DNA from: a virus
Reading direction: 5' to 3' (one strand)
DNA length: 64,000 bases
IMG/VR virus record: IMGVR_UViG_3300045988_127492
Coordinates: 87,921 to 151,920 of that record
The position numbers were made by a program, and so were the translations under genes. Position 1 is the first letter of the stretch; each line of letters opens with the position of its first letter. The notes beneath the pieces are model-generated. The model made no database searches. It was given only the letters and a program-made list of their open reading frames with translations, and was not told the DNA's origin. Positions 1-64,000 of the stretch are shown here, one piece after another.

Positions 1-67
1 CTTTCTTTTTTGCAATGATGTAACTTGAAGATGAGCTATTAGTAACAAACCCTCTTCTTATTTTCAT
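1..67 (-). CDS. 5' end (22 codons) of a GFVTNSSSSS N-terminal-motif family protein; remainder lies left of the window
   Basis: Reverse complement reads MKIRRGFVTNSSSSSYIIAKKK, the same N-terminus as 24726-25499, 26366-26824 and 26821-27105. ATG overlaps the stop of 67-444 (TAATG). Confidence 0.5.
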   Translation of the reverse strand, partial: MKIRRGFVTNSSSSSYIIAKKK

Positions 68-444
68 TATCCATCTCTCCCTTCTCCTTCAGCAACTTCT
101 ATATCAGCAAATCCATTTTCTTCCGTAATGGCATCAATCGCTTCATTCATAGAAAAATTATAATTATAATTAACATCACCCCACTCATCTTCATAGGCCT
201 CATTGCTATCCATAATTACAATATATTCTCCATCAGGATGCTTTTCTAAAATGTCATCAACTCCATAAATTGTTGCTCCGCACCAGCTAGCCCCGAGACC
301 ACCACACCAATCTTTTTCATCATTTACGCCGGCAACATCTAATACATTAAGATTAAATTGATCAATTATCTTCTGAACTTTTTTCTTTGTCAGCGATTCT
401 TGCAAAACAGATAATGAAACTGCTAGAGCTTGAATTAGTGACAA
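67..444 (-). CDS. hypothetical acidic protein
   Basis: 125-aa ORF with a strongly acidic C-terminal half. Coupled to the downstream start. No family recognised. Confidence 0.6.
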   Translation of the reverse strand: MSLIQALAVSLSVLQESLTKKKVQKIIDQFNLNVLDVAGVNDEKDWCGGLGASWCGATIYGVDDILEKHPDGEYIVIMDSNEAYEDEWGDVNYNYNFSMNEAIDAITEENGFADIEVAEGEGRDG

Positions 445-474
445 ATCCTTTCCGTATTTTCATGGTCCTCCCTT

Positions 475-663
475 CTAGTGGCTTTCGCCACTAGATTTCT
501 TATTCCAATTTGGTTTGTTAGTTTTCATTTTATTTACATGTTTAGAAAACGCTAGGGACTTCTTAGATGGCTTTAATCCATGCTTAGTCATTCTGGTGTG
601 TTCTTTTCCGTTTTTATCTACTCTCGTTGTATACTCTTTGTTCCAAGAATTCTTTGATTTCAT
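475..663 (-). CDS. small lysine-rich basic protein
   Basis: 62-aa ORF starting 1 nt after the nadE-like stop. Very K/H/N rich. No family recognised. Confidence 0.45.
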   Translation of the reverse strand: MKSKNSWNKEYTTRVDKNGKEHTRMTKHGLKPSKKSLAFSKHVNKMKTNKPNWNKKSSGESH

Positions 664-664
664 A

Positions 665-1810
665 TTACATATCCTCCATTGAATAAATTACTCTCTCTAA
701 GCTTCTTTTGGATTTAAAGCATTTCTTAAGTAAACACCACATAATTGCCTTTTCAACATCGTCTTCATCTTCCCAATCATTTAAGACTACAGAAGTTTGA
801 GTTCCATCTTTAAAGCCAACAGTTGTTCTAATCTTTTCTGTAGAAATATCTCTTGTTCTTCCTACAAATGCAATATCGTCTTTCGATAAGGTTTTACAAA
901 CGTGTTTATCAGTTTTGTTTTTAGGTACAATATATACATCAATACCCAAAGCATCTTTAATCTGACGTTCGCAACTTCTAAGCTCCTCTCCAATAGTATG
1001 TTCTTTTTCTTTTTTCGCTACTACTTTTTCAAGTGCTTTTAAGATTTCATCTGGTGACATGTTCATATCTGTTTTCTCCTCTTTATAATCAAAATATGGC
1101 ATTGGTTTCAGTTTAAACTCATTCTTCTCATGTAAACGATCAATTCGTCTTTTTACTTCTGGATCGTCACATACTCCTGTACGAATATATCTATCTAATA
1201 CTGCATAGGTGAATCCAAAGTTATCTTCATCTGACTTGCCGCATAAACCATCTGCTGGCGTTTTCTCTACATATTTTTTAGGCAATCTTAAATAATGACC
1301 AATTGCTACAACTTCCTTTTTTACAAAAGGAGCTAATGGAGCTAAATCTCCTGCTCCGTCACCATCACGAGTAAAATATCCAATATATATTTCACTAAGA
1401 TTTCCAGTATTGACTACTCTTCCATTATGAGACTGTGCTACCCCGCGTAAAACAGCCATTCTTAATCTTGGAGCAAGATTAATCAGGGTCTGATCTGATA
1501 CATCCAGTGCAAGATCAATCTGATCAATGATATCATCATAAGCATATCCAATATTAATAGTAAGATAATCAATACCTAATACGTGCTGGCAGATATCATA
1601 CGCCACATCTATATCATCCTGTTTGTAATTTGGCATAATTACTCCGAGGACTTTGCTTGGTCCGACAGCTTCCACACATAACTTAGCAGCTACTAAAGAG
1701 TCAACACCGCCGGAAATACCTACTATAAAGTTACATTCTGGGCCATTTTTCTCTCTCCAATCTCTGATCCACTGAATGCAATCATTTGTTGCTTTTTCTA
1801 CATTAAACAT
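665..1810 (-). CDS. nadE: NH3-dependent NAD+ synthetase (PP-loop ATPase) with ~130-aa C-terminal extension
   Basis: PP-loop GISGGVDSLVAA near the N-terminus. NadE-like body of ~245 aa, then an extra domain (res ~250-381) of unknown family. Confidence 0.85.
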   Translation of the reverse strand: MFNVEKATNDCIQWIRDWREKNGPECNFIVGISGGVDSLVAAKLCVEAVGPSKVLGVIMPNYKQDDIDVAYDICQHVLGIDYLTINIGYAYDDIIDQIDLALDVSDQTLINLAPRLRMAVLRGVAQSHNGRVVNTGNLSEIYIGYFTRDGDGAGDLAPLAPFVKKEVVAIGHYLRLPKKYVEKTPADGLCGKSDEDNFGFTYAVLDRYIRTGVCDDPEVKRRIDRLHEKNEFKLKPMPYFDYKEEKTDMNMSPDEILKALEKVVAKKEKEHTIGEELRSCERQIKDALGIDVYIVPKNKTDKHVCKTLSKDDIAFVGRTRDISTEKIRTTVGFKDGTQTSVVLNDWEDEDDVEKAIMWCLLKKCFKSKRSLERVIYSMEDM

Positions 1811-2303
1811 TCTGTTCCTCCAATTTCCATAATTCTACTTCAAAGTTACACAATTCTTCTTCTATAATTTTGTAAATCACATCCCAATCTGCGCCTCCTC
1901 TTCCGCAGCCTATTTTATATGGGAGTGCAATGCTTGTCTTGTGAGGCCTATTATCAACATCAAACCAATAAATAGGTATCTGTTGCCGAATGAAATTTAA
2001 TCCCTCTCGAAAAGCTTTAAGATCTGTATATTGCTTACCATCATATCCATACTTGTCTTGTGCAAATAAAGACAATATTACTTGATTTTTCCATCTGATA
2101 AAGTACTCGTCATATGTTCCAAGAAGTAATTCTGGATTAAACTCACGTAATTTACAGACGTTTCTATAATGTATATAAATACTTTCGTCATAATCTCTTA
2201 ATGCTTTAGCAACACCAGTATTCATTTCTCCTTGGCAGTTAACTTGATGAATTATATAATCGGTCTTTGCATCTACAATGTTGCCTTCAATAATTCTAAT
2301 CAT
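1803..2303 (-). CDS. macro-domain (ADP-ribose binding/processing) protein
   Basis: IIHQVNCQGEMNTGVAKAL and IGCGRGGADW motifs typical of stand-alone macro domains. 166 aa. Overlaps the nadE start. Confidence 0.75.
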   Translation of the reverse strand: MIRIIEGNIVDAKTDYIIHQVNCQGEMNTGVAKALRDYDESIYIHYRNVCKLREFNPELLLGTYDEYFIRWKNQVILSLFAQDKYGYDGKQYTDLKAFREGLNFIRQQIPIYWFDVDNRPHKTSIALPYKIGCGRGGADWDVIYKIIEEELCNFEVELWKLEEQNV

Positions 2304-2844
2304 TTTTTACCTCTTTATAATTTGCATCTCCTACGTCATACATACTAAAATGGAAATCCATATAATCTTTATCATCTATATCTTCTTTGTCAAAGAAATC
2401 TTCAATCTGCTTTCCATCTGCAATTACAATATAGAGATTTCCATCTTTGCTTATGTACGTTTTTTGAGCTTCGTTTGTATAATCACTATCACCTGTCCAA
2501 TCTGTATAATACTCATAAGATTCTACCGGTTCGTCAGGATGATATTCGTCTTCTAGTTCAAACTTAATTTTTGTAATGTCATTATACATAGACAATGTAT
2601 CAAATATCATTTCTGAAAAACCTTCTGGTACCGCAAAACAACCAAACTGATTTCTCTTTTTATTTGCATCTTTATGAATTTCAATGGCAATAATGTTAGC
2701 TGACACCATTTTACAAATAGCGTTACATGCTATTCTTCTTACAGAAGTGTCTATATCCTCTACTATAAAATCTCCTATGTATTTACCATCAATGGTCACA
2801 TAATCACAATTTTCTAAAATGAAGGTAATTGATTTTAGTCTCAT
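2296..2844 (-). CDS. hypothetical protein
   Basis: Track ORF 2296-2937. Start moved to the internal ATG 2844, preceded by AGGAGA, which avoids an 85-nt overlap with the upstream gene. Confidence 0.6.
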   Translation of the reverse strand: MRLKSITFILENCDYVTIDGKYIGDFIVEDIDTSVRRIACNAICKMVSANIIAIEIHKDANKKRNQFGCFAVPEGFSEMIFDTLSMYNDITKIKFELEDEYHPDEPVESYEYYTDWTGDSDYTNEAQKTYISKDGNLYIVIADGKQIEDFFDKEDIDDKDYMDFHFSMYDVGDANYKEVKND

Positions 2845-2852
2845 TTTTTCTC

Positions 2853-3266
2853 CTATAAATCCTGGAACGTAAACTTCTCGCCACAAGAGCAAATCACTTC
2901 TCCAATAGTTCCAATTGATGTAGGTGTGAAGCACCATGTAAGAGATCCACCTATGCAGCCATGTCCCATTGCTCTCTGTTTAGAAGTTTTAAGTCCATGT
3001 TTTTCTGCATCATGTTTCAACTGCCACTCTCTAATTTTCTTTTCTTCCTTTTCAGAAATTGGGAATCCTCTGTACAGATCTTCTTTTGCTTTTTTCAATT
3101 CAGCTTCCATTCTCTGCATTTCAGAATCTTTATAATGCTCATCTTTGAGATTTTTATTTTCTTCACTCAGATACTTAATTCGTCTTTCATAAGAATCTGC
3201 CTTATCAATAATTCCCTGACAAAGTTCTGAAACCGAATCAGTAAAATATGTTTTTCTCATTTTCAT
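2853..3266 (-). CDS. hypothetical coiled-coil protein with Cys/His-rich C-terminus
   Basis: 137-aa ORF with charged heptad-like N-terminal two thirds. C-terminal GHGCIGG...CSCGEKF. Confidence 0.6.
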   Translation of the reverse strand: MKMRKTYFTDSVSELCQGIIDKADSYERRIKYLSEENKNLKDEHYKDSEMQRMEAELKKAKEDLYRGFPISEKEEKKIREWQLKHDAEKHGLKTSKQRAMGHGCIGGSLTWCFTPTSIGTIGEVICSCGEKFTFQDL

Positions 3267-3267
3267 C

Positions 3268-4734
3268 TTAATGTTCTCCGTTTAATCTGTTTCTGATTTT
3301 TTCAAAACACTCATCATCATATGTTCCCCCATTAATGAACACTGTCCTTAATGCATCATCATATACAAGACTGTCATATCCATCTGCACACTGTAGTTCT
3401 CCATTTTCATCATAATAGATATAACAACATCCTTTATGAGATTTCTTTAAATGACTTGTATCAGTCTTCGGATCCTTATAAATCATGACTGGTTGTCCAT
3501 TAACTTCTCCGAACGTAGCTTTCATAGCAATTCCAAACATATCTCTAGTTACAACGACCATACGTCCATCAGGTTCTACGACCGCTGAAAAACAAAAAGC
3601 TCCCACACCAAAAACAATATTGTTCGCGGCGAATCCTTTCTTCTCAAGTTCCTCCCATACCTGCCTTACATTATTAAGAGTACAGCCATCTCCATAGATA
3701 ATTCCAATATGAGGGTCCAGTACTTTATATCCTTTGCTATTCACTGATCCTTCAAATGTGTTCCAGAGTTTTTCAATTGTCTTTACTGAAATTTCTACCA
3801 TATTTCCACTGTCCGGACGAACCAGAAGCTTACCGTTATGCTGCATAATTTCTTCTTTACAAGCTGGAAGAATGTTGTCAATCATATTCCAGTAATCATA
3901 TGTATCAGATACCATACTGAATGATGCATTAGGATAAAGCTCTGTAAGCAGTCTCTTCACAAATGTAATTTCATCTCCGTCTACGGCGAAGTTTGAAGCC
4001 ATAACTGAGTGTTCTGTTGAGATTGCTCCAATTCCAATACCTTCTGTATAACAATCAGCATCGTAATATTTGTCCAAATAATCAATTGCTGGGATTGTGC
4101 TGGTTTTATCGAATGATAATAACCATGCGGCAGAACATCTTTTAGCTTCTTCAATACAGGACATTCCTCTCATTCCAAAGTCAGAGCAAGCTAAATTGGG
4201 TTTTAAAGAGTCATCACAAGTCTTTTTGTAATAGAAATTAGCCAACTCTCTGTACATATGTCCGATTGTCGCATGAGCACATGGCTTCCAGAGTTCTACC
4301 TGCAGGATACATTCAATCCACTGTACAACCCATGCAAAGTCTGGATGTGTATTTGTGATCTCGATACACGGTACCCCCATCGGAACCAGTGTTCCCTCCG
4401 GTAATGCGCGGATTTGAATTGGAAGATATCCTAATTCGTGGAGTTTAAGGATTGGAGAAATATCGTAATTTCTTTCCCCTAACTGGATATCCATACTATA
4501 TGTATAGAGTTCCTGAATTTCGTCAGTATTCAACTTGAAAAAATCCCTTTTGAAATATTTAACAAGATACTCTTTAATAAAAGCCTGCAGTCCGAAGAAA
4601 ACCATATGATCTTGCTCCTTTAACATTGATCTTCTCGGAGTCCAATAAGAGACTAACTTCGTAAGTCCCTTCGGATAGATTTTATTATGGATTTGCTTAT
4701 AAGTGTCACTTAATAAAATTGCAAGTGTATTCAT
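3268..4734 (-). CDS. NAMPT-family phosphoribosyltransferase (NadV, or NARP1 Namat-like nicotinamide ADP-ribosyl transferase)
   Basis: N-terminus LLSDTYKQIHNKIYPKGLTKLVSYWTPR parallels the NAMPT signature [25 protein letters not shown]. 488 aa is a typical family length. Confidence 0.9.
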   Translation of the reverse strand: MNTLAILLSDTYKQIHNKIYPKGLTKLVSYWTPRRSMLKEQDHMVFFGLQAFIKEYLVKYFKRDFFKLNTDEIQELYTYSMDIQLGERNYDISPILKLHELGYLPIQIRALPEGTLVPMGVPCIEITNTHPDFAWVVQWIECILQVELWKPCAHATIGHMYRELANFYYKKTCDDSLKPNLACSDFGMRGMSCIEEAKRCSAAWLLSFDKTSTIPAIDYLDKYYDADCYTEGIGIGAISTEHSVMASNFAVDGDEITFVKRLLTELYPNASFSMVSDTYDYWNMIDNILPACKEEIMQHNGKLLVRPDSGNMVEISVKTIEKLWNTFEGSVNSKGYKVLDPHIGIIYGDGCTLNNVRQVWEELEKKGFAANNIVFGVGAFCFSAVVEPDGRMVVVTRDMFGIAMKATFGEVNGQPVMIYKDPKTDTSHLKKSHKGCCYIYYDENGELQCADGYDSLVYDDALRTVFINGGTYDDECFEKIRNRLNGEH

Positions 4735-5123
4735 TATTTTTTATTCTCCTCTTTGTTGTTTACAACTTTATCAATCTGGTCAGTAATGTAATCAATAACA
4801 TCCTTGCCGGTTTTCCCAACTGCTTGAATGTTATCTGTCGTTACATTATCTAATACAATCATTGTATACATTGTATCTTTCGATGGAGTTACTGCAAAAA
4901 GTAAACTACTAACGCAAAGCCAGATAACTGATTTCTTTAAATACTTTTTACATGCAACAACAGGTTCCTCATCCTGTTCATAATCCATAGAACTAAGAAA
5001 CCAAATAATTGATAATACCACCGCTGCACATCCAAGTAAAAATAATACAACACTAAATAATCCCTTTAAATCATCAAATAAATCAATTAAATAAATCAAC
5101 CATGGGTTAATAATCGGTTTCAT
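4734..5123 (-). CDS. membrane protein (2 predicted TM helices)
   Basis: 129 aa with hydrophobic stretches LFSVVLFLLGCAAVVLSIIWFL and VIWLCVSSLLFAV. Start/stop coupled to its neighbours. Confidence 0.6.
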   Translation of the reverse strand: MKPIINPWLIYLIDLFDDLKGLFSVVLFLLGCAAVVLSIIWFLSSMDYEQDEEPVVACKKYLKKSVIWLCVSSLLFAVTPSKDTMYTMIVLDNVTTDNIQAVGKTGKDVIDYITDQIDKVVNNKEENKK

Positions 5124-5136
5124 ATTTTTATCTCCT

Positions 5137-5526
5137 TTATAACTTTCCTATCAAACAGCTCCAAGTAAAACCAATCTGAAACATATGAGTTATTTGATCT
5201 TGAATTAAATTAATTTTCTTTTTATTGGCTTTCATATCATCTACTAACATATGTATCAATAAATTCATAACCAATAATAAAGGATTCCATTTACCACCAA
5301 TAATCATAAGCGCAATTGTTGGTGGTAACATAATCATAAATGACCAACTAAAGCTATGCATAAACAATGCTGCTAAATAATCATATTTATATAATTTTCC
5401 TGGTGCATTCTTTTCCCACCATGATTTTTGCTTTGCAGATGCTAACCATCCTTGCAAGTAATAATCATCTACAATATGACAGAAAATCATAGTAAATAAG
5501 ATAAATATTTTATATGCAATATTCAT
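5137..5526 (-). CDS. polytopic membrane protein
   Basis: 129 aa with 3-4 hydrophobic segments and an N-terminal HIVDDYYLQ motif. Shares a 1-nt junction with the Prs-like gene. Confidence 0.6.
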   Translation of the reverse strand: MNIAYKIFILFTMIFCHIVDDYYLQGWLASAKQKSWWEKNAPGKLYKYDYLAALFMHSFSWSFMIMLPPTIALMIIGGKWNPLLLVMNLLIHMLVDDMKANKKKINLIQDQITHMFQIGFTWSCLIGKL

Positions 5527-6329
5527 TATCTAAACCTCTCAATCAGTTCAATCTTAGGACTTTCAAGATTTGTCAAAATCGTATCTGTCGTATAAATCTT
5601 CTCAATCAGTCCATTATTCTTCAGAAGCTCTCCATCATAAATAGTGTTTTCACAATGAGTAACATAGAGATAAATCTTACCTACACCGGCCTCCTTTAGC
5701 TTTTTAGCACTATGATAAAAAGTACCGCCTCTGCTACAGATATCATCTACTATAAGGATATCTTTACCTGGGAGTTGATTAATTTCACCTGATAGATCAA
5801 GACCTTTGATTTCTCCTGTCTCCCAGTCTCTATTCTTAATACCAAACGCATATGGAAGATGTACCATGGAAGAATATCTCTTCATAGATCCTGCGTCTGG
5901 ATAAAACATCATGAGATTATCACTCGCAATCTTCTTGACAGTAGCTTCAATCATTCGATTCGGTGACTCTACATGCACTTTATTAAATAACGCAACAGAT
6001 ACATCAGAGTGAGGATCTAAAACTTCTACCTTATTAAAATGCAATGAATTAATAATCTGAGCAAAATATTTTAAAGTAAATAATTCGTTCTCATGCTTAA
6101 CTCGATCCATACGAGCATCTGGGATATAAGGCATGTATAAACTAGGTACTACTCTATGGTCCCAACAATATCTAGCTATATATTCAACTGCTGTTAACTC
6201 TTCCATTGATTCAAAGAACCATTCAATATTATCTCTACTCCATCCACCGATGGGTGGGAGATTCTTAAATAAGAATGTCCCATCCGGATATTTATCAAGT
6301 TTGATTTCTACACCGTTTAATTTAATCAT
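5526..6329 (-). CDS. ribose-phosphate pyrophosphokinase family protein (Prs, or NARP1 Adps-like ADPR pyrophosphokinase)
   Basis: PRPP-loop ILIVDDICSRGGTFYH. 267 aa, shorter than housekeeping Prs (~315 aa). Confidence 0.85.
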   Translation of the reverse strand: MIKLNGVEIKLDKYPDGTFLFKNLPPIGGWSRDNIEWFFESMEELTAVEYIARYCWDHRVVPSLYMPYIPDARMDRVKHENELFTLKYFAQIINSLHFNKVEVLDPHSDVSVALFNKVHVESPNRMIEATVKKIASDNLMMFYPDAGSMKRYSSMVHLPYAFGIKNRDWETGEIKGLDLSGEINQLPGKDILIVDDICSRGGTFYHSAKKLKEAGVGKIYLYVTHCENTIYDGELLKNNGLIEKIYTTDTILTNLESPKIELIERFR

Positions 6330-6684
6330 TCCAAATCTCCTTGTAATTTATTTCTCGCTGCTCAATGATGTTATTTCTTGTGAAAACAATCTCAAAATCT
6401 GAAATCTGTTTCGTTCCAACAAGCTGAAATTCATAAACTTTATATCCAAGTTTCTTCAGTTCAAGAACATCAGTAAGGCTGAACCAGTGTTTTAATGTTT
6501 CCTTTGATGGTGCTGCTGAGAACCACTGTTTCCCACCTTCTCTGTATAATTCACTATCTTCCATTGGCAGGTTTCTACTTAATCCTTCTGAGAGCTGGTC
6601 GAATACAGGATTCCATGTTCCATCAAAATTCCGCCACAGTCCATGTTTCTCAATTTGGTCTTCTACTCTATATCCGAAAATCAT
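6322..6684 (-). CDS. hypothetical protein inside the NAD island
   Basis: 120-aa ORF overlapping the Prs-like start by 8 nt. No family recognised. Confidence 0.6.
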   Translation of the reverse strand: MIFGYRVEDQIEKHGLWRNFDGTWNPVFDQLSEGLSRNLPMEDSELYREGGKQWFSAAPSKETLKHWFSLTDVLELKKLGYKVYEFQLVGTKQISDFEIVFTRNNIIEQREINYKEIWND

Positions 6685-6702
6685 TTCTTTTCTCCTATCA
6701 CA

Positions 6703-7398
6703 CTAATCTGACAACTTTTCATTGTATTTTTCTTTTAGTTTTTCATAAGCGAGATGTGCTTCATATTCTGTTTCATATCTTCCACCATATATATTTTTAC
6801 TATTGTGAACATATGTGACCTGCCATTTTCCATCTTTTAGTCTTGTTACACCTACATATCTTGATGTTGTTGTTAATTTTCTCCTGCCAAGCATTTCATC
6901 GAAATTAATTCTATTTGGTAAAAACATGCATGTCTCTATTGAGTATATTTTATTATTACTTCCAATATATGACATATCTTTATCTAATTGAATTTCTCCT
7001 TTTAAAAATTTTTGTTCATTATACCCTTTTATATTAGGGATATCTTTATAGAAATATTCAAAACACAACCATCTGTCGCATACCCGTATTCCCTTCTCCC
7101 CGTACAATTTATATCCCTTATGATTTTTGTTGTAACATCTTTCAATCATAAATTTCCATAAATTAAATTCTTTCTTATGATTGGATTTTTTTATATCGCC
7201 TTGACAGGCAACGCCATAATAAATAGGATAGTAAGGATCTCTTATTTCTCCATATATAACGCAAGATGCACATATATCTTTTTCATAATTAGTTAATAAA
7301 AATCTCACTCTATATTTCTGAGAATTATATCTTTTTATAATCTCATAATCTCCATATTTATTGGATTTTCTTATATCTCCAACTTTAATTTTACTCAT
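6703..7398 (-). CDS. AP2-domain DNA-binding protein, free-standing homing-endonuclease-like
   Basis: C-terminal YVGVTRLKDGKWQVTYVHNSKNIYGGRYETEYEAHLAYE (AP2/ERF-like). Central RCYNKNHKGYKLYGEKGIRVCDRW motif is common in phage HEG-like proteins. Confidence 0.65.
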   Translation of the reverse strand: MSKIKVGDIRKSNKYGDYEIIKRYNSQKYRVRFLLTNYEKDICASCVIYGEIRDPYYPIYYGVACQGDIKKSNHKKEFNLWKFMIERCYNKNHKGYKLYGEKGIRVCDRWLCFEYFYKDIPNIKGYNEQKFLKGEIQLDKDMSYIGSNNKIYSIETCMFLPNRINFDEMLGRRKLTTTSRYVGVTRLKDGKWQVTYVHNSKNIYGGRYETEYEAHLAYEKLKEKYNEKLSD

Positions 7399-7957
7399 TT
7401 ATGGCCTCAATCTGAAGTGATTTTAAAATTAACACCGTATTTTTATACATTTCTGTAGTAGTTGCAGCAGTACATTTTAAATCAATAAATATATTTGCTT
7501 CTGGAAAAGCTGTTTTTAATAATACCAAATTAGTAATAACACATACATCCAAGCACAAACCACAAAGCTCTATGAAATATTCGCCCTGAATTTCCTTATT
7601 TTCCGTTATAAATGGCTTTAAATATTCAATGAGTTCAAGAGATCCGAATGTATGTTTTAATATAGGTTTGTAATAACTGTATCCTCTTAAACAATTGTAA
7701 ATACTATCTTCAATTTGCCAACCATCTGAACTAACAATACAGTGCTTTATAGGTAATTTTTTACCTTCATTTGTCTCTAAGTAATCAGCATAATGAGTAT
7801 CTTGTGTAGATATAATAATGCCATTATTTGATTTATACTCTTCAATTTTTTTCACTATATTTGGTACAACTGCCTGAGCTTCCGGTGTACCTAGCGAACC
7901 TGTCACAAAATCATTCTGCACATCAACTACAATCAGAACTTTCTTTTTACTTTCCAC
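7391..7957 (-). CDS. pncA: nicotinamidase / isochorismatase-family hydrolase
   Basis: VLIVVDVQNDFVTGSLG N-terminal motif and catalytic-Cys region GLCLDVCV. 188 aa. Confidence 0.8.
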   Translation of the reverse strand: MESKKKVLIVVDVQNDFVTGSLGTPEAQAVVPNIVKKIEEYKSNNGIIISTQDTHYADYLETNEGKKLPIKHCIVSSDGWQIEDSIYNCLRGYSYYKPILKHTFGSLELIEYLKPFITENKEIQGEYFIELCGLCLDVCVITNLVLLKTAFPEANIFIDLKCTAATTTEMYKNTVLILKSLQIEAINE

Positions 7958-8570
7958 AAATATTACCTCCGATAATCATTTTCCCAAATGGATACTCGAC
8001 AATTCCATAGCTGCATAGGACTTCCATTTCTTTAGTTGGATCATTTCCACACACCTCTAACAATGCCTCAACTTCTTCTACTTTTCTATTGATTTGAGCT
8101 CTATCATCTTCATTATCCTTTAACAACTTATCTCTCATCTTTTTGCTATTTTCAGTCGCTTTATCAAACACATTAGGCATCTCAACTTTATAGCCTTCAT
8201 CCGTAAGTCGTTTCATACAAGCAATTAACTCATGTGTATTAGTATCTGAATTAAGTATCTCTAAAAGTTTTTCATTCATTTCCTTTTCGATTTTCTCAAG
8301 TGACCTTTTCTTCCAAAGTTTTACAACTGATGTGGAATTACTCACTGTTTTCACTTCCTTCTTTTCTGTCTGTAAAATATTTGCTAAATTATCTTCTTTT
8401 AAATAAAAGTACCCAAAATTGGATTTTTCATTGTATTTTCCAGGTACCTCCACTGCAACGAGGCCGGTATCACATATGCCTTTAACAGTTCCATTAAAAT
8501 GTAATAAATTACAAGATTGATACTTTTTAGGAACCGATATTATAAAGACTTTATTTCCTACATTAAACAT
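7947..8570 (-). CDS. hypothetical protein
   Basis: Track ORF 7947-8633 trimmed to ATG 8570 (GGAG RBS), because the 5' extension runs into tRNA-Leu. Confidence 0.6.
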   Translation of the reverse strand: MFNVGNKVFIISVPKKYQSCNLLHFNGTVKGICDTGLVAVEVPGKYNEKSNFGYFYLKEDNLANILQTEKKEVKTVSNSTSVVKLWKKRSLEKIEKEMNEKLLEILNSDTNTHELIACMKRLTDEGYKVEMPNVFDKATENSKKMRDKLLKDNEDDRAQINRKVEEVEALLEVCGNDPTKEMEVLCSYGIVEYPFGKMIIGGNICGK

Positions 8571-8594
8571 TTTTAACTCCTTTCTATTTATTAA

Positions 8595-8676
8595 TCCACC
8601 CAGAGAGACTCGAACTCTCACGCCGTTAAGCATTAGAACCTAAATCTAACGTGTCTACCAGTTCCACCATGAGTGG
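8595..8676 (-). tRNA. tRNA-Leu (anticodon TAG), class II
   Basis: Hand-folded. Acceptor CCACTCA/TGGGTGG. Anticodon stem TTAGA/TCTAA with loop TTTAGGT. Long variable arm. T-arm GAGAG-TTCGAGT-CTCTC. No encoded CCA. Confidence 0.8.
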
Positions 8677-8813
8677 GTACAACTGGCAGGTAAACTGCCA
8701 ATTGTTAATAATGAGAGCTACGATTATTTACTTATTCACTACTTACCAGCCTTGTACAAACTAAGAGCCAAGTATAATCATGCTCATAAACTTTTACCAA
8801 GGATTTGATAAAT

Positions 8814-8901
8814 CTTTATTCTTTATGCTTTATTCTTTAATCTTTAAATTGGGATAAACTTTGAATTTTGAATTTTAAGATTTGATATTTGAGCTTTGAA
8901 C
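8814..8901. repeat. two adjacent heptad tandem-repeat blocks: (CTTTATN)x5 then (TTTGANN)x6
   Basis: Read directly. CTTTATT CTTTATG CTTTATT CTTTAAT CTTTAAA at 8814-8848. TTTGA recurs at 8860, 8867, 8881, 8888 and 8895 in a 7-nt register. Confidence 0.7.
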
Positions 8902-9093
8902 TTTACAGCACTATGGCTATCTGCCTCATCTAATAATGTAAATATTAGACATACCAGTCTAATCCTTTTTGTATTTTATACCATTTGCTGTATAAGTAAT
9001 GCTGCAGTTTCTTTATTGTTTTATATATGTCTAACCCAGCTAAAAAGACATATAGATTATAGTTTAAAGTTTTCGATAAGCAGTGAATATATC

Positions 9094-9732
9094 TTAGTAT
9101 GTAATTTCGATTTCTGTCAGAGAATTACTTACTGAAAGTGCCGCATCTACTTCAGCAGTGAACTCTGCAATTTCTGTTTCCAAATCCTCCATTTCTTTAA
9201 GAACACCAATTGGATCAACAAGTTCCATTGTCTGAGCTTCTATATAAGCTTCTCTAGTTTTTGTAAACTCTTCAGTAGAGGTTTTACCTTCTTTACTGCC
9301 ATAGAGCCCTACAACATAATTTTCAGCTTTATCTTCCAATTTACCATTCTCAGTTATGATCTGAGCCATAGCAGCATCATACTGTTTTTTAATTTTCTGT
9401 TTTAAAAGTTTCTTGAAGTCCATTCCATGATTTTTCATTTCAATAGCTTCAGCTACTGTATACTCTTTATCGGCAACAGTGACTTTAGTTACTGCATTTG
9501 AAAGAACTACAGCTCTTTTAATAGCTTCTCTTCTCTTGATTAAATCAGTTGCTTTATCATAAGAAGATTTCATAACTCCTGTGTAAACTTTGATATCTAC
9601 ACCTTTGACTTTTGTGTTAGAATGCTTATTTGAAATACAAGCTTCTACACTGTTAATCGCTTTAATAATGCGATCATCTAAGATTTTCAGTTCTGCTAAT
9701 GCCTTATGGACATTCATTTTTTCTGTTGTCAT
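9094..9732 (-). CDS. hypothetical coiled-coil protein
   Basis: 212-aa ORF with a strong AGGAGG RBS and charged helical composition. No family named with confidence. Confidence 0.65.
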   Translation of the reverse strand: MTTEKMNVHKALAELKILDDRIIKAINSVEACISNKHSNTKVKGVDIKVYTGVMKSSYDKATDLIKRREAIKRAVVLSNAVTKVTVADKEYTVAEAIEMKNHGMDFKKLLKQKIKKQYDAAMAQIITENGKLEDKAENYVVGLYGSKEGKTSTEEFTKTREAYIEAQTMELVDPIGVLKEMEDLETEIAEFTAEVDAALSVSNSLTEIEITY

Positions 9733-9773
9733 AATAAATACCTCCTGAATTTTAAACTTTAAATTAGTTATCT

Positions 9774-9847
9774 GTGATAAGAGTGGACTCGAACCACTGA
9801 CGCCAAGAGCTATGTGCTCTCCGCTCTCCCAACTGAGCTACTTATCA
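9774..9847 (-). tRNA. tRNA-like gene with CAT anticodon and an aberrant anticodon loop (A33, C32:G38)
   Basis: Acceptor TGATAAG/CTTATCA, canonical D-arm GCTC-AGTTGGGA-GAGC and T-arm AGTGG-TTCGAGT-CCACT. The anticodon loop reads CACATAG and the variable region is 6 nt. Confidence 0.6.
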
Positions 9848-9910
9848 CTTTTCATGCATGACCTGTCGTGCTGCAGTCACAACAGGATTATGTGTACTTT
9901 TTCTTTCTCC

Positions 9911-10237
9911 TTATCCATTATAATTTTCTCCATAGATTGCGATTTCTGGTTTACCATTTTCATCTAATACGTAATATGGTGTAATGCCACTAATGCCACC
10001 ATAACGGTCTGAACCTTGTGCTACATATACAATTTTAGTAGTTTTATCATATACAAAATATTGACTGACCATATACCACCCATTACTCGATGCGATTTTT
10101 ATTTCCTTAAATTCAATAAATTGTCCAAATGATTGAACTTTTTCCCCACTGTCATTTATCTCTTTGTCACCACATCCTGCAAATGAAAATACCAATCCTG
10201 CCATCAATAATCCAACAGTCAAATTTTTAATTTTCAT
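9911..10237 (-). CDS. lipoprotein
   Basis: Signal peptide plus lipobox MKIKNLTVGLLMAGLVFSFAGC. 108 aa. Confidence 0.7.
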   Translation of the reverse strand: MKIKNLTVGLLMAGLVFSFAGCGDKEINDSGEKVQSFGQFIEFKEIKIASSNGWYMVSQYFVYDKTTKIVYVAQGSDRYGGISGITPYYVLDENGKPEIAIYGENYNG

Positions 10238-10353
10238 TTAACTTCTCGCTTCCTTAAGTAATTCTTTTGAATTTTCATCATCTAATTCAAGTTCTCGCTT
10301 GTTTCTTATTGGAACTTTACAGCCTATAAAAGTCACTCCTTCGTCAGGAGAAA

Positions 10354-10427
10354 TGGAAACTCTGGGACTCGAACCCAGGACCGACCGGTTATGAGCCGGT
10401 TGCTCTAACCAACTGAGCTAAGTTTCC
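10354..10427 (-). tRNA. tRNA with CAT anticodon (elongator Met or lysidine-Ile type)
   Basis: Canonical cloverleaf. GGAAACT/AGTTTCC acceptor, ACCGG-CTCATAA-CCGGT anticodon arm, CTGGG-TTCGAGT-CCCAG T-arm. Confidence 0.9.
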
Positions 10428-10795
10428 ATAGTGGGTGAACTTTGAAAACACCCACATATAAAAACGTAACAACTATAATGATTGATTTGTAATCATGTCA
10501 GCTACACGAACAGTCGTCACCATTCCGTTGCCCCATCACTCACCTCTACCTCACTGACTCAATTACTTTTTTCGCCTTATACTAATTACTCATTAGTACA
10601 AAGCACATCTATATAAATGTTTCGTACATCCAAACCATTACTACCAATGTACTGCGTTCCCTTTTTTGAACAGGTTCCAGTTATTAAACCATCCAAATTT
10701 TCACTTAAGTTTTATCTATGTTCGCCATGAACATAAGTAGGTATACCTTAGTTCTATTGGTTACCTCTTTGGCCTTCAGAGCTAACTTAGAACTA

Positions 10796-10867
10796 CGGGG
10801 TAGATGGGATTCGAACCCATGAATGCTGGAGTCAAATTCCAGTGCCTTGCCGCTTGGCCACTACCCT
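10796..10867 (-). tRNA. tRNA-Gln (anticodon TTG)
   Basis: Closely parallels bacterial tRNA-Gln (GCCAAGCGG D-arm, CTGGA-ATTTGAC-TCCAG anticodon arm, ATGGG-TTCGAAT-CCCAT T-arm). Has an A1-C72 mismatch. Confidence 0.8.
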
Positions 10868-10904
10868 CTATAGATACCTATGAAGGTATCTATATATAGA
10901 TTAT

Positions 10905-12005
10905 TTATACTGCATAATGCAATTCTCTACTTTTTACTCTTACAAAAGTCATATATGCTGGCTTCATTGCTTTGATGATCTTTTCATCTTCTTCATCATT
11001 GTAATAATTATCATTCTCTAATTTAATATCATTTCCAGATACATAAATGATGCCTTTCTTATGATCAAACTCACAATCAAGAACTTTACAAGAAGCATCT
11101 ACATAGGTTCCTTTAAAGCAGAATTCCGGTTCAATCCTTGCACTCTTATCAAAGAAATCAATAGTCAATTTTGTGGTTGCTTCAGAACCATCTTCAAGAT
11201 GTAAAGTGGCTTCATATGCAATACTGTTTAAATTAATAATATTTAGATCTTTAATTGCTGTCTCAAAAGGTTCTCCAAAGTTTAATTCAAATGCGATTGC
11301 TCTTAAACAGTCATAGTTTAAATCTACTTTGTGAGCGAAAGAAATTACTTTTTCAATTTCACTGTAATACTGTCTATCCAACTTATCTTCTAGGTACTCT
11401 GTAATTTCAGCATCTGACGGATACTCAAACCTAAAGTGATAGTGGAATCTTCCAGGTCTGTTTACTAAGTAACTATTTAATGAATTGAGATCATTACAAG
11501 TAATTACAAATAATTTCTTTCCCTGCGATAGCCCATCGAATAATGTAAGCATTTCTGTTTGAGGATCCGCCATACCCTCAGCAGCTTTGACACCGCCAAA
11601 TGTCTTGTCAAACTCATCAAACAGTACCATCACTTCCTGTTCAATCTCCTCTATGAAGCTAGCAATTCCGGGGATATATGTATCCACAATGATAACTGGC
11701 AATCCAGTTTTTGCCGCTTCAACAGCCAACGTTTTCGCAAATAATGATTTTCCAATTCCTTTGTTTCCAGAAAGAATAACACCAAGATTTTTCTCTGCTT
11801 TTGGAAAGGCTTTAAGAACTTTCTCAACCTTACTCATATGTACTCCATAAGTTTTCTCTTTAATTTCAATATCTGCATACTTTTCTAAAAAGAAACCGGA
11901 ATTTTTTTGGAATCTCACAACGTAATTCTGTGCTGGAAGCTTATCAAAAGTTTCTAATGAATCGTCATAAGTTCTAAATGTGTTTCCTACTTTAATAATT
12001 CTCAT
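10905..12005 (-). CDS. AAA+ ATPase
   Basis: Walker A GNKGIGKS and Walker B VLFDEFDK. Sensor region followed by a ~130-aa C-terminal domain of unknown family. Confidence 0.8.
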   Translation of the reverse strand: MRIIKVGNTFRTYDDSLETFDKLPAQNYVVRFQKNSGFFLEKYADIEIKEKTYGVHMSKVEKVLKAFPKAEKNLGVILSGNKGIGKSLFAKTLAVEAAKTGLPVIIVDTYIPGIASFIEEIEQEVMVLFDEFDKTFGGVKAAEGMADPQTEMLTLFDGLSQGKKLFVITCNDLNSLNSYLVNRPGRFHYHFRFEYPSDAEITEYLEDKLDRQYYSEIEKVISFAHKVDLNYDCLRAIAFELNFGEPFETAIKDLNIINLNSIAYEATLHLEDGSEATTKLTIDFFDKSARIEPEFCFKGTYVDASCKVLDCEFDHKKGIIYVSGNDIKLENDNYYNDEEDEKIIKAMKPAYMTFVRVKSRELHYAV

Positions 12006-12054
12006 TCTTCATTTCTCCTATTTGAGTTTTACAAAATGGTTTATATGTTAAAAA

Positions 12055-12960
12055 TTAGTGACCATTGACATCTGCTTCATGTAATAACATTACATCTGAA
12101 AACATTTTGTCTCCGATCAATCGTTTATCTTTATTTCTTGCTCTTCTTGATTGAGCCCATGATAAATATGGATGCATATGATAATAAATCAAATTAGCTA
12201 TATAAAAGATATCAAACATATCTTTCCCCGTAGTTACATCAGAGAAATCGCAAGATGTCAAAAATTCATATGCTCCAACACAATGATGCTGATAATAGTG
12301 ACAGTAATCATCCTCTTCTCCTTTTTTATTGATTCTTGATTTAGTAAATAATTTTCCTATATCATGAACCCAAGCTGCAACCCATAAATTAGAGTCTTCT
12401 GTTGGAACTCCTGCTGAAACCTTTTTCAGATGTCCGTAAAGAGTCAAGGTATGATGTGGATTTTCCTGATCAAAATCACGAGTCATATCTATTAAATCAT
12501 TCAAATCTTTACAGTCATCCTGTACAACTCTGATTTCATTGAATCCTTCATGGCACATAGGCGGAGAAAACGTTTTTCTCATTCTAGTAATTACTTCGTC
12601 AGGCACTGGAATTTCTCTTTTTAAATTATCTTCCAAACACTTTTCATATGTTTTTAAGAATACAACACAGGTTTTATAAACTTGTTTACTAACCTGCTTT
12701 AAAAAATGCACTCTCCTTTTCTTTACTAAGTTAGTAGCATCATAGATAACTGAATGAGTTTTCAGATCTTCCAGTATCCTTCGATGTAACTCTTCAAATA
12801 CTTTATTATTATCTGAATCATCAAAATTATCTCCGTACATTTCTCTTCTGAGTTTATCAGATGAATGTAGTATATACTCCGGATTAGCTTCTACATAGGC
12901 CTTAGCCCAAGTACTCTTACCAGAAGCAGGAAGTCCTACTAACATAATCAATTCATTCAT
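12055..12960 (-). CDS. bifunctional polynucleotide 5'-kinase (T4 Pnk-like P-loop) fused to a C-terminal HD phosphohydrolase domain
   Basis: N-terminus LVGLPASGKSTWAKAY...DATNL...RR...VPDEVITRM parallels the T4 Pnk kinase domain. The C-terminus has H...HD (AAWVHDIGK) metal-site motifs. Confidence 0.75.
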   Translation of the reverse strand: MNELIMLVGLPASGKSTWAKAYVEANPEYILHSSDKLRREMYGDNFDDSDNNKVFEELHRRILEDLKTHSVIYDATNLVKKRRVHFLKQVSKQVYKTCVVFLKTYEKCLEDNLKREIPVPDEVITRMRKTFSPPMCHEGFNEIRVVQDDCKDLNDLIDMTRDFDQENPHHTLTLYGHLKKVSAGVPTEDSNLWVAAWVHDIGKLFTKSRINKKGEEDDYCHYYQHHCVGAYEFLTSCDFSDVTTGKDMFDIFYIANLIYYHMHPYLSWAQSRRARNKDKRLIGDKMFSDVMLLHEADVNGH

Positions 12961-13595
12961 TATGTAATCTCCTCTATCTCTTTACAAATTTTTTCTGCAG
13001 TTTCTTTAGATATATACTTCTGATTAAAGAACTCTTGTCCAATATCTGATCTAATTTGATATTTCTGCTTGTCAGGATTAGGTTTTCCTTCTCCATTTAC
13101 AATTTGAGGTAATGAAGCAGTTTGGAGATAATCTATATAATATAAATCTTCTTTTATACTTCTTCGTTTCTCTCTAATTGCTTTCTTAATTTTATAAGCC
13201 CAATATCCAGAAGTAACATTTAATTTATTAAATTCGATATAGTGATCAAGGTCCTGAGATATAAGTTCTAGTTCTTTTAACTGTTTCTCTAATGGTCCTC
13301 TATTACCTAAAATTTCTTTAATAGGCAATATACTGTCATCTATTTTCTTTTTATAATCACCAATTTCTACAAGAGATTTATTCTGCTGTACAAAACCGAC
13401 TCTCTCATCAACTGATGTTACTTTCCAAGGGGCGTATGTACTTAAGTTTTTTGGAATTGTTGATATCCTGTTTAAAGCTTTTGGCACATTATCAAACTTC
13501 TGTGCAGACTTTAGATCTACTACATGAGGCGGATATCCATGCTTAAACAATAAGTAATTTCCAGGATATTTTTCACTTTCTAAAACATATTTCAT
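12960..13595 (-). CDS. hypothetical protein
   Basis: 211-aa ORF with a GGAAGAGG RBS, directly downstream of two sigma-A type promoters. Confidence 0.6.
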   Translation of the reverse strand: MKYVLESEKYPGNYLLFKHGYPPHVVDLKSAQKFDNVPKALNRISTIPKNLSTYAPWKVTSVDERVGFVQQNKSLVEIGDYKKKIDDSILPIKEILGNRGPLEKQLKELELISQDLDHYIEFNKLNVTSGYWAYKIKKAIREKRRSIKEDLYYIDYLQTASLPQIVNGEGKPNPDKQKYQIRSDIGQEFFNQKYISKETAEKICKEIEEIT

Positions 13596-13618
13596 TTTCC
13601 TCTTCCTTCGATGTTTGT

Positions 13619-13647
13619 ATTATATCGCAGTTTACATTTTGCGTCAA
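13619..13647 (-). promoter_or_regulatory. sigma-A type promoter TTGACG-N17-TATAAT
   Basis: Minus strand reads TTGACG caaaatgtaaactgcga TATAAT, ~24 nt upstream of the 13595 start codon. Confidence 0.75.
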
Positions 13648-13707
13648 GAGGTTTTACAAACTTGTTTATAAGTTTAAAAAATTTGTTTCCTCTCTTAACT
13701 TGTTTTA

Positions 13708-13736
13708 AGTATATCACAGTCATTTCATCTTGTCAA
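13708..13736 (-). promoter_or_regulatory. sigma-A type promoter TTGACA-N17-TATACT (tandem with 13619-13647; -35 overlaps the ligA stop)
   Basis: Minus strand reads TTGACA agatgaaatgactgtga TATACT. It has the same upstream TATAAAC-N5-TGTAAAAC element as its neighbour. Confidence 0.65.
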
Positions 13737-15769
13737 CATGTTTTTACAAAATTGTTTATAAAATCTTTTTCTGAAATAATCGGCACACCAAGCTGTGTAG
13801 CCTTTACATTTTTACTGCTCTTTGATGTTGTATCATTATTAATAAGGTAGCTAGTCTTTTTAGTCACAGAGCCTGTCACTTTGCCTCCCAGTGATTCTAT
13901 CTTCTCTACCAACGCAACCCTATTGGTGAACTCAGTGAGTGTCCCAGTAATGCAGAACGTTTTTCCCTTTAAACTATCTTCTACAATTTGTTGAGGAATC
14001 TCTTCAAACTGAAATTCTGCTGCAAGTTCATTTATATATCTTTCATTTTCTTCAAAATAATTTTTTAGAGAAGATGCTTTCGCGAATCCAAAATCCTCCA
14101 GACATGTGAAATCATACTGAGAATTCATATCTTCAATGAAACTGTCAAAAGCTGTTTTTAATCCTTTTTCTCTTGCTCTTTTCTCTTCGATATTATTTAA
14201 TTGTTTACTAACATTACGACCTATTAAAGGTATCGACAACCCATAAAGGAATTTAGGTAACGTTGTTTTACGGCATTTTTCTATTGATTCCAGAATTTTA
14301 TCAACTTTCTTTGCACCTAATCCTTGTAGTGTCAGCAACATTTCTCTACAATTCTTTAAATAAAATAAATCTATTGGCCCTTTAATAAACTCTTTCTCTA
14401 TTAAAAGATTCAAGGTAGATTTAGAAAGCCCAGTAATATCATGCGCTTCTTTACTTACAAAAGTACACAATTCACCAAGAAGTTTTCCCTTGCACTCAAG
14501 GTTCATACATTGAAGTTCCTCTGTTTCGTTCCCACCAATAACCTTTGTATGTCCACCACAAATAGGACATTTATCTGGAACTGTAAACAAATTATTTTTG
14601 TTTCTAGTCAGGTTCTCCGCAATCTGCGGAATGATCATATTAGCTTTATATACAGTGATCGTATCCCCTACAGATAACTCATAGCTTTTGAAAATACTTA
14701 CATTGTGTAAACTAGCTCTCTCAACGATGGTATCATCTATCTCAACCGGATCAAACACTGCTACGGGTGTTAACTGACCAGTCTTTCCCATGCTCCATTC
14801 TACGTTTCTGATCACTGTTTCAAACTTATCATCTGCAAATTTATAAGCCAATTGAGAACGAACATGGTGTGATGTTTCTCCTAGGCTTTCGCCATAGGCA
14901 ATATCATCATATGAAAATACGATTCCATCAATAGGAACATCTTTTTCTCTTGCAGTCTCTCTAAGGATTCTAATATCTTCTTCAATATTATCAACCTTTA
15001 CCCAAGGAACCACTTCAAATCCAAGAAGTTCTAATATCTGCAGTCTTTTCATAAAGCTATTACCATCTATGCCGCGAACCGCCTTCCAAGCAACAAAATT
15101 AATTTTTCTTTCTTTTGTAATAGAGCTATCAAGCTGCCTGACGGAACCAGCAGCTAAGTTCCTAATATTCTTAATGCCGTTCTCCTTGATATATTTTTCT
15201 AATTCTTCACCAAAAAGACCTTTTCTTTCTCCTTCTTCTTTCAACTCAATGTCTTTCAGTTCTTTAAGATGAATGTATTGATGAATTTCCATAATAGCTT
15301 CTCCATCTACTACCACCTCATCTTTATACGGAATTTCTTTCGGAAGATTTACAAAAGTGTTTACTGTATGTAAAACATCTTCGCCAATAACTCCATTACC
15401 TCTAGTCTCTGCTGCAACTAATTTACCATCTATATATTTTACTGAAATAGTAAGCCCATCCATTTTTAGCATAGCCAATCCAGGCAAACCATTCATAAAG
15501 TTTTCAACATCACTTATATCTTTTGTCTTGTCTAAAGACAGCATTGGATGATCGTGTTCAACTTTTTCCAACTCACTAACTGTTTCTGAGCCAACACTAA
15601 TAGTGGGACTGTTGGCTAAAATAATACCTGTAGCATGTTCAAGTTCTTTAAGTCGATCATATTTTTTATCATATTCATAATTAGAAATTAGAGAAGTGTC
15701 TTCCATATAATATGCATGAGCATATATACTTAATTCTTCCACTAATTCACGCATTTCCTTTAAAAGCAC
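13733..15769 (-). CDS. ligA: NAD+-dependent DNA ligase
   Basis: KxDG adenylation motif (LKMDGLTISVKY), Zn finger CPICGG...CMNLEC, HhH region and C-terminal BRCT (GKTFCITGTL). 678 aa. Confidence 0.92.
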   Translation of the reverse strand: MLLKEMRELVEELSIYAHAYYMEDTSLISNYEYDKKYDRLKELEHATGIILANSPTISVGSETVSELEKVEHDHPMLSLDKTKDISDVENFMNGLPGLAMLKMDGLTISVKYIDGKLVAAETRGNGVIGEDVLHTVNTFVNLPKEIPYKDEVVVDGEAIMEIHQYIHLKELKDIELKEEGERKGLFGEELEKYIKENGIKNIRNLAAGSVRQLDSSITKERKINFVAWKAVRGIDGNSFMKRLQILELLGFEVVPWVKVDNIEEDIRILRETAREKDVPIDGIVFSYDDIAYGESLGETSHHVRSQLAYKFADDKFETVIRNVEWSMGKTGQLTPVAVFDPVEIDDTIVERASLHNVSIFKSYELSVGDTITVYKANMIIPQIAENLTRNKNNLFTVPDKCPICGGHTKVIGGNETEELQCMNLECKGKLLGELCTFVSKEAHDITGLSKSTLNLLIEKEFIKGPIDLFYLKNCREMLLTLQGLGAKKVDKILESIEKCRKTTLPKFLYGLSIPLIGRNVSKQLNNIEEKRAREKGLKTAFDSFIEDMNSQYDFTCLEDFGFAKASSLKNYFEENERYINELAAEFQFEEIPQQIVEDSLKGKTFCITGTLTEFTNRVALVEKIESLGGKVTGSVTKKTSYLINNDTTSKSSKNVKATQLGVPIISEKDFINNFVKTC

Positions 15770-16026
15770 CCTTCTTCCTCCATTTTGTACAAAATAATAT
15801 AATCTTTATCATGAACAAACTTTTGTCCTTCCTCTGTCGGAACCTCTTCATATAAATCTGGTTCCAATTTTATGTATGAGTCTCCGGTCTCTATTCTTAC
15901 CGTACTTCCCTCTTCGTATATATTTTCGATTACAAAATTCATCCACCCCATTTCTGTGCCGTTCATATGACAAATTAATCCAATTCTTTCTTCAGTTCCA
16001 AAACATTCATAAAGTCTTTCTAACAC
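15760..16026 (-). CDS. hypothetical acidic protein
   Basis: 88-aa ORF with a GGAGGG RBS. Overlaps the ligA start by 10 nt. Confidence 0.55.
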   Translation of the reverse strand: MLERLYECFGTEERIGLICHMNGTEMGWMNFVIENIYEEGSTVRIETGDSYIKLEPDLYEEVPTEEGQKFVHDKDYIILYKMEEEGCF

Positions 16027-16072
16027 TGCAATCCCTCCAATGTTCGAACGTTTGTTCGGTTGCTATGTTTAA

Positions 16073-16113
16073 ATATTACCACACACAGAGAATTAAGTCA
16101 ATCTATGTGTGGT
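16073..16113 (-). promoter_or_regulatory. sigma-A type promoter TTGACT-N17-TAATAT bracketed by an 8-bp inverted repeat (ACCACACA / TGTGTGGT), a candidate operator
   Basis: Minus strand reads TTGACT taattctctgtgtgtgg TAATAT. Inverted-repeat arms at 16078-16085 and 16106-16113 flank the -35 and overlap the -10 region. Confidence 0.7.
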
Positions 16114-16122
16114 ATCATTTAT

Positions 16123-17028
16123 TTATAAATAATTATAATATTTGATTCTAAGTGCCTTTTTAGTATAGCCATTTATATTATAATTTGAATTAACCTTTTT
16201 GATATATTGTTCTTCAAAAATTGTTTCTTTAGAAACGCCATATTTTTCCATTATGTCTTTTAATTGTTCCACTATCCCAGCTGTATAAAGTCGAGGTATG
16301 GTAAGATATGGAATATTTTCTTCTTTCCTAAGAACTATCAATCGACTTGTTAATCTTAAATTCAGAGCCTCCAACGTATTACTACGTATATTCTTCCTGG
16401 AGTTAACTATATTTCCCTCCATATTTAATGAAGTTACATTCCCAGTAGAAGATATATACTCTTCTTCTTGTGAACTAGCTTTAGCTAACTCTACTAATTC
16501 CTCTGATAAAATTCTTTTTTCTCCATTTTCAAAAGTAAGGATATTCCCGTTGAGTTTACTTATTTTAACTCTTAAAAGTTCACCAACTTCTTCTGTTCTT
16601 ACCCCTTCAAATAAAGCCAAAATTAAAAATTTATCAGAAAAATTTTTAAATTGGGAAATGTCTTCTAAAACTTGTGCTCTACTAGGGCACACTGCTTTCT
16701 CTTTATTAAGATATTTTTGTAAATATTCCGCACTTGTGCCTAGCTCATCATAATGATTTATATTATCAATTGAAATATTGCAAGAACAACACCAATCCGT
16801 ATACTTCCGTAAAATACTTATAATTTTTCTTATTGCATTTAATGAGGAAGCTAAAAATATAGGTAATAATTTATCTATCTCAGACAAAGTAAAATCACAT
16901 ATATCTTTATCAAGTAGTTCCTCATAACTCTCTGTTTTGTTAAAAAGCGATTTAGCACTTGATGGAGTTTGTTCAAGATCTTCTACTATATAACGTAAAT
17001 ACTCTTGCTTCCGTTCTTTGTTATACAT
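16123..17028 (-). CDS. tyrosine-recombinase-like protein lacking catalytic His/Tyr residues (possible MrpR/YopR-type repressor)
   Basis: N-terminal SAM-like region and box I-like LALFEGVRTEEVGELL, but no HxxR and no His at all in the C-terminal half. ATG 17028 with a GAGGAGG RBS. Confidence 0.45.
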   Translation of the reverse strand: MYNKERKQEYLRYIVEDLEQTPSSAKSLFNKTESYEELLDKDICDFTLSEIDKLLPIFLASSLNAIRKIISILRKYTDWCCSCNISIDNINHYDELGTSAEYLQKYLNKEKAVCPSRAQVLEDISQFKNFSDKFLILALFEGVRTEEVGELLRVKISKLNGNILTFENGEKRILSEELVELAKASSQEEEYISSTGNVTSLNMEGNIVNSRKNIRSNTLEALNLRLTSRLIVLRKEENIPYLTIPRLYTAGIVEQLKDIMEKYGVSKETIFEEQYIKKVNSNYNINGYTKKALRIKYYNYL

Positions 17029-17029
17029 A

Positions 17030-18244
17030 TCACACCTCCTCAAATAAAGCTTTTATTTTATTCAATTTTGTATCTGTAGCATTATCAATAATCGGTATAT
17101 CTTTTTCTAAGGCATTTTCTATTTTTTCTGCACACTTATATATATCTTTAGAAATTGATGTCCCATATATTATTACTGGCATAGTTGTATCGTCAAGTAT
17201 AACATCCGGATCATTCTCTTGCAGTATTTTCAAAATGCTTATAATAAAAACAGCAGTTCTAATACACTGGCTTCTATTCATCTTATTAGTTTTAAGAATA
17301 AACTCCAATAATGAAAATAGAGATGCTCTGTCTATTTCTCCTCTATGCGCTCTTTCAATCTTACCTCTTACAGGACTATCTAATGTATTGTTTAATTTAT
17401 CAATAATTATATTAGTAGGAGCTGATTTATCCATTGAAGCTAAATAGCTCTTAGAAATTTTATTTCTTTTATCTTCCTGTTCAATATACTGACATGCTTT
17501 ATTTTCTGAGAAATTCATGATATTCAGAATGAAATTAAACTGAAAATCAGGATTTTTTATTTTTGTATTCATTGCAGCTCTAAACCGGTGAAAACCATCA
17601 ATAATATCAAACTTCCCAGAATTAAGTACCAACTCAGAATCAACTATATCAAAATCCACATTTGGATCATCAACATTAAGATTTAAAGTCAGAGCATTAG
17701 GTACAAATTCTCCTTTACTCATTAAATCCTCGATAGCTTTTACAGATGTAGCAACTATATCAATTGTATATGATATATCTTGTCCTCTACGCCTTTGCTT
17801 AAGCTGACGCTGGGTCCTTGGATTATATATTATAAGTTGCTGATCATAAAGTTCTTTTAACAGATCAATGCTGATTTTTGCTACCCACTGATCTTCAGCT
17901 ATTTCTATTACCGGGCTTATTTTTATTGGATAAATCTCAGCTTTTCGATAATCTGCCTTCAAATTTGAAAAACGTACAATTTCTTTATCTGAGAAATATG
18001 TTTTTATTTCCATGTTTGCCCTAAAAACATTATTAAAAGCATCAATAAGCCAGTACATTTCATTATCTGGTATTTCATCTTTGCTCTTAGCACCGATAAC
18101 ATACTGCATATATTCTATATCTGAATATTCATATTTTTCCATAAGAAATTTTTTAGTTTCTTTCTTAAAGTATGAATTTTTTTGGAGCTGAGAAAAATAT
18201 CCATCCAATGTTTTATATAGGTTTTCACTTCTTAACATTTCCAA
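17030..18244 (-). CDS. DGQHR/ParB-Srx superfamily protein (DndB-like)
   Basis: 404 aa with FDIIDGFHRFRAAM (DG-x-HR motif). Length matches DndB-like proteins. Confidence 0.6.
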   Translation of the reverse strand: MEMLRSENLYKTLDGYFSQLQKNSYFKKETKKFLMEKYEYSDIEYMQYVIGAKSKDEIPDNEMYWLIDAFNNVFRANMEIKTYFSDKEIVRFSNLKADYRKAEIYPIKISPVIEIAEDQWVAKISIDLLKELYDQQLIIYNPRTQRQLKQRRRGQDISYTIDIVATSVKAIEDLMSKGEFVPNALTLNLNVDDPNVDFDIVDSELVLNSGKFDIIDGFHRFRAAMNTKIKNPDFQFNFILNIMNFSENKACQYIEQEDKRNKISKSYLASMDKSAPTNIIIDKLNNTLDSPVRGKIERAHRGEIDRASLFSLLEFILKTNKMNRSQCIRTAVFIISILKILQENDPDVILDDTTMPVIIYGTSISKDIYKCAEKIENALEKDIPIIDNATDTKLNKIKALFEEV

Positions 18245-18278
18245 GCCTCCTTTCTAGTATTATAACATTGTTTAGGAA

Positions 18279-19277
18279 TTATTTCAACAAGCTATTTACA
18301 TATTTAGCTGCTTCTGCATCAACAGGTTTCTGAACAATATATCTTTGTGTAGTATCCACGCGTGAATGATGCATATTTTGCTGAACATACGCAATATCTC
18401 CTGTTTTCTCGTAAAGTAATGTTGCATAAGTACTTCTAAACTTATGTGGTGTAATATGCTTTTCAAAATCTACTGTATATGCTTTAACCAGATCCCTTAC
18501 AGATTTATCTGTAATCCTTGTCCTTCTATTTGATATGAATAAAGCATTACATTCTCGTTTAGCTAAAAGTTCGCTTCTTTTTATTGACCAATCTCTTAGT
18601 ATTTCAATAGTATCATCATCAAGTTCATATTCATACGTGTTCCTACGCTTATCAGTAACTCTAATGATTTTCTGATCCCAGAATATATCTTCCACATTAA
18701 GTTCTGTAAGCGCAGTAACACGAATACCAGTTACCATAAGAAGAGTAAATATAGCTAGGTTCCTTTCTTTCCAAGCCTCTCTTCTTGCATTAGCTCTTTT
18801 TGTACCAATAGAATTATCATTTATTCTATCCACAACTTTTTTCAACTCTGCAGCTGTCATAGCAACTTGCTTATGTGGATCTTTTACAGAAACCCTTTTT
18901 ATGCCACAGTCAAAAGGGTTTTCTGAAATTATTTTTCTACTTAATAAGTAATCAGCAAATGATTTTAATGCCGTATAAGCAGTTGCTTTAGCACTATCTG
19001 AACTATATCCTCCATCTCGCCCTCTCAAACAAGAAAGATAAGAGTTTACATTATCAATAGTCATTGCCCCATTGCAATCTTCTATTGACTCTATAAATCC
19101 ATTTTCTTTCAAATAATTCATAAATCTAACAGCTGTCATAGTATAATTTTGAGCAGTAAGATATTCGCATGAATTGAACAGACCATTATAATAACCAGTA
19201 AAATACTGTGGCTTATCTCTAAGTAATGTTCTCATCTTGCTTTCTGATTTATATTTATGTTCTTCTCTTCCCTTCAT
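18279..19277 (-). CDS. tyrosine recombinase / phage integrase
   Basis: Complete catalytic set: TGIRVTALTEL (Arg I), HKFRST (HxxR), MHHS (His), QRY (Tyr). Start ATG 19277 is preceded by GAGGTGA. Confidence 0.85.
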   Translation of the reverse strand: MKGREEHKYKSESKMRTLLRDKPQYFTGYYNGLFNSCEYLTAQNYTMTAVRFMNYLKENGFIESIEDCNGAMTIDNVNSYLSCLRGRDGGYSSDSAKATAYTALKSFADYLLSRKIISENPFDCGIKRVSVKDPHKQVAMTAAELKKVVDRINDNSIGTKRANARREAWKERNLAIFTLLMVTGIRVTALTELNVEDIFWDQKIIRVTDKRRNTYEYELDDDTIEILRDWSIKRSELLAKRECNALFISNRRTRITDKSVRDLVKAYTVDFEKHITPHKFRSTYATLLYEKTGDIAYVQQNMHHSRVDTTQRYIVQKPVDAEAAKYVNSLLK

Positions 19278-19287
19278 GCAAATCACC

Positions 19288-19989
19288 TCACCATCTAAAT
19301 TTGTGATCTAATCCACTTCCACGGACTCCATTCTTTTCTCTTTCCTCAAGTATTTCTTTCCTAATTTTCTCATGTTTAGAGTGGAAATATGCCATTGCCA
19401 CCAACCAGATCATAATTAGCATAGCCCATCCTGATGGACCCGCTAACAAAAACATGAATGATATCAATACTAATACAATTATAGTTTTTGCATCAGATTC
19501 ATCCCACACCTCAACATGATTATCTGCTTTTGTTACTGGTCTATCGCTTGCTTTTCTCCAATTCCATGGATTGGGCAATGGGATTGGTTCATAATCATCT
19601 CTTACTACTGCAATAGGAAACGGATGTGCTTCTTCCATTTCAAAATCCAATGAATCTACTTTTACCCAAACAGTATAATTAGGATGGTATGTCCAAATTT
19701 TATTTCCTGTTCTTACCACCTGAAAAGTCCCTTGTTGTCCAGGTCTTAATGCTTTTTCCGCTAACTCATTTGCCTCATATACTAAATAAAGCTGGAACCC
19801 ATATGTATCATCATATGTTTCATGCTTAATGTCTGGAGCTAAAAATAATCCTGTATTAGGAACCATATTTTCAAGATGAGGCGGATACATACACTGCTCT
19901 TTATATAGCTCTTCTATAGTTTTATCTGGCATAGTATATGTCCAGCCTCGCTGCATATCTCTTACTTTAACTTTCTTTCCCAAATTCAC
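19288..19989 (-). CDS. membrane-anchored hypothetical protein
   Basis: 233 aa with two C-terminal TM helices (IIVLVLISFMFLLAG, AMLIMIWLVAMAYF). Its stop lies 8 nt before the integrase start. Confidence 0.6.
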   Translation of the reverse strand: MNLGKKVKVRDMQRGWTYTMPDKTIEELYKEQCMYPPHLENMVPNTGLFLAPDIKHETYDDTYGFQLYLVYEANELAEKALRPGQQGTFQVVRTGNKIWTYHPNYTVWVKVDSLDFEMEEAHPFPIAVVRDDYEPIPLPNPWNWRKASDRPVTKADNHVEVWDESDAKTIIVLVLISFMFLLAGPSGWAMLIMIWLVAMAYFHSKHEKIRKEILEEREKNGVRGSGLDHKFRW

Positions 19990-20028
19990 CTTACCTTTCC
20001 TTGGTACAAAAAGATAGCTATTTACAGT

Positions 20029-20559
20029 TTATGGCATCTGTGTAGTATTTTCAATAGGCCGCCATCCTACAACATATTTATTTGACCAGTTTCTCCATTC
20101 ATAATTTCCATATTTTCCTTTAATCATCATATCTCTTTTAAGACTACCATCAGTCATGAGAATTTCTACTTCTTTATATAATTCTGGAAAATCTCCCCAT
20201 TCTGTATGCCATTCCATATTTTCATCTTCTCTTTTTCTTACATATTCAATTACGGGAATCATTTTTTCTATCTTTTCCACTTCGTAAATGTCGATAAAAG
20301 TAACATCTCGTACATCTTTACAAAAATTATGGCTTATTTTTTCTGTTATATGGAAATAGCGATCTTCAACTCGCACAATATTCGAAAAATAATATACATT
20401 GAAAACGTCAAAGTTTTCATTCTTTGGCGAATTGCATGTGCGGACTTTTCCAAAGTCACAAATGAATTTGCATTGCAATTCTGTAAGTTCGCCTTTTGCC
20501 ATTTTATCAGCGGTGATTCCGCGTTCTTTTAGTCCTTCTCTGTAGTAGTAATCTGTCAT
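20029..20559 (-). CDS. hypothetical protein with DUF551-like C-terminus
   Basis: C-terminal W-x-W-x-D-FPE...VVGWRPI pattern resembles the phage DUF551 domain. 176 aa. Confidence 0.55.
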   Translation of the reverse strand: MTDYYYREGLKERGITADKMAKGELTELQCKFICDFGKVRTCNSPKNENFDVFNVYYFSNIVRVEDRYFHITEKISHNFCKDVRDVTFIDIYEVEKIEKMIPVIEYVRKREDENMEWHTEWGDFPELYKEVEILMTDGSLKRDMMIKGKYGNYEWRNWSNKYVVGWRPIENTTQMP

Positions 20560-20730
20560 AATGGTATCCTTTCTTGTAACATAATCCTTGTAGCGAGAGG
20601 TAATTAAAATAAATCAAATTATTTCAATTATGCTTGAACTAATAGGGAATGCCGGGCTTGCCTGGTAAATAATTTTGACATTTAGAGTACCTCCATAAGA
20701 AACTTCTGATCCATCAAACTCCTAAAATCA

Positions 20731-20844
20731 TCAATATAAGTATGACATCAATACTAAGAATACTCTGTCAGCAACTTTTTCATTCATATTTGTAAGCATA
20801 TACCAACAAGTCAAACTAATTATTGCACTTGAAATACTTCTCAT
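20731..20844 (-). CDS. 37-aa hydrophobic micro-protein (below the ORF-track cutoff)
   Basis: MRSISSAIISLTCWYMLTNMNEKVADRVFLVLMSYLY, preceded by AGGAGAATGTT. Confidence 0.35.
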   Translation of the reverse strand: MRSISSAIISLTCWYMLTNMNEKVADRVFLVLMSYLY

Positions 20845-20964
20845 AACATTCTCCTATACTCTCTTTGTTCATTTATCCTTTAAAATCTAAAAGTGGGCGG
20901 ACATACGGCTGGATATGTTCTACGTTCATGAATCTTGATGACATATTTTATTCCCTCCAATCTC

Positions 20965-21138
20965 CTACATATTCTTTAGTATTTCCATTGCATCATCTAA
21001 TGCTACTTGTTTTTCTTCTAATTGTTTCTGTAAGCTCTTTATCTCTTCGTCTCTGGCCTTTATCATAAGCTTTAACTGTTCTTTTGTAGCATTATGTGTA
21101 TTTAAATATTCTCCGTTTTCATACTGTTTATATGTCAT
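20965..21138 (-). CDS. 57-aa coiled-coil small protein (below the ORF-track cutoff)
   Basis: MTYKQYENGEYLNTHNATKEQLKLMIKARDEEIKSLQKQLEEKQVALDDAMEILKNM, preceded by AGGAGAACATT. Starts 10 nt after the 21148 gene stop. Confidence 0.5.
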   Translation of the reverse strand: MTYKQYENGEYLNTHNATKEQLKLMIKARDEEIKSLQKQLEEKQVALDDAMEILKNM

Positions 21139-21147
21139 AATGTTCTC

Positions 21148-21357
21148 CTACACTCTCATATTCCACGCATCAATCAATCCATGCGGTGTTTGATCCCAAC
21201 CTCTATCAATTCCTGCTATACAATTGCAACAATAAATTCTCCATCTTTTTCCTACTATGTGTGTATATTCTTCTAAAATAATTTCTGATTCTCCACAAAA
21301 CGGACACGGTTTGAATTTTACACCTTGATATAAATTTTTTGCCTTGATAGTCTTCAT
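21148..21357 (-). CDS. Lar-family-like zinc-ribbon protein (restriction-alleviation type)
   Basis: KPCPFCGESE ... CCNC ... IDAWNMRV matches the Lar-family pattern PCPFCG...AWN-x-R. 69 aa. Confidence 0.6.
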   Translation of the reverse strand: MKTIKAKNLYQGVKFKPCPFCGESEIILEEYTHIVGKRWRIYCCNCIAGIDRGWDQTPHGLIDAWNMRV

Positions 21358-21366
21358 AATATTCTC

Positions 21367-21555
21367 CTATGTAACTAATTCAAACTCTTTAATAAGTCTC
21401 TGTACAACCATCCGGTTACACTTCTTATAAGCAATCGAAAGTGTTTTCTTTGCACCTTCTTTCTTATAAATAGTGTGTCCGCCAGTGCAATGATCCAGTT
21501 CCCAACCATTTTTTAGAATGATTCTCTCAACTTCTCTTCTGTTATAAGTTTTCAT
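21367..21555 (-). CDS. hicA: HicA-like mRNA interferase toxin
   Basis: 62 aa. The pattern ILKNGWELDHCTGGHTIYKK...LSIAYKKCNRMVVQRLIKE fits the HicA/YcfA fold (G-H-x-x-Y). Confidence 0.65.
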   Translation of the reverse strand: MKTYNRREVERIILKNGWELDHCTGGHTIYKKEGAKKTLSIAYKKCNRMVVQRLIKEFELVT

Positions 21556-21644
21556 GTTTCACCTTCTTCCATCTAAATATCCATTCAATAATGATTCTTA
21601 CTACAACGCCTATTAAAAACCATTTCAAAATTTCGCCCTCTTCA

Positions 21645-22427
21645 TCATATCTTAAAATATCCAACTGTTTTATTCTTTGGCTTTCCCCAAATAGATTCAT
21701 ACAGATACTCTACCGTACTAGGTGCAATTCCATGATAGTTACACAATTCTTTAAATACTTCATATTTTGGTCTGGCATCAATATCTTCAATTACTTCTTC
21801 TAATGAAGTTTCGGCATGATTAGGACTACAACCATACATTGGAAGCGGCTCATACATATTCTTCAATTCTTTATAAACTTCATCATTATACTTATGAGTA
21901 CTATTATCCTGCTTCTCATCATACATAATTTCGCTTATTTTAAACTGAACAATATCACACATATGCCATTGATTATCATCGTCAACACATGAATCGAAAA
22001 AATTAACTTCAAATATATCATCGTTGGTTATATCAATATCATAATCATTTGCTACTTTAGCTGCAGAATCTAACATTTGATTTCTACATTGTTCCAAAGT
22101 GCCGATTTTCTCTACATAGAATCCAACACCATCATAGGCATGATGATAGATGCAGAGATAATTCCCGTCTTCTATTTCAATTTCATGGATAGTATTAACA
22201 TAGAATTCTCCATCTCCGAATGAATACGCAATGCGCATAATTTGATCATCAGATCCGTCTACATTTTTATATTCAAGCTCACTCATTACTTCTTCTCGGC
22301 TTTCCTCTGCAATACTGACTAAGTTGTCTATAACCCATTTATGAGCCGCAAAAGCAGTTTTGAAAAAGTAAAAATATGGTTCTCTATAATATTCATCATT
22401 CAATGTACATACTAAATATACTTTCAT
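21645..22427 (-). CDS. hypothetical acidic protein
   Basis: 260-aa ORF. No family recognised. Confidence 0.6.
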   Translation of the reverse strand: MKVYLVCTLNDEYYREPYFYFFKTAFAAHKWVIDNLVSIAEESREEVMSELEYKNVDGSDDQIMRIAYSFGDGEFYVNTIHEIEIEDGNYLCIYHHAYDGVGFYVEKIGTLEQCRNQMLDSAAKVANDYDIDITNDDIFEVNFFDSCVDDDNQWHMCDIVQFKISEIMYDEKQDNSTHKYNDEVYKELKNMYEPLPMYGCSPNHAETSLEEVIEDIDARPKYEVFKELCNYHGIAPSTVEYLYESIWGKPKNKTVGYFKI

Positions 22428-22428
22428 C

Positions 22429-22785
22429 TCACATTTCTCCTAAACGATCAATATATTGTTCAATATTTCCATTATCATACGTTTTTGTAACTAATATAGC
22501 AGATACTGTTTCTCCTATTCTTTTATAATATTTCTGATATGTGTCTGCACCATAGAGAAAATACTCTGTACCGTTATAATCTACAGTAATTTCATATTCT
22601 ACCTGATCTGTATAGACAAATGGTCTACCATTGAACATCGTCATATATTCTTCTTCTGGCTTATAATACTCATTTACAATTTTAACTTTTACAATCTTTT
22701 CTTTCTTGTTAATACATTTAGCACATCCAGCTAGCATAAACATACTGATAAGCATAATAGATAATATTGTAAATATTTTTTTCAT
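22429..22785 (-). CDS. lipoprotein
   Basis: MKKIFTILSIMLISMFMLAGC signal peptide plus lipobox. 118 aa. Confidence 0.7.
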   Translation of the reverse strand: MKKIFTILSIMLISMFMLAGCAKCINKKEKIVKVKIVNEYYKPEEEYMTMFNGRPFVYTDQVEYEITVDYNGTEYFLYGADTYQKYYKRIGETVSAILVTKTYDNGNIEQYIDRLGEM

Positions 22786-22800
22786 TCCAATATTCTCCTC

Positions 22801-23163
22801 TTACAATCCTAATTCGTTTAAAATAGGAAGCATTACAATAGTAAGTTCTGGATGAATTTTTTCCAAAGTTTCTCTAGCATTAAGTGGTTTATCTGGCTTA
22901 GTCAGTCTTGCGCATTCTCAATCAATTGCCATCTGGATATAATCATCATGAGTCTTAGCTTTTAAATGATGTCTACTATGATGTCTGTGCCAGTTATGCA
23001 CTTGTTTATAATCAAAGAATGGATATAAAAATACTTTATCTAAATCATGAAATAAACTTCTTACTGTATTATGACCTAATAATTGTTTCTCTACTACACG
23101 AAAAGCTTTCCTATGATCAAGTGTATATTTAATTCTGTCTTTATTTTTCATTTTTGTTTCCAC
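22801..23163 (-). pseudogene. His-rich small protein gene interrupted by an in-frame TGA (nonsense mutation, or readthrough/Trp decoding)
   Basis: Track ORF 22918-23163 stops at TGA. The same frame stays open for 41 more codons (ECARLTKPDKPLNARETLEKIHPELTIVMLPILNELGL) and ends 13 nt before the next gene's start codon. Confidence 0.5.
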
Positions 23164-23732
23164 TGTCTCTTTCTCTTACTCTGCATTTTCCAACCTGATA
23201 CTTTAGAGCATCTTTCATTATCATAAGCATTCAAATTTCTTTTATTTTTTATAGGTTTAAGAGTAATACCATACTCATATTTAATTTCATCAAGTTCCTC
23301 TGGCGTAATGCTTTTACGCTGATCAGAAGTCAATTTGGACCAATGATTGTTCCAACCACAATAACGATGTTTGTAATGTAATGTCCAATTTTTCTTATAT
23401 TGATCAGTAAGTTGATAAAAATCTCGCACATTACCATGATCGTCAATAATCAAATATCTATGATATTCGTGATAGCAAATATAATTAAAATCCAATTTAT
23501 TTTCTACTTTAGAATATTCATCTTCAAAATAATTAAATGAATAGTAGAAATCAATACTTCTCGTGCTATACAGGAACTTTAATTTGAAATATTTGTACAG
23601 ATTTTTAGTTCCAGTAACATATCCTATATATTCCCATGGAAGCCATCTGTAAATAGTATAATTGCAATGACATCCTACTGGTTTTGTCCGTTGCATATAA
23701 ATATGGTATTTTCTCATACTATAACCTTTCAT
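23148..23732 (-). CDS. hypothetical protein
   Basis: 194-aa ORF rich in Y/W/K/H. An alternative start is ATG 23717. Confidence 0.55.
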   Translation of the reverse strand: MKGYSMRKYHIYMQRTKPVGCHCNYTIYRWLPWEYIGYVTGTKNLYKYFKLKFLYSTRSIDFYYSFNYFEDEYSKVENKLDFNYICYHEYHRYLIIDDHGNVRDFYQLTDQYKKNWTLHYKHRYCGWNNHWSKLTSDQRKSITPEELDEIKYEYGITLKPIKNKRNLNAYDNERCSKVSGWKMQSKRKRQWKQK

Positions 23733-23762
23733 TTATCTCCCTCAAAAAGAGGGAGATTTATT

Positions 23763-24710
23763 TTATCCTATACAAATAACATTGTGAGTATCTTTTTTAT
23801 ACATATAAATCTTAGAAGTCAGGAAATCTTCCTTTGGAGTAGCTTCTTCTAAAGTGTCTTTTAACACCGATTTCAGGTCTTCTGGATCTACTCCCCCTGC
23901 CTTATGTATCATTACTTCATGAATACTTGTGAATACCAGATATAAATCTGAATCTAACAAATCTGCCAATTTTTCAGCCACTCCTGGTAAGAAAATAGCT
24001 ATGGCTCCATTTGTCTTTATTGTTGTACTGATACAATTTCCACTGTATCCAGCACTAATTTCACATTCTCTGTTTGGACTCATAAAATCATCACCATTAT
24101 AGCTTGGATCAAAAATCATTTTCTCCCACTTATAGAGTCTTGGTGGAGTCATTCGGTAGGTGTTATCAATTGCTTCTTTGAATAAGTTATCCTCATTCAG
24201 TTCCGGATGATCTTTCTTCCAATGTTCTAACATTGCTTTTCGAATCTTTGTACTTGTAACACAACCTTCCTGTTCTGAAACCTGCGCATAAGTGACAAGA
24301 GCAATATCACCAACAATCCTATGAATGGTATCCTGTAAGTCTGCAGCATTTTTATCTTTATTAAGTAAGCGTACAAATAAACGTTTTTTTGCTACTTCAT
24401 AATCTCTTAATCCTTTGGTCTGATCATAAACATTTGCATCTTTGATTCTAAGGATATCTTCAATGACCTTTGCCAGAATGTTTGCAAATGTATCACCTTC
24501 TTCATAGGACTTAAACAATTCCTGTGTATAAAGCCCACAGACCTCCCAGGCATCGTCATGCTCTGCAAACTTTACCAACAGTCTGTCTCCTACAGGCGCA
24601 AACCTCCCGCCTTCTTTCTCAAAAGAAATATTCTCTCTTGGAATGCTAATAGCTGCACTAATTTCATTTTTAAGTTCTTCTACAAATATTTCATAGTTCA
24701 TCATAAACAT
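23763..24710 (-). CDS. hypothetical protein; C-terminal domain paralogous to 45052-45546
   Basis: C-terminal GAIAIFLPGVAEKLADLL...LVFTSIHEVMIH aligns with GAIALFYPGAMERFAQLI...VIPSSTEEVILM of 45052-45546. Confidence 0.6.
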   Translation of the reverse strand: MFMMNYEIFVEELKNEISAAISIPRENISFEKEGGRFAPVGDRLLVKFAEHDDAWEVCGLYTQELFKSYEEGDTFANILAKVIEDILRIKDANVYDQTKGLRDYEVAKKRLFVRLLNKDKNAADLQDTIHRIVGDIALVTYAQVSEQEGCVTSTKIRKAMLEHWKKDHPELNEDNLFKEAIDNTYRMTPPRLYKWEKMIFDPSYNGDDFMSPNRECEISAGYSGNCISTTIKTNGAIAIFLPGVAEKLADLLDSDLYLVFTSIHEVMIHKAGGVDPEDLKSVLKDTLEEATPKEDFLTSKIYMYKKDTHNVICIG

Positions 24711-24725
24711 ACCCTCACTTTCTCG

Positions 24726-25499
24726 CTAACCCATATGGTTGCATGAATACTCTGCCATTTCACTTAACTTTTTAACTATAAAATCTGGTATATAACCACA
24801 TTCAGAGCAGATACAAATCTTTCCTAAAATATACAAACATGCTTGATCCCTTGGAATTTCTTTTCCCATGAACTGTTGTTTAGTTTCTTGGCATTCACCT
24901 TCATAACAGTATTCGTTCTGTGGACAGCTATCACAGTCATATTCCAGAGCATTTTCAATCCAAGGAAAATACCAAGCTAAGATATCAGATTCAATCCCGT
25001 TGCCATTGTCACCTGTACATTCCGTTATTCCTGTACTGAAGTCCAAAGGGATATATGGATCATTAGAAGAAAAATCCCTTATGTAAAAAGGTGCACATTT
25101 ATTCATGCCTGACTGCTGCATTTTTTGAATCCAAAACTGTTTATACTCTTCATAGGATTCACACTCTGTCCAAGAAAGTTCTTCTGGACTTGGTAAATCA
25201 TCATACCAAGTGGTTCCAAACATTGCTTCTAACTGTTTATTAATATTATCAGTGCATCTCCAGTCATACCCGTTTTGCTGATGAATGCTCTTTCCTCTAT
25301 TAGTATTAACAATTTCAAATACTGCCGGATAGTATTTCTCTACATAGTCATACATTTCTGAACAGGATTTATAATATTGTTTATAAAGTTTTCTCACTTC
25401 CTTATATACCGAATCAATAGTTACTGTGTTGTCGTTTGCCTTACCAATAATAAAACTTGAAGAACTACTATTGGTCACAAAACCATTACGAATCTTCAT
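24726..25499 (-). CDS. GFVTNSSSSSF N-terminal-motif family protein, Cys-rich C-terminus
   Basis: Starts MKIRNGFVTNSSSSSFIIGKAN when the internal ATG is used (track start is GTG 25508). GGAAGGGG RBS. Confidence 0.65.
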   Translation of the reverse strand: MKIRNGFVTNSSSSSFIIGKANDNTVTIDSVYKEVRKLYKQYYKSCSEMYDYVEKYYPAVFEIVNTNRGKSIHQQNGYDWRCTDNINKQLEAMFGTTWYDDLPSPEELSWTECESYEEYKQFWIQKMQQSGMNKCAPFYIRDFSSNDPYIPLDFSTGITECTGDNGNGIESDILAWYFPWIENALEYDCDSCPQNEYCYEGECQETKQQFMGKEIPRDQACLYILGKICICSECGYIPDFIVKKLSEMAEYSCNHMG

Positions 25500-26067
25500 T
25501 GGTACCACCCCTTCCTATATCATATGCTCTTTTACAGTAGACCCAATCATCACATAATGAACCTGCCATTTCTTTGTAGCACCCTTTGCACAAGTGTTGT
25601 CTGTCTTCTACTATTTTATTAAATTGGTCATAGTCTACATAGAATTCTTTCCGGTAAGTTCCATCTTCATCTTTAACTTTTCCTATATAACCACCATTTG
25701 CCATATCATAAGCAGTTTGGTCTATATATGGATGTAAGAAATCATAAATATCCTGTCCCAGATCATCTCCATCATACATGTACCCCTTCATGCAGAAGTT
25801 TATAGAAAAGCACCAGCCCGTGTAGTTATCAGTAGGACTCTTATAGAAATCCAAATAATATGCTGGATATAGCAGTCTATAATGATCTGCCCATTTAGAT
25901 TCCTTAAATTCTTTACATAACAGTTTATCCCAAAAATCTTCTTCGGAGCATTTTTTTGTCAAAAGGCTCAGATCATGAAGCAAGTCTTCCGGAATATCTT
26001 TTTTTAGTCCGAATGCTAAATTCCCCTCATAATAATTCCCCACTTTTCCACATCCTTTCGAACACAT
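25486..26067 (-). CDS. hypothetical protein
   Basis: 193-aa ORF overlapping its neighbours at both ends. Confidence 0.55.
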   Translation of the reverse strand: MCSKGCGKVGNYYEGNLAFGLKKDIPEDLLHDLSLLTKKCSEEDFWDKLLCKEFKESKWADHYRLLYPAYYLDFYKSPTDNYTGWCFSINFCMKGYMYDGDDLGQDIYDFLHPYIDQTAYDMANGGYIGKVKDEDGTYRKEFYVDYDQFNKIVEDRQHLCKGCYKEMAGSLCDDWVYCKRAYDIGRGGTNEDS

Positions 26068-26356
26068 AAATAGAATTCTCTGTTTCTACTGTTACCTCAG
26101 TTACTTTTACTGTAATGCCTACTACACGACTTGTGTATAATACTAATCCTTCGAGAGAGGTTCCATCAGAATCACATACGTAGCTAATTATCATAGGAGC
26201 GTTCCCTGTAATTTTATTTACATCAAGGTCTACTATCCGTCCTATTCTTAATGGATAACGCCCATCCGTTCTTTTGATTCCTCTAATGCCACAACTGCCA
26301 GAATGTAATATTTCTTTTATTTTATATTGTGTATTCTTTTTTCGCAGTGTTTCCAT
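26027..26356 (-). CDS. hypothetical protein
   Basis: 109-aa ORF with beta-rich composition. Confidence 0.55.
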   Translation of the reverse strand: METLRKKNTQYKIKEILHSGSCGIRGIKRTDGRYPLRIGRIVDLDVNKITGNAPMIISYVCDSDGTSLEGLVLYTSRVVGITVKVTEVTVETENSIYVFERMWKSGELL

Positions 26357-26365
26357 ATGGTCTCC

Positions 26366-26824
26366 TTAATGATGACTAATAGTAGCAAGACAACATTTCA
26401 TCTTTGGAACAACATAATGTTCAAGTTCTGAGTATTTAAGTCCATCATTGTCTGAATAACTGATTTCCACAAACACAGAGAGACCTTCCATTGCTTTTTC
26501 TAAATTAGACACTTTATTTGTAATTGCTTTATTAAGTTCTTTCTGAAATTCTTCTGTTTCTCGAACTTTAAATCTCTCGCTATAAGGGATATTTAAAGTA
26601 TTTTCTACTTCCCATCTGGTATAATAACGAATTTCTTCTGTATATCCCCCCAGAACATCTTCTTTATCCAATCTTGTAGCTTCCGTTACATCTCTCAGAA
26701 TCTCTTCAAAATACTCTTTAAGATTTTCTGCTTTCAGTTCTTCTTTGACGCTCTCTTCACTTTTAAAGCCAAGGATGAAGCTACTACTGCTACTGTTAGT
26801 TACAAATCCTTTTCTAATTTTCAT
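26366..26824 (-). CDS. GFVTNSSSSSF N-terminal-motif family protein
   Basis: MKIRKGFVTNSSSSSFILGFKSEE from ATG 26824. ATGA overlap with the upstream paralog's stop. Confidence 0.65.
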   Translation of the reverse strand: MKIRKGFVTNSSSSSFILGFKSEESVKEELKAENLKEYFEEILRDVTEATRLDKEDVLGGYTEEIRYYTRWEVENTLNIPYSERFKVRETEEFQKELNKAITNKVSNLEKAMEGLSVFVEISYSDNDGLKYSELEHYVVPKMKCCLATISHH

Positions 26825-27105
26825 GACCAATCCTCCCATTCAACGTCTTCACCATCTACACCAATTAACCGTAAGAACTTACTCATATTAAAATTGTCCA
26901 TAATAGTAAAACCACGAATTGATTGATCCGTTTCAGTAATACTCCATCTGTCCCACTCATCATAATAAGAACTATCCATTTCTAATTCTTTTGCAACTTT
27001 AATATGATTTTTAATCTTTTCAATCTGATCAGCTGTTAAATTACTTTTTGCAATAGTAAAACTGGATGAAGAACTATTAGTTACAAAACCGGTTCTTAAT
27101 TTCAT
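26821..27105 (-). CDS. GFVTNSSSSSF N-terminal-motif family protein (short)
   Basis: MKLRTGFVTNSSSSSFTIAKSN. 94 aa. Confidence 0.65.
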   Translation of the reverse strand: MKLRTGFVTNSSSSSFTIAKSNLTADQIEKIKNHIKVAKELEMDSSYYDEWDRWSITETDQSIRGFTIMDNFNMSKFLRLIGVDGEDVEWEDWS

Positions 27106-27524
27106 GTATCCTCCTCTATGATTTTATAATTTTTCTCTTGAGCATAGCTTTTTGTGTAGGTATTACAAGTGGCATAAACATACACATCTTTATTTCCTTT
27201 ATCAATTAAATTTCTTTGGCTTAAATCTCTCACTTTTGCTTCGGCAGCAAGATTATTTCTAGCCTTTATAGCTATGCAATTCTTAAAACGAGTTTCTATG
27301 GACACCAAGTAATATTCTTTAGGCTCTCCTGAAGCTTCATCATACATATCACTTAAATCATTGGTATCAAAATCAATAGTCTTACTGTCCGGATCACAAT
27401 GAACATATCCATTCTTTTTACCTTCAAAGTGGACGATCCCATCCTGAGGCAACCGCTGCAGAGCTTCAATCATCTCTGCAACAGTTGTTCCCTCACACCT
27501 CACTCTCTTACTAATATCCAGCAT
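27102..27524 (-). CDS. hypothetical protein
   Basis: 140-aa ORF with a 4-nt overlap with the downstream gene. Confidence 0.55.
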   Translation of the reverse strand: MLDISKRVRCEGTTVAEMIEALQRLPQDGIVHFEGKKNGYVHCDPDSKTIDFDTNDLSDMYDEASGEPKEYYLVSIETRFKNCIAIKARNNLAAEAKVRDLSQRNLIDKGNKDVYVYATCNTYTKSYAQEKNYKIIEEDT

Positions 27525-27535
27525 AGAACTCCTTT

Positions 27536-27802
27536 CTACTCCGTAACTTTAATGACGTAGATTTTATTTCCTCGTTTAGCATATTTAATAACTTCTTTTC
27601 CATCCTCCTCATTGAGTCTCTTGCAACAATTCATTACTGCAGAAGCTCTTCTTTTAGCCTCAGCTTCATCATCGTACTCAAAACACATATTAGCTCTGCC
27701 AGTTTTCATGAACTCAACAATGGCTCTTCCCTCTTCTGTTGTAACAAGACCTCTTCTGTTTGCTCCTAAATCTTCTACCTGTACGTCATAGCTCATTTTC
27801 AT
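27536..27802 (-). CDS. hypothetical protein
   Basis: 88-aa ORF. Confidence 0.55.
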   Translation of the reverse strand: MKMSYDVQVEDLGANRRGLVTTEEGRAIVEFMKTGRANMCFEYDDEAEAKRRASAVMNCCKRLNEEDGKEVIKYAKRGNKIYVIKVTE

Positions 27803-27806
27803 AATT

Positions 27807-28031
27807 TTAGTTCTCCTTTTCTCTTTTATTTAAAATTAATAATTTTAACGAATTTAGTGGTACCATAAAATACCTATTTACAGGATGCTCATGTTCCAAT
27901 ACTGGATAGTATACGACACCCCAAGAACCCTTTAGGGACTCTTCTCCAGTTAAAGTAAATATTCTATTTTCCCATGAATCTATTAAAGTATCTTTCATAA
28001 TCACTTGTAACCCTTTTTTATTCGGAACCAT
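27807..28031 (-). CDS. hypothetical protein
   Basis: Track ORF 27807-28094 trimmed to ATG 28031, immediately after the upstream stop. The RBS is weak, so the start is uncertain. Confidence 0.45.
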   Translation of the reverse strand: MVPNKKGLQVIMKDTLIDSWENRIFTLTGEESLKGSWGVVYYPVLEHEHPVNRYFMVPLNSLKLLILNKREKEN

Positions 28032-28032
28032 A

Positions 28033-28824
28033 TTAAAAACCTGTTTGCTTTCCAACAAAGTTAATTGGCTCACCAGTAACTTTGTTAATACCATGCCCTA
28101 CTACTTCGACAAAATAATCTTCCCAGTAGTCTCCTTTCTTGTAATAGGATGTATCTTCTTCATAGTATCCTTCTGTATGTTTAACAACAAATTTTACGGT
28201 TCCTTTAAAATCTTTGATCCAAGTAGTTGACCATTCTCTATTCAGATGGTAATCAAATTCCGGATTATATTTCAGTACTTCTTCTAACAAAAATACTGAC
28301 ACCAATCCAGCGTCTGCACAAAAATCGCCAATAACTTTCTTTGTATCTGTGTTAAAAGTAGTACAGCTCCAATCACCATAAAGTGTATCTCTTGTCATGT
28401 AATGAGTGATTCCAAGAGCTTCCATCTCACTACCGTAATTACATGCAGCCCAATCATCTTTTGTGAGTTCGTTAATTTCTCTCATAATGTAACAAGGATC
28501 TGTGATGATGATGTCTCCATCAAATTCCATTCCCGTATCAAGGTATCTCCTCAAATTATTTTTATTCCTGTATTTATAGAACAGTTCAATTACACCTGAG
28601 TGTTTTAACCACTTGTAAGTATTAGCGTCATAGTCATCTTCAAGACACTTCATGCACAGCATGTCTAAATAAAAATCTACATCTCTATGCATATTTTCCA
28701 AATCTTCAAAGACCTCATCCATTTTTTGATCTGTTAATGGTAACTTTTCTCTTAAAATTTTCTCAATTTCAGGCCGAACACTTTCACATTCTTTTGTTTT
28801 CTGTTCTAACCAAGCTTTGTTCAT
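28033..28824 (-). CDS. hypothetical protein
   Basis: Start moved to ATG 28824, preceded by AAAGGAGAG. 263 aa. Confidence 0.6.
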   Translation of the reverse strand: MNKAWLEQKTKECESVRPEIEKILREKLPLTDQKMDEVFEDLENMHRDVDFYLDMLCMKCLEDDYDANTYKWLKHSGVIELFYKYRNKNNLRRYLDTGMEFDGDIIITDPCYIMREINELTKDDWAACNYGSEMEALGITHYMTRDTLYGDWSCTTFNTDTKKVIGDFCADAGLVSVFLLEEVLKYNPEFDYHLNREWSTTWIKDFKGTVKFVVKHTEGYYEEDTSYYKKGDYWEDYFVEVVGHGINKVTGEPINFVGKQTGF

Positions 28825-28837
28825 TTTTCTCTCTCCT

Positions 28838-29233
28838 TTAATTTGGTTCGTCATAACTAAGTCCAGAAAGATTTACAAACTCATTTAATGCTAAAAACAT
28901 ATCTTTTTCCAATTTCTCCTTCCATATGTTACTCCACCAATCTACATCTGCTTCAATTCCAAGGTACCCAGCAGACTCCCAACCATCTTCCGTTTTAACA
29001 CAAGTGAAATACTCAATAATTGGTTTATATGTTGGTAATTCATTAAACATCCCACGGACAAAAATATTCACCTCAATGTCAACGTAACCTATTTCTAATA
29101 CCGCTTCACCTATGAGAGGTCCATTGTCAAGATCAATCTCTAAATGGTCTGCTTTTATGACTCTTATCCAATGTTGAATTCCATTGAGTCGAAATTCGTA
29201 ATCTGGGCGTTGTTTAGCTTCTTCAAATGTCAT
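28838..29233 (-). CDS. hypothetical protein
   Basis: Start ATG 29233 with GAGGTG 7 nt upstream. 131 aa. Confidence 0.55.
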   Translation of the reverse strand: MTFEEAKQRPDYEFRLNGIQHWIRVIKADHLEIDLDNGPLIGEAVLEIGYVDIEVNIFVRGMFNELPTYKPIIEYFTCVKTEDGWESAGYLGIEADVDWWSNIWKEKLEKDMFLALNEFVNLSGLSYDEPN

Positions 29234-29235
29234 AG

Positions 29236-29682
29236 CTAGCACCTCGAATATAATTCAATTTCCATATGAATGTATTTTCCCATGTTACTATTTAAAATTT
29301 CTAACAGATCATGCCCTCCACATTTAAATTCTTCTTCAGTCCAAAGATATCCTGTGTAATCACTATACCGATGATAATATTCAGATTCAGTGATACCTTC
29401 CATTGATACAATCTTTGTTTCGTCAATATGATCCATATCAATAGGAGTATCTCCTGTAAGCATTTGAATACTTGCATATCTGTCAAGCCACCCGCATCGA
29501 CTTTCCATTTCTTTTGAAAAAGCAAATCCATTATTAGATACAACAATTTCTTCACCAGAAAATCTTTTTACTTTCTGAATATTTTGTATTCCAATAATGC
29601 TATCAGCAACATCTTCTGTGTTTACCCACCCTACTTTTCCATTGAGAATAATAGTGTCCTCTAATTTATACCCTTCTTTCAT
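29236..29682 (-). CDS. hypothetical protein
   Basis: 148-aa ORF. The nested ORF 29301-29555 in another frame was ignored. Confidence 0.55.
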   Translation of the reverse strand: MKEGYKLEDTIILNGKVGWVNTEDVADSIIGIQNIQKVKRFSGEEIVVSNNGFAFSKEMESRCGWLDRYASIQMLTGDTPIDMDHIDETKIVSMEGITESEYYHRYSDYTGYLWTEEEFKCGGHDLLEILNSNMGKYIHMEIELYSRC

Positions 29683-29914
29683 GTCTATAATTCTCCTTTC
29701 TTTTCTCTATAGTATTCCTCAAATTGTGTTCTCCATATATAATAGAGTAATACTTCAAAGCTTCTAATAATGGAACCGGATTTCCATCTAAGAAATATCC
29801 ATAACCATTACCGCATTTGTGTTGAGGATTTATAAAACTTATTTGACAGATACTGCAGTACGGAGACTTACAACAGAATTCTCTTAACTTGAAATATATT
29901 TCATATCTATCCAT
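29666..29914 (-). CDS. Cys-rich small protein
   Basis: 82 aa with CCKSPYCSIC...HKCGNG. Confidence 0.5.
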   Translation of the reverse strand: MDRYEIYFKLREFCCKSPYCSICQISFINPQHKCGNGYGYFLDGNPVPLLEALKYYSIIYGEHNLRNTIEKRKENYRHERRV

Positions 29915-30196
29915 GTCTTCTCCTATAAATTAATGTGCTTAAAGGAAGTTCTAACATCTGGCTATTCCAACAATATCTTGCTTCTTTTATATGATAAAGC
30001 TTATTTTCATGTCCTTCAAATGCGCTATGTATCGTAACTTTTTGACCACATAGTTTTTTCATTTATTCATTGAAGCCACAGATGACAATTGGCATTCCAT
30101 CCTCTTCCTGCGGCCGATATTCTTCTATTAAACGATCAAACGGTTTTACTTTATAGTGACCACCAATTTTAAGAACTTTAAGTTTACTTAGATTCA
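29907..30196 (-). pseudogene. family-A small-protein paralog split by an in-frame TAA
   Basis: MNLSKLKVLKIGGHYKVKPFDRLIEEYRPQEEDGMPIVICGFNE-TAA-MKKLCGQKVTIHS...LPLSTLIYRRRHG. Aligns end to end with 31860-32144 (..NCGFVREMKKYCGQKLRIRAI..). Confidence 0.55.
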
Positions 30197-30516
30197 TTGT
30201 TTATCCTTTCATATAGTTTTCTAAACTTTACAAAATCTTCTTGTTTACCTCCATTGTCAGGATGAGCTTTAACCATTGCATAATGAACAGCTTCTTCTAT
30301 TTCTAAAGATGGTGTAATAATTTGGGGCTTTTTAAGTTTTATTGCAAGCCTTTTATTTTCTTCACATACACATATTATATTGAAGCGTAAAGAGTCATTC
30401 TGTCTTTTTAATTTATCTACTTCCATTTTCAAATTTATGTTTCCACTTATACAAACAAACAAAATTATTAATGTTGCTACCAATACAACACTCAACCCTA
30501 CTATTTGTACTAACAT
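30184..30516 (-). CDS. membrane-anchored J-domain-like protein
   Basis: From ATG 30516 (GAGGAG RBS): N-terminal TM helix, a coiled coil, then AVHYAMVKAHPDNGGKQEDFVKFRKLYERI, which carries the HPD tripeptide. Confidence 0.6.
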   Translation of the reverse strand: MLVQIVGLSVVLVATLIILFVCISGNINLKMEVDKLKRQNDSLRFNIICVCEENKRLAIKLKKPQIITPSLEIEEAVHYAMVKAHPDNGGKQEDFVKFRKLYERINNESK

Positions 30517-31574
30517 AAATCTTTCTCCTCTTTTGTACATAAGACGATTTCTCTTCTGATCGGACATCCACCTAAGCAATCACACTGACGGCTACAGCCT
30601 CTACAAGAATTCCTGAAATGACTTCTGAAATCATCGAATACATCTGAATCCCATGCTTCCTGAATAGTGTGTTCATTAAGATCAACTGCCCACTTAAGTT
30701 CCTGATTATCAAAGCTACATGGCAGCATTTTCATATCTGACGTAATGTAACCAGAAAATCTTGCTCCTTCACACGGTTCCAGAGTAGAATTTAAAATCTC
30801 TTCTGTAAAATTCAACAGTCCAGGCACAGAACATGAATCAAATCCAATCTGAAATTTATAATCATGTTTATCAATCAAAGAGAAAAATTCTTTGACTCTT
30901 TCATCATCAGGAGATAAGACATTTGCCTGAGTTCCTAAGCCTACTGGTTTATGTAGCAAGAAAATCACTGCATTAATACCATCTGGAAAATCTTCACGCT
31001 GCAAATGTTCAATAGCTTCGTCAATAGAATTTCGACCAAGAACATAATGAATATTAGTAGTAACACCAGCAGCTACTAACATGTTAATTGCTTTTTCAGT
31101 ATACTCACTTCTGTACCAAGAAATAGCTACAGCGCCACAATATCCTTTGCAAAGGGCTACGATTTCATCAGTAAATCCTAAACCTGAGCTTGTAAAATTT
31201 GGTACAATCCCTTGTGAACGACAGTATTTAAGAATTTCTTCAAAGTTCTCATGCTGATCCACATCGCCTCTACCTCCAAGAGCAAACTGGAATGTTTTTC
31301 CTTTACATTCATCTACTATTCTCTTGAAATTCTCAAGGGACATATTAGGCTCCTGTGTGTGTAATCCATTCTGATAACACTGAACTCCTGACTGAATACA
31401 CAAACCAGATGCCCCATGAACGCAATGTCCCATAACACCAATATCTAACAAAGCAGGAAAATTTCTCATAAATGGTTCCTTTCCTGTTGTCAAATCATCA
31501 GACCGGATATAGAACCCTGTCTTCGGATTAAATGTTTCTACAAAGTTATTTTTCTTGTCGTAATATCTATACAT
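30510..31574 (-). CDS. radical-SAM-fold enzyme with C-terminal SPASM domain and non-canonical N-terminal Cys spacing
   Basis: C-terminal PCSF...EAWDSDVFDDFRSHFRNSCRGCSRQCDCLGGCP (SPASM pattern). GGRGD in place of the GGE SAM motif. N-terminal Cys cluster is GHCVHGASGLCIQSGVQCY, not CxxxCxxC. Confidence 0.7.
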   Translation of the reverse strand: MYRYYDKKNNFVETFNPKTGFYIRSDDLTTGKEPFMRNFPALLDIGVMGHCVHGASGLCIQSGVQCYQNGLHTQEPNMSLENFKRIVDECKGKTFQFALGGRGDVDQHENFEEILKYCRSQGIVPNFTSSGLGFTDEIVALCKGYCGAVAISWYRSEYTEKAINMLVAAGVTTNIHYVLGRNSIDEAIEHLQREDFPDGINAVIFLLHKPVGLGTQANVLSPDDERVKEFFSLIDKHDYKFQIGFDSCSVPGLLNFTEEILNSTLEPCEGARFSGYITSDMKMLPCSFDNQELKWAVDLNEHTIQEAWDSDVFDDFRSHFRNSCRGCSRQCDCLGGCPIRREIVLCTKEEKDLC

Positions 31575-31872
31575 TTTTTCTTCTCTCCTTAATCATAATT
31601 TCTAATTTCCCTGTGAATGGAATAAGCATTACTTCATCCCAAGAGAAATAAAGCAATTCTTTATCCTCATCCTCGTATCCTGTAATGGTTTCCAAATCAT
31701 ATATGTTATTAACTGGATCATATATTGCTTTAATTTTGTATATTTTCCCACAAAAGCATCGCATATCTGGGATAAAACTTGATGGTGTATTTATAGTTCC
31801 ATCAGTGACACCATACTCCTTTGCCATCTGATCCCAAGACTTAACCCTTACTTTCTGTCCTACTTCATACAT
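31567..31872 (-). CDS. family-A small protein (KVGxxVxV...W..M..E(F/Y)G...CG...L-I-x-x-R-R tail)
   Basis: MYEVGQKVRVKSWDQMAKEYG...FCGKIYKIKAI...LEIMIKERRKNV. Confidence 0.65.
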   Translation of the reverse strand: MYEVGQKVRVKSWDQMAKEYGVTDGTINTPSSFIPDMRCFCGKIYKIKAIYDPVNNIYDLETITGYEDEDKELLYFSWDEVMLIPFTGKLEIMIKERRKNV

Positions 31873-32144
31873 TCTTGCCTCCTTGTGATTAACATTGATA
31901 AGTCTCCTTTTTCAAACATCTCACTTGTAAAAGTCCATGTATCTGCAGCATTCAAATAATAATAGATGTCATCAAATTTCTGTATAGCACGTATCCGCAA
32001 CTTTTGGCCACAATATTTTTTCATTTCTCTTACAAAACCGCAATTGTTACATCGAATAACACCATAATAATTAACACCAAATTCTTTAACCATATCATCC
32101 CATTGACGAATCTGAACTATGTCTCCTACTTTGTATTGCCTCAT
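31860..32144 (-). CDS. family-A small protein
   Basis: MRQYKVGDIVQIRQWDDMVKEFG...YCGQKLRIRAI...LSMLITRRQECMK. The AGGAGG codons encoding RR form the downstream gene's SD. Confidence 0.65.
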   Translation of the reverse strand: MRQYKVGDIVQIRQWDDMVKEFGVNYYGVIRCNNCGFVREMKKYCGQKLRIRAIQKFDDIYYYLNAADTWTFTSEMFEKGDLSMLITRRQECMK

Positions 32145-32403
32145 GCAAACCTCCTATTGGCATAATCATGTCTGTAGACCATGTGAACATTCTTCCATCT
32201 TCTTCAATATCGAAAAGATCTCTATCCCAGGGCAAAACATATTTGATTGTTACTATATTTCCACAATACTTACGCATATCTCTAACAAACGAAGCTTGAC
32301 ATGATATATATTCATTGTACGATCCAGCATGTCTTAATCCAAATTCTTTTTTCATACTTTCCCATGAACGTACTCTATACTTTTGTCCTACTTTTACTTT
32401 CAT
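32095..32403 (-). CDS. family-A small protein
   Basis: MKVKVGQKYRVRSWESMKKEFG...YCGNIVTIKYV...GGLHEAIQSRRH. Confidence 0.65.
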   Translation of the reverse strand: MKVKVGQKYRVRSWESMKKEFGLRHAGSYNEYISCQASFVRDMRKYCGNIVTIKYVLPWDRDLFDIEEDGRMFTWSTDMIMPIGGLHEAIQSRRHSSDSSMG

Positions 32404-32680
32404 TTCTTACCTCAATTAAATTCATCAACCCAGGCTTAATAAGCATATTTTCAGTAAATAAATATTGCTCTCCAGTTTCTATATTCTGCCCTTTATATAC
32501 ATGGTCTTTTTTATACCAATTATCCCTTGTAATTATGCGAATATTTTTCTCGCATAAAGGCTCCATTTCAAGTAAAAATACTATTGGTCCAAAATCTAAA
32601 CATCCAAGGAATTTGCCATTAGAAGCTTTTTTAAGTTCTTCCCATCTTTTTACACGGTATACTTCTCCTATTTTTATCAT
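32375..32680 (-). CDS. family-A small protein
   Basis: MIKIGEVYRVKRWEELKKAS...LCEKNIRIITR...PGLMNLIEVRNESK. Confidence 0.6.
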   Translation of the reverse strand: MIKIGEVYRVKRWEELKKASNGKFLGCLDFGPIVFLLEMEPLCEKNIRIITRDNWYKKDHVYKGQNIETGEQYLFTENMLIKPGLMNLIEVRNESKSRTKV

Positions 32681-32688
32681 AATTTCAC

Positions 32689-33765
32689 CTACTCAATAAG
32701 CAGTACATCAACTGCATTTCTAAATTTCTTTAACAACTCCGGATTAGCACAAACAATTTTCTTTCTGGTTACTCTACTTTTTCCATGCTTGTTAATATAT
32801 CTGGTTTCTAAATTATGCCAGTTGATAGAAGAATTCATTTCTTTCATCTTCTGATAAACTTTTCTATATGTAACCATGTTTCCATTGCTCTTATCTTTAT
32901 ATTTTTCTGCTAAAGGAATAATAATAGAATCAGTTGCATCCTGATTACAAACTGGTTTATACTTTTCGTAGAGATCTCCTAAAGCTGCACTAAAGATAGA
33001 TCTAAGAGTATCATTTGCATAGACAACATCATAAGTGCTAAACTTACTTACCGGATTATGTTTTGCTTTGTAATCTTTTACTTCCTGATCCCAACAGATA
33101 CCATAGTTTTTATTCATATATTTATATACTGCACCCATAACTGAGCCACGGTCTGAAAATCTATCACATGTAGTAAGTGCATCAATCATCTGGTACATAT
33201 CATTTTTCCATTTCTTACAGGGGTCTTCTACCTTTTTCACTGGTAATGCGACAGCAGGAGCTTTTGATTCTAACAATACAGAAACTACTTTACCCATATC
33301 CGCATAAACTCTATCTACTTTTTCCTGTAGAATTTCAATCTGTTTACTAAAATCAGGCATCTGTAACTGAATGATATTAGAATTATCAACTTTCTTTTCT
33401 AAGAAAGCTGCTGCCAGTACATCTTTTGCTTTGAGCTGGTATGATACAAGCTTTTCAGTAATTCCTGGGGAATCTTTTTTCATTGCTGGAGTGATTGAAA
33501 TTTTAGTTAGCCATAAAGGTAAGTAATCCAGTTGTAAACATAAAACATTTTGATTCCCACCATTTGTAAGGAGGGTAAAATTTTGTACCCCCTTTGAAAT
33601 TACTGAATCTGTTTGCATTTTTCTTCTTTCATATTTGATCCGGTTGTCGTCGAGTCCAATAGCCTCACACACCCAACGAGCACCGACCCAGACATTCCCT
33701 TCTGGATCCTGTGCCGCTCTAAGAATATCTCCCTGAAAATTTATTTCTTTAGCTACTAAATCCAT
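32689..33765 (-). CDS. phage antirepressor-like protein
   Basis: N-terminal INFQGDILRAAQDPEGNVWVGARWVCEAIGL resembles P22-type antirepressor N-terminal domains. 358 aa. Confidence 0.55.
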   Translation of the reverse strand: MDLVAKEINFQGDILRAAQDPEGNVWVGARWVCEAIGLDDNRIKYERRKMQTDSVISKGVQNFTLLTNGGNQNVLCLQLDYLPLWLTKISITPAMKKDSPGITEKLVSYQLKAKDVLAAAFLEKKVDNSNIIQLQMPDFSKQIEILQEKVDRVYADMGKVVSVLLESKAPAVALPVKKVEDPCKKWKNDMYQMIDALTTCDRFSDRGSVMGAVYKYMNKNYGICWDQEVKDYKAKHNPVSKFSTYDVVYANDTLRSIFSAALGDLYEKYKPVCNQDATDSIIIPLAEKYKDKSNGNMVTYRKVYQKMKEMNSSINWHNLETRYINKHGKSRVTRKKIVCANPELLKKFRNAVDVLLIE

Positions 33766-33767
33766 AA

Positions 33768-34310
33768 TTATTCTCCTTTTAACTTACTGATTGCTAATTT
33801 AATTGCTTCTTGTTCTTTTGGAGTTTTACAAACATTGTCATCGAGATAGCTTTGAAGCAACGCGACTGCTTTCTCGTCAGTCATTTCATTTAATTTATTT
33901 CTTACAATTTCCAGAAGCTTTTCTTCATTCCCTTTCCATTCATATGCTTTACATAAATTTCCGCTACAATGTACATTTGTGATTGATAAGGCACATGAAG
34001 AACAATTTTTATCGCCACACCCAGCAACATATTTAATCATGTCCTCAATAAACTCTCTGGCAGTCATTTCTTTCTCTTCTGACCGACTCTCATCAATAAT
34101 TTCGGAAGCTGTATATAAATTATGATGATAACCGGTGGCAACTGTTCCATCACTACGAAAACGAAGTACATCTGGAAATTTCTGTCCTTCAAAAACTCTT
34201 AATTCTCCTCCTGTAACCCATTTGTATCCCTGTTTCCTTGCAATTTCAAAGAACTTTTCACATTCTTCTCTTGTATTTACTCTTACATAAATATTTCTTA
34301 AATCAATCAT
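33768..34310 (-). CDS. family-C (MIDLR) domain protein with Cys-rich C-terminal extension
   Basis: MIDLRNIYVRVNTREECEKFFEIARKQGYKWVTGG...FPDVLRF matches 34727-35002 and 34995-35276. Confidence 0.6.
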   Translation of the reverse strand: MIDLRNIYVRVNTREECEKFFEIARKQGYKWVTGGELRVFEGQKFPDVLRFRSDGTVATGYHHNLYTASEIIDESRSEEKEMTAREFIEDMIKYVAGCGDKNCSSCALSITNVHCSGNLCKAYEWKGNEEKLLEIVRNKLNEMTDEKAVALLQSYLDDNVCKTPKEQEAIKLAISKLKGE

Positions 34311-34333
34311 ACTGTTTTATCTCCTCTTTATCA

Positions 34334-34708
34334 TTATTCAAGTACTGGTTTTAATGGACATGCTTCAGGAATTGTAGAGTGTTCTTTCTTTTTTAATATT
34401 TCGATATATTCATGTAATAAATTACAATAATATCCATTGATAAGTTTTGAAAATGGACATTCATTGCATGTATTCGGAGCGTTTATGATTATCATTTTCT
34501 TGTTTGTTTTCTCACCTTTTGATAATCGCACTAACAATCCCTGTTCTTCTAAGTCCTCATAATCGGCAAGTTTTTCAATAGCTTTTCCAACAGGACACGC
34601 CCAGCAACCTGAAAATGTATAATCATCACAGAAACATTTACAAGCTGTATCTCCGACTTCTGCCAAAAGAGTGTTTTCATCTTCTATTCTCTTTGTTAAT
34701 CTCTCCAT
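34334..34708 (-). CDS. Cys-rich hypothetical protein
   Basis: 124 aa with several Cys pairs (CKCFCDD, CWACPVG, CNECPF). Confidence 0.55.
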   Translation of the reverse strand: MERLTKRIEDENTLLAEVGDTACKCFCDDYTFSGCWACPVGKAIEKLADYEDLEEQGLLVRLSKGEKTNKKMIIINAPNTCNECPFSKLINGYYCNLLHEYIEILKKKEHSTIPEACPLKPVLE

Positions 34709-34726
34709 CTACTTCACCTCAAAAAT

Positions 34727-35002
34727 TTACATCTCCGAAACATCTTCCCTTTTTAAAATCAAACCTCTTAATCCAAGTATATCTTTACACTGATAATCTC
34801 GTGGATAATATTGATAAGCCGTAGCATTATAATGTACACTATATTCTTCATCAAAACGCAATCTAGTCGGGAACCGACAATAAACATGATCTAAAGAAAC
34901 ACTATTCGCCCAATAGAATCCTTGTCTCTTCGCTACTACAGCTATTGCCTTGTACTCAACTTCATTATTCACTAAAACAGTACATTTTCTTAAATCAATC
35001 AT
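34727..35002 (-). CDS. family-C small protein with L-I-L-x-R tail
   Basis: MIDLRKCTVLVNNEVEYKAIAVVAKRQGFYWAN...FPTRLRF...LRGLILKREDVSEM. Confidence 0.6.
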   Translation of the reverse strand: MIDLRKCTVLVNNEVEYKAIAVVAKRQGFYWANSVSLDHVYCRFPTRLRFDEEYSVHYNATAYQYYPRDYQCKDILGLRGLILKREDVSEM

Positions 35003-35276
35003 TAGTTCTTCCCTTTTGTCTAATTAAAATAAGTTTTCGTACACCTTTTATTAGAACCATACAGTTTGGATAGTCACGCGGCTGGCAACCTATCCATGCT
35101 CCATAATATGTACAATGATTTCTCTTAAATTCTAATCTAGTTGGGAATTCACACATAATATTATTTAAAGAACTTCCACTAGCCCATTCAAAGCCTTGCT
35201 TTATAGCCATTTTAGTTATAGCTCTGTACTCTTTTTCATTGTTAATCTTTACAGTACAATCTCTAAGGTCAATCAT
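34995..35276 (-). CDS. family-C small protein with L-I-L-x-R tail
   Basis: MIDLRDCTVKINNEKEYRAITKMAIKQGFEWAS...FPTRLEF...VRKLILIRQKGRTND (from the internal ATG). Confidence 0.6.
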   Translation of the reverse strand: MIDLRDCTVKINNEKEYRAITKMAIKQGFEWASGSSLNNIMCEFPTRLEFKRNHCTYYGAWIGCQPRDYPNCMVLIKGVRKLILIRQKGRTND

Positions 35277-35413
35277 TTCCATCCCCATCCTTTCAAAGTA
35301 AGCATCTTTTTCAGGTTCTTACATTTAATGAAACTTGGTGTATATTCTTTTGTCTCTTCACAATATCCAAACCATTTACCTGATACATCCTTTTGAATAA
35401 TATATACTTTCAT
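35273..35413 (-). CDS. 46-aa small protein (below the ORF-track cutoff)
   Basis: MKVYIIQKDVSGKWFGYCEETKEYTPSFIKCKNLKKMLTLKGWGWK. ATGA overlaps at both ends fill an otherwise empty 120-nt gap. Confidence 0.5.
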   Translation of the reverse strand: MKVYIIQKDVSGKWFGYCEETKEYTPSFIKCKNLKKMLTLKGWGWK

Positions 35414-35703
35414 TGCTGATTCTCCTTCCTAAGTTTTATAATATTGTTTAATCCTGATGGAGAACGTAGCATAGCGTTGTTAAAGTACCATTCGATTCCA
35501 TGTCCATCTATTTTTATGAAGTACTCATCTGCTGTACCATCCGTTATAGCAACAATCTTACCTAATTTTCCACGATATTTTGCCATAGAAGTATTAAAAA
35601 GCAATGTTTCATATCCACAAATTGGTTTATGTTCATATACATAAAGATTATTGATAATCAAATCCTCTCTAACAATTACCTTGTCTCCAATCTTATATCT
35701 CAT
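35410..35703 (-). CDS. family-A small protein
   Basis: MRYKIGDKVIVRED...MAKYRGKLGKIVAI...PSGLNNIIKLRKENQQ. Confidence 0.65.
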   Translation of the reverse strand: MRYKIGDKVIVREDLIINNLYVYEHKPICGYETLLFNTSMAKYRGKLGKIVAITDGTADEYFIKIDGHGIEWYFNNAMLRSPSGLNNIIKLRKENQQ

Positions 35704-35923
35704 AATTTTCCTTTCTGGCTTCTATCAGTCTACTTAGACTTCCTACCGGAATAAGTGATGATCTATACCAGCATCCATCTGGAACCCCAATTAGATTATA
35801 ACCATTAAGACTCTTTCTACCAATCCTATAAACTTTTCCGAGATATTTTACCCCTATCTCACGAACTGCTAAGTTACGTTTTATACGAACCCAGTCTCCT
35901 ACTTTATATTCTCTCTTCTGCAT
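35693..35923 (-). CDS. family-A-like small protein (short form)
   Basis: MQKREYKVGDWVRIKRN...VGSLSRLIEARKENYEI. Confidence 0.6.
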   Translation of the reverse strand: MQKREYKVGDWVRIKRNLAVREIGVKYLGKVYRIGRKSLNGYNLIGVPDGCWYRSSLIPVGSLSRLIEARKENYEI

Positions 35924-36183
35924 ATCAAACCTCCTAAGCTATTAGCTGGCAATAACATGGCATCGTTAAATACCCACATGTTTTGTTCTACTTCTAAAGA
36001 TAATTCATAAAACTCTCCTTCATTATCAATTGAAGCTTTTGTTATTTTATATTCTCTCCCGCAAAATTTTTCCATTTGATGAGCAAACCATAATTTTCTA
36101 CTTGATGAATTTGAGTAGGGATATTCATTTCCTCCAATTAAATCTGTTCGAACTCTAACTCTATCCCCAACTTTATATCTCAT
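35899..36183 (-). CDS. family-A small protein
   Basis: MRYKVGDRVRVRTD...MEKFCGREYKITKA...NSLGGLICRRENIK. Confidence 0.65.
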   Translation of the reverse strand: MRYKVGDRVRVRTDLIGGNEYPYSNSSSRKLWFAHQMEKFCGREYKITKASIDNEGEFYELSLEVEQNMWVFNDAMLLPANSLGGLICRRENIK

Positions 36184-36428
36184 GTTCGTTTTCTCCTCCT
36201 ATCAATCAGTACAGTTAATCCTTTGTAAGGGATAAATTCGTCTGCTGGAAATACATAACCTCTAAGTTCTTCAAACATATAAGCTTCAAACGTATAAGCT
36301 TCTATCCCAGAAGTTAAACTTTTAATTAATCTTATAGTATATATATTTCCTAACAACCGTTCTCTATGGATACCCCATATCTTAAGAGGTGCATTAGTTT
36401 TAAGGATTACTTTGTCTCCTGGCCTCAT
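36180..36428 (-). CDS. family-A-like small protein
   Basis: MRPGDKVILKTN...YKGLTVLIDRRRKRT. Confidence 0.6.
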   Translation of the reverse strand: MRPGDKVILKTNAPLKIWGIHRERLLGNIYTIRLIKSLTSGIEAYTFEAYMFEELRGYVFPADEFIPYKGLTVLIDRRRKRT

Positions 36429-36642
36429 ATTGCCTCCTTTTGTGAATTGCAGAAGATAATGTGTCTTTTATAGGGATCAACATATCTATATCAAATATAT
36501 ATTTTGATTCTTCCACTAAACAGGAACCATAGTCATATATACTTTGTATGGTCAAAATTCTTCTTTGTACGTCTTTCACAGGAATCCCAAATACAGTCCC
36601 AGATAATCTAGGATCAACTATCACTTTATCTCCAACCTTCAT
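36400..36642 (-). CDS. family-A-like small protein
   Basis: MKVGDKVIVDPRL...KDTLSSAIHKRRQYE from the internal ATG 36642. Confidence 0.6.
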   Translation of the reverse strand: MKVGDKVIVDPRLSGTVFGIPVKDVQRRILTIQSIYDYGSCLVEESKYIFDIDMLIPIKDTLSSAIHKRRQYEARRQSNP

Positions 36643-36643
36643 G

Positions 36644-36799
36644 TTATTTCTCCAGTATAAAATCAAGTACTTCTACAATACTCATACCTGATATATCTAA
36701 TAGTTTCATTTCCTTTGAAGCATACTGCACAATACAAATCCCGTCCTTGATTGTACAGCTTGTTATGCCTCTCTTTTTTAATAACTTGTTCAGCTCCAT
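36644..36799 (-). CDS. 51-aa small protein (below the ORF-track cutoff)
   Basis: MELNKLLKKRGITSCTIKDGICIVQYASKEMKLLDISGMSIVEVLDFILEK, preceded by AAGGAG. Its stop lies 1 nt before the 36642 start. Confidence 0.5.
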   Translation of the reverse strand: MELNKLLKKRGITSCTIKDGICIVQYASKEMKLLDISGMSIVEVLDFILEK

Positions 36800-36810
36800 G
36801 ATGACTCCTT

Positions 36811-36850
36811 AAAATTCTCTTGGGGAGTCGAACCCCAAGAGAACTGTTTT
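36811..36850. terminator. bidirectional Rho-independent terminator (11-bp stem TTCTCTTGGGG/CCCCAAGAGAA)
   Basis: Perfect 11-bp stem with a 7-nt loop and T-tracts on both strands. Lies between 36865-37389 and the small-ORF array. Confidence 0.8.
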
Positions 36851-36864
36851 TATTTTATTGTTTA

Positions 36865-37389
36865 TTACTCAGCATCCGGCAGATAGAACTTTTTAATTCT
36901 ATCCTCACCAACAGCCTCTACAGCAGCCATTGCTACCTCATGAGAGCTGAAGTAAATACCGTCAGTGATTTTTCTTCTGCTCCATGTGGAGTCAACTTTC
37001 TCTGTCTCTCTGTTCCAGCAGAGTTTGTATTTTCTCTGAGAGTGATCGTCCCAATCAATCTCATCGTTGTGATCAATAGCGAAGCGTTTCAGCTCTGCTA
37101 CAATCATCAGATACTCAGCAGCTGCATCTCTCTCCTCCTCAGTCTTGAAGCAGTTACCTACTGCAAGTCTCATTACATCTTTCTGGTTCTCTGTTGTGAA
37201 TACTCCGCCGTCTTTCTTACCTGTACCCCACAGATAGAAGTACTGCTCGCCCTCTGTTGGCTCCCAATGTTTCTGTACTGTCTCTGGTGCATCAATCATT
37301 TCCTGAAATGCTCCGATGAGTTCTTTAAGCTCGTCCTGTCCAAGTGTTGCAAAAATTCTTGTAATAGTAGTAATGTTCATCATAGTCAA
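36865..37389 (-). CDS. hypothetical protein (isolated, terminator-flanked cassette)
   Basis: 174-aa ORF that looks GC-richer by eye than its neighbours. AAAGGAG RBS. No family recognised. Confidence 0.65.
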   Translation of the reverse strand: MTMMNITTITRIFATLGQDELKELIGAFQEMIDAPETVQKHWEPTEGEQYFYLWGTGKKDGGVFTTENQKDVMRLAVGNCFKTEEERDAAAEYLMIVAELKRFAIDHNDEIDWDDHSQRKYKLCWNRETEKVDSTWSRRKITDGIYFSSHEVAMAAVEAVGEDRIKKFYLPDAE

Positions 37390-37521
37390 ATTCTCCTTTT
37401 AATCCTTGTTTTCTTATTTTTTCTTATTTCTCTTTTTAAATCCTATATTCAGTTGTAATTTATATGAAAACCTCTTAGTGGGCTAGAGGTCAATCATATA
37501 CTTTGGCATATCCATTCCTCC

Positions 37522-38508
37522 TTACGCTGCTGATTTAATATCTATAATGTCACAAACAGAATAATACTGATAATGACTTAAAACGATACCAATTGCTTCC
37601 ATTTCATTTACTGCAAGAACTTCACAACATATTTCTTCTTCCTTGTATCCTAGAAGATATACATGAAAGTATTTCTTAGCTGCTTTTTCATTTGAAAACA
37701 TAAGGACACCAGAATCTGTATAAGCTGTTGTGTAATCTGTGCTAATAGGTGATGTCTCTTCTTCATCATCCCAGTCTTTCCACCAGTTTCCATATTTACC
37801 ATAGCCATAAGCAGCTTCGATGTACTCAAAAGGCTCTTCACATGGTAAAGCAAGAATCTTTTTCGCTTCTTCAATCGTTGATAAAAGAGCTTCTACATTG
37901 ATGGTTTCTGTTATTGTGTGCTCATTAAAGTATCCAGATGAAAGATTCACTGCCGCTACTTGCAATACAGGAGCAATTATTGAAATATCAGACACTGAAC
38001 CCCATTCTGTTTTGAAATAACCAGTTGATTCAATAAACTCTTTAAAATCTGGGTTATCACAAGAGTAAAATACACAATCGTTTGTTCCTCTACGGTCAAT
38101 TTCAATTATGTAATTTATATTATTGTTTACTACATAATCACTCTTTGCAAACTTCCCAGATCCTACACAACCAATCTCTTCATCTTCTGTAAATAATACA
38201 GAACAATGATAGTCCTTAATGATCTGTAAGATAGCGTAGATTCCACACCGGTCATCTCCCCCAATTCCTTGAGGGGAAGACATAATTGCTCCGTTATATT
38301 TGATTTTCTGGACACATTCTTTATGTACTGTGTCCATATGAGCAACTAAGAGTACTGGGAAAGTTCCTTCTGCATAAAGGAAACCATCTTCTGACTTAGG
38401 CTCATAACCTGCTGCTTCCAATTTAGCTTCCAGATGTCTCTTGAGAGTCATCTGTTTCATTTTTAAGATTTCTTCAAATTCTACAATTCTGTATTTATTT
38501 TCATTCAT
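37522..38508 (-). CDS. M28/M42-like metallopeptidase-fold protein with C-terminal extension
   Basis: VLLVAHMDTVH, GIGGDDRCG and FTEDEEIGCVGS resemble the metal-ligand motifs of co-catalytic Zn aminopeptidases. Confidence 0.55.
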   Translation of the reverse strand: MNENKYRIVEFEEILKMKQMTLKRHLEAKLEAAGYEPKSEDGFLYAEGTFPVLLVAHMDTVHKECVQKIKYNGAIMSSPQGIGGDDRCGIYAILQIIKDYHCSVLFTEDEEIGCVGSGKFAKSDYVVNNNINYIIEIDRRGTNDCVFYSCDNPDFKEFIESTGYFKTEWGSVSDISIIAPVLQVAAVNLSSGYFNEHTITETINVEALLSTIEEAKKILALPCEEPFEYIEAAYGYGKYGNWWKDWDDEEETSPISTDYTTAYTDSGVLMFSNEKAAKKYFHVYLLGYKEEEICCEVLAVNEMEAIGIVLSHYQYYSVCDIIDIKSAA

Positions 38509-40021
38509 CTCCGGTCTCCTTTTCTACACAATCTGGACAAAGTCCTTTATCATCGTCTCCGATTACATAGAGACTGCCGCATTCTTTGCATTCTTTAACT
38601 TTTTCGTTAAAGAAATAGTCACCCTCACGTTCAACATATGTATAATTTTCCTCTAAACACTGACTACACACATTTTCATTAGTCGACTCTACATGAATAA
38701 CATCTTCATCTCTTCGTAATCTTCCACAACAATCACATGTTGTGAATTCATTATCTTTACAATCATCACAGATATCCATATCTAATTCACTATAATAATG
38801 AATATAATCGTTAGGGATTCTTTCATCACAGCAATCACAGAAAGTAGAACAATCACAACAGTACCATTGGTCGTCAATAAGATACATATCATCTTCATCA
38901 TAACGACAGCCGCATCTATGACATCTTCGTGTTCCATCGGATCCGTCATAGCAATCTTCACAAAGAAGTGTTGATTCATTATCATGCCAATCGCCGCATT
39001 TTACACAATAGATATCATGTCCTACAGTCATTTTTCTATTGTCAACTCTTCCCTTGGGAATCATTTTGACGATTCTACTTACTGAACACTCATTCTGATA
39101 GCTATAATCTCTATAATGAGTTCCCTCAGAATGAATAACTCCGCAGCAAGCTTCTGTTCCACCTTTCTTTCTCCAAAGATTAGGTGCTACTAAGCAGTCA
39201 GCAATAATCTTCTGAAGCTGTGCTCTGATTGGTGTATACAGTGAGTTCTGACCATCATTACACTGAGGATACAGTCTTCCCTGTATGAGGATTCCATCCT
39301 TATAATGAAACATCTGACGAATGATCTTAGGCTCAAACTCTAAGTCATTTCCGTCATATTCTTTGTCTACCTGATAATAAACCATTGTAGTTCCATCAAG
39401 CAGATAACTCATGGTACCGGAACAATGGCATCCTGAATATCCATTAGGATTATTCTTATCAAGTGTGTGGCAAGAAGACCAGCTGTTTCCGTTGCTTGAT
39501 AATAAATAATCAACTGGATTAACTGACAGAATCGTATGTCTGACCTGATCCAGTGGATTGATTGCATCAGAATACTTTGCGTATTCTTTTTCATAACCAC
39601 TTCTTTTGTCTATTCCTAAGAGCTTACAAATCTTATTTACTGCTCTTGAAGTTTTCTGTCCTGCTGCGATTCCTTTGATTTCTGGATAGGACTTTTTAAT
39701 TCTTTCTGCCATATCCTCAGTTAAAAGCTGTTCTTTATAATATTTCAAACAATCAAGGGCATCTGTATAACCGCTCACATCTATCACTCTATCAAGAAAC
39801 CGATAAATTTTATTTTCATCAACTTTTCCTTTGACATTCTGATCAAATGCTACATAACATTTCTCTTCATTCCAATTCGGATGATGTCTTAACAACTCAA
39901 TCAGAGGAGCTTTGCCCTCTGCCCAGATGTCAATAATTTTATTAATTGCACTGGTACCCCAAGGGATATCATACATATTAAGAACTTTAATCATACCCTG
40001 TTTCATTGTTTCCTTATTCAT
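38501..40021 (-). CDS. large hypothetical protein with multi-CxxC C-terminal region
   Basis: 506 aa. The last ~190 aa hold more than 10 CxxC pairs. Nested alternative-frame ORFs were ignored. Confidence 0.6.
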   Translation of the reverse strand: MNKETMKQGMIKVLNMYDIPWGTSAINKIIDIWAEGKAPLIELLRHHPNWNEEKCYVAFDQNVKGKVDENKIYRFLDRVIDVSGYTDALDCLKYYKEQLLTEDMAERIKKSYPEIKGIAAGQKTSRAVNKICKLLGIDKRSGYEKEYAKYSDAINPLDQVRHTILSVNPVDYLLSSNGNSWSSCHTLDKNNPNGYSGCHCSGTMSYLLDGTTMVYYQVDKEYDGNDLEFEPKIIRQMFHYKDGILIQGRLYPQCNDGQNSLYTPIRAQLQKIIADCLVAPNLWRKKGGTEACCGVIHSEGTHYRDYSYQNECSVSRIVKMIPKGRVDNRKMTVGHDIYCVKCGDWHDNESTLLCEDCYDGSDGTRRCHRCGCRYDEDDMYLIDDQWYCCDCSTFCDCCDERIPNDYIHYYSELDMDICDDCKDNEFTTCDCCGRLRRDEDVIHVESTNENVCSQCLEENYTYVEREGDYFFNEKVKECKECGSLYVIGDDDKGLCPDCVEKETGDE

Positions 40022-40677
40022 GCTGCAAAACCTCCTAATATTGTTTCGTATAACTCTTCCGGAACCTGTTCTTTTCCTAAGTACTGCTCTGAAATTTCCT
40101 TTGCTTTAACTACTGCCGAAGTTCCTTTATCTTTGATTCTTTCATAGAAAGCTTCAACAGTATTCATGACTTTGGATATTGTCTCATACTCCGTGTACAA
40201 TTCCTTATCATCTGCCTGGACCTGTTCAAACACTTCCTGTACTCCATAAGCTACGAAACATTCTGGACAATAATCGTTCACCAGAGGACCGGAAATAATC
40301 TTTCCGCAGTGCTTACAAATGCTCAACTGGTAATCTCGCTCATCCAGATCCTTGTAGTCATCATTTTCAAACTTGAAAACTTCATACTGGTCAAAGATAT
40401 ATGCTGCATCGTATCCCTTGGCGAGTTCCTCAAATTTAATCAGAACTTCTACAGAATCTTCATTGTCCTGCGTAAATGGTTTTATTTTGTGGTTTAAGGG
40501 TTTCGTTTTTAACTGATCCTCATCAATATAGAGATATTTTGAGTCAAAGTTCTCAGTGATGTCTTCTCCTTGGACGTATTTCTTGAAGATAAAACCAAGA
40601 ATAATATTAATATTTTCTGTTTCTGCTTCTGATGAAGTGATTTTGTTATCTTTATATAAACTAATAAGTGTTGCCAT
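40018..40677 (-). CDS. hypothetical protein with central zinc ribbon
   Basis: CKHCGKIISGPLVNDYCPEC. 219 aa. Preceded by a consensus promoter. Confidence 0.6.
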   Translation of the reverse strand: MATLISLYKDNKITSSEAETENINIILGFIFKKYVQGEDITENFDSKYLYIDEDQLKTKPLNHKIKPFTQDNEDSVEVLIKFEELAKGYDAAYIFDQYEVFKFENDDYKDLDERDYQLSICKHCGKIISGPLVNDYCPECFVAYGVQEVFEQVQADDKELYTEYETISKVMNTVEAFYERIKDKGTSAVVKAKEISEQYLGKEQVPEELYETILGGFAA

Positions 40678-40706
40678 GTCTGTTCTCCTTTCTTGACTGT
40701 AACTGC

Positions 40707-40735
40707 ATTATAAACCATTTTGTAAAACCTGTCAA
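40707..40735 (-). promoter_or_regulatory. consensus sigma-A promoter TTGACA-N17-TATAAT
   Basis: Minus strand reads TTGACA ggttttacaaaatggtt TATAAT, ~30 nt upstream of the 40677 start. Confidence 0.8.
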
Positions 40736-40764
40736 TAGTTTAAAATAAGTTTTTACAAAATAGT

Positions 40765-41607
40765 TTAAGAAATTTTTCTTCCTCTTTCATTAAACATTTT
40801 TGCTTCTCCGATAGATACCAGATAATCCTGCATGTAGAGAGCTAAACTCATACCTGGCCTCTCTGGATAGGCGGCTAATCCTTTAGCTCTGAGTGTACTT
40901 GGCTCAGTTTCTCTCATAATAGGAACAAGTTTAAACAAACCAACTGAACCATAGTAGGTATAAATAGTATATAAGGCATGTAATACATATTTGCTTAAAC
41001 CATTAATTTCCATTGTATAGCCAGCTCTATAACAAGTACCAACAATTGCTTCTAATCCAATATATCCTGAAGATCTAGAAATATTGTAGGCTAAATCATA
41101 AGAGCCAATTGCACCTGCACTCTGGTTTCCTTTGTAGTTACTAATTGTTAAGTTGTATTCATCAATTACTTTCTGTATAGCGGTACATACAGGGTCATTT
41201 AATACTAATCCTGCTTTGTGCTGCTGCATTTTACTTACTTTCTCTGTACAATTTGACTGACGTACAAAAATTGAAGCCTCATATTTTCTTCTCTCTTCCG
41301 GATCAGTTGGTGCTGTAGTGATAACCACACACTCAAGTGCATCTAAAATTCCTTCTGATGCACAACATCTTCCATTGCCGTCTACAATAGAGAACGTTCC
41401 TTCTTCCGGATGCGGCACTACTAACAGCGGATCCATAAGAGTGTGATCAAATTCTTTATGCAGTTTTGCAATTTTCTTTGATCTACCTGCTTCTAACCGC
41501 TGATATGCTGGATCAACGGATAACAGCTCTCTTGGGATTACCGCTAAGTGCTTGCTTCCTGATACTAAAAGGTTGTTCATAATTGTATTAAATAATACGT
41601 TGTTCAT
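40765..41607 (-). CDS. ParB/Srx-like N-terminal-domain protein
   Basis: LLSVDPAYQR...IVDGNGRCCA (ParB-like nuclease/NTPase fold motifs). Start moved to ATG 41607. Confidence 0.6.
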   Translation of the reverse strand: MNNVLFNTIMNNLLVSGSKHLAVIPRELLSVDPAYQRLEAGRSKKIAKLHKEFDHTLMDPLLVVPHPEEGTFSIVDGNGRCCASEGILDALECVVITTAPTDPEERRKYEASIFVRQSNCTEKVSKMQQHKAGLVLNDPVCTAIQKVIDEYNLTISNYKGNQSAGAIGSYDLAYNISRSSGYIGLEAIVGTCYRAGYTMEINGLSKYVLHALYTIYTYYGSVGLFKLVPIMRETEPSTLRAKGLAAYPERPGMSLALYMQDYLVSIGEAKMFNERGRKIS

Positions 41608-41681
41608 TGCTTCTTTTCCTCTTTTCTTAAATTTATATAATAAAAAAGAGCTGTTTCCACAGCTCTGATTTACTTTCTTGT

Positions 41682-41915
41682 TTACTGATTGCATTCTACT
41701 AAATTAGTAAGATACTCAATACCATGCCCACAAAATGCTGTCAACACTTCATCGAGTACATTGTACTGTTCTTCTGTTTCACAGAGTTCTAATGCCTGGA
41801 GAACTCCGTAACCTCTCTCATACTCACTGCTGTTCTGCAGTTCCTTAGTGAGCACGTCTCCTAAGATTTCTGTTGCGTAATCAACAGAGAATAATCTTTC
41901 TTTTGCTGTTTTCAT
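41682..41915 (-). CDS. hypothetical small protein
   Basis: Start ATG 41915, preceded by AAGGAGG and overlapping the upstream stop (ATGA). Confidence 0.55.
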   Translation of the reverse strand: MKTAKERLFSVDYATEILGDVLTKELQNSSEYERGYGVLQALELCETEEQYNVLDEVLTAFCGHGIEYLTNLVECNQ

Positions 41916-42235
41916 CTTGAAAACCTCCTTGATATAATTAATTCTTTGAGATTCTTTGGTTCTCTTGTCCAAATTAAATCTTTGTCTTTGTAGTCCATTT
42001 TGTATGTAAGACTATCCACGGTAGACTTGTATAATGCTATTATTGAATATACAGGATTACCTTCAGAGTTCAAATTTTCTTTGTAACTATTGCTTGTCAT
42101 AAATCCACTAGAATTAATAAAGCAAAAGTCTTGACTACCATAGTTTTTAGTCTCACAATTGGTAAGAACAAGATATTTCCCACATGGCATAACAGCTGTC
42201 ATGCCAGACCGGAGTTTCTTTCTTAAATCAACCAT
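41912..42235 (-). CDS. small protein with L-I-x-x-R-R tail
   Basis: Ends KNLKELIISRRFSR. The AGG AGG (RR) codons are the SD of 41682-41915. Confidence 0.55.
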   Translation of the reverse strand: MVDLRKKLRSGMTAVMPCGKYLVLTNCETKNYGSQDFCFINSSGFMTSNSYKENLNSEGNPVYSIIALYKSTVDSLTYKMDYKDKDLIWTREPKNLKELIISRRFSR

Positions 42236-42431
42236 TTTGTCTCCTCTCTATCAGTCCACGTAGGCGTAGAATAGAAATTAAATCTTGATCGTTAGTCCAG
42301 TGTAATTGGTTATTTTTACGATAATGGATCAAATAAGGTGAATCAAGTAATGGATCTTTATAAATATATACTACTTTTCCAATACCATAAAGTCGATGAC
42401 AGACTATATCATCTATTTTTATCTTGTGCAC
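42228..42431 (-). CDS. family-B small protein (Tudor-like H-x-x-(F/Y)-G-x-G-K-V motif plus L-I-x-x-R-R tail)
   Basis: GTG start. IVCHRLYGIGKVVYIY ... LRGLIERRQNG. Confidence 0.65.
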   Translation of the reverse strand: MHKIKIDDIVCHRLYGIGKVVYIYKDPLLDSPYLIHYRKNNQLHWTNDQDLISILRLRGLIERRQNG

Positions 42432-42651
42432 TTCTTCTCCTTTCTATTAGACCGTACAACGATATTGAAATAAAAGTAAGTGTACTTTTAAAACACCAGT
42501 AATAATGACAGTCTGAACCTCTCCCAAATCCATCATGTAGTATCTTATTTTCTTTATAAAAATAAATCAAATAAAGCGCAGGACTAATCCTAATATCTAC
42601 AATTTTTCCAATACCAAATTCTTCTCGCCATACAATATCACCTATTTGCAT
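42409..42651 (-). CDS. family-B small protein
   Basis: MQIGDIVWREEFGIGKIVDIR ... LYGLIERRRSAQDKNR. GAAAGGAGA (ERR) serves as the SD for the next gene's GTG. Confidence 0.65.
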   Translation of the reverse strand: MQIGDIVWREEFGIGKIVDIRISPALYLIYFYKENKILHDGFGRGSDCHYYWCFKSTLTFISISLYGLIERRRSAQDKNR

Positions 42652-42872
42652 TGCTGTCTCCTCTTTATAATACGTCCTAAGGTATTTTTATTTATTAATA
42701 TATGTCCAACTTCATGAGGCCAAGCCCAATATATGTGTCTACTTTTGTCAAAGATGAATGTCTCGTTTGCCTTGTAGAAGTATATTTCATAAAAAGAACC
42801 GTCGTACCCTATAACTTTTCCAACTCCACATTGGGGATGACATACTATTCCGCCTATCCATCTTTGTCTCAT
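42642..42872 (-). CDS. family-B small protein
   Basis: IVCHPQCGVGKVIGYDG ... TLGRIIKRRQQCK. Confidence 0.65.
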   Translation of the reverse strand: MRQRWIGGIVCHPQCGVGKVIGYDGSFYEIYFYKANETFIFDKSRHIYWAWPHEVGHILINKNTLGRIIKRRQQCK

Positions 42873-43126
42873 ATCTTTGCCTTTCTGATTTCAATCAAAG
42901 CTTTTAATGAATTATCATCACAGAAAAAACACTGTAATTCTTTTTTGCTGAACCACCATCCATGGTTATTTTTACAAGATCCAGGTATAGCGGCTCCGTC
43001 ATGTAGATCTTGATGTGCCTTGAAAAAGTAAACTAAATAATTAAGATCATCAAAGTGTTCTTCATACTTAATAATTTTACCTATACCATAAATCGGATGG
43101 TGTATTAATTTATTGAAATCTCCCAT
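42869..43126 (-). CDS. family-B small protein
   Basis: LIHHPIYGIGKIIKYEE ... HDGAAIPGSCKNNHGWWFS ... LKALIEIRKAKI. Confidence 0.65.
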   Translation of the reverse strand: MGDFNKLIHHPIYGIGKIIKYEEHFDDLNYLVYFFKAHQDLHDGAAIPGSCKNNHGWWFSKKELQCFFCDDNSLKALIEIRKAKI

Positions 43127-43410
43127 TCTTTATCACTTTCCTTTCCATGTGGTATATAATCTACATATATACATATCTTTTTTGATTCGCGTCTCTTTTC
43201 TATAAGCAACCCTAAAGGTGAAGTTTTCATATCTTTGATTTGACATGGACTAAACCACCAACCATGATTATCTTCACATGCACCAGGCTCTATTGCACCA
43301 TCATGCAAATCTTCATCTTCTTTGAAAAAATAAACAAGCTCACTTCCAGGGCGTACTCGTATTACTTTCCCTATTCCAAAATGTGGGTGTCTGACATAGT
43401 TTCCTATCAT
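43105..43410 (-). CDS. family-B small protein
   Basis: YVRHPHFGIGKVIRVRPG ... HDGAIEPGACEDNHGWWFS ... LGLLIEKRRESKK plus a 24-aa extra tail. Confidence 0.65.
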   Translation of the reverse strand: MIGNYVRHPHFGIGKVIRVRPGSELVYFFKEDEDLHDGAIEPGACEDNHGWWFSPCQIKDMKTSPLGLLIEKRRESKKICIYVDYIPHGKESDKEWEISIN

Positions 43411-43643
43411 TTGCCTTGCCTCTTTTCTATAAAATGTCTCAATGGTTTCTTATGCAGAAACTTAATCTCTTGTTTCGTATAAATCATACAATTAGGCATG
43501 TGTTTCCCATCGCCATCCAGTACATGAAAAGTCGCTTCATTTTGCTTGCAAACTTGTACAGCATAGGGGTAAATACATTTATAAAGATAACATTTGAATT
43601 TTCCCAACCCAAATTTAGGTTCCCATACATATATGTTCTGCAT
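43407..43643 (-). CDS. family-B small protein
   Basis: YVWEPKFGLGKFKCY ... PLRHFIEKRQGK. Confidence 0.6.
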   Translation of the reverse strand: MQNIYVWEPKFGLGKFKCYLYKCIYPYAVQVCKQNEATFHVLDGDGKHMPNCMIYTKQEIKFLHKKPLRHFIEKRQGK

Positions 43644-43645
43644 AA

Positions 43646-43888
43646 TTATCCCTTCTTTCTCTTGGTTATCAAATCAATTAATGGTCTTTTGCGTAAATAT
43701 ACGAATTCACCTTTTCTATAGGCCTGCGCATTAACTACTGTTCTTCCTTTATATTCGCCAGTATAAAGGAAATAACCATTTTTATAATGTTCTACCACAT
43801 ACCTGCGACTTTGATAAGCTATCGGATCATAGAAACTTAACTTGCCGAATCCATCAAGAGTTTTTACATAGATGTGTCTCATTTCCAT
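43646..43888 (-). CDS. family-B-like small protein
   Basis: YVKTLDGFGKLSFYD ... PLIDLITKRKKG. Confidence 0.6.
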   Translation of the reverse strand: MEMRHIYVKTLDGFGKLSFYDPIAYQSRRYVVEHYKNGYFLYTGEYKGRTVVNAQAYRKGEFVYLRKRPLIDLITKRKKG

Positions 43889-44067
43889 TCTCCTTTTCTG
43901 CGCAAGATTGCTTCATAAAGAGTATTGTAAACTACGAATGGCTGCAATACCTCTTCTGAAAATTCAAGGACACTATCGTAATGTAAAAAATCCACAAGAC
44001 ATTTACCTTCTTTTATTTTTTCCACTGCGCATCCTGTTCTTCCTACTTTTGTGTATATTATTTTCAT
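43879..44067 (-). CDS. family-B-like small protein (most divergent, first of the array)
   Basis: From ATG 44067 (GGGAGG RBS): MKIIYTKVGRTGCAVEKI ... LYEAILRRKGEWK. Confidence 0.55.
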   Translation of the reverse strand: MKIIYTKVGRTGCAVEKIKEGKCLVDFLHYDSVLEFSEEVLQPFVVYNTLYEAILRRKGEWK

Positions 44068-44109
44068 GTTTACCTCCCGAATGAATAGTAGCAAACATAC
44101 GTTCGGATG

Positions 44110-44334
44110 TCAAGTATCTATATAACAGAAACTTCCGGTTCCTGTATCCACAGTGCAGCAAGCATGTTCATATTTCATGATCAAACGATTGAATTTCTCT
44201 TCTGACATTTTTGTTGTGACCTTAAAAGGATGTGCCCAAGGTGAATCCACTGGCATTCTATTAGGAAGTAAATATACGGGCGTTCCCTTGGAAAGTTCTT
44301 TCTGCGCTTCTCTTCTAGTTACTTTCTTTAACAT
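44110..44334 (-). CDS. hypothetical small protein
   Basis: Internal ATG 44334 used (MLKKVTRREAQKELSKG...). The track's 5' extension lacks an RBS. Confidence 0.5.
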   Translation of the reverse strand: MLKKVTRREAQKELSKGTPVYLLPNRMPVDSPWAHPFKVTTKMSEEKFNRLIMKYEHACCTVDTGTGSFCYIDT

Positions 44335-44441
44335 AAAATCCCTTTCTATAAGTAGCATAATTAAGCATCTTGGAGGAAATCGGGTAGCCCTAGGTTTCAT
44401 GCTACCCTTTTTGAGCAATTCAAGATGTTTAAGTATACTGC

Positions 44442-44807
44442 TTATTCAGCAGTATATTTCGCAAGCTGGTTTAAGCTACCAGCGTAATGAGCTAAGATAA
44501 CTTCATCATCATAAACTTCTGTAGTTCCATTGGAGTTCATAATGCATGATGCAAGATCATAGAGTTCCCAACAATCTGTACTATCTTCATACCAAGAGAA
44601 CATGTTTCCGTTGGCACATGTTATTGTAAGTAAGTCATATCCTGGTTCTGCATCATATTCAATTTCCGTTATAATGCCTGTTAAAGGGTATGTATTTTCA
44701 TAGGTATTCAATCCTAAAACATCTTCACTCCCATCTGTGAGATCTTTAGCTGATACTGGCACTGCTAATATTGCTACAGTTAATAAACATATCAATAATC
44801 TTTTCAT
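44442..44807 (-). CDS. secreted protein (signal peptide)
   Basis: MKRLLICLLTVAILAVPVSAKD from ATG 44807 (AAAGGAAA RBS). Confidence 0.6.
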   Translation of the reverse strand: MKRLLICLLTVAILAVPVSAKDLTDGSEDVLGLNTYENTYPLTGIITEIEYDAEPGYDLLTITCANGNMFSWYEDSTDCWELYDLASCIMNSNGTTEVYDDEVILAHYAGSLNQLAKYTAE

Positions 44808-44821
44808 AATAATTTCCTTTC

Positions 44822-45055
44822 CTATATAAAGTTCACGATTTCTCTTGCTAAATAGCTGTACATGATGGACACTGAGATCCGGTGCCATGATCCATTCTGG
44901 AACATCATTACTGGAATATCAAAAGGATCTTTTGGACGTTCAATACATATGAACTGAAGTCCGTTACCTCTAATAAATAAGGCTCCTTTAGGTACTATGT
45001 AACCCAAAAGAGCCTCTTTCCGTTGTATTCTGACGGTTGTATATTTATAAATCAT
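44822..45055 (-). CDS. hypothetical protein, paralog of the N-terminal half of 47909-48367
   Basis: ...PKGALFIRGNGLQFICIERP...YSYLAREIVNFI versus ...PEGSLFIEAPGKLRFVCCSRN...DTVLAREILEFI. Confidence 0.55.
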   Translation of the reverse strand: MIYKYTTVRIQRKEALLGYIVPKGALFIRGNGLQFICIERPKDPFDIPVMMFQNGSWHRISVSIMYSYLAREIVNFI

Positions 45056-45546
45056 GCTGATTTCCTCCTTGCTATAGATTCGCTCAAAGATACTACAGGT
45101 TTTAGTGTGCTAGCTGCCTTGTCAAAGAAATAGGCATGGCTGTCTAAGACTAAATCATCTCCTACACATACTGCATTCACTTCTCGAATCATCTTATTGA
45201 CACCTGTAGAGTCAGTTCCAGGCATGAGGATCACTTCTTCTGTTGAAGAAGGAATAACAAAGAAACTCCCAATAAGTTGAGCGAAGCGTTCCATTGCTCC
45301 CGGATAAAACAGAGCTATTGCCCCACAAGAAGTTTTGTTGGTTACAACATAACCAGTAGGAGATTTTGGTACAGGAGATGTATAGAATCCTTCATCATTA
45401 AAGGATCCAAAAATAGCAGATTCCATTGTGCAGAGGATTCCCGGATGCTCTGCTTCCAGCTTATCAAGGTAAACTGACTGTCTATCTTCTGTGGTTTCAA
45501 ATGAATCGTTTCCTGAGAATTGCTTATAAAATATATTAAGAGTCAT
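45052..45546 (-). CDS. hypothetical protein, paralog of the C-terminal domain of 23763-24710
   Basis: GAIALFYPGAMERFAQLIGSFFVIPSSTEEVILMPG motif block is shared with 23763-24710. Confidence 0.6.
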   Translation of the reverse strand: MTLNIFYKQFSGNDSFETTEDRQSVYLDKLEAEHPGILCTMESAIFGSFNDEGFYTSPVPKSPTGYVVTNKTSCGAIALFYPGAMERFAQLIGSFFVIPSSTEEVILMPGTDSTGVNKMIREVNAVCVGDDLVLDSHAYFFDKAASTLKPVVSLSESIARRKSA

Positions 45547-45548
45547 GA

Positions 45549-45956
45549 TTAATACCTTCTTTCTAAATAATGTGTTTCGCTTGCAAAGTGGACTAAAGCT
45601 CCCTCTTCACCTGCTTCTATTTCTATAGGCAGAGATTGAGCTTCACTGACAACAGCAGATTTAATATAATCGTCTGCTGTCTTAGATGTGCCATTGTTAG
45701 ACACAACACAAGATACTGTATCTCCTACTGTGAAGCCTTTTCCCTTGTAGTTCCATGTCTGTTTATCAGGAGATACAATGGATACAGAGCGTCCAGAAAC
45801 AAAATAGACAGTGCCTGTCATTGGACGGGTACTATCTTCCTTTGCGTCGGTAGGAATAACTACTGCTAAGAATATTACAGAAGCAATTAATGCTCCTATT
45901 AATGAAGGGATTACTACTTCCTTGATTAATTTCTGTTTTACTTTGTCTATGTTCAT
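45549..45956 (-). CDS. membrane-anchored extracytoplasmic protein
   Basis: From ATG 45956 (GGAGG RBS): N-terminal TM IPSLIGALIASVIFLAVVI followed by a beta-rich domain. Confidence 0.55.
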   Translation of the reverse strand: MNIDKVKQKLIKEVVIPSLIGALIASVIFLAVVIPTDAKEDSTRPMTGTVYFVSGRSVSIVSPDKQTWNYKGKGFTVGDTVSCVVSNNGTSKTADDYIKSAVVSEAQSLPIEIEAGEEGALVHFASETHYLERRY

Positions 45957-46018
45957 AAATTTTCCTCCAATCAAAAAAAGACAACCGGTATTAAACCGAT
46001 TGCCTTGTTAAAAATTTT

Positions 46019-46438
46019 TTAATATTTTTTTTGTACACCTAATACATTCATTAGTGCATCTTGCAAAACCCTTGATACATTTACACCTGCATGTTCTGCT
46101 TCGTAATTTAACCAACTTGGTAAAGCTACATTTCGACGAACAGTTTTAGTATCTATTTTTCTTCTGTACTCAGCAGAATCTACGTCTACCAACGAAATAA
46201 TTGTTTTGCCTTCTCCTGAAAATGTTGTTTTACTTAAATCAATAGTAGACACATCAGATGGTTTAGGAATTTCTTCACCTCCATCTTCCATAGAAACACA
46301 TTTTAATTCGATTGCATCTCTTGCCATTTCAATTGCGTTATTAAAGTCTTTCCCTTCTGTCAAAATTTCTAAATCTGGCACTTCAACCAAAATTGCGCCA
46401 TCAACCTCTGTAAATACTGCTGGGTAAACTCCTTTCAT
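46019..46438 (-). CDS. hicB: HicB-like antitoxin
   Basis: From ATG 46438 (GGAGG RBS): MKGVYPAVFTEVDGAILVEVPDL...AIEMARDAIEL (HicB N-terminal fold pattern), with a C-terminal RHH-like VALPSWL... Confidence 0.65.
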   Translation of the reverse strand: MKGVYPAVFTEVDGAILVEVPDLEILTEGKDFNNAIEMARDAIELKCVSMEDGGEEIPKPSDVSTIDLSKTTFSGEGKTIISLVDVDSAEYRRKIDTKTVRRNVALPSWLNYEAEHAGVNVSRVLQDALMNVLGVQKKY

Positions 46439-46495
46439 AGTATTATTCCTCCACGTGTATGTTCTTTTCATATTATTTATTCCCAAAAGGAAGGG

Positions 46496-46669
46496 TTATA
46501 ATAACCCGTTCCTTCTAAGGATTGCTCTCGCTAATTGCTCATTAATTTCTTTATGTCTTGGTACAGTTTCCCTTTGGTTACCTCGGACATAAATGTCGTG
46601 ACCCGCCCCGTGACGTTCAAAGACGAAACCACCATTTTCTAATCTTTTAACAAGATCCTTTTGCTTCAT
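46496..46669 (-). CDS. hicA: HicA-family mRNA interferase toxin
   Basis: From ATG 46669 (AAAGGAG RBS): MKQKDLVKRLENGGFVFERHGAGHDIYVRGNQRETVPRHKEINEQLARAILR. Confidence 0.75.
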   Translation of the reverse strand: MKQKDLVKRLENGGFVFERHGAGHDIYVRGNQRETVPRHKEINEQLARAILRRNGLL

Positions 46670-46706
46670 CTTTGGTGACCACTCCTTTCTATCTTGTTTG
46701 GTTATT

Positions 46707-46749
46707 ATTATACACACTTTTTACACAATGTCAATAGTTATTGTGTAAT
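46707..46749 (-). promoter_or_regulatory. sigma-A promoter TTGACA-N16-TATAAT with the -35 box centred in a 9-bp inverted repeat (TTACACAAT / ATTGTGTAA)
   Basis: Minus strand reads TTGACA ttgtgtaaaaagtgtg TATAAT. The perfect inverted repeat flanks the -35 box and is a candidate HicB operator. Confidence 0.7.
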
Positions 46750-47009
46750 TAATGTGTATAATCGCTAGCATATCCTACTACTTCACCAGTAAATAGATTA
46801 ATAGCACACTCATAATCTTCTCCCACTACTGGAACCAACAGATTTGCTTTGTGCTTCTGTTTCTTAACGGAAGATTTCCAGAGTAAAGACAGTTCGCTTG
46901 TACTTGGACACAATAAACCTGCGTATCCATAGTCAAGGATCTCACTGTGCCTAAGGACTAAGACAACAGCTTCTTTCTGCCTTGCAGAAAGTGTAGAATA
47001 CAGAGACAT
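46749..47009 (-). CDS. hypothetical protein
   Basis: 86-aa ORF. Confidence 0.5.
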   Translation of the reverse strand: MSLYSTLSARQKEAVVLVLRHSEILDYGYAGLLCPSTSELSLLWKSSVKKQKHKANLLVPVVGEDYECAINLFTGEVVGYASDYTH

Positions 47010-47036
47010 AAAGTCAAAGAGTTCATTGTACTCAAG

Positions 47037-47306
47037 TCATTCTTTCAGCAGCTCTTTAGCTGCATTGATAGATGACCTAAATTCTGCTTTGCCTTCCAGA
47101 ATTTCTGCATAGACATTATTGTGTTCTGCCCACGCTTCATAGTCAGCAAGATACTGACAAAACTGCTCTGGAGAATAGCTGAAAGAGAACTCATCAAGTA
47201 CGTTTGTCCAGTAGTTTCCGTTGTAGATGTAAAGCTCTCTTCCTAATACGGATTTAAGCTCTACTGATGTGATTTCTCTGTTGATGATTCTTGTGTAAAT
47301 AGTCAT
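47037..47306 (-). CDS. hypothetical protein
   Basis: 89-aa ORF with an AGGAGG RBS. Confidence 0.55.
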   Translation of the reverse strand: MTIYTRIINREITSVELKSVLGRELYIYNGNYWTNVLDEFSFSYSPEQFCQYLADYEAWAEHNNVYAEILEGKAEFRSSINAAKELLKE

Positions 47307-47339
47307 AGTAATTTCCTCCTGCCTTTAGGGTGGCAATCC

Positions 47340-47579
47340 CTAATTTTCAGTTATGTAGGTTGCTATTTTTTCCGTACAATCCATACAGAAATCTTTTTCA
47401 TTAATTTCGGCATATTGTGCATCCTGTTTCCGTTCTCTTGTGGATGAGGATACAGAGACTCCAACACACCCAGTTTTCTGTTCATGCACTGGATTTGTAT
47501 GCCGACTAATTGCTATTTTGGTATAGTTTTCACCTTGGATAATTTCTTTCCCACATTTATCACAGATTAATTTACGCAT
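47340..47579 (-). CDS. zinc-ribbon small protein
   Basis: CDKCGKEI ... CMDCTEKI. 79 aa. GGGGG RBS. Confidence 0.55.
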   Translation of the reverse strand: MRKLICDKCGKEIIQGENYTKIAISRHTNPVHEQKTGCVGVSVSSSTRERKQDAQYAEINEKDFCMDCTEKIATYITEN

Positions 47580-47667
47580 AATCTACCCCCTTTATTAATG
47601 CCCTATCAAGGTTTGACCTTGTTTGTTGCACAAACAAACCTACTCCTCGCAGGAATAGAGCATCTGC

Positions 47668-47895
47668 CTAAGTAACTAGACAGTAGAATACAAAGAGAGC
47701 ATTTTCAAAATTGCCTTGTACAGAGACAAATTTTAAGATACTTTCAGAGTATTCTTCTTCTGTCATTTCCTTTTCCCAATATGGACAATGTTTTTTCCAT
47801 GTTGAGTAAGTAGAATAACAATGAGTGAGCAAATAATCGCTCATTTGCCTAACCGCTCTTGCCTTGCGAGAGTTAGACCAGTGTTCATAGATCAT
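47668..47895 (-). CDS. hypothetical small protein
   Basis: Internal ATG 47895 (AAAGGGGG RBS) used. The longer track ORF overlaps the upstream gene by 137 nt. Confidence 0.45.
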   Translation of the reverse strand: MIYEHWSNSRKARAVRQMSDYLLTHCYSTYSTWKKHCPYWEKEMTEEEYSESILKFVSVQGNFENALFVFYCLVT

Positions 47896-47908
47896 AGAAC
47901 ACCCCCTT

Positions 47909-48367
47909 TCATGGTCTGATTTTAGTTCCAGCAGGTTTATGTGATACCTGTGGACGATTTTTGCCTGTAGACCAATAGCATTCATGGAAAGTAACCTCCA
48001 TATCATTGATACCTCCGGCAATGTGAGAATGTTCCCTAAACTCATAACCTACACGACGTTCTTTTGGAATGCATGAATACAGACCTACACACTGAGACGG
48101 TTTGAGTCTCTGTGGGAGATAGAATCCATTCTGTCGAATGAACTCCAGAATTTCCCTTGCAAGTACAGTATCAAAATGGATGATACCTTTTGTCCATGTA
48201 TATACATCATTGTCAGTATTAGACATATATACTCGAATACCTTTATCAAAGTTACGGGAACAACATACAAACCGCAGTTTTCCTGGCGCTTCAATGAAGA
48301 GACTACCCTCCGGAAATTTAATGCCGTAGTGGCGTTCGGCTTTTTTTATAGCTCTGATTTTGTACAT
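47909..48367 (-). CDS. hypothetical protein (paralog of 44822-45055 plus a C-terminal extension)
   Basis: 152-aa ORF with a GGAGGAAA RBS. See 44822-45055. Confidence 0.55.
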   Translation of the reverse strand: MYKIRAIKKAERHYGIKFPEGSLFIEAPGKLRFVCCSRNFDKGIRVYMSNTDNDVYTWTKGIIHFDTVLAREILEFIRQNGFYLPQRLKPSQCVGLYSCIPKERRVGYEFREHSHIAGGINDMEVTFHECYWSTGKNRPQVSHKPAGTKIRP

Positions 48368-48437
48368 GATGATTTCCTCCTGTCATGTTCTTATTCCTAC
48401 CTATGACCGAAGTCATAGGCAGAGTATAAGCCCACGA

Positions 48438-49214
48438 TTATGCTACAGGTGTTTCAACCTCGGTCTTTTCAGCTCTGGACAGCAGATATACACCTAACAA
48501 GTCAGAGATAGCATTAGCTACGGAACGTTTAGAAAAGTCGTTCTTGTAATCGAAATCAGAGACAGTATTCTTGCCGTCTTTAGACTTCACATTACGTCCA
48601 GCTTTTCCACCAAAAGCCGCAAGGAAGTTACGAACATCTTCACCAGCCATGTCGGAGTTTTTGAGCTTTAAGCCATTGAACATATCCCCAGACTGACCAC
48701 AGAACTGATAAAAAGCATCTCTAAGAAGTCTGTTAATGCCTTTAATCTCTTTACCCTGAGTATAATATTTTTTGAGTAAATCACTCATACTGTCAGGAAC
48801 TAACTCTGTCGGGAGCTTTTCAGACACAACTACAGAGTGAATCATCAGAGTTAAGAAGATTTTGTCAGTGTCAGATATCGCCTTGAAACTAGTATCATCA
48901 CATTTGCACTGACTGAGATGGTCAACACATTCTTTATAGTCGTCGCGGAGTTCGGACATTTTGTCTGTACTGCCGGCAAATGCTGTAGACATCTCAGTAT
49001 CAGAAAATTCAAGCCAGTCTTTGCCCGGATACATTTTTTCAGCTTCGGAGACAAGTTCAGAAACTTTTTTACTGTTGACCTGTCTGGACAAAATCCGCTC
49101 TTTTTCAATAGAGTATACTCTAAAAGCAAGAATATCTTTAACTGTCGCCTCTGATTCAGATTTCAAGTTTGCTGGCATAGTCATAGCGTTGAGAATAATA
49201 GTAGATTTTAACAT
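48438..49214 (-). CDS. hypothetical protein, first gene of the leftward transcription unit
   Basis: 258-aa ORF with an AGGAGGAAAAACT RBS. Followed by a UUCG-tetraloop hairpin at 48399-48420. Confidence 0.65.
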   Translation of the reverse strand: MLKSTIILNAMTMPANLKSESEATVKDILAFRVYSIEKERILSRQVNSKKVSELVSEAEKMYPGKDWLEFSDTEMSTAFAGSTDKMSELRDDYKECVDHLSQCKCDDTSFKAISDTDKIFLTLMIHSVVVSEKLPTELVPDSMSDLLKKYYTQGKEIKGINRLLRDAFYQFCGQSGDMFNGLKLKNSDMAGEDVRNFLAAFGGKAGRNVKSKDGKNTVSDFDYKNDFSKRSVANAISDLLGVYLLSRAEKTEVETPVA

Positions 49215-49464
49215 AGTTTTTCCTCCTGTTGCTCTTATGGATAGAACATGACCGTAGTTTTATATTATTGTTTACAGTGTTACTATAATGTCCATGCTAG
49301 GCAATGAACCTAGTTACCGCCTGGTTAGCGGTTCATGGACTGATATTTTATGCCATTGTACCCATTTTCTAGTACAATGCGCTATTAACATTGACGGACT
49401 TTTTATGAGCCATCCCACTATTATAAGGCCTATTGCTTTAATATACCCTTTTTTGCAGAATTTT

Positions 49465-49660
49465 CCCGTCACTCTCAAAACCCACCCGTTAATAAAGACA
49501 CTAGAGAATTGAAACAATTCAGGCACCCGTTGAAACAACGCTATTATTAACAGATTTGATGAAACTATAGATTTATAGTGCAACCGCTCTCACACTTTAT
49601 GAACCTTTTCACTATGGTTCATGGGCTACTATCACCCGTCACTGTCGTTCTATACCCGTC
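49465..49660. repeat. iteron-like direct repeats (C)ACCCGT(C/T) x5 in two 12-nt subtypes
   Basis: CCCGTCACTCTC (49465) / CCCGTCACTGTC (49635). CCACCCGTTAA (49482) / GCACCCGTTGAA (49524). TACCCGTC (49654). Degenerate ACCGT copies at 49731 and 50045. Confidence 0.6.
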
Positions 49661-49905
49661 TCAAGAACTAAACTTTTTTTACCTACCATGCTTTTCACAA
49701 TTTCGCGAACCTTTTTTCTTGCTATTGCAAACCGTCCAGTCGTTTCACTGTTATGAGAATTAAACATAATCAGTATGGATGTACTATTGATATCGGTTTA
49801 GTAATACCGCTTGCTACCTGCTAACAAGTGCCTATGTAGTATTTACGTCCTACATAGTGGACGAATCATTTTTTATCACCTCTTTTTTCCCCTGTCGTTG
49901 ATGTT

Positions 49906-49934
49906 ACTATACACGTGTCACGTGTATTTGTCAA
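49906..49934 (-). promoter_or_regulatory. sigma-A promoter TTGACA-N17-TATAGT with a double CACGTG palindrome in the spacer
   Basis: Minus strand reads TTGACA aatacacgtgacacgtg TATAGT. A 21-nt block TTACTATACACGTGTCACGTG is repeated exactly at 50066-50086. Confidence 0.75.
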
Positions 49935-50067
49935 GAGTTATTTTAAAACTTTTTGAAAAAGTTTTATTTGCTAGTTTACAATTACATATTTGAACACTAG
50001 GTTGTGTAGTGAACTACACTCCCACCAACAAGGACTCTGTGAAAACCGTTCCCCGTTGACACCACTT

Positions 50068-50096
50068 ACTATACACGTGTCACGTGCAAATGTCAA
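50068..50096 (-). promoter_or_regulatory. second copy of the leftward promoter, TTGACA-N17-TATAGT with CACGTGTCACGTG in the spacer
   Basis: Minus strand reads TTGACA tttgcacgtgacacgtg TATAGT, 162 bp upstream of the first copy. Confidence 0.75.
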
Positions 50097-50369
50097 TACC
50101 TTTTTGAAAAAAGTTTTATAATACAGTTTAAAAAGCCGTGAAACCCGTATAAATACAGGCTTTATGGCATGAAAAAAAGTTTTTAGTGAAAAAATTACTT
50201 CCTATTAAAGCGAAAAAATGAGTTTGTCCAGATCCTTAACAGTGAAGTGTGTAAGACATAGTGTATAATATACGTGATGTAATACATACTACAAAAGATA
50301 TATTATATACGTAATGTAATATGTATTACTATAGATAATATGCTAGAATATTCAGATGATATATAAAGT

Positions 50370-50546
50370 TTAATCAATTATATCAGAAATACGTGATTTA
50401 ATGATAGTTGCGCGTGCAATATTATTATCTTTGCAATATTTTTGTAATTTATCGTATTGTGAGTTAGAAAGTCTGATAGTTATTGTTTTTGTGTTATTGT
50501 CGTTCCACTTTTTGTTATATTCTTTCTTATATTCATAATTTGGCAT
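50370..50546 (-). CDS. 58-aa ribbon-helix-helix (Arc/CopG/MobC-like) putative regulator (below the ORF-track cutoff)
   Basis: MPNYEYKKEYNKKWNDNNTKTITIRLSNSQYDKLQKYCKDNNIARATIIKSRISDIID. The beta-strand TITIRLS plus two helices is the classic RHH pattern. GAGGA RBS 9 nt upstream. Confidence 0.55.
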   Translation of the reverse strand: MPNYEYKKEYNKKWNDNNTKTITIRLSNSQYDKLQKYCKDNNIARATIIKSRISDIID

Positions 50547-51236
50547 TAATCTTGTCCTCTTCTTTATAATATTTTCTTAATTGTATTTACAATTCAATAG
50601 TTACATCGAACTTTTTATTCAATTATTTAAATTTGTATATATATTCAGGCTTTTATACAATCGTACATACTAATAGTAGTCAATTTAACCAAAACAATAT
50701 TTATCAGATACAATTGTTGTTATTGCATATAAACTTTATTAATTTAAAGCATCGCATTTATAACGCATTAATATTGTATAAGGGTACTGAATTAATATAT
50801 TAATTTTATACATTTATAACGTGGTGCAGTATTAATTTTATGCATTAGTACAGTTTTAAAAATTTGACGTTTTACAACGGGGCTACGGTAACACGATAAT
50901 TTTTTAACGTTGTAAGTCCCACTATTCCTACTAAATCAGTCAGAAATAGTCATTTTCAGTCCAAAGTGTTCACAAACAGCCACTAAAGGTTTGAAAATAA
51001 GCATTTTCACACCTTTTACAACCGGGGGTACTTATGCCCTGAGATCCCCAGAAATTCAGCGATTCCGCCCTATGCAAGTCTTTTTAGACACCAAGTTCAG
51101 ATTTCAGACCATGTTCCCACTTTCTCCGATCAAAGCTGCTCTCTCACTCAATCCTCAAACCAGAGTTTCTTCCTTATTATATATGTTTTCCGGATCTACC
51201 CTTTTTTATTTTCTAAACCATCTTGTAAAACCCTCA

Positions 51237-51265
51237 TTGACTTTTCTTGTAATCAGTGTTATAAT
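51237..51265 (+). promoter_or_regulatory. sigma-A promoter TTGACT-N17-TATAAT driving the rightward module
   Basis: TTGACT tttcttgtaatcagtgt TATAAT, followed by the palindrome TATCCCgtagGGGATA at ~51271-51287 and the RBS AGGAGG of 51306. Confidence 0.8.
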
Positions 51266-51305
51266 ACACTTATCCCGTAGGGGATAGAAATCACAGGAGG
51301 TACAT

Positions 51306-51575
51306 ATGAACGACATTACATTTTATGGAGTAGATCTAGTCCAAGAACTCCAAAAACAGCTAGACTCCCACAAGTCAGCTATCTTATCTACTGCACCCCC
51401 AGATGCAGTAAAAGGCTACAATCTAGGTGTAAAAAACACTCTTCTACTTTTAGAATCACTTCTCTCATCTTTCGAACCCCACGAGTTCCTGATCAATACC
51501 ACAGATTCCCACTTAACTGAGTATGATTATGATGAGCTTATAGCTTTAACTTGTAAACCATTTTATAAATCCTAA
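51306..51575 (+). CDS. hypothetical small protein (first rightward gene)
   Basis: 89-aa ORF with an AGGAGG RBS. Confidence 0.6.
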   Translation: MNDITFYGVDLVQELQKQLDSHKSAILSTAPPDAVKGYNLGVKNTLLLLESLLSSFEPHEFLINTTDSHLTEYDYDELIALTCKPFYKS

Positions 51576-51588
51576 AGGAGAATTTTAT

Positions 51589-52680
51589 ATGAAAACTTTT
51601 ACTAATACACATTCATTACTATACCATATCAACGATTCAATTTCAATCCCTCTCAGATATTCTACTATTGAAGGTACTACATGGTTCATCGGCAAAGATG
51701 TAGCAGCCATCTGTGGGTATAAAGACACTTGGAAAGCTATAAAATACCATGTTTCACCTGAAAACATTGATCATACCGTATTAGATTCCCACAAATTTGT
51801 TATCATCAACTACGCAGGATTCAAAGAGATAGATCCTACTGAAGAGCATCTAAACTGGTTTGTAAATCATCTTCCAGAATCAAAATCATCCATAGAAGCT
51901 CCAACAGTGTTCACCCACCCACAATTCGGTACTCTTACTGTTATCAAGAAGGAAAATGATGAACTCTGGTTCGTTGGTAAGGAAGTAGCGGCAAAACTTG
52001 GATACAAAGATACCCCTAAAGCTGTTAAAGCACACGTTAGCATTGATGACAGAGGGGTGGGCGTTTTACCCACCCTTAAAGGATCCCAACAGATGACTAT
52101 CATCAATGAATCTGGTCTCTACTCTCTTATCCTCAGCAGTAAGCTACCGTCAGCGAAGGAGTTCAAACACTGGGTTACTTCCGAAGTACTCCCATCCATC
52201 CGTAAGACAGGGGGCTATGTTAACCCATCGCAGTCAGATCTTTTCCTAGACACCTATCTCCCATTTGCAGATCAGAACACTCGACTTCTCTTTAAAACTA
52301 CTCTTGATACTATTCAGCAGCAGAATAATACAATTCAGCAGCAGAACCACACTATCTCACATCAGGAAGACATCATTCGTAATCTCACATCAGACATTCC
52401 TTTAGCAGACAGACGACAGATTCTCAATCGAATTGTACGTTTCGGTGGCAGTCCTTATACAAGATGGTCTTTCCTCTATAGAGAGTTCGACAATAAGTTC
52501 CATATGAACACTAAGGTACAGCTTGAACGCTACAACGAAACTCATAGACCTAAGTTACAGAATCGTTTAGATTACATTGAGCACATCGGTATGTTCAATG
52601 AATTAGCTGAAATTGCATCCGTAATCTTTGGTCCTGACATCGAGAAATTATCTGCTCAGTATTACGAAATCTGCAAGTAA
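51589..52680 (+). CDS. antirepressor-like protein with two Bro-N domains
   Basis: TWFIGKDVAAICGYKDTWKAIKYHV and LWFVGKEVAAKLGYKDTPKAVKAHV, plus GLYSLILSSKLPSAKEFKHWVTSEVLPSIRKTG (Bro-N/Ant signature). Confidence 0.8.
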   Translation: MKTFTNTHSLLYHINDSISIPLRYSTIEGTTWFIGKDVAAICGYKDTWKAIKYHVSPENIDHTVLDSHKFVIINYAGFKEIDPTEEHLNWFVNHLPESKSSIEAPTVFTHPQFGTLTVIKKENDELWFVGKEVAAKLGYKDTPKAVKAHVSIDDRGVGVLPTLKGSQQMTIINESGLYSLILSSKLPSAKEFKHWVTSEVLPSIRKTGGYVNPSQSDLFLDTYLPFADQNTRLLFKTTLDTIQQQNNTIQQQNHTISHQEDIIRNLTSDIPLADRRQILNRIVRFGGSPYTRWSFLYREFDNKFHMNTKVQLERYNETHRPKLQNRLDYIEHIGMFNELAEIASVIFGPDIEKLSAQYYEICK

Positions 52681-52784
52681 ATTTTGATTCTATAGTGAGA
52701 GGCTTACAACTTTACAGTGAGCCTCTTACAAAAGAAATCTGATCCATATATTCAAATAAACCCATTATTTAGGAGGTAAAAAAC

Positions 52785-53672
52785 TTGATTGATACCACAA
52801 AAATTTTACCCGGTCAGGAATTTAAGAACATGCAGGAACTGTCAGTAGCTCTTACAGGTCAGAAGATGCCAGCCGGAAACAGATATGTTGTTAGAGTCAA
52901 CGAGATGAAGAAGTATTTAGCATGGGAAAAAGTCCCTGGGAGCAATAGAATTATCATTACTGATATATTCTCTGAACCAATTGAAAAGCCTAGAAAGAAA
53001 TATAAAAAAAGAACTATTACTCCAAGAGAGTATTATCCTCAGGGTAAATATAATTCTATGATGTATTCTAATCTAACCACTTTGGAACTTAATCATAAAT
53101 ACTCTATTGCTGAATTATTTGAAGTTCTAGGAATGACAAGTTGTAAATTTACTCGACCTAAGTATTATTTAGAGTGTGTGAATAAAACAGAATTGTCTCT
53201 TTCGACTTACAAATACTTTTATAATAAATTGAATTTAATCTTAAGTAAGACTTTGTACTCTACTCTCACTAATTTTAAAAAGAGAGGATGTATTTCTTAT
53301 CATATGGAATATAGATATACATTTAAAAGTGGTTACAAAGAAGTAGATATTCCAATAGAAATAATGGAAGAAGTTAAAGAACAGGCGCTGCAGGAAACTG
53401 CACATAAAGATGAATGGTCTGTTTTGCATAGCTCTGATGCTAAAGCCTACACACAATCTATTTTAGATAAATTGTCTGTATATGGTATAAAAAAATATAC
53501 TAAGTGCTATGTATTTACTTCTGTTAAGCAATTTAATAATTTGCCAGAACCAGATTTATCTGAAATGAATAATCTAACAATTGAGAAACTTTATAAATAC
53601 AGTAATAAGTTCGACCAGGTAAATCAAAAGAAAATTCAATCCATCATAAACACCAGTATTTTAAGTCGGTAG
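52785..53672 (+). CDS. hypothetical protein
   Basis: 295-aa ORF with a TTG start and an AGGAGG RBS. Confidence 0.6.
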   Translation: MIDTTKILPGQEFKNMQELSVALTGQKMPAGNRYVVRVNEMKKYLAWEKVPGSNRIIITDIFSEPIEKPRKKYKKRTITPREYYPQGKYNSMMYSNLTTLELNHKYSIAELFEVLGMTSCKFTRPKYYLECVNKTELSLSTYKYFYNKLNLILSKTLYSTLTNFKKRGCISYHMEYRYTFKSGYKEVDIPIEIMEEVKEQALQETAHKDEWSVLHSSDAKAYTQSILDKLSVYGIKKYTKCYVFTSVKQFNNLPEPDLSEMNNLTIEKLYKYSNKFDQVNQKKIQSIINTSILSR

Positions 53673-53793
53673 ACCGAAAGGCGAAGCCTGAGGTCTGAAC
53701 ACACGAAATCTTTTTCAGCGCATCTTTCTTACCTCGGCGGCTATGTACGCCTCGCCTAAAGCTGCTGCTTCTGAAAAAATTTTGCGTTCAGAC
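53671..53793 (+). ncRNA. candidate structured RNA/DNA element (nested and mutually exclusive helices), function unknown
   Basis: GTCTGAAC (53693) pairs with GTTCAGAC (53786). TTTTTCAG (53711) pairs with CTGAAAAA (53771). AGACC..GGTCT (53671/53692) competes with the first helix. Locally GC-rich in an AT-rich spacer. Confidence 0.3.
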
Positions 53794-53978
53794 GTTGATT
53801 ATTTTTGTTGGTGAAAAGTTTTCCACCAAAATAAAAATTGTACATATATCTTTTATATAAAAAATATTTGTACCTTTTTTATTAAGTAGAAAAAATATTA
53901 TTCGAAGTTGAACGAATGAGCGAAGCGAATGAGAGAAAACTATAAGACCCTCATGGCTCGCATAAGTTAAAGAAAGGA

Positions 53979-55625
53979 ATGATTACAATAGCAAAGCAGA
54001 AAAAATGTAAAAGATACTTATTCAAGCTCCACAGTGAACGTCTTCGTAGGTCACGCTGGAAGCTAGAATATCCATTAGAGGAAGCTCTAAATACAGAAGA
54101 CATTATTTCTCTGTCAGATAGCCAGATTCTCAGGTTCATAGATGAAATGAACGGTGCCACCAGTGAAGCCAGAGAAGAAGAAGCTTCTTATATAAAGAAA
54201 GAAATCAAACGTCTCAAAAAATCTGATTCTTCTAAGAAAGATACTCTCATAGCAAATCTCTATAAAAGATTCTATAATCTTCAGTTTGTCCCAGATTACA
54301 TGTGTTTAATCATTGATAAGATGTCCGACTATGACAGAGCCAATAAAGGCTTTTCTATCAACGGAATTAAATATCACAGACTCTTAGGCACCAACGGGGG
54401 TGTGAAAAATTCTACCATCGTTTATGTCTCTGAGAGATTATACCCTCAGATCTATGAACGTCTCTGCTGCGGAAGAAACATGGAACAAAAATTTGTGCCA
54501 GCTAAACTTGAAGCATATCAGGCACTGATCTGTTCCGGTAGCATCCCAGTGAGTATGCCAAAAGGGGTCATAGTTGTCCCAGACTGTATCACTCATTTCA
54601 GAGAAGATATCATTCGTGTAGATGACTCCCAGTCAGATGAGCCAATCGTAGAATTTCTCAAGGATCAAGAAATAGAACTTACGGAATCAGACGGTTACGG
54701 AATCATGCTCCCATCACTCTCCTACCGTTGGGCTAGAGAACTTGATGAAGAAGAGGACTTTTTATCTGGCTGTAACCTCAGAGGACTCCCATGGACAAAA
54801 GGTATGGTATTCACAATGGATTACTTAGCTTTCGGAGAATCTGTAGCGAAAAACTTCTATATAAAAGATGCTTGGGGCGATCTGAGAGACATCAGAGAAT
54901 CTGAATTAATCATCACTACTTCTATGCTCAAACTCTGGGACTCCTACTCTTCTTTCGAAGATTACTGGTCCAATGTAGAAAAATATCATTATCAGATATC
55001 TATAGCTAAGACTGCTCCTGCAAGACTTGATGAGTACAGAAGCACAAATTACCAGTTCCTGCAGAATTACCACCTTACACCGGAAGAAGTAACTGAGTTA
55101 GTCCGTCCGACAGTAGAAGAAATTCAAGAAATCCTCGGATTAGACTACAGGAAGTCACTCCTGTTCCTGAGAGGAACTAATCTTACGGAAGATTCCTACA
55201 TTGATGAGGAACCGTATATTAATGCTCTTATGATAGAGCCACAGATGATCAACGATCCTTATATCAGAGATAGAATCTACAATATGATTAAGAAGAAGAT
55301 CAGGCAAGCTAAGATTGGTGTTCTCAAAGTAAGGGGTAACTTTGCCATCATTGGTGGGGATCCGTATAGTCTGATGCAGAGTATCTTTGATCTGCCAGTA
55401 ACTGGATTACTCCACTCAGGTGAATGTTGGCATAAACATTGGCTCGATCGAGGAGTCAGTGAAGTATGCTGCTTCAGAGCACCTATGACAAGTAAGTACA
55501 ATGTGCGCAAACTTAAAGTAGTAGGTACTCCTGATATGACTTACTGGTATAGATATATAAACACATGCATGTTGTTAAACTCATGGGATAGTACTAAAGA
55601 AGCTCTCAACGGAGCTGATTGTGAT
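53979..55625 (+). CDS. YonO / cellular-RdRP-like single-subunit RNA polymerase, exon 1
   Basis: SDGYGIMLPSLS and RAPMTSKYNVRKLKVV resemble the RdRP motifs SDG-x-G-x-(I/M)S and R-N-P-x6-V-R-V-L-x-A-V. The exon ends ...LNGADCD at a U. Confidence 0.75.
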
Positions 55626-56617
55626 AAAACTCTGTCACCTTATACAGCGATGTATATGTAAAACTCGGTGAACTTACAAATGTAAGGTGTCCGGTACAAC
55701 CGGGCTAACAGTGGAACTCTTATTGGAAAAATAGATTATAAAAAGAAGGTGAGAACAATAGAAGAAAGAATTTTAAATGTAAAAGGTATTGAGTACATAG
55801 TCCGTGAAGATGGAAAGGTATTCAGTACTCATAACCGTGGTCGAGGTAAATACCATCAAGAAATTAAGCAGCGTATGAATTCAGATGGATACATGTGCGT
55901 TACTGTCGGTAGAACAGGGAACAGATCATCTGCCAGAATCCATAGATTAGTGGCGGAAGCATTTATCCCTAATCCTTTAAATTTACCGGAAGTAAATCAC
56001 AAAGACTACGATCGCACAAACAACAGTGCAGATAACTTAGAATGGTACTCACATAAAGAAAATATTGACTATACTCTCGCTGCTGGCAGACATATTTCGC
56101 AGACTGCAGATTATAGTGGCAAGAAAAATCCCAACTATGGGAACACCACGTTAAGTCAAAAATATAAAGCTGATCCTGCATACTCAAAAGAAAAACAATC
56201 TCGTCCAGGAGGCAAGAATGGAAGAGCTATTCCAGTATGCTTGTTAGATAAAGACAAAAATGTAATAGCAACTTTTCCATATATGCAGTTGTGCGCAGAA
56301 TATGTGTTAGAGCAACTGCACTCTTCTTCATCTCCGGCAGGTCTAGCAGGAAGAATTCCATATTATATAAAAACAGGCAACATATATAAACACACATACT
56401 ATTTTTCCAAAGACAATACTGTGCTAAGTCTCAACAATGAGAACAGTTCAACGACTATCGAAAGCATAGCTTAAGAGAAATACTTAAGTAAAGAAGCAAG
56501 TAGAGTACCTTGTGAGTGAAATTCTCACAGGGGAAGTGCCGAGCATCTGTATCTTGGTGATAGAGTTACAGATGAAGATATAGTCTAGCCCTTATGGAAA
56601 CATAAGGTATTAAGTCG
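55626..56617 (+). mobile_element. group I intron (992 nt) carrying an HNH homing endonuclease ORF
   Basis: P1: exon GTGAT pairs with GTCAC (55634-38), forming a G-U at the splice site. P10: CTCT (55630-33) pairs with exon-2 GGAG. R-like GTTCAACGACTATCG (56446-60). S element AAGATATAGTC (56575-85). GAAA-tetraloop hairpin 56590-56607. The intron ends in G. Confidence 0.85.
55749..56474 (+). CDS. HNH-family homing endonuclease (intron-encoded)
   Basis: DGYMCVTVGRTGNRSSARIHRLVAEAFIPNP...VNHKDYDRTNNSADNLEW (H-N-H pattern). GTG start. The 3' end overlaps the intron core R element. Confidence 0.8.
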   Translation: MRTIEERILNVKGIEYIVREDGKVFSTHNRGRGKYHQEIKQRMNSDGYMCVTVGRTGNRSSARIHRLVAEAFIPNPLNLPEVNHKDYDRTNNSADNLEWYSHKENIDYTLAAGRHISQTADYSGKKNPNYGNTTLSQKYKADPAYSKEKQSRPGGKNGRAIPVCLLDKDKNVIATFPYMQLCAEYVLEQLHSSSSPAGLAGRIPYYIKTGNIYKHTYYFSKDNTVLSLNNENSSTTIESIA

Positions 56618-57703
56618 GGAGACTTAATGTTTACTACTAATAATACTATTCTATTAAAACATACAGAAAACTTACCGCCAATCTATTGTATTCAGCGTAA
56701 AGGAAACAAGGTAGTTCCGACTGAAGCAGATATGATACAAGCTAATAAAGGATCTTTTGGTGATGCGATTGGTTCTATTACTAATGTTATCACTTCACAG
56801 ATATGCTTACAGGCAAGGTTCCCGAAAGACAGTGAGGAATATAAAGTCTTAGACTACAGGATATTGTGTGGGCAAATGTTTCAACAGAATTCCATCGACA
56901 AAGCGAAGGGCATCATTGCCAAGCCCATGCCGAAACATTGGTATGACAATAACTACAACCGTATAGAAGAAACAGATACACCGGAAGAAATAGCTAAAAA
57001 AGAGTTCAACCAGAGGATCTGCGCAGATAAGAAGCCGTACTTCTTCATCTACAACTACCCTACTCTCATGAAAGAATACAAAGATTACATAAAAACATCA
57101 GATGCCGTGAGCAGGTCCAGATTCAATATTCCACTGGAAACGCTGCTGTCAGCACAAGATTTGACTGAGGAACAGGCAGAGTTTCTTAAATTTTACAAAG
57201 AGTTCTATCCGGTCAATGCAGAAACATGTGTAGTTAATGAACTCTGTTGGGAAATTGAGAAGGAACTTTCTGATGTGAAAGAAAGCAAGGTGCCGTTTGA
57301 TAGCTCTATTCTGAAATCGGATGCTGCTTACACTGAAAATGAAAAGATGTTCATTAAATATATTTATGACAAATATAACAAAGCCTATGCAAATAGAATG
57401 AGCCGCCATAGTTCTGTATATGAAGATACTTCTTTAACACCTATTGGGATGACCTTTGAATCAGAGTGCGCTGAGTATGTGCCAAATGCAGAAAAGCTTT
57501 GCAACATTCTGGTTGACTTAGGATATAACACCAAAAAAGGAAAAACTTTCATCTGGGAAATGTCCGGGGATACCATTATTGATAATCTTCTGTCTCGAAC
57601 AGATGGCTATGCTCAGTTTCCAGTAAAGGATCCAGACGGTGATATAGAGTTTTGCGGCGAACACTTCTCAATGAAAAAAGTAAAAATGAAAGGTGAAGAA
57701 TAA
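56618..57703 (+). CDS. YonO / RdRP-like RNA polymerase, exon 2
   Basis: In-frame GDLMFTTNN... begins right after the intron-terminal G. Joining the exons restores NGADCDGDLMF, compare the beta-prime motif NADFDGDQM. Confidence 0.75.
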   Translation, partial: GDLMFTTNNTILLKHTENLPPIYCIQRKGNKVVPTEADMIQANKGSFGDAIGSITNVITSQICLQARFPKDSEEYKVLDYRILCGQMFQQNSIDKAKGIIAKPMPKHWYDNNYNRIEETDTPEEIAKKEFNQRICADKKPYFFIYNYPTLMKEYKDYIKTSDAVSRSRFNIPLETLLSAQDLTEEQAEFLKFYKEFYPVNAETCVVNELCWEIEKELSDVKESKVPFDSSILKSDAAYTENEKMFIKYIYDKYNKAYANRMSRHSSVYEDTSLTPIGMTFESECAEYVPNAEKLCNILVDLGYNTKKGKTFIWEMSGDTIIDNLLSRTDGYAQFPVKDPDGDIEFCGEHFSMKKVKMKGEE

Positions 57704-58569
57704 TGGATTTAATACTTAATGAAAAACAATATGTAGAAAAAATGTTAGAGCTTGGTGATTGTAGTCCTAAAGATTTAGGGGCAAACATAGCTCTACTAAC
57801 CAGATATATGTATCAGGAAAATTATACTCAGAAAGAAATCTACAATGGTATAGAAGAATTTGCTTCCAAAGTAGATTCTGACTTTGACATTAACAACTGG
57901 TATTCATTTATAGACAAATGCATCAGTAAAGCTAAGAAGAGAGATCTGTTGAACATTGACTATATACCTGTTACCCAGAAAGAATTAGATACTATCAAGG
58001 AAATCAAGAATCCTGCCAGAGAAAGACTTGCATTTACTCTCTTAGTTATTGCTAAATTTAATAATTTGAAATCAGAGACAAATAATAACTGGATCAATTA
58101 TTCTATGGATGTATATTTTAATCTTGCTAGAGTAACGTGCAAAGTAGATGATCGTCCATATATGATTTATGATCTGAAAGAAGCTGGTCTAGTTGAAGTG
58201 AGCAAAAAGATAACTCGATTCAATATAAGAATCACATTTGTTGATAATGAGTCTGATCCGGTACTTAAAATTACAGATATGCGTGAGTTGGGCTACCAGT
58301 ACCAGAACTTAGGTCCGAAATCTAAGATAAAACTGTGTAAACGCTGCGGCAAGCCATACAAAGTAAAAAGTTCCAAAGCAAGAAGCGCTTTCTGCTCTGA
58401 CTGCCAGAGTATCCAAGAAAAGAAACCTAAAGTAATTAAATGTGAAAAGTGTGGTAAAGAGTTTTTGACATCACCCAAAAATAATAGTTCTACACTCTGT
58501 TCAGAGTGCCATAGAGAAGTAAAAAATGAAATCAATCGAACTTTTATGCGCAAAGCACGACAAAAATAA
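57703..58569 (+). CDS. hypothetical protein with two C-terminal zinc ribbons
   Basis: CKRCGKPY...CSDCQ and CEKCGKEF...CSECH. 288 aa. Its start overlaps the polymerase stop (TAATG). Confidence 0.6.
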   Translation: MDLILNEKQYVEKMLELGDCSPKDLGANIALLTRYMYQENYTQKEIYNGIEEFASKVDSDFDINNWYSFIDKCISKAKKRDLLNIDYIPVTQKELDTIKEIKNPARERLAFTLLVIAKFNNLKSETNNNWINYSMDVYFNLARVTCKVDDRPYMIYDLKEAGLVEVSKKITRFNIRITFVDNESDPVLKITDMRELGYQYQNLGPKSKIKLCKRCGKPYKVKSSKARSAFCSDCQSIQEKKPKVIKCEKCGKEFLTSPKNNSSTLCSECHREVKNEINRTFMRKARQK

Positions 58570-58600
58570 GGGTTTGTGGATCGCACAAAAAAAGTTCAGT

Positions 58601-58642
58601 CTCCGCAAATGCGCTCTACAGGCGCGTTTGCGAGATTTCGTT
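58601..58642 (+). terminator. Rho-independent terminator candidate
   Basis: 13-bp GC-rich stem CTC(C)GCAAATGCGC / GCGCGTTTGCGAG with one bulge, followed by ATTTCGTT. Confidence 0.5.
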
Positions 58643-58674
58643 GATTGAGTATATATGAAAGGGAAGATATAGAG

Positions 58675-58905
58675 ATGAAAAACAATAATAGACTTTATTT
58701 TGCCAGACAGAAATTTTTAGGAAAATGTCCTGTCTGTGGAAAAACACTGAAAAAAGTAGATGGCGTGAATATCCTTCGCTGTAACAACGCTGCCTGTTCC
58801 GGAGTGACCGTGAGAAGAAATGGGGAAGTTTCTCAGGAACCCTACTACAGAATGCTAAACGACAGAGGTATGGAAATCTACGAACATCTATTTAATAAAA
58901 AATAA
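58675..58905 (+). CDS. zinc-ribbon small protein
   Basis: CPVCGKTL...CNNAAC. ATG 58675 preferred over the upstream TTG. Confidence 0.55.
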   Translation: MKNNNRLYFARQKFLGKCPVCGKTLKKVDGVNILRCNNAACSGVTVRRNGEVSQEPYYRMLNDRGMEIYEHLFNKK

Positions 58906-58918
58906 ATTACAGAAAGAG

Positions 58919-59098
58919 TTGATTATTATTAAACCGATTTCTAAGAAAGAAATTGAAAAGCTAATGGACAAAGGTATCATTAGAAACACACACAAAGGCT
59001 ACATTAACAAAAAGGGATATCATGTAGGATATTACAAAACCACAGGTAATAAGAGATACATTGAGGACTATTATGCTGACAAAGCAAAATCACTGTAA
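58919..59098 (+). CDS. 59-aa small basic protein (not in the ORF track at this length; TTG start, or ATG 58964)
   Basis: (M)IIIKPISKKEIEKLMDKGIIRNTHKGYINKKGYHVGYYKTTGNKRYIEDYYADKAKSL fills the gap. The RBS is weak. Confidence 0.4.
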   Translation: MIIIKPISKKEIEKLMDKGIIRNTHKGYINKKGYHVGYYKTTGNKRYIEDYYADKAKSL

Positions 59099-59112
59099 AG
59101 GAGTGCCTAACT

Positions 59113-60324
59113 ATTACTAAATTTTATGATACCAATGCTCTCCTGAATCTTCAGGAATCGGCATTCAAAGAAACATTTTTTATCTCTGATGAAACTCTTA
59201 GAGAAATCGAAAATATCAAAACATCCTCTCGTAAAGATGAGAATATCAAATACAAAGCTAGACATATAGCTCGTCTTTTAGATCAGAATCATGATCAGTA
59301 TTCCGTAGTAAATTATAATTTCGAAATGGAAAAACAACTGTTGAACTTTGAGTTGGATCCAGATAAACCAGACAATAGAATTGTCTTTAGTGCTTATGCT
59401 CTGTCTAAAACTCAGGACATTGAATTCATTTCAGATGACTTATGCTGCAAAAATATTGCGAGAAAAATCTTCGGTCTGCCGGTATATGGAATCGTAGAAC
59501 CTACTAATGAAATATACAAAGGATATAAAGTAATCAAAGGTGATACTGCAGCTATCAATCAGGCTATGGCTGAACTAGATTACTCTACTTGGTATACCAA
59601 TGAGTATCTTATTATTGAGAATACTGATGATGGTACTACTAAAGAGATGCGCTATGACGGTCAGGGGTTTGTAGCATTAAAGTTACCATCTTCTAAATTT
59701 ATTAAAGCAAAGAACTCTTTACAGCGTTGTGCATTAGATATTCTGAATAACCCAGACATTACTATTGCTGCTATTCTTGGTGGCTACGGTAGTGGTAAGA
59801 CTTATCTTTCTATGCAGATGGCACTGTACAACGTAAAGGAAAAAGGTAGAAACAGTAAAATCTTAGGTGTTCGAGAAGTTTCTGGTGAAGGTAAAGAGAT
59901 TGGGTTCCTGCCAGGTGATATGGAAGATAAGGTCGGAAAATTCTTTGAACCACTCTCCCAGTCTCTCAATGGCGGAGAATTTGAATTACAGAGCTTAAAA
60001 GTATCTGGTGTGTTAGATACTAATGTACCATTCTTTATGAAAGGTACTACTTATAATGACACTGTTATCATCTGCGATGAAGCAGAAGATTTATCAGAAA
60101 GTCAGATTAGACTCATCGGTACACGACTTGGAGAAAACAGTAAGATTTATCTTGCAGGTGACTATAAGCAGTCCCTATTAAGTAAGACAATTAACAACCC
60201 TCTCATCAAAATGTGTAATGAGTTTAAAGGAAATGAAAAGTTTGGATGTATCTATCTTGGAGAAGATGTGCGATCAGAAACCAGTAAACTCTTCGCTGAT
60301 CTTTTCGAAAAGGATCACTTCTAA
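59113..60324 (+). CDS. phoH: PIN-domain / PhoH-like ATPase fusion (YlaK-type), probable non-ATG (ATT) start
   Basis: Walker A GGYGSGKT and Walker B VIICDEAEDL. The frame is open upstream of the track ATG (59326) and encodes ITKFYDTNALLNL (first acidic motif of PIN). AAGGAG lies 9 nt before ATT 59113. Confidence 0.65.
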   Translation: MTKFYDTNALLNLQESAFKETFFISDETLREIENIKTSSRKDENIKYKARHIARLLDQNHDQYSVVNYNFEMEKQLLNFELDPDKPDNRIVFSAYALSKTQDIEFISDDLCCKNIARKIFGLPVYGIVEPTNEIYKGYKVIKGDTAAINQAMAELDYSTWYTNEYLIIENTDDGTTKEMRYDGQGFVALKLPSSKFIKAKNSLQRCALDILNNPDITIAAILGGYGSGKTYLSMQMALYNVKEKGRNSKILGVREVSGEGKEIGFLPGDMEDKVGKFFEPLSQSLNGGEFELQSLKVSGVLDTNVPFFMKGTTYNDTVIICDEAEDLSESQIRLIGTRLGENSKIYLAGDYKQSLLSKTINNPLIKMCNEFKGNEKFGCIYLGEDVRSETSKLFADLFEKDHF

Positions 60325-60350
60325 AATATAAGGATTACAAGGAGAAACGT

Positions 60351-60968
60351 ATGGAAGAATTATTTGATTTTCCAATTATGAAAAGTGGGGTGGATGAATT
60401 AGTTGCTGATATCATCAAAAGCAATTATGACAATCGTAGATTAATCATCAATGATGAAATCAACAATAATCTGTTAGAATCCATCTGTCTCTATATTTTG
60501 AAATATAATCAGGAAGATAAAGATGTCCCTGAGGATAAAAGAAAACCTATCTGGATTATTCTTAACTCCGTAGGTGGGGTCGTAAACTTCGGAATGGGAC
60601 TTATTGATTGTATCAAACATAGCATCACACCTGTATATTGCTTAGTAATCGGAATGGCTGCAAGCATGGCAAGTTATATTCCAATGGTATGTGATAAGTC
60701 ATATATCTTTCCAAACAGTACCATTTGTATTCATGATGGACAGACTGGTATTATGCAGACTTCCAGAAAAGCAAATGATATCATGAACTTCTACAATAAA
60801 TGTGATGAAAGATTGGCTGAACTTGTATATGCTAACACTTCTATTACTAAAGAGTTCTTAGATGGTATTGCTGACCGTGAATATTATATGTTCCCGGAAG
60901 AAGCTAAAGAATTAGGTATCGTTGATATTATTGTTGGTGTTGACTGCTCTATTGATGAAGTATTATGA
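60351..60968 (+). CDS. clpP: ClpP-family serine protease
   Basis: LNSVGGVV, GMAASMASYI (Ser), ICIHDGQTG (His), ADREYYMFPEEAKELGIVDII (Asp region). Confidence 0.8.
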   Translation: MEELFDFPIMKSGVDELVADIIKSNYDNRRLIINDEINNNLLESICLYILKYNQEDKDVPEDKRKPIWIILNSVGGVVNFGMGLIDCIKHSITPVYCLVIGMAASMASYIPMVCDKSYIFPNSTICIHDGQTGIMQTSRKANDIMNFYNKCDERLAELVYANTSITKEFLDGIADREYYMFPEEAKELGIVDIIVGVDCSIDEVL

Positions 60969-61309
60969 AATATTCCAAAAAGGATTTAATCGCTAAAGTT
61001 TCAGAGAAAACAGGCTATCAGGAAGAAAGTATATCTGAAATATATGAAGCTTTAGAAGAAACTGTGTATGATTTGCTCCTCTCGGCAAATGAACATAAGG
61101 ATGTAGAAGTCCGACTATTTTCAGGATTCGGTATGTTCAGTAAATTAGTGCCAAGTCATGAGAAAAAGATGCCTGACGGAGAAATTAAAACAATAGAACC
61201 TACATTAAAGTTTTCTGCCCGTTACAGCGCTCGCTGGAGGAAAGATAATATCAAAGTGTACAGAGAAGCTTTAAAATTGTGGGAAAGAGTGAAAGGAAGA
61301 AAAGGATAA
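60965..61309 (+). CDS. divergent HU/IHF-like DNA-binding protein
   Basis: KKDLIAKVSEKTGYQEESISEIYEALEETV...GFGMF... follows the HU fold pattern. 114 aa. Confidence 0.55.
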   Translation: MKYSKKDLIAKVSEKTGYQEESISEIYEALEETVYDLLLSANEHKDVEVRLFSGFGMFSKLVPSHEKKMPDGEIKTIEPTLKFSARYSARWRKDNIKVYREALKLWERVKGRKG

Positions 61310-61501
61310 ATGAATGGCGTAGAGATTAAAACAACGACTACTACCCAGATGAAAATCAAGAAAGCCACTATTGATGAACAGGGAACTGTTTATGTAGATG
61401 GCGAGGTAGTTGATCTTATCAATGCACTGAAGAATACATTTGAAGATTGTATTTTTGATTTAGCAGTGACAGAAAAGACAGAGGTTCCTGTAGAGGACTG
61501 A
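61310..61501 (+). CDS. hypothetical small acidic protein
   Basis: 63-aa ORF abutting the previous stop. Confidence 0.5.
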   Translation: MNGVEIKTTTTTQMKIKKATIDEQGTVYVDGEVVDLINALKNTFEDCIFDLAVTEKTEVPVED

Positions 61502-61507
61502 TGTTGA

Positions 61508-62281
61508 GTGCCCTGTGGTATATATTGCATTGAGAATAAAATAAATCATAAAAAATATGTTGGACAGTCTATTGATATAAAGTCACGATGGACCCAACAT
61601 AGACATACAAGTTCTTTAGTAAAAGATACATTTCTTTATAGAGCAATGGACAAATATGGTGTTGAAAACTTCGATTTTTATATACTCGAAGAATGTCAAC
61701 CTGATGAACTAGACAATAAAGAAATTTATTGGATAGCTGCCCTAGATACATATAATCATGGATATAATATGACTCTTGGCGGATCAGGTTTAGTAGGTTA
61801 CAACGCCTACAATAGAAATTGTATTCCTAAAAACTTTGGTATGCTTTCTGACGGTGTAGATGAAACTGTACCTATTATAAAGTTAGATACCAACTATGAG
61901 GTACTAGAGTATTATGTAAGCGTACAAGACTGTGCCAGAGCTAATGGCATAGCTTCCACAAACATTTCTAAAACTGCATCAGGGAAAAATAATACATGTC
62001 ACGGATACATTTTTATGTATTTCAATGATATTAAGGATATGACAACTGATGAAATTATAGCTTATCGGTCACATCAAAGGGACCATTATAAAGATTCTAC
62101 TTTAAAATCTATAGATCGAATCTCCTCTTCTGGAGAAGTTATCAATAATTATGTAAGCATTGCTCAGGCAGCTAAAGAACTACATTTAGATGCATCTTCT
62201 ATAAGTAAGGTGTGCAAAGGAAAACTAAAGCAAACTCACGGCTATAAATTTAGATATGCCGTAGTAAACAATAAAGAATAA
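61508..62281 (+). CDS. GIY-YIG homing endonuclease (free-standing)
   Basis: GIYCIENKINHKKYVGQS...R...H...YN motif series. The C-terminal half has two repeated DNA-binding modules (SVQDCARANGIASTNISK / SIAQAAKELHLDASSISK). Confidence 0.8.
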   Translation: MPCGIYCIENKINHKKYVGQSIDIKSRWTQHRHTSSLVKDTFLYRAMDKYGVENFDFYILEECQPDELDNKEIYWIAALDTYNHGYNMTLGGSGLVGYNAYNRNCIPKNFGMLSDGVDETVPIIKLDTNYEVLEYYVSVQDCARANGIASTNISKTASGKNNTCHGYIFMYFNDIKDMTTDEIIAYRSHQRDHYKDSTLKSIDRISSSGEVINNYVSIAQAAKELHLDASSISKVCKGKLKQTHGYKFRYAVVNNKE

Positions 62282-62298
62282 AAGGAGAAATAAACATT

Positions 62299-62571
62299 AT
62301 GACAAAAGCAGAAGTAATTACAAAAGTAGCAGAGACAACAGGAATCACAAAGAAAGATACAGGTGCAATGGTAGACGCTCTTCTTCAGGTTATCACTGAC
62401 GAACTGGTAGCAGGCGGAAAAGTTGCTTTCACTGGATTTGGTTCTTTCTCAGTAGTTGACAGAGCTGCTAGAGAATGCCGCAACCCACAGACAGGAGAAA
62501 CTATGATGACAGAAGCTCATACTGCTCCGAAATTCAAAGCTGGTAAAGCACTCAAAGATGCTGTGAAATAA
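62299..62571 (+). CDS. hup: HU-type DNA-binding protein
   Basis: MTKAEVITKVAETTGITKKDTGAMVDALL...GFGSFSVVDRAARECRNPQTGETM...FKAGKALKDAV, near-canonical HU. Confidence 0.9.
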   Translation: MTKAEVITKVAETTGITKKDTGAMVDALLQVITDELVAGGKVAFTGFGSFSVVDRAARECRNPQTGETMMTEAHTAPKFKAGKALKDAVK

Positions 62572-62618
62572 TTATACATATTGAATTGCTGGCCTAGAGA
62601 ATTCTAGGTTGGCAGTTT

Positions 62619-62691
62619 GTCCGGTTAGTCTAGCGGTGTAGGACACTGCGCTTTCAATGCAGTAACATGGGTTCAAATCCCGTACCGGATA
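62619..62691 (+). tRNA. tRNA-Glu (anticodon TTC)
   Basis: GTCCGGT/ACCGGAT acceptor, GTCTAGCGG D-arm, CTGCG-CTTTCAA-TGCAG anticodon arm, ATGGG-TTCAAAT-CCCGT T-arm. Confidence 0.85.
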
Positions 62692-62698
62692 TTGGTAT

Positions 62699-62734
62699 AT
62701 TTGAGAGATGTGGGGAACCTCAAATGTCTTTTTT
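62699..62734 (+). terminator. hairpin plus T-tract after tRNA-Glu
   Basis: ATTTGAG..(13 nt)..CTCAAAT followed by GTCTTTTTT. Confidence 0.45.
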
Positions 62735-62784
62735 CGTAAAATCATTTTTTTTCATAGGAGAGCTAGAACTCTCCTCCTTTCTTT

Positions 62785-62857
62785 GGCTCTATAGTTAAGC
62801 GGTTTATAACACCTGCCTGTCACGCAGGAGTCCGGAGTTCAACTCTCCGTAGAGCCG
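62785..62857 (+). tRNA. tRNA-Asp (anticodon GTC)
   Basis: GGCTCTA/TAGAGCC acceptor, CCTGC-CTGTCAC-GCAGG anticodon arm, CGGAG-TTCAACT-CTCCG T-arm. Confidence 0.9.
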
Positions 62858-62863
62858 TCATTT

Positions 62864-62946
62864 GCAAAGTAAATTCACAAGGCGTGGAACCGACCTGCTA
62901 AGTCGTGTGATCCGACAGGATTGAGTTTCGATTACTCTGCTTTGCG
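62864..62946 (+). tRNA. tRNA-Ser (anticodon GCT), class II, with weak stems
   Basis: GCAAAGT/GCTTTGC acceptor, 3-bp D-stem, CGAC-CTGCTAA-GTCG anticodon arm, variable-arm hairpin ATCC-gaca-GGAT. The T-arm has only 4 bp (GAGT-TTCGATT-ACTC). Confidence 0.55.
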
Positions 62947-63067
62947 CTAGATTGAAAACATGACACAAGTTTTGCAAGGAAGGATACTTTTAGGTGATAT
63001 TACATCATCCTATTAAGAGAATTCGCTGAGTTTTAGAATGTCTGACAATCTGGAAAGACAGATAAAT

Positions 63068-63151
63068 GTTACGTGTCCGGTAGGTCGAGGGTGCAGTCTT
63101 GAAAACTGTCTGGGCGTAAAAGCCTCTGGGGTTCGAATCCCTAACGTAACG
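63068..63151 (+). tRNA. tRNA-Ser (anticodon TGA), class II
   Basis: GTTACGT/ACGTAAC acceptor, GCAGT-CTTGAAA-ACTGT anticodon arm, variable arm GGGC-gtaaaa-GCCT, TGGGG-TTCGAAT-CCCTA T-arm. Confidence 0.8.
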
Positions 63152-63154
63152 TCT

Positions 63155-63236
63155 GGGAGAACTGTAGAGTTGGAGATCTACGGCGGTCTGTAAAACCGTT
63201 GCAATTGCTTTGAGTGTTCGAATCATTCTTCTCCCA
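63155..63236 (+). tRNA. tRNA-Tyr (anticodon GTA), class II
   Basis: GGGAGAA/TTCTCCC acceptor, GTAG..CTAC D-stem, GCGGT-CTGTAAA-ACCGT anticodon arm, GAGTG-TTCGAAT-CATTC T-arm. Confidence 0.85.
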
Positions 63237-63498
63237 TATTGAGATGATTATTTTTAAGACTATTACCGTAGGTTTAAACAGAGAGTTTAATCCTTCACTA
63301 CTCGCTGAGTACTTTTATCGGCGTGGGAAGCTTCTAAAGTGCTCGCACACATGCTCGACTTTGCCGAAGCGAAGTCGGGTATATGCACGGACATGTACTT
63401 GTTTGAAATTATCTCCCATAATACATCACCGCCTTTCGTTAGTGACGGTAATAGTCTATGTTTTGTATTATATCACAAACTATTATATATTGCAATAT

Positions 63499-63571
63499 CG
63501 CAGGTTACGTAGGATCGGCACCTCGGAGCTTTCATAGGGCTTGTAGATGGGTTCAACTCCCATACCTGCTA
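63499..63571 (+). tRNA. non-canonical tRNA-like element with CAT anticodon
   Basis: Good T-arm (ATGGG-TTCAACT-CCCAT), anticodon arm GAGCT-TTCATAG-GGCTT and 6-bp acceptor GCAGGT/ACCTGC. The acceptor-to-D-arm junction has 2 extra nt and only a 3-bp D-stem. Confidence 0.35.
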
Positions 63572-63576
63572 TTATC

Positions 63577-63599
63577 AAGATACTTCGGTATCTTTTTTT
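63577..63599 (+). terminator. Rho-independent terminator closing the tRNA cluster
   Basis: AAGATAC-TTCG-GTATCTT stem-loop followed by TTTTTTT. Confidence 0.85.
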
Positions 63600-63623
63600 A
63601 TTGGATGAAAAGGAGGTGCTCTA

Positions 63624-64000
63624 GTGGCACAAGAAGTTGAAAAAAAGCCAGTACCAAGAGCAAAGCCTAAAGCACCTGCTCAGAAAGTTATTGATCGTGC
63701 TATTGATGAAGCTCTTTATGAAGTTGGTCGTACTAAATTTACATGTAATATGTGTGGTAAATTGAAAGATTCTTCTGAATTTTATATGAGTACGGATCCA
63801 CTATGTACTACTGGTGTAACGAGGATATGCAAAGCATGTGCAGCTAAATTAGCATATTCTGAAGATTTAAAAGGTAATAAGAAAGCTCCTGATGAGCAAA
63901 GCGTGCAGTTAGCACTTAGATACTTAGATAAACCTTTTTTCCAAGATCTTTATGATAAATCTATACTCGAAGCTGCCAATACAATGTCTGGTAAAGGGAA
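63624..64000 (+). CDS. 5' part of a protein with an N-terminal zinc ribbon (continues beyond the window)
   Basis: GTG start 7 nt after AAGGAGG. Open frame to the window end: VAQEVEKKPVPRAK...CNMCGKLK...CKACAAKL...LRYLDKPFFQDLYDK. Not in the ORF track because it is truncated. Confidence 0.6.
   Translation, partial: MAQEVEKKPVPRAKPKAPAQKVIDRAIDEALYEVGRTKFTCNMCGKLKDSSEFYMSTDPLCTTGVTRICKACAAKLAYSEDLKGNKKAPDEQSVQLALRYLDKPFFQDLYDKSILEAANTMSGKG

What the first reader, a model, noticed from the sequence alone, without database searches (positions are those of the whole stretch)
665..7957. NAD+ island: Prs-like and NAMPT-like pair (NARP1-type signature) embedded with NadE, a macro domain, a nicotinamidase, two membrane proteins and unknowns
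Within 7.3 kb the phage encodes:
- NadE (with an extra ~130-aa C-terminal domain).
- A macro domain.
- A NAMPT-family enzyme.
- Two small membrane proteins.
- A short (267-aa) Prs-family enzyme.
- A 120-aa unknown.
- An AP2-type homing-endonuclease-like gene.
- A PncA-type nicotinamidase.

Established knowledge is relevant here. Phage NAD+ reconstitution pathway 1 uses a Prs-family ADPR pyrophosphokinase (Adps) plus a NAMPT-family transferase (Namat) to rebuild NAD+ from ADPR and nicotinamide. Pathway 2 uses NadV plus an NMNAT. Both counter NAD-depleting defences such as TIR, SIR2 and SEFIR systems.

I see no NMNAT (NadD/NadM/NadR-like) gene in this window, which favours NARP1-type chemistry. 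The PncA plus NadE pair belongs to the deamidated Preiss-Handler branch but lacks PncB/NadD, so that branch is incomplete unless the host or an unannotated ORF supplies those steps. The macro domain could process ADPR derivatives. The phage replication ligase (13733-15769) is itself NAD-dependent. The combined gene set is larger than the two-gene modules described so far.
Basis: partly seen in the sequence, partly recalled or inferred. Interest (0 to 1): 0.7.

Follow-up and report, generated by a model that had tools for sequence, protein, structure and literature searches.

The report
Nicotinate-type NAD+ rebuilding module in phage
This gut phage carries a conserved four-enzyme set that probably rebuilds NAD+ from its breakdown products by way of nicotinic acid rather than nicotinamide; this variant of a known phage counter-defence pathway was not described in any paper I could search.

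Summary
Four of them form a conserved module: PncA nicotinamidase, an Adps-like Prs-family kinase, a Namat-like NAMPT-family transferase, and NadE. The order PncA-Adps-Namat-(macro/NADAR)-NadE recurs in more than 100 viral contigs, in the unrelated gut phage Phass-1, and in about 60 Clostridia genome loci, 38 of which have an NrtR regulator alongside.

The Namat-like enzyme keeps the catalytic core but has lost the base-pocket triad His-Gly-Asp. That triad includes the Asp that binds the nicotinamide amide (human NAMPT Asp219). The change tracks the neighbours exactly:
- 54 of 54 viral loci with the altered pocket have both PncA and NadE.
- 0 of 56 canonical loci have either.

Best reading (inferred, about 0.55):
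1. PncA converts nicotinamide to nicotinate.
2. Adps converts ADP-ribose to ADPR-PP.
3. The Namat-like enzyme joins the two into deamido-NAD.
4. NadE amidates that to NAD+.

The macro protein resembles the known NARP1-associated phosphatase. The other ORFs vary between close relatives. No NMNAT is in the window. I rate this a new variant of NARP1. I found no paper describing it.

The parts
7391..7957 (-). PncA-type nicotinamidase (188 aa), first gene of the conserved module
   Evidence: PF00857 at 7.5e-14. The best PDB hit is P. horikoshii pyrazinamidase/nicotinamidase 1ilw at 1e-8. The catalytic residues D12/K101/C139 and the metal ligands D53/H55/H72 are conserved across 117 unique module homologues. 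The gene lies directly upstream of Adps in the distant relatives.
6703..7398 (-). HNH homing-endonuclease-like gene inserted between PncA and Adps; not part of the pathway
   Evidence: PHROG HNH endonuclease families, best 3e-41. It is absent from this position in relatives.
6322..6684 (-). 120-aa ORF of unknown function; lineage-specific
   Evidence: Hits only phrog_23161, which has no assigned function, and has no Pfam or NCBIfam hit. It occurs in only 8 of the 73 related loci.
5526..6329 (-). Adps-like Prs-family pyrophosphokinase (267 aa)
   Evidence: phrog_619 at 2e-69. It scores 92 bits on the PRPS model TIGR01251, below the 113-bit cutoff. An HMM built from 75 canonical Adps scores it 240 bits against 131 for E. 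coli Prs, and it falls inside the Adps radiation in an NJ tree. It shares the catalytic hairpin K165-x-R-D-x-x-T-G-x-I with ICP1 Adps (Lys185), and keeps R73, H107, D145 and D195-D196.
5137..5526 (-). Small hydrophobic protein, DUF3307 (129 aa); lineage-specific
   Evidence: PF11750 at 5e-5 and phrog_2470. Hydrophobic segments at residues 1-19 and 58-77. Found in only 10 related loci. It carries the only DNA-level match in the phage collection.
4734..5123 (-). Small hydrophobic protein (129 aa) between Adps and Namat; conserved within this phage lineage only
   Evidence: phrog_3878 at 9e-19. Hydrophobic segment at residues 17-48. Present in 43 viral loci and 1 genome locus.
3268..4734 (-). Namat-like NAMPT-family transferase (488 aa) with an altered base pocket; predicted nicotinate-specific
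   Evidence: The best PDB hits are a phage protein carrying the Namat clamp signature, 9w5w/9w5x, at 2e-114, against 2e-56 for the best animal NAMPT entry. The catalytic core is conserved: D10, Y12, F186, R189, H242, R306, D308, T396-R397-D398. Details of the pocket follow in the next two parts.
4099..4185 (-). Codons for pocket residues Ser184, Lys210 and Ser212, which replace the canonical His, Gly and Asp (human NAMPT H191, G217, D219)
   Evidence: All 77 canonical unique sequences carry H-G-[D/E]. All 133 module-linked unique sequences carry [G/S/A]-[N/K]-[A/S]. The same split holds among the 150 nearest 50%-cluster representatives: 96 canonical, 50 altered.
3556..3585 (-). 10-residue insertion (A384-V393) inside the adenine 'selectivity clamp' motif, giving G-A-F-C-F-S + insert + V-V-T-R-D
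   Evidence: Alignments to 9w5w and to canonical Namats. The aromatic residue equivalent to F392 is kept in 131 of 133 sequences. The AF2 model is of low confidence in this region.
2853..3266 (-). 137-aa ORF of unknown function, conserved in this phage lineage only
   Evidence: No family hit. Present in 40 viral loci and no genome locus.
2296..2937 (-). ORF of unknown function (phrog_2349); the true start is probably Met32, near 2844
   Evidence: The phrog_2349 match begins at residue 32. The gene is absent from relatives; only a 10% N-terminal overlap artefact matches.
1803..2303 (-). Macro-domain protein (166 aa), Adpp-like; predicted ADP-ribose-1''-phosphate phosphatase
   Evidence: phrog_335 'phosphatase' at 1e-35. 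tblastn gives 7e-18 over 97% of its length to the macro gene that sits between Adps and Namat in Vibrio phage 184E37-3b. It is present in 42 of 54 altered-pocket viral loci against 11 of 56 canonical loci. NARP1-AP is described.
665..1810 (-). NH3-type NAD synthetase NadE (residues 1-240) plus an unassigned C-terminal domain of about 140 aa
   Evidence: PF02540 and TIGR00552. PDB hits 2e18 and 3fiu at 6e-34. The P-loop G31-ISGGVDS is conserved. The C-terminal domain occurs in only 15 close relatives, and its AF2 model has pLDDT 46.

Best explanation
The region encodes a four-enzyme, deamidated version of NAD+ reconstitution pathway 1.

Proposed steps:
1. PncA deamidates the nicotinamide released when NAD+ is cleaved, giving nicotinate.
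2. The Adps-like kinase pyrophosphorylates ADP-ribose to ADPR-PP.
3. The Namat-like transferase has lost its nicotinamide-binding Asp and joins nicotinate to ADPR-PP. This gives nicotinate adenine dinucleotide (NaAD) directly.
4. NadE amidates NaAD to NAD+.

Adps plus Namat thus replace PncB plus NadD of the Preiss-Handler route. The macro protein probably feeds the pathway by turning ADPR-1''-phosphate into ADP-ribose, as in NARP1-AP.

Shown here: gene content, conservation of the module, covariation of the pocket residues with the neighbouring genes, and membership of the Adps and Namat lineages.

Inferred: every substrate and product, and the role against NAD+-depleting defences.
For: (1) Module conservation. 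The order PncA-Adps-Namat-(macro)-NadE holds in 73 IMG/VR loci, down to 41% Adps identity. It also holds in the code-15 gut phage Phass-1 and in 59 of 79 genome loci.

(2) Covariation, counting only loci with at least 5 kb on both sides.
- Altered pocket: 54 of 54 viral and 43 of 46 genome loci have PncA, NadE and Adps.
- Canonical pocket: 0 of 56 have PncA or NadE.
- A second, partly overlapping sample gives 62 altered loci (62 with PncA, 61 with NadE) and 79 canonical loci (none with either).

(3) The substituted Asp.
- It hydrogen-bonds nicotinamide in the Namat crystal structure, and D215A cuts activity 8-fold.
- Human NAMPT Asp219 defines substrate specificity, and D219S switches substrate affinity.
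- His and Gly of the same pocket change together with it.

(4) Indicators that the ribosyl donor is ADPR-PP.
- The kinase shares the derived Adps hairpin and is nested among canonical Adps.
- The clamp aromatic equivalent to F392 is kept in 131 of 133 sequences, whereas NARP2 Nampt has Gly there.
- A-type relatives keep the Arg equivalent to R40.
- Phass-1 and 10 of 50 altered-pocket cluster representatives have a clamp of canonical length, and Phass-1 has the full canonical clamp sequence.
- An ADP-ribose-processing macro or NADAR gene often sits inside the module.

(5) No NadD, PncB or NMNAT recurs next to the module in 79 genome loci or occurs in the window. C. acetobutylicum has nrtR-pncA-pncB-nadD-nadE, so Adps plus Namat occupy the PncB plus NadD slot.

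(6) The cellular copies sit beside NrtR, whose effector is ADP-ribose.

(7) PncA and Nampt are mutually exclusive in more than 6000 bacterial and archaeal genomes. A PncA placed next to a nicotinamide-using Namat would compete with it for substrate.
Against: - No biochemistry: all substrates are inferred from sequence and context.
- The adenine clamp is remodelled in the window protein. It has a 10-residue insertion, the Y396 equivalent is lost, and the R40 equivalent is Met. ADPR-PP use is therefore less secure here than in Phass-1 or the A-type relatives.
- The closest solved NadE structures include the F. tularensis enzyme 3fiu. From my own recollection, not checked here, that enzyme prefers NaMN, so NadE alone does not prove a NaAD intermediate.
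- The altered-pocket sequences form essentially one clade in both trees. Phass-1 falls outside it in the Namat tree but inside it in the Adps tree. The covariation may therefore reflect only one or two evolutionary events.
- The four-step route costs an extra ATP for the same net product, and its advantage is unexplained.
- The Adps PP-loop Asp (ICP1 D216) is Ser here, although it is also Ser in a canonical Bacillus-phage Adps.
Confidence: 0.55

Rival explanations
1. The module is a phage-boosted Preiss-Handler salvage route that runs through PRPP. The Prs-like enzyme makes PRPP. The NAMPT-like enzyme acts as a nicotinate phosphoribosyltransferase and makes NaMN. Host NadD makes NaAD, and phage NadE finishes the job (or NadE amidates NaMN to NMN).
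For: - PncA and NadE are classic Preiss-Handler enzymes.
- The pocket change fits nicotinate whichever ribosyl donor is used.
- The clamp of the window enzyme is remodelled.
- Namat retains PRPP activity in vitro.
- NCBIfam names the protein nicotinate phosphoribosyltransferase: NF006629 scores 462 bits against a cutoff of 405.
- NadE is closest to compact NadEs that include F. tularensis 3fiu.
- Gut jumbo phages with pncB-nadD-nadE clusters exist.
Against: - The kinase lies in the Adps lineage, carries the derived Adps hairpin, and falls below the PRPS model cutoffs.
- NadD never joins the module in phage or cellular copies.
- Phass-1 and other altered-pocket lineages keep the full adenine clamp.
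- Macro, NADAR and the ADP-ribose-sensing NrtR point to ADP-ribose as the input.
- NF006629 is a family-wide NadV/NAMPT-type model. Canonical Namat genes in phage records carry the same product name.
Confidence: 0.2
2. Adps and Namat perform ordinary NARP1 chemistry, joining nicotinamide to ADPR-PP to give NAD+. PncA and NadE are independent auxiliary genes that happen to travel with them.
For: - The best PDB match is the Namat-signature protein 9w5w.
- The catalytic core is intact.
- Single clamp or pocket mutations in Namat reduce activity only partly.
Against: - Presence of PncA and NadE tracks loss of the His-Gly-Asp pocket exactly across hundreds of loci.
- The lost Asp is the residue that binds the amide.
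- PncA would destroy Namat's own substrate.
- PncA and Nampt are mutually exclusive in bacteria.
Confidence: 0.08
3. This rival concerns the biological role and is compatible with any of the chemistries above. The module is a host-derived housekeeping NAD+/ADP-ribose recycling operon, carried by the phage as an auxiliary metabolic gene set to sustain NAD+ (for example for its NAD-dependent ligase). It is not a dedicated counter-defence.
For: - The same module sits in chromosomal, NrtR-regulated operons flanked by cellular genes. One example is Pseudoruminococcus massiliensis, between membrane-protein genes on one side and asd/dapA on the other.
- Phage and bacterial sequences interleave in the tree.
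- The phage ligase is NAD-dependent.
Against: - Canonical NARP1 and NARP1-AP are demonstrated counter-defences.
- Phage copies drop NrtR.
- Phage copies gain macro far more often: 78% against 22% of cellular copies.
Confidence: 0.3

Closest known systems
NARP1 (Adps + Namat; phages SPbetaL1, Bas63, ICP1, Fado)
   Same: A Prs-family kinase of the Adps lineage lies next to a NAMPT-family transferase of the Namat lineage. The catalytic Lys hairpin, the Namat catalytic core and the T-R-D motif are conserved, and no NMNAT is present.
   Different: The nicotinamide pocket His-Gly-Asp is replaced by Ser-Lys-Ser. The clamp helix carries a 10-residue insertion. PncA and NadE are obligate neighbours. 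Canonical NARP1 loci never have these features: 0 of 56 and 0 of 79 loci.
NARP1-AP (Adps + Adpp macro phosphatase + Namat; Vibrio phage Gary)
   Same: A macro-domain protein is associated with the Adps/Namat genes. The window protein is homologous (7e-18) to the operon-embedded macro of Vibrio phage 184E37-3b.
   Different: Here the macro gene lies three ORFs downstream of Namat, next to NadE. hmmscan gives no Pfam macro hit. Its closest named relatives are DarG-type macrodomains. Its activity is untested.
Preiss-Handler operon nrtR-pncA-pncB-nadD-nadE (Clostridium acetobutylicum) and phage pncB-nadD-nadE clusters
   Same: PncA comes first, NadE comes last, and cellular copies have NrtR regulation. 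The route is deamidated.
   Different: PncB and NadD are missing, and their slot is filled by Adps plus a Namat-like enzyme.
nrtR-prs-nadV operons of Shewanella/Acinetobacter and bacterial NARP1 (Paenibacillus foliorum)
   Same: A Prs paralogue and a NadV-family gene lie under ADP-ribose-responsive NrtR control. NARP1 activity has been demonstrated in bacteria.
   Different: Those operons have no PncA or NadE listed. Their pocket residues were not examined here.
Human NAMPT D219S mutant
   Same: The same position, the amide-binding Asp, is replaced by Ser. The mutation is reported to switch substrate affinity.
   Different: It is an engineered single mutant acting on PRPP. Here the change is natural, is accompanied by changes at the H191 and G217 equivalents, and lies in an enzyme of the ADPR-PP-using lineage.

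Membership tests
NARP1 | Prs-family protein in the phage Adps clade, separate from cellular Prs | tested here: met
   The canonical-Adps HMM scores it 240 bits against 131 for E. coli Prs. It is nested among canonical Adps in an NJ tree rooted on E. coli Prs. It falls below all NCBIfam PRPS cutoffs. Caveat: only one cellular Prs served as outgroup, and the tree has no bootstrap.
NARP1 | Adps catalytic and acceptor residues (ICP1 K185, R87, H121, D161, D212, D213, D216) | tested here: met
   K165, R73, H107, D145, D195 and D196 are conserved. The D216 equivalent is Ser199, as in the canonical Bacillus phage KoopaTroopa Adps.
NARP1 | Namat homologue in the immediate vicinity of adps | tested here: met
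   The two genes are separated by two small ORFs, about 0.8 kb. They are adjacent in the distant relatives.
NARP1 | Namat catalytic core (F189, R192, catalytic His, R306, D308, T398-R399-D400) | tested here: met
   F186, R189, H242, R306, D308 and T396-R397-D398.
NARP1 | Asp215, which hydrogen-bonds the nicotinamide amide | tested here: not met
   It is Ser212 in the window. It is Ala or Ser in all 133 module-linked sequences and Asp or Glu in all 77 canonical ones.
NARP1 | Clamp helix signature G-S-X-phi-X-phi-X-phi-T-R-D, with aromatics at positions 3 and 7, plus a stacking residue in the clamp loop (R40) | tested here: not met
   The window has G-A-F-C-F-S-A plus a 10-residue insertion, then V-V-T-R-D. 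The aromatic at position 3 is kept and the one at position 7 is lost. The R40 equivalent is Met. Phass-1 and A-type relatives meet more of this feature.
NARP1 | Makes NAD+ from ADP-ribose, ATP and nicotinamide, and counters NAD+-depleting defences | not testable with these tools
   Requires enzyme assays and infection assays.
NARP1-AP | Macro-domain ADPR-1''-phosphate phosphatase (Adpp) within the NARP1 operon | tested here: inconclusive
   It is homologous to the operon-embedded macro of a Vibrio phage (7e-18) and to phrog_335. There is no Pfam macro hit at E up to 0.01. The gene lies more than two genes from Namat. Its activity is untested.
NARP2 (Nampt + Nmnat) | NMN adenylyltransferase encoded by the phage, and a PRPP-type Nampt lacking the clamp aromatics | tested here: not met
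   No CTP_transf_like domain in any window ORF of 60 aa or more, nor in 6.7 kb beyond the window start. The NARP2-type Nampt of phage 44RR2.8t has G-M-G-G-G-L-L-Q-M, whereas the window has G-V-G-A-F-C-F. The rest of the roughly 152-kb genome was not seen.
Preiss-Handler salvage (PncA, PncB, NadD, NadE) | All four enzymes present, including canonical PncB and NadD | tested here: not met
   PncA and NadE are present. The canonical NAPRTase models TIGR01513 and NF009131 score about 22 bits against cutoffs of about 300. There is no NadD in the window or among recurrent neighbours.
NARP3 (PnuC + NadR) | PnuC transporter plus bifunctional NadR | tested here: not met
   Neither domain was found in the window. 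The family is defined.

The most novel reading that the evidence does not exclude
The Namat-like protein catalyses a reaction not yet described: nicotinate + ADPR-PP gives NaAD + PPi, a 'nicotinate ADP-ribosyltransferase'. This reaction bypasses both PncB and NadD. It defines a four-step deamidated ADP-ribose recycling pathway (PncA, Adps, nicotinate-Namat, NadE). The pathway would be housekeeping and NrtR-controlled in many gut Clostridia, and repeatedly captured by their phages, often with macro or NADAR add-ons, as a counter-defence suited to PncA-type hosts.
Probability: 0.5. Interest if true: 0.82.

Novelty: new variant of a known kind. Interest (0 to 1): 0.74.

Why it matters
If correct, this adds a new enzyme specificity and a fourth route to the known phage NAD+ reconstitution pathways.

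- It would explain the PncA and NadE genes seen in gut phages.
- It would show that ADP-ribose recycling is also a regulated cellular pathway in abundant gut Firmicutes.
- It gives a simple sequence rule for annotating thousands of metagenomic 'NAMPT' genes: a His-Gly-Asp pocket predicts nicotinamide use, and [G/S/A]-[N/K]-[A/S] predicts nicotinate use.
- The prediction can be tested directly with four purified proteins and LC-MS.
- It bears on which defences gut phages can evade, and on niacin/NAD flux in the gut microbiome.

Tried and rejected
- Near-identity DNA search of the first 9 kb against 50,697 phage records found only a 382-bp match over the DUF3307 gene. This gave no help in identifying the phage.
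- AlphaFold2 of the NadE C-terminal domain from a single sequence gave pLDDT 46, which is unusable, so no fold search was run.
- AlphaFold2 of the Namat-like protein with 43 close homologues gave mean pLDDT 62, with the pocket and clamp regions below 50. The insertion is predicted as a hairpin, but not reliably, so no fold search was run.
- The promoter and terminator scan gave counts no higher than shuffled sequence. No minus-strand terminator lies inside the module, which is consistent with co-transcription but does not prove it.
- Pfam, NCBIfam and PHROGs gave nothing for the 120-aa, 137-aa and 228-aa ORFs, the NadE C-terminal domain, or the C-terminal extension of the 646-aa Namat variants.
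- I looked for altered-pocket lineages with a canonical clamp in viral contigs, using three cluster representatives as queries. No close relatives were retrieved. The 174 new loci (141 with at least 5 kb on both sides) only extended the covariation table.
- Walking along the 152-kb source-like contig to look for an NMNAT elsewhere was not possible, because only window proteins can be looked up.
- I considered and rejected an intein as the cause of the 646-aa Namat variants. The extra residues are a C-terminal extension.
- Ten literature searches found no paper that links Namat or ADPR-PP with nicotinic acid, NaAD, PncA or NadE. The library omits most subscription journals.

Full report
**Observation.**
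- NadE (665-1810) matches PF02540 over residues 10-235 of 381 and TIGR00552 above its cutoff. About 140 C-terminal residues are unassigned.
- 3268-4734 is a NAMPT-family protein (PF04095 plus PF18127). 5526-6329 is a short Prs-family protein (phrog_619, 2e-69). 7391-7957 is an isochorismatase-fold protein whose best solved relative is the P. horikoshii nicotinamidase.
- 1803-2303 has no Pfam hit. It matches phrog_335 'phosphatase', the DarG macrodomain model and DarG macrodomain structures.
- 6703-7398 is an HNH endonuclease. The two 129-aa ORFs have hydrophobic segments.
- A Pfam scan of all other window ORFs found no NMNAT and confirmed that the ligase at 13733-15769 is NAD-dependent.
- An ENA metagenome contig of 152,097 bp carries the identical Namat protein with the same local gene order.

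**A conserved four-gene module.** A scan of IMG/VR with the Prs-like protein returned 73 loci. About 50 are near-identical and 20 share only 41-59% identity.
- In all loci with enough sequence the order is PncA, Adps-like, Namat-like, often macro, then NadE. PncA lies directly against the kinase in the distant relatives.
- The HNH gene, the 120-aa ORF, the DUF3307 protein, ORF 2296-2937 and the NadE C-terminal domain occur only in subsets of the closest relatives. The other membrane protein and the 137-aa ORF are confined to this phage lineage.
- The same cluster (nicotinamidase, Prs, NAMPT, one small ORF, NadE) is annotated in Phass-1, a stop-codon-recoded gut phage with no other detected similarity to this window.
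- In 50,697 phage records, Adps homologues occur in 1511 and Namat/Nampt in 2043. NadE occurs in only 45 and PncA in only 9, and most of those 9 are uncultured human-gut phages.
- Canonical NARP1 phages (ICP1, the Bas63-like W22, Bacillus phage KoopaTroopa) have the two-gene operon alone.

**The transferase is Namat-like but has a different base pocket.**
- Its best solved relatives are 9w5w/9w5x (2e-114). These carry the published Namat clamp signature G-S-F-T-Y-Q-Y-N-T-R-D and score far ahead of animal NAMPT, at about 2e-56.
- The catalytic core is intact.
- The Asp that hydrogen-bonds the nicotinamide amide is Ser212 here. That residue is SPbetaL1 Asp215, whose D215A mutant loses 8-fold activity, and corresponds to human Asp219.
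- Reviews citing Khan et al. 2006 state that Asp219 defines NAMPT substrate specificity and that D219S switches substrate affinity. My recollection that D219S gains nicotinate use comes from memory of that paper, which I could not read.
- Two other pocket positions change with it. They are the equivalents of human His191 and Gly217, listed as sites of inhibitor-blocking mutations.
- All 77 unique canonical sequences read H-G-[D/E]. All 133 unique module-linked sequences read [G/S/A]-[N/K]-[A/S].
- Among the 150 nearest 50%-identity cluster representatives of 1.8 billion proteins, 96 are canonical, 50 altered, 1 mixed and 3 fragments.

**Covariation with the neighbouring genes.** I counted only loci with at least 5 kb on both sides of the transferase.
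- 54 of 54 altered-pocket viral loci and 43 of 46 altered-pocket genome loci contain PncA, NadE and Adps.
- 0 of 56 canonical loci contain PncA or NadE, although 55 of them contain Adps.
- A second, partly overlapping sample gave 62 altered loci (62 with PncA, 61 with NadE) and 79 canonical loci (none with either).
- This is not as many independent events as loci. In NJ trees the altered-pocket Namats form one clade with Ser and Ala subclades, and the linked Adps proteins also form one clade. Phass-1 lies outside the clade in the Namat tree but inside it in the Adps tree.
- Even so, the association has persisted down to about 44% identity, across unrelated phage backbones and across the phage-bacterium boundary.

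**The kinase is Adps-like.**
- It falls below every NCBIfam PRPS cutoff.
- An HMM built only from 75 canonical Adps scores it 240 bits against 131 for E. coli Prs.
- It shares the derived catalytic hairpin K-x-R-D-x-x-T-G-x-I with ICP1 Adps, where Lys185 is essential. E. coli Prs has K-R-R-P-R-x-N at that site.
- At 267 residues it is shorter than the 315-residue E. coli Prs. This is consistent with the loss of the PRPS C-terminal helices reported for Adps homologues.
- On the transferase side, the clamp aromatic equivalent to F392 is kept in 131 of 133 altered-pocket sequences, whereas a NARP2-type Nampt has Gly there.
- A-type relatives keep the stacking Arg equivalent to R40. Phass-1 has a fully canonical clamp sequence, and 10 of the 50 altered-pocket cluster representatives have a clamp of canonical length.
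- The window enzyme is less clear. It has a 10-residue insertion in the clamp, lacks the second stacking aromatic, and has Met at the R40 position.

**Cellular copies.**
- A scan of one genome per species returned 80 loci, all of the altered-pocket type. Most come from Lachnospiraceae, Ruminococcus and other gut Clostridia.
- Some are prophages. Examples are Lachnospiraceae bacterium A4, and Ruminococcus sp. AM36-2AA at 76% identity to the window protein.
- Others are chromosomal. In Pseudoruminococcus massiliensis the order is pncA, adps, namat, a glutamine-dependent nadE, and an NrtR-type regulator (NUDIX plus NrtR winged helix), flanked by cellular genes.
- NrtR lies beside the module in 38 of 80 genome loci and in no viral locus.
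- The only families that recur within 5 kb are the four enzymes, NrtR and macro. NadD, PncB and NMNAT do not recur.
- NrtR responds to ADP-ribose. The C. acetobutylicum operon is nrtR-pncA-pncB-nadD-nadE, and prs-nadV operons under NrtR were called unexplained in 2008.
- Adps plus the Namat-like enzyme therefore sit where PncB plus NadD sit in the standard operon.
- PncA and Nampt are reported as mutually exclusive in more than 6000 bacterial and archaeal genomes.

**Mechanism proposed.** The four steps are as follows.
1. PncA converts nicotinamide to nicotinate. Its Asp-Lys-Cys triad and its Asp/His/His metal site are conserved.
2. Adps converts ADP-ribose to ADPR-PP.
3. The Namat-like enzyme joins nicotinate to ADPR-PP, giving NaAD.
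4. NadE amidates NaAD to NAD+.

The macro protein is homologous (7e-18) to the macro gene embedded between Adps and Namat in a Vibrio phage. It is therefore probably an Adpp-type ADPR-1''-phosphate phosphatase, as in published NARP1-AP. It is present in 78% of altered-pocket viral loci against 20% of canonical ones. NADAR domains, sometimes fused to NadE, fill the same slot in other relatives.

All substrates are inferred. I put this chemistry at about 0.55. A PRPP/NaMN Preiss-Handler reading with host NadD gets about 0.2, and ordinary nicotinamide NARP1 about 0.08. Whether the phage copy serves counter-defence or general NAD+ supply is a separate, open question. One possible advantage is my own inference. 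In hosts with active PncA, the nicotinamide released by NADases is quickly deamidated, so a nicotinate-using enzyme would not be starved.

**Comparison and novelty.** NARP1, NARP1-AP, NARP2, NARP3 and RyR-domain add-ons are published. Gut jumbo phages with pncB-nadD-nadE clusters are also reported. I found no paper that links Namat or ADPR-PP with nicotinate, NaAD, PncA or NadE, but the library omits most subscription journals. The region fails two defining Namat features, the amide-binding Asp and the clamp signature, while meeting the lineage and core features. I therefore file it as a new variant of NARP1 rather than as a member.

Noticed in passing
relatives of window 3268-4734 (P0010, P0002 and others; for example L002 11830-13785): Many close relatives encode a 646-aa Namat with a C-terminal extension of about 158 aa. 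One such cluster has 2406 member sequences. The extension begins ...VVMDVDGVL..., which looks to me like a HAD-phosphatase motif I, but no Pfam or PHROG family matches it. P0050 carries a different C-terminal extension with a DYDDTL motif.
   Followed up: partly
L165 9462-9890; L065 12311-13495; L234 9503-10648 and others: NADAR-domain genes (PF08719) occupy the slot between Namat and NadE in 17 viral and 7 genome loci, and are fused to NadE in several. This is another ADP-ribose-related add-on to the module.
   Followed up: partly
window 8595-8676, 9773-9848, 10353-10428, 10796-10867 (-); 62618-63237 (+): There are eight tRNA genes: Leu, Met x2 and Gln just upstream of the module, and Glu, Asp, Ser and Tyr at the far end. 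tRNA-Leu overlaps the 5' end of ORF 7947-8633, whose true start is probably near 8570. The module in Phass-1 also lies next to a tRNA array.
   Followed up: no
window 12055-12960: A protein with an AAA_33 kinase domain and an HD domain lies beside the NAD-dependent DNA ligase. This may be an RNA/tRNA repair function.
   Followed up: no
window 24726-25508, 26366-26839, 26821-27105: Three paralogous ORFs share the N-terminus M-K-[I/L]-R-x-G-F-V-T-N-S-S-S-S-S-F. None has a family match.
   Followed up: no
window 21367-21555 and 46019-46717: HicA-toxin-like and HicB-antitoxin-like genes are present, along with a Lar restriction-alleviation homologue at 21148-21357.
   Followed up: no
window 31.5-36.7 kb and 41.9-43.4 kb: There are runs of small paralogous ORFs beginning ...K-[V/I]-G-D..., with weak SH3/tudor-like hits (SH3_15, CarD_TRCF_RID, PcrA tudor).
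   Followed up: no
window 5161-5542: This is the only DNA-level match to any deposited phage: 382 bp at 87.7% identity over the DUF3307 membrane-protein gene, to the 176-kb gut phage MT835469. It suggests the small gene moves between phages.
   Followed up: no
L090, L101, L103, L105, L116, L118, L119, L121, L123, L130, L132, L137: A subgroup of canonical-type Namats has Glu in place of the amide-binding Asp (G-S-E-T) and S-R-D-S in place of T-R-D-T. All have Adps, and none has PncA or NadE.
   Followed up: no
L242 10416-17119 (beyond the window start on ENA contig ERZ27229669 k119_71578): Downstream of the module the phage carries an RlaP nucleotidyltransferase, an 873-aa P-type cation ATPase, and vWA-TerF-like, TerD and PspA-like genes. 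This is an unusual stress/tellurite-resistance-type cluster for a phage.
   Followed up: no
window 9094-9732: This ORF matches phrog_1491, annotated 'tail fiber protein' (9e-52). It is 99-100% identical across the close relatives, while the adjacent 7947-8633 product is only 43-50% identical.
   Followed up: no

What the first reader, a model, noticed from the sequence alone, without database searches (positions are those of the whole stretch)
29907..44094. About 21 small ORFs from three unrelated N-terminal families share one C-terminal tail, (S/G/P)-L-x-x-L-I-x-x-R-(R/K), partly dual-coded with the next gene's Shine-Dalgarno
Tails read from the ORFs, by family:
- Family A: LEIMIKERR, LSMLITRRQ, GLHEAIQSRR, GLMNLIEVRN, LSTLIYRRR, GLNNIIKLRK, LSRLIEARK, LGGLICRRE, LTVLIDRRR, LSSAIHKRR.
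- Family B: RGLIERRQ, YGLIERRR, LGRIIKRRQ, LKALIEIRK, LGLLIEKRR, LRHFIEKRQ, LIDLITKRK, YEAILRRK.
- Family C: RGLILKRE, RKLILIRQ.
- ORF 41912-42235: LKELIISRR.

The genes overlap or abut (ATGA, TAATG, 4-30 nt overlaps). In several junctions I checked, the Arg-Arg codons are literally AGG AGG or AGG AGA and act as the SD for the next start. Examples are ACA AGG AGG CAA ... ATG at 31872, GAA AGG AGA AGA A GTG at 42431, and TCA AGG AGG TTT TCA AG ATG at 41915. The RR is therefore partly a translational-coupling footprint.

The SD cannot explain the hydrophobic L-x-x-L-I part, or the tail's presence on three different N-terminal folds. This looks like a modular C-terminal peptide. Possible roles are a docking helix, a degron or adaptor tag, a packaging or sorting signal, or a common host target. 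I do not recognise it as a described motif.
Basis: partly seen in the sequence, partly recalled or inferred. Interest (0 to 1): 0.75.

Follow-up and report, generated by a model that had tools for sequence, protein, structure and literature searches.

The report
Shared C-terminal docking helix on phage proteins
In one clade of large uncultured gut phages, about 21 to 24 small, probably early-expressed proteins built on at least four unrelated domains all end in the same short helix (Leu-x-x-Leu-Ile-x-x-Arg). Selection acts on the amino acids rather than on the RNA, so the helix most likely plugs all of these proteins into one still-unknown partner.

Summary
All 21 listed ORFs carry [G/P/S/T]-L-x-x-[L/A/M]-I-x-x-R-[R/K/Q/N] within 1-27 residues of the stop. 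I found two or three more: 29666-29914, 27807-28094 and, doubtfully, 45052-45546.

- **Not chance:** 20 strict matches lie near C-termini, against 0.03 expected. Two other AT-rich Clostridia-type phages have none.
- **Not an SD artefact:** across 22 orthologue groups, L1, h4, I5 and R8 almost never change the amino acid (0.006-0.064, against 0.22 in the domain bodies). They change synonymously at or above the background rate. All six Leu codons and all three Ile codons are used. The next gene's SD overlaps the R8-R9 codons in only 13 of 21 junctions.
- **Modular:** family A is an SH3-like barrel. Family B resembles the PcrA/UvrD Tudor domain. Family C and a Cys-rich family differ again. Homologues of the A and B domains outside this clade lack the tail.
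- **Structure:** AlphaFold2 predicts a short, poorly anchored helix after each domain, and the conserved residues fall on one face of it.

Best reading: a clade-specific docking helix for a shared, unidentified partner, with its Arg codons co-opted as the SD. The function is untested.

The parts
43879..44067 (-). B8, first gene of the family B operon. Tail NTLYEAILRRKG at 43891-43926.
   Evidence: Its start at 44067 follows a sigma-A-like promoter and a GGGAGG SD.
43646..43888 (-). B7. Tail RPLIDLITKRKK at 43652-43687.
   Evidence: Orthologues keep the tail.
43407..43643 (-). B6. Tail KPLRHFIEKRQG at 43413-43448.
43105..43410 (-). B5. Tail SPLGLLIEKRRE at 43186-43221, 26-27 residues before the stop and 68 nt before the next start.
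   Evidence: The internal position is kept in orthologues P0125, P0132 and P0142.
42869..43126 (-). B4. Tail NSLKALIEIRKA at 42878-42913.
   Evidence: AlphaFold2 model: beta-barrel plus helix 74-84 with pLDDT about 63. Best PDB matches are the PcrA/UvrD Tudor domains.
42642..42872 (-). B3. Tail NTLGRIIKRRQQ at 42651-42686.
42409..42651 (-). B2. Tail ISLYGLIERRRS at 42430-42465.
   Evidence: AGG AGA AGA serves as the SD for the GTG at 42431.
42228..42431 (-). B1. Tail LRLRGLIERRQN at 42234-42269.
41912..42235 (-). Divergent family C member (starts MVDLR). Tail KNLKELIISRRF at 41921-41956.
   Evidence: Retrieved by the family C profile, and its tail is almost unchanged in about 45 divergent orthologue clusters.
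36400..36642 (-). A9. Tail DTLSSAIHKRRQ at 36430-36465.
36180..36428 (-). A8. Tail KGLTVLIDRRRK at 36189-36224.
35899..36183 (-). A7. Tail NSLGGLICRREN at 35908-35943. The next gene starts 7 nt upstream of R8, and its SD lies in the L-G-G codons.
   Evidence: AlphaFold2 model: SH3-like barrel with pLDDT about 90, tail helix 83-90 with pLDDT 43-54. Fold search.
35693..35923 (-). A6. Tail GSLSRLIEARKE at 35708-35743.
35410..35703 (-). A5. Tail SGLNNIIKLRKE at 35422-35457.
34995..35288 (-). C2 (probable start at 35276). Tail KGVRKLILIRQK at 35013-35048.
34727..35002 (-). C1. Tail LGLRGLILKRED at 34742-34777. R8 lies 42 nt before the next start, which has its own SD after the stop codon.
   Evidence: Orthologues are followed by 43-88 nt intergenic gaps and still keep the tail.
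32375..32680 (-). A4. Tail PGLMNLIEVRNE at 32399-32434. The SD of the next gene is GAGG in the E-V codons.
32095..32403 (-). A3. Tail GGLHEAIQSRRH at 32119-32154. It is dual-coded with the N-terminus MRQYKVGD of the next gene in another frame.
31860..32144 (-). A2. Tail GDLSMLITRRQE at 31872-31907.
   Evidence: More than 40 orthologue clusters keep it.
31567..31872 (-). A1. Tail GKLEIMIKERRK at 31576-31611. It lies directly upstream of the radical SAM/SPASM gene.
29907..30197 (-). A0, split by an in-frame TAA at 30063-30065. Tail LPLSTLIYRRRH at 29913-29948.
29666..29914 (-). Cys-rich 82-residue protein, a fourth N-terminal family. Tail HNLRNTIEKRKE at 29693-29728.
27807..28094 (-). Small protein with the variant tail NSLKLLILNKRE at 27819-27854 (Lys at position 8).
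45052..45546 (-). DUF5688-domain protein with a weak tail-like end, VSLSESIARRKS, at 45058-45093. Doubtful member.
   Evidence: Some orthologues have a different C-terminus.
44085..44113 (-). Sigma-A-type promoter-like site (TTGACA, 17 nt, TG-extended TACTAT) in front of the B operon.
   Evidence: Consensus match only.
41647..41666 (-). Intrinsic-terminator-like hairpin plus T-run ending the B operon. It follows the tail-less last gene, 41682-41915.

Best explanation
The tail is a real peptide module of about 10 residues: [G/P/S/T]-L1-x-x-[L/A/M]4-I5-x-x-R8-[R/K/Q/N]9. It forms a short helix joined by a few residues to the end of several unrelated small domains: an SH3-like barrel, a PcrA/UvrD-Tudor-like barrel, the 'MIDLR' domain and a Cys-rich domain.

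L1, h4, I5 and R8 fall within about 100 degrees on one face of the helix. The other positions vary freely.

I infer that the helix docks into a groove of one common partner. That would tether some 21-24 probably early accessory proteins of this phage clade to the same hub, while each N-terminal domain supplies its own specificity.

The tail sits at the 3' end of tightly packed genes. Its Arg codons (always AGA or AGG) have therefore been co-opted as the Shine-Dalgarno sequence of the next gene in about 60% of junctions.

Shown: the motif is real, it is under amino-acid-level selection, it is modular and restricted to this clade, it is predicted helical but not anchored to the domain, and it is partly dual-coded with the SD.

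Inferred: it docks to a shared partner. The partner is not identified. The candidates I rank highest are the host transcription machinery (family B has the fold of RNA-polymerase-binding Tudor domains) and a Clp-type unfoldase/protease system (the phage carries a ClpP homologue).
For: - **Enrichment:** 20 C-terminal matches against 0.03-0.12 expected, and none in two control phages.
- **Selection on the peptide:** in 22 orthologue groups (232 distinct sequences), the nonsynonymous fractions are L1 0.054, h4 0.064, I5 0.030 and R8 0.006. The domain bodies show 0.223 and the x positions 0.15-0.27. The synonymous fractions are 0.232, 0.236, 0.102 and 0.107, against 0.104 in the bodies (a smaller set).
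- **Codon use:** all six Leu and all three Ile codons are used.
- **Independence from the SD:** the SD overlaps R8-R9 in 13 of 21 junctions only, and the next start lies from -17 to +68 nt relative to R8. C1-type tails persist in front of 43-88 nt intergenic gaps. The B5-type tail persists 26-27 residues from the stop.
- **Modularity:** profile comparisons between families align only the tail. Distant homologues of the A domain lack it. About 70 B-domain proteins outside the clade, single-domain or multi-repeat, match only profile positions 2-65 and lack it. The C domain also occurs in a 180-residue protein without the tail.
- **Structure:** the tail is a helix with pLDDT 43-64 next to domains with pLDDT about 90.
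- **One conserved face:** the wheel angles are 0, 300, 40 and 340 degrees for L1, h4, I5 and R8.
- **Distribution:** 309 of 1080 unique proteins in 50 loci of the clade carry the tail. Among 96 distinct tails, L1 is Leu in 87, I5 is Ile in 93 and R8 is Arg in 94.
Against: - No partner is identified and no interaction was modelled or measured.
- All tail-bearing proteins come from one phage clade, so the independent events are few: roughly 4-6 families and about 22 orthologue groups.
- Families A and B share a small-barrel architecture, so a very old common origin with the tail cannot be strictly excluded.
- The tail nearly always lies next to a downstream start, so some coupling-related role cannot be ruled out.
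- R8 shows a nucleotide-level bias (AGR only).
- Nine residues is short for a stand-alone docking helix.
Confidence: 0.55

Rival explanations
1. Pure Shine-Dalgarno or translational-coupling footprint. The motif is a by-product of purine-rich SD sequences and AU-rich upstream sequence in overlapping genes of an AT-rich genome.
For: The SD core overlaps R8-R9 in 13 of 21 junctions. R8 is AGR in 61 of 61 distinct tails, and AGG is enriched (44% against 13% genome-wide). Most tails end within 20 nt of the next start.
Against: - L1, h4 and I5 show strong amino-acid conservation with free synonymous change.
- h4 has no conserved nucleotide: TTA, GCA, ATG, TTT, ATT and ACT all occur.
- R8 is kept in the 8 junctions where the SD lies elsewhere.
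- Other overlapping genes of the same window put their SD in other frames and have no tail.
- Two control AT-rich phages show none.
- Shuffling the last 25 residues gives 0.12 expected against 20 observed.
Confidence: 0.02
2. A nascent-peptide element that acts in cis. While still in the ribosome exit tunnel, the tail slows termination and promotes re-initiation at the overlapping start of the next gene.
For: It would explain selection on the peptide together with the constant position at gene junctions. The last gene of the B operon (41682-41915), which is followed by a terminator, has no tail.
Against: - The distance from the tail to the stop varies from 0 to 27 residues.
- The distance from R8 to the next start varies from -17 to more than +100 nt.
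- C1-type tails persist in front of intergenic gaps.
- Many tightly coupled genes of the window lack the tail.
- Known arrest peptides need a fixed register.
Confidence: 0.07
3. An integral structural element. The helix is a capping helix that packs onto its own domain and is needed for folding or stability in each family.
For: AlphaFold2 predicts a helix. In family B the pLDDT of the helix is moderate (about 63) rather than very low.
Against: - The same motif follows at least four different domains.
- Confidence drops sharply at the tail (43-54 in family A).
- Homologous A and B domains outside the clade are complete without it.
- The linker contains Gly, Pro or Ser.
Confidence: 0.08
4. A membrane-targeting amphipathic helix of the MinD/FtsA type that brings the proteins to the cell membrane.
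For: It is a C-terminal helix with hydrophobic and basic residues and a mean net charge of +2.2.
Against: - It is only about 9-10 residues long.
- The mean hydrophobic moment is 0.33.
- The invariant Arg sits inside the hydrophobic face.
- Acidic residues are common at x6.
- Ile at position 5 and Leu at position 1 are almost never replaced by other hydrophobic residues, which fits a stereospecific pocket better than lipid.
Confidence: 0.07
5. A recognition (follower) sequence for the radical SAM/SPASM enzyme at 30510-31574. On this view the tail proteins are substrates of a peptide-modifying maturase.
For: The enzyme lies inside the family A array and shows weak similarity to peptide maturases (mycofactocin, PqqE, sactipeptide). 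Multi-copy substrates with a shared recognition sequence are typical of RiPP loci (own knowledge).
Against: - The motif has no conserved Cys, Ser, Thr or aromatic residue to modify.
- The domains are folded proteins of 70-105 residues.
- The B operon is a separate transcription unit 11 kb away.
- No RRE/PqqD-like domain was reported for the enzyme.
Confidence: 0.05
6. A DNA- or RNA-level repeat. It would act as a recombination linker between gene cassettes, a processing site or a regulator-binding site that happens to be translated.
For: The motif recurs at gene boundaries. Fusions, deletions and copy-number changes at junctions are frequent.
Against: - The conservation has a period of three, with free third positions.
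- No stretch of nucleotide identity is shared between families.
- 61 distinct DNA versions were found among the window and 15 related loci.
Confidence: 0.02

Closest known systems
Capsid targeting sequence (CTS) of phage T4 internal proteins
   Same: A short conserved peptide is shared by a diverse, fast-evolving set of otherwise unrelated small phage proteins and gives them one common destination (PMC3012670, read).
   Different: The CTS is N-terminal, works through the scaffolding core and is removed by the prohead protease (own knowledge). Here the motif is C-terminal with a different sequence. The genes sit behind sigma-A-like promoters in an early-looking region, and there is no evidence of packaging.
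C-terminal ClpX-binding (XB) tail of the adaptor SspB
   Same: The architecture is the same: a small folded beta-barrel domain, a flexible linker, and a short hydrophobic-plus-basic C-terminal peptide that tethers the protein to a hub (own knowledge; not tested here).
   Different: The XB consensus (L-R-V-V-K at the extreme C-terminus) does not match. Here 0-27 variable residues follow the motif. No Clp interaction was tested, and the ClpP homologue in the window (60351-60968) scores below the family cut-offs.
Encapsulin cargo-loading peptides
   Same: These are C-terminal short peptides with Leu/Ile and terminal Arg/Lys. They are found on unrelated cargo proteins and dock to one shell protein (own knowledge).
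   Different: That consensus (L-x-[IV]-G-S-L-[KR]) has different spacing and a Gly-Ser core that is absent here. No shell or capsid gene lies nearby.
Helical short linear motifs such as LxxLL and the CoRNR box (L/I-x-x-I/V-I)
   Same: A helix with an i, i+3, i+4 hydrophobic stripe, a flanking basic residue and free solvent-facing positions, appended to many unrelated proteins to reach one binding groove (own knowledge).
   Different: Those are eukaryotic systems. There is no homology, only an analogy of design.
FtsZ C-terminal peptide
   Same: A bacterial C-terminal hub-binding peptide with an i, i+3, i+4 hydrophobic pattern followed by Arg/Lys. In Bacillus subtilis it reads I-P-T-F-L-R-N-R (own knowledge).
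   Different: The conserved Pro and Phe are absent and the basic residues are in another register. It was not tested.

Membership tests
Shine-Dalgarno / translational-coupling footprint | A purine-rich core lies 4-12 nt upstream of the next start and coincides with the conserved codons. | tested here: inconclusive
   True for R8-R9 in 13 of 21 junctions and false in 8. It explains part of the Arg codon choice only.
Shine-Dalgarno / translational-coupling footprint | Conservation acts on nucleotides, so synonymous sites are constrained. | tested here: not met
   Synonymous change at L1, h4, I5 and R8 is at or above background, while nonsynonymous change is 4- to 35-fold depleted.
Shine-Dalgarno / translational-coupling footprint | The motif disappears when no gene starts nearby. 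| tested here: not met
   C1-type tails lie in front of 43-88 nt gaps, and B5-type tails lie 26-27 residues from the stop.
T4-type capsid targeting sequence | An N-terminal peptide that is cleaved by the prohead protease. | tested here: not met
   The motif is C-terminal.
T4-type capsid targeting sequence | The proteins are present inside virions. | not testable with these tools
   This needs virion proteomics.
Encapsulin cargo-loading peptide | C-terminal consensus L-x-[IV]-G-S-L-[KR]. | tested here: not met
   96 distinct tails have no Gly-Ser core, and the hydrophobic spacing is 1, 4, 5.
SspB-like adaptor tether (XB tail) | A folded domain, a flexible linker and a C-terminal docking peptide. 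| tested here: met
   The AlphaFold2 models show a barrel, a low-confidence linker and a helix.
SspB-like adaptor tether (XB tail) | The L-R-V-V-K-type sequence at the extreme C-terminus that binds the ClpX N-domain. | tested here: not met
   The sequence differs, and 0-27 residues follow the motif. Binding is not testable here.
RiPP precursor / radical SAM-SPASM substrate | A maturase gene lies next to multi-copy precursor genes. | tested here: inconclusive
   The radical SAM/SPASM gene lies inside the family A array. The B operon is a separate unit.
RiPP precursor / radical SAM-SPASM substrate | Conserved modifiable residues (Cys, Ser, Thr or aromatic) in the shared peptide. | tested here: not met
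   The conserved residues are Leu, Leu/Ala/Met, Ile and Arg.
Membrane-targeting amphipathic helix (MinD/FtsA type) | A strongly amphipathic helix whose hydrophobic face tolerates any large hydrophobic residue. | tested here: not met
   The mean hydrophobic moment is 0.33 and Arg lies on the hydrophobic face. Ile is found at position 5 in 93 of 96 tails and Leu at position 1 in 87 of 96.
[quoted passage not shown] | A Tudor-like barrel fold. | tested here: inconclusive
   The top Foldseek matches are 5dma and 7egs (probability 1.00), but the E-value is 0.08-0.09 and TM is 0.39-0.62. Pfam gave no hit.
[quoted passage not shown] | Binds the RNA polymerase beta subunit. | not testable with these tools
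   This function is known for the PcrA domain (PMC5397179). It is untested for these proteins.
SH3-like small barrel, YorP-like (family A body) | An SH3/Tudor/chromo-barrel fold. | tested here: met
   Mean pLDDT is 84 with five to six strands. PDB matches are PetP, NdhO, YorP (2heq) and SH3 and chromo barrels at E 0.03-0.4. There is also a weak PF18346 hit and phrog_7488.

The most novel reading that the evidence does not exclude
The tail is the handle of a phage-encoded adaptor system. Two dozen small early proteins would each grip a different host target with a variable domain, and all would plug through the same C-terminal helix into one effector hub. That hub could be, for example, a Clp-type unfoldase/protease working with the phage ClpP, or the host RNA polymerase. 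The result would be a motif-based way of retargeting a host machine, or a bacterial counterpart of the hub-hijacking short motifs of eukaryotic viruses. A variant reading makes it a C-terminal packaging signal that loads a varied arsenal into the capsid.
Probability: 0.2. Interest if true: 0.9.

Novelty: new variant of a known kind. Interest (0 to 1): 0.66.

Why it matters
Short linear motifs that connect many unrelated proteins to one hub are central to eukaryotic virus biology but are hardly described in phages. The classic phage case, the T4 capsid targeting sequence, is N-terminal and serves packaging.

This case offers three things:
- a sharply defined 9-10-residue handle;
- natural variation across about 96 tail versions;
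- a clear set of 21-24 client proteins per genome.

A single peptide pull-down could therefore identify the hub, and with it the purpose of two large families of 'hypothetical' early proteins in a widespread clade of 100-280 kb gut phages. It is also a clean example of how a protein motif and the ribosome-binding site of the next gene come to share the same codons.

Tried and rejected
- **Profile-based locus search with the family A and B alignments.** It failed because no stretch was conserved enough.
- **Near-identity DNA search against cultured phages.** No match.
- **Protein searches of A and B against cultured phages.** These gave only a marginal Bacillus phage hit for the A domain without the tail, and chance portal hits.
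- **Pfam and PHROGs for families B and C.** No hits.
- **PDB sequence search for family C.** Nothing meaningful.
- **Scan of bacterial and archaeal genomes for a prophage copy, to name the host.** No relative found.
- **Full-text literature search for a described shared C-terminal motif on phage proteins.** Nothing relevant beyond the T4 CTS.
- **Frameshift-linked polyproteins, with the tail as a linker.** Rejected. In-frame fusions such as P0121 and P0123 exist but are singletons that look like indels or assembly errors.
- **ParB N-terminal peptide (LGRGLxALI) mimicry, clamp-binding motif, Tat motif and ClpX C-motif 2.** Rejected because the spacing does not fit (own knowledge compared).
- **46496-46717 as a further member.** Rejected because it is a HicA toxin.
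- **The 51-residue (36644-36799) and 46-residue (35273-35413) ORFs as members.** Rejected because they have no Arg at position 8.

Full report
**What is there.** Genes from 1 to about 50 kb of the window run on the minus strand. The window belongs to a large uncultured phage. It has no near DNA match among cultured phages. One of its proteins is 38-41% identical to proteins of Clostridium phage c-st and Enterocloster phages. In alignments of families A and B, the only invariant columns besides the start Met and one or two core residues are the Leu, Ile and Arg of the tail.

**More than chance.**
- The strict pattern L..[LIMFA]I..R[RKQEN] occurs 21 times in the 96 minus-strand ORFs, and 20 of these lie within 12 residues of the C-terminus.
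- Residue shuffles give 0.32 matches overall and 0.03 near C-termini.
- Shuffling only the last 25 residues of the 25 small ORFs of the region keeps any Arg enrichment caused by the SD. It gives 0.12, with a maximum of 3 in 5000 shuffles.
- A PSSM scan of all six frames finds strong hits only at these gene ends. It also finds new candidates at 29693-29728, 27819-27854 and 45058-45093.
- Two other AT-rich Clostridia-type phages with many small coupled ORFs have no hit in 158 ORFs.
- Paralogy means the 21 copies are not independent. The real question is therefore why several different families share the tail.

**Peptide or nucleotide signal.**
- Among 61 distinct tail DNA sequences from the window and 15 related loci, L1 uses all six Leu codons and I5 uses all three Ile codons.
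- Position 4 (Leu, Ala, Met, Phe, Ile or Thr) has no conserved base.
- R8 is always AGA or AGG. AGG makes up 44% of these, against 13% of Arg codons genome-wide.
- Across 22 orthologue groups (232 distinct sequences from 50 loci), the mean pairwise nonsynonymous fractions are 0.054 (L1), 0.064 (h4), 0.030 (I5) and 0.006 (R8). The preceding domain shows 0.223 and the x positions 0.15-0.27.
- The synonymous fractions at the same four positions are 0.232, 0.236, 0.102 and 0.107, against 0.104 in the domain (the smaller set agrees).
- The constraint therefore acts on the amino acids. Only the choice of AGR for Arg shows an added nucleotide-level bias.

**Relation to the next gene.**
- The best SD core of the downstream gene overlaps the R8-R9 codons in 13 of 21 junctions.
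- In the other junctions the SD lies in codons x2-x3 (A7), x6-x7 (A4), before L1 (A3), after the tail, or after the stop codon (C1).
- The downstream start lies from 17 nt upstream to 68 nt downstream of R8.
- In A3 the tail codons are dual-coded with the conserved N-terminus MRQYKVGD of the next gene.
- Non-tail genes of the window that contain the next gene's SD place it in the Lys-Glu or Gly-Gly frames in 17 of 18 cases. Tail genes use the Arg frame in 8 of 16.
- Natural controls keep the tail. C1-type genes are followed by 18-88 nt gaps and a separate SD. B5-type genes carry the tail 26-27 residues before the stop in several orthologue clusters.
The footprint is secondary to the peptide.

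**Modularity.**
- Profile-profile comparisons of A against B, A against C and B against C align only the tail region.
- Family A is an SH3-like barrel. The evidence is weak PF18346 and phrog_7488 matches that end before the tail, an AlphaFold2 model with mean pLDDT 84, and PDB neighbours PetP, NdhO, YorP of prophage SPbeta, and SH3 and chromo barrels.
- Family B is a barrel whose best PDB neighbours are the C-terminal Tudor domains of PcrA and UvrD, followed by Mfd and CarD. The E-values are weak. That Tudor domain is an RNA-polymerase interaction module (PMC5397179).
- Family C (the 'MIDLR' proteins, including 41912-42235) and the Cys-rich 82-residue protein are different again.
- More distant homologues of the A domain end after the last strand (W-x-[DE]-x-M-L-x-P) and continue with unrelated sequence.
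- An exhaustive profile search with family B found about 70 proteins outside the clade that match only profile positions 2-65. They are single-domain proteins of 70-80 residues or proteins with 2-5 repeats, and they lack the tail.
- The C domain also occurs in a 180-residue protein (33768-34310) without the tail.
- The tail is therefore an add-on, acquired within this clade by several pre-existing domains.

**Shape.**
- AlphaFold2 predicts a helix for the tail in both models: residues 83-90 in A7 and 74-84 in B4.
- Confidence falls from about 90 in the domain to 43-54 (A) and about 63 (B).
- A Gly, Pro, Ser or Thr precedes L1 in most tails.
- On a helical wheel L1, h4, I5 and R8 sit at 0, 300, 40 and 340 degrees, which is one face. 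The variable x2, x3, x6 and x7 face the other way.
- The invariant Arg inside the hydrophobic stripe, the near-absolute preference for Ile and Leu over other hydrophobic residues, and the modest hydrophobic moment (0.33) fit a stereospecific protein groove better than lipid.

**Context.**
- The eight B genes, the C-like gene and one tail-less gene form a unit. It runs from a sigma-A-like promoter (44113-44085) to a terminator-like hairpin (41666-41647).
- A perfect TTGACA-17-TATAAT follows at 40735-40707. These are consensus matches only, but they suggest early, host-polymerase-driven expression.
- The tail occurs in 309 of 1080 unique proteins from 50 loci of the clade (contigs up to 250-280 kb).
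- Copy number varies between phages: 2-8 for B, 5-10 for A and 2-4 for C.
- Fusions, truncations and a nonsense split occur. This fits fast-turnover accessory genes.

**Mechanism.**
- The data show a modular, one-faced, flexibly attached helix under strong amino-acid selection on unrelated domains.
- The most economical explanation is a docking helix for one shared partner. I give this about 0.55.
- The partner is unknown. I rank the host transcription machinery first, because of the fold of family B. I rank a Clp-type system next, because a ClpP homologue lies at 60351-60968.
- Packaging, DnaK (an HPD-motif membrane protein lies at 30184-30579), self-association and the radical SAM enzyme are less likely.
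- The rivals and the results that would refute each are listed separately.

**Comparison and novelty.**
- The closest known idea is the T4 capsid targeting sequence, a conserved short peptide on a diverse set of internal proteins (PMC3012670). That peptide is N-terminal and serves packaging.
- In architecture the proteins resemble the adaptor SspB (barrel, linker, C-terminal tether), but the tail sequence does not match.
- Encapsulin cargo peptides and helical motifs such as LxxLL are analogies only.
- I found no description of this motif.
- I file it as a new variant of a known kind, namely a modular targeting or docking peptide.

**Limits.**
- Family C has no model.
- The host is unknown.
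- All data come from one phage clade.
- My gene calls are simple longest-ORF calls.

Noticed in passing
window 30063-30065 (minus strand): An in-frame TAA splits a family A gene into 44- and 51-residue ORFs. The second begins with an ATG directly after the stop. Relatives have an intact gene of 96-97 residues (N-S-D-M-K-K-L where the window has N-E-stop-M-K-K-L).
   Followed up: partly
window 42228-44067 and related loci L009-L049: Family B consists of tandem paralogues whose predicted fold is closest to the RNA-polymerase-binding Tudor domain of PcrA/UvrD. Copy number varies from 2 to 8 between related phages. They are candidate RNA-polymerase binders.
   Followed up: partly
window 32095-32154: A 50-nt gene overlap. 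The tail codons of A3 (E-A-I-Q-S-R-R-H-S) also encode, in another frame, the conserved N-terminus M-R-Q-Y-K-V-G-D-I of the next family A gene.
   Followed up: partly
window 30510-31574: A radical SAM/SPASM protein with weak similarity to peptide maturases (mycofactocin, PqqE, sactipeptide, tungsten-cofactor maturase). It is embedded in the family A array and conserved in all related loci.
   Followed up: partly
window 30184-30579: A protein with an N-terminal hydrophobic helix, a coiled-coil segment and a C-terminal J-domain-like HPD motif (KAHPDNGG). Pfam gave no DnaJ hit at E <= 0.01.
   Followed up: no
window 46019-46717: A HicA-like toxin (46496-46717) followed by a HicB-like antitoxin gene (46019-46486). 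Related loci carry Pfam HicA and HicB hits at the same place.
   Followed up: partly
window 36815-36843: An 11-bp hairpin followed by a T-run between two operons. Its loop and upper stem read like a tRNA T-arm (GGGGTTCGACTCCCC). ARAGORN calls no tRNA there.
   Followed up: partly
window 40707-40735: A perfect sigma-70 consensus (TTGACA, 17 nt, TATAAT) on the minus strand, lying between the ParB-like 309-residue gene and the conserved 219- and 506-residue genes that it precedes.
   Followed up: no
window 8595-10867 and 62618-63237; 61508-62281: Eight tRNA genes lie in two clusters (Leu, Met x2, Gln; Glu, Asp, Ser, Tyr). A group I intron-type endonuclease gene lies next to a ClpP homologue (60351-60968) and a PhoH-like gene (59326-60324).
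   Followed up: no
window 43126-43189: The B5 lineage has a conserved 26-27-residue extension after the tail (ESKKICIYVDYIPHGKESDKEWEISIN). A 13-codon ORF in another frame starts just after the RR codons. It may be the remnant of a lost gene start.
   Followed up: no
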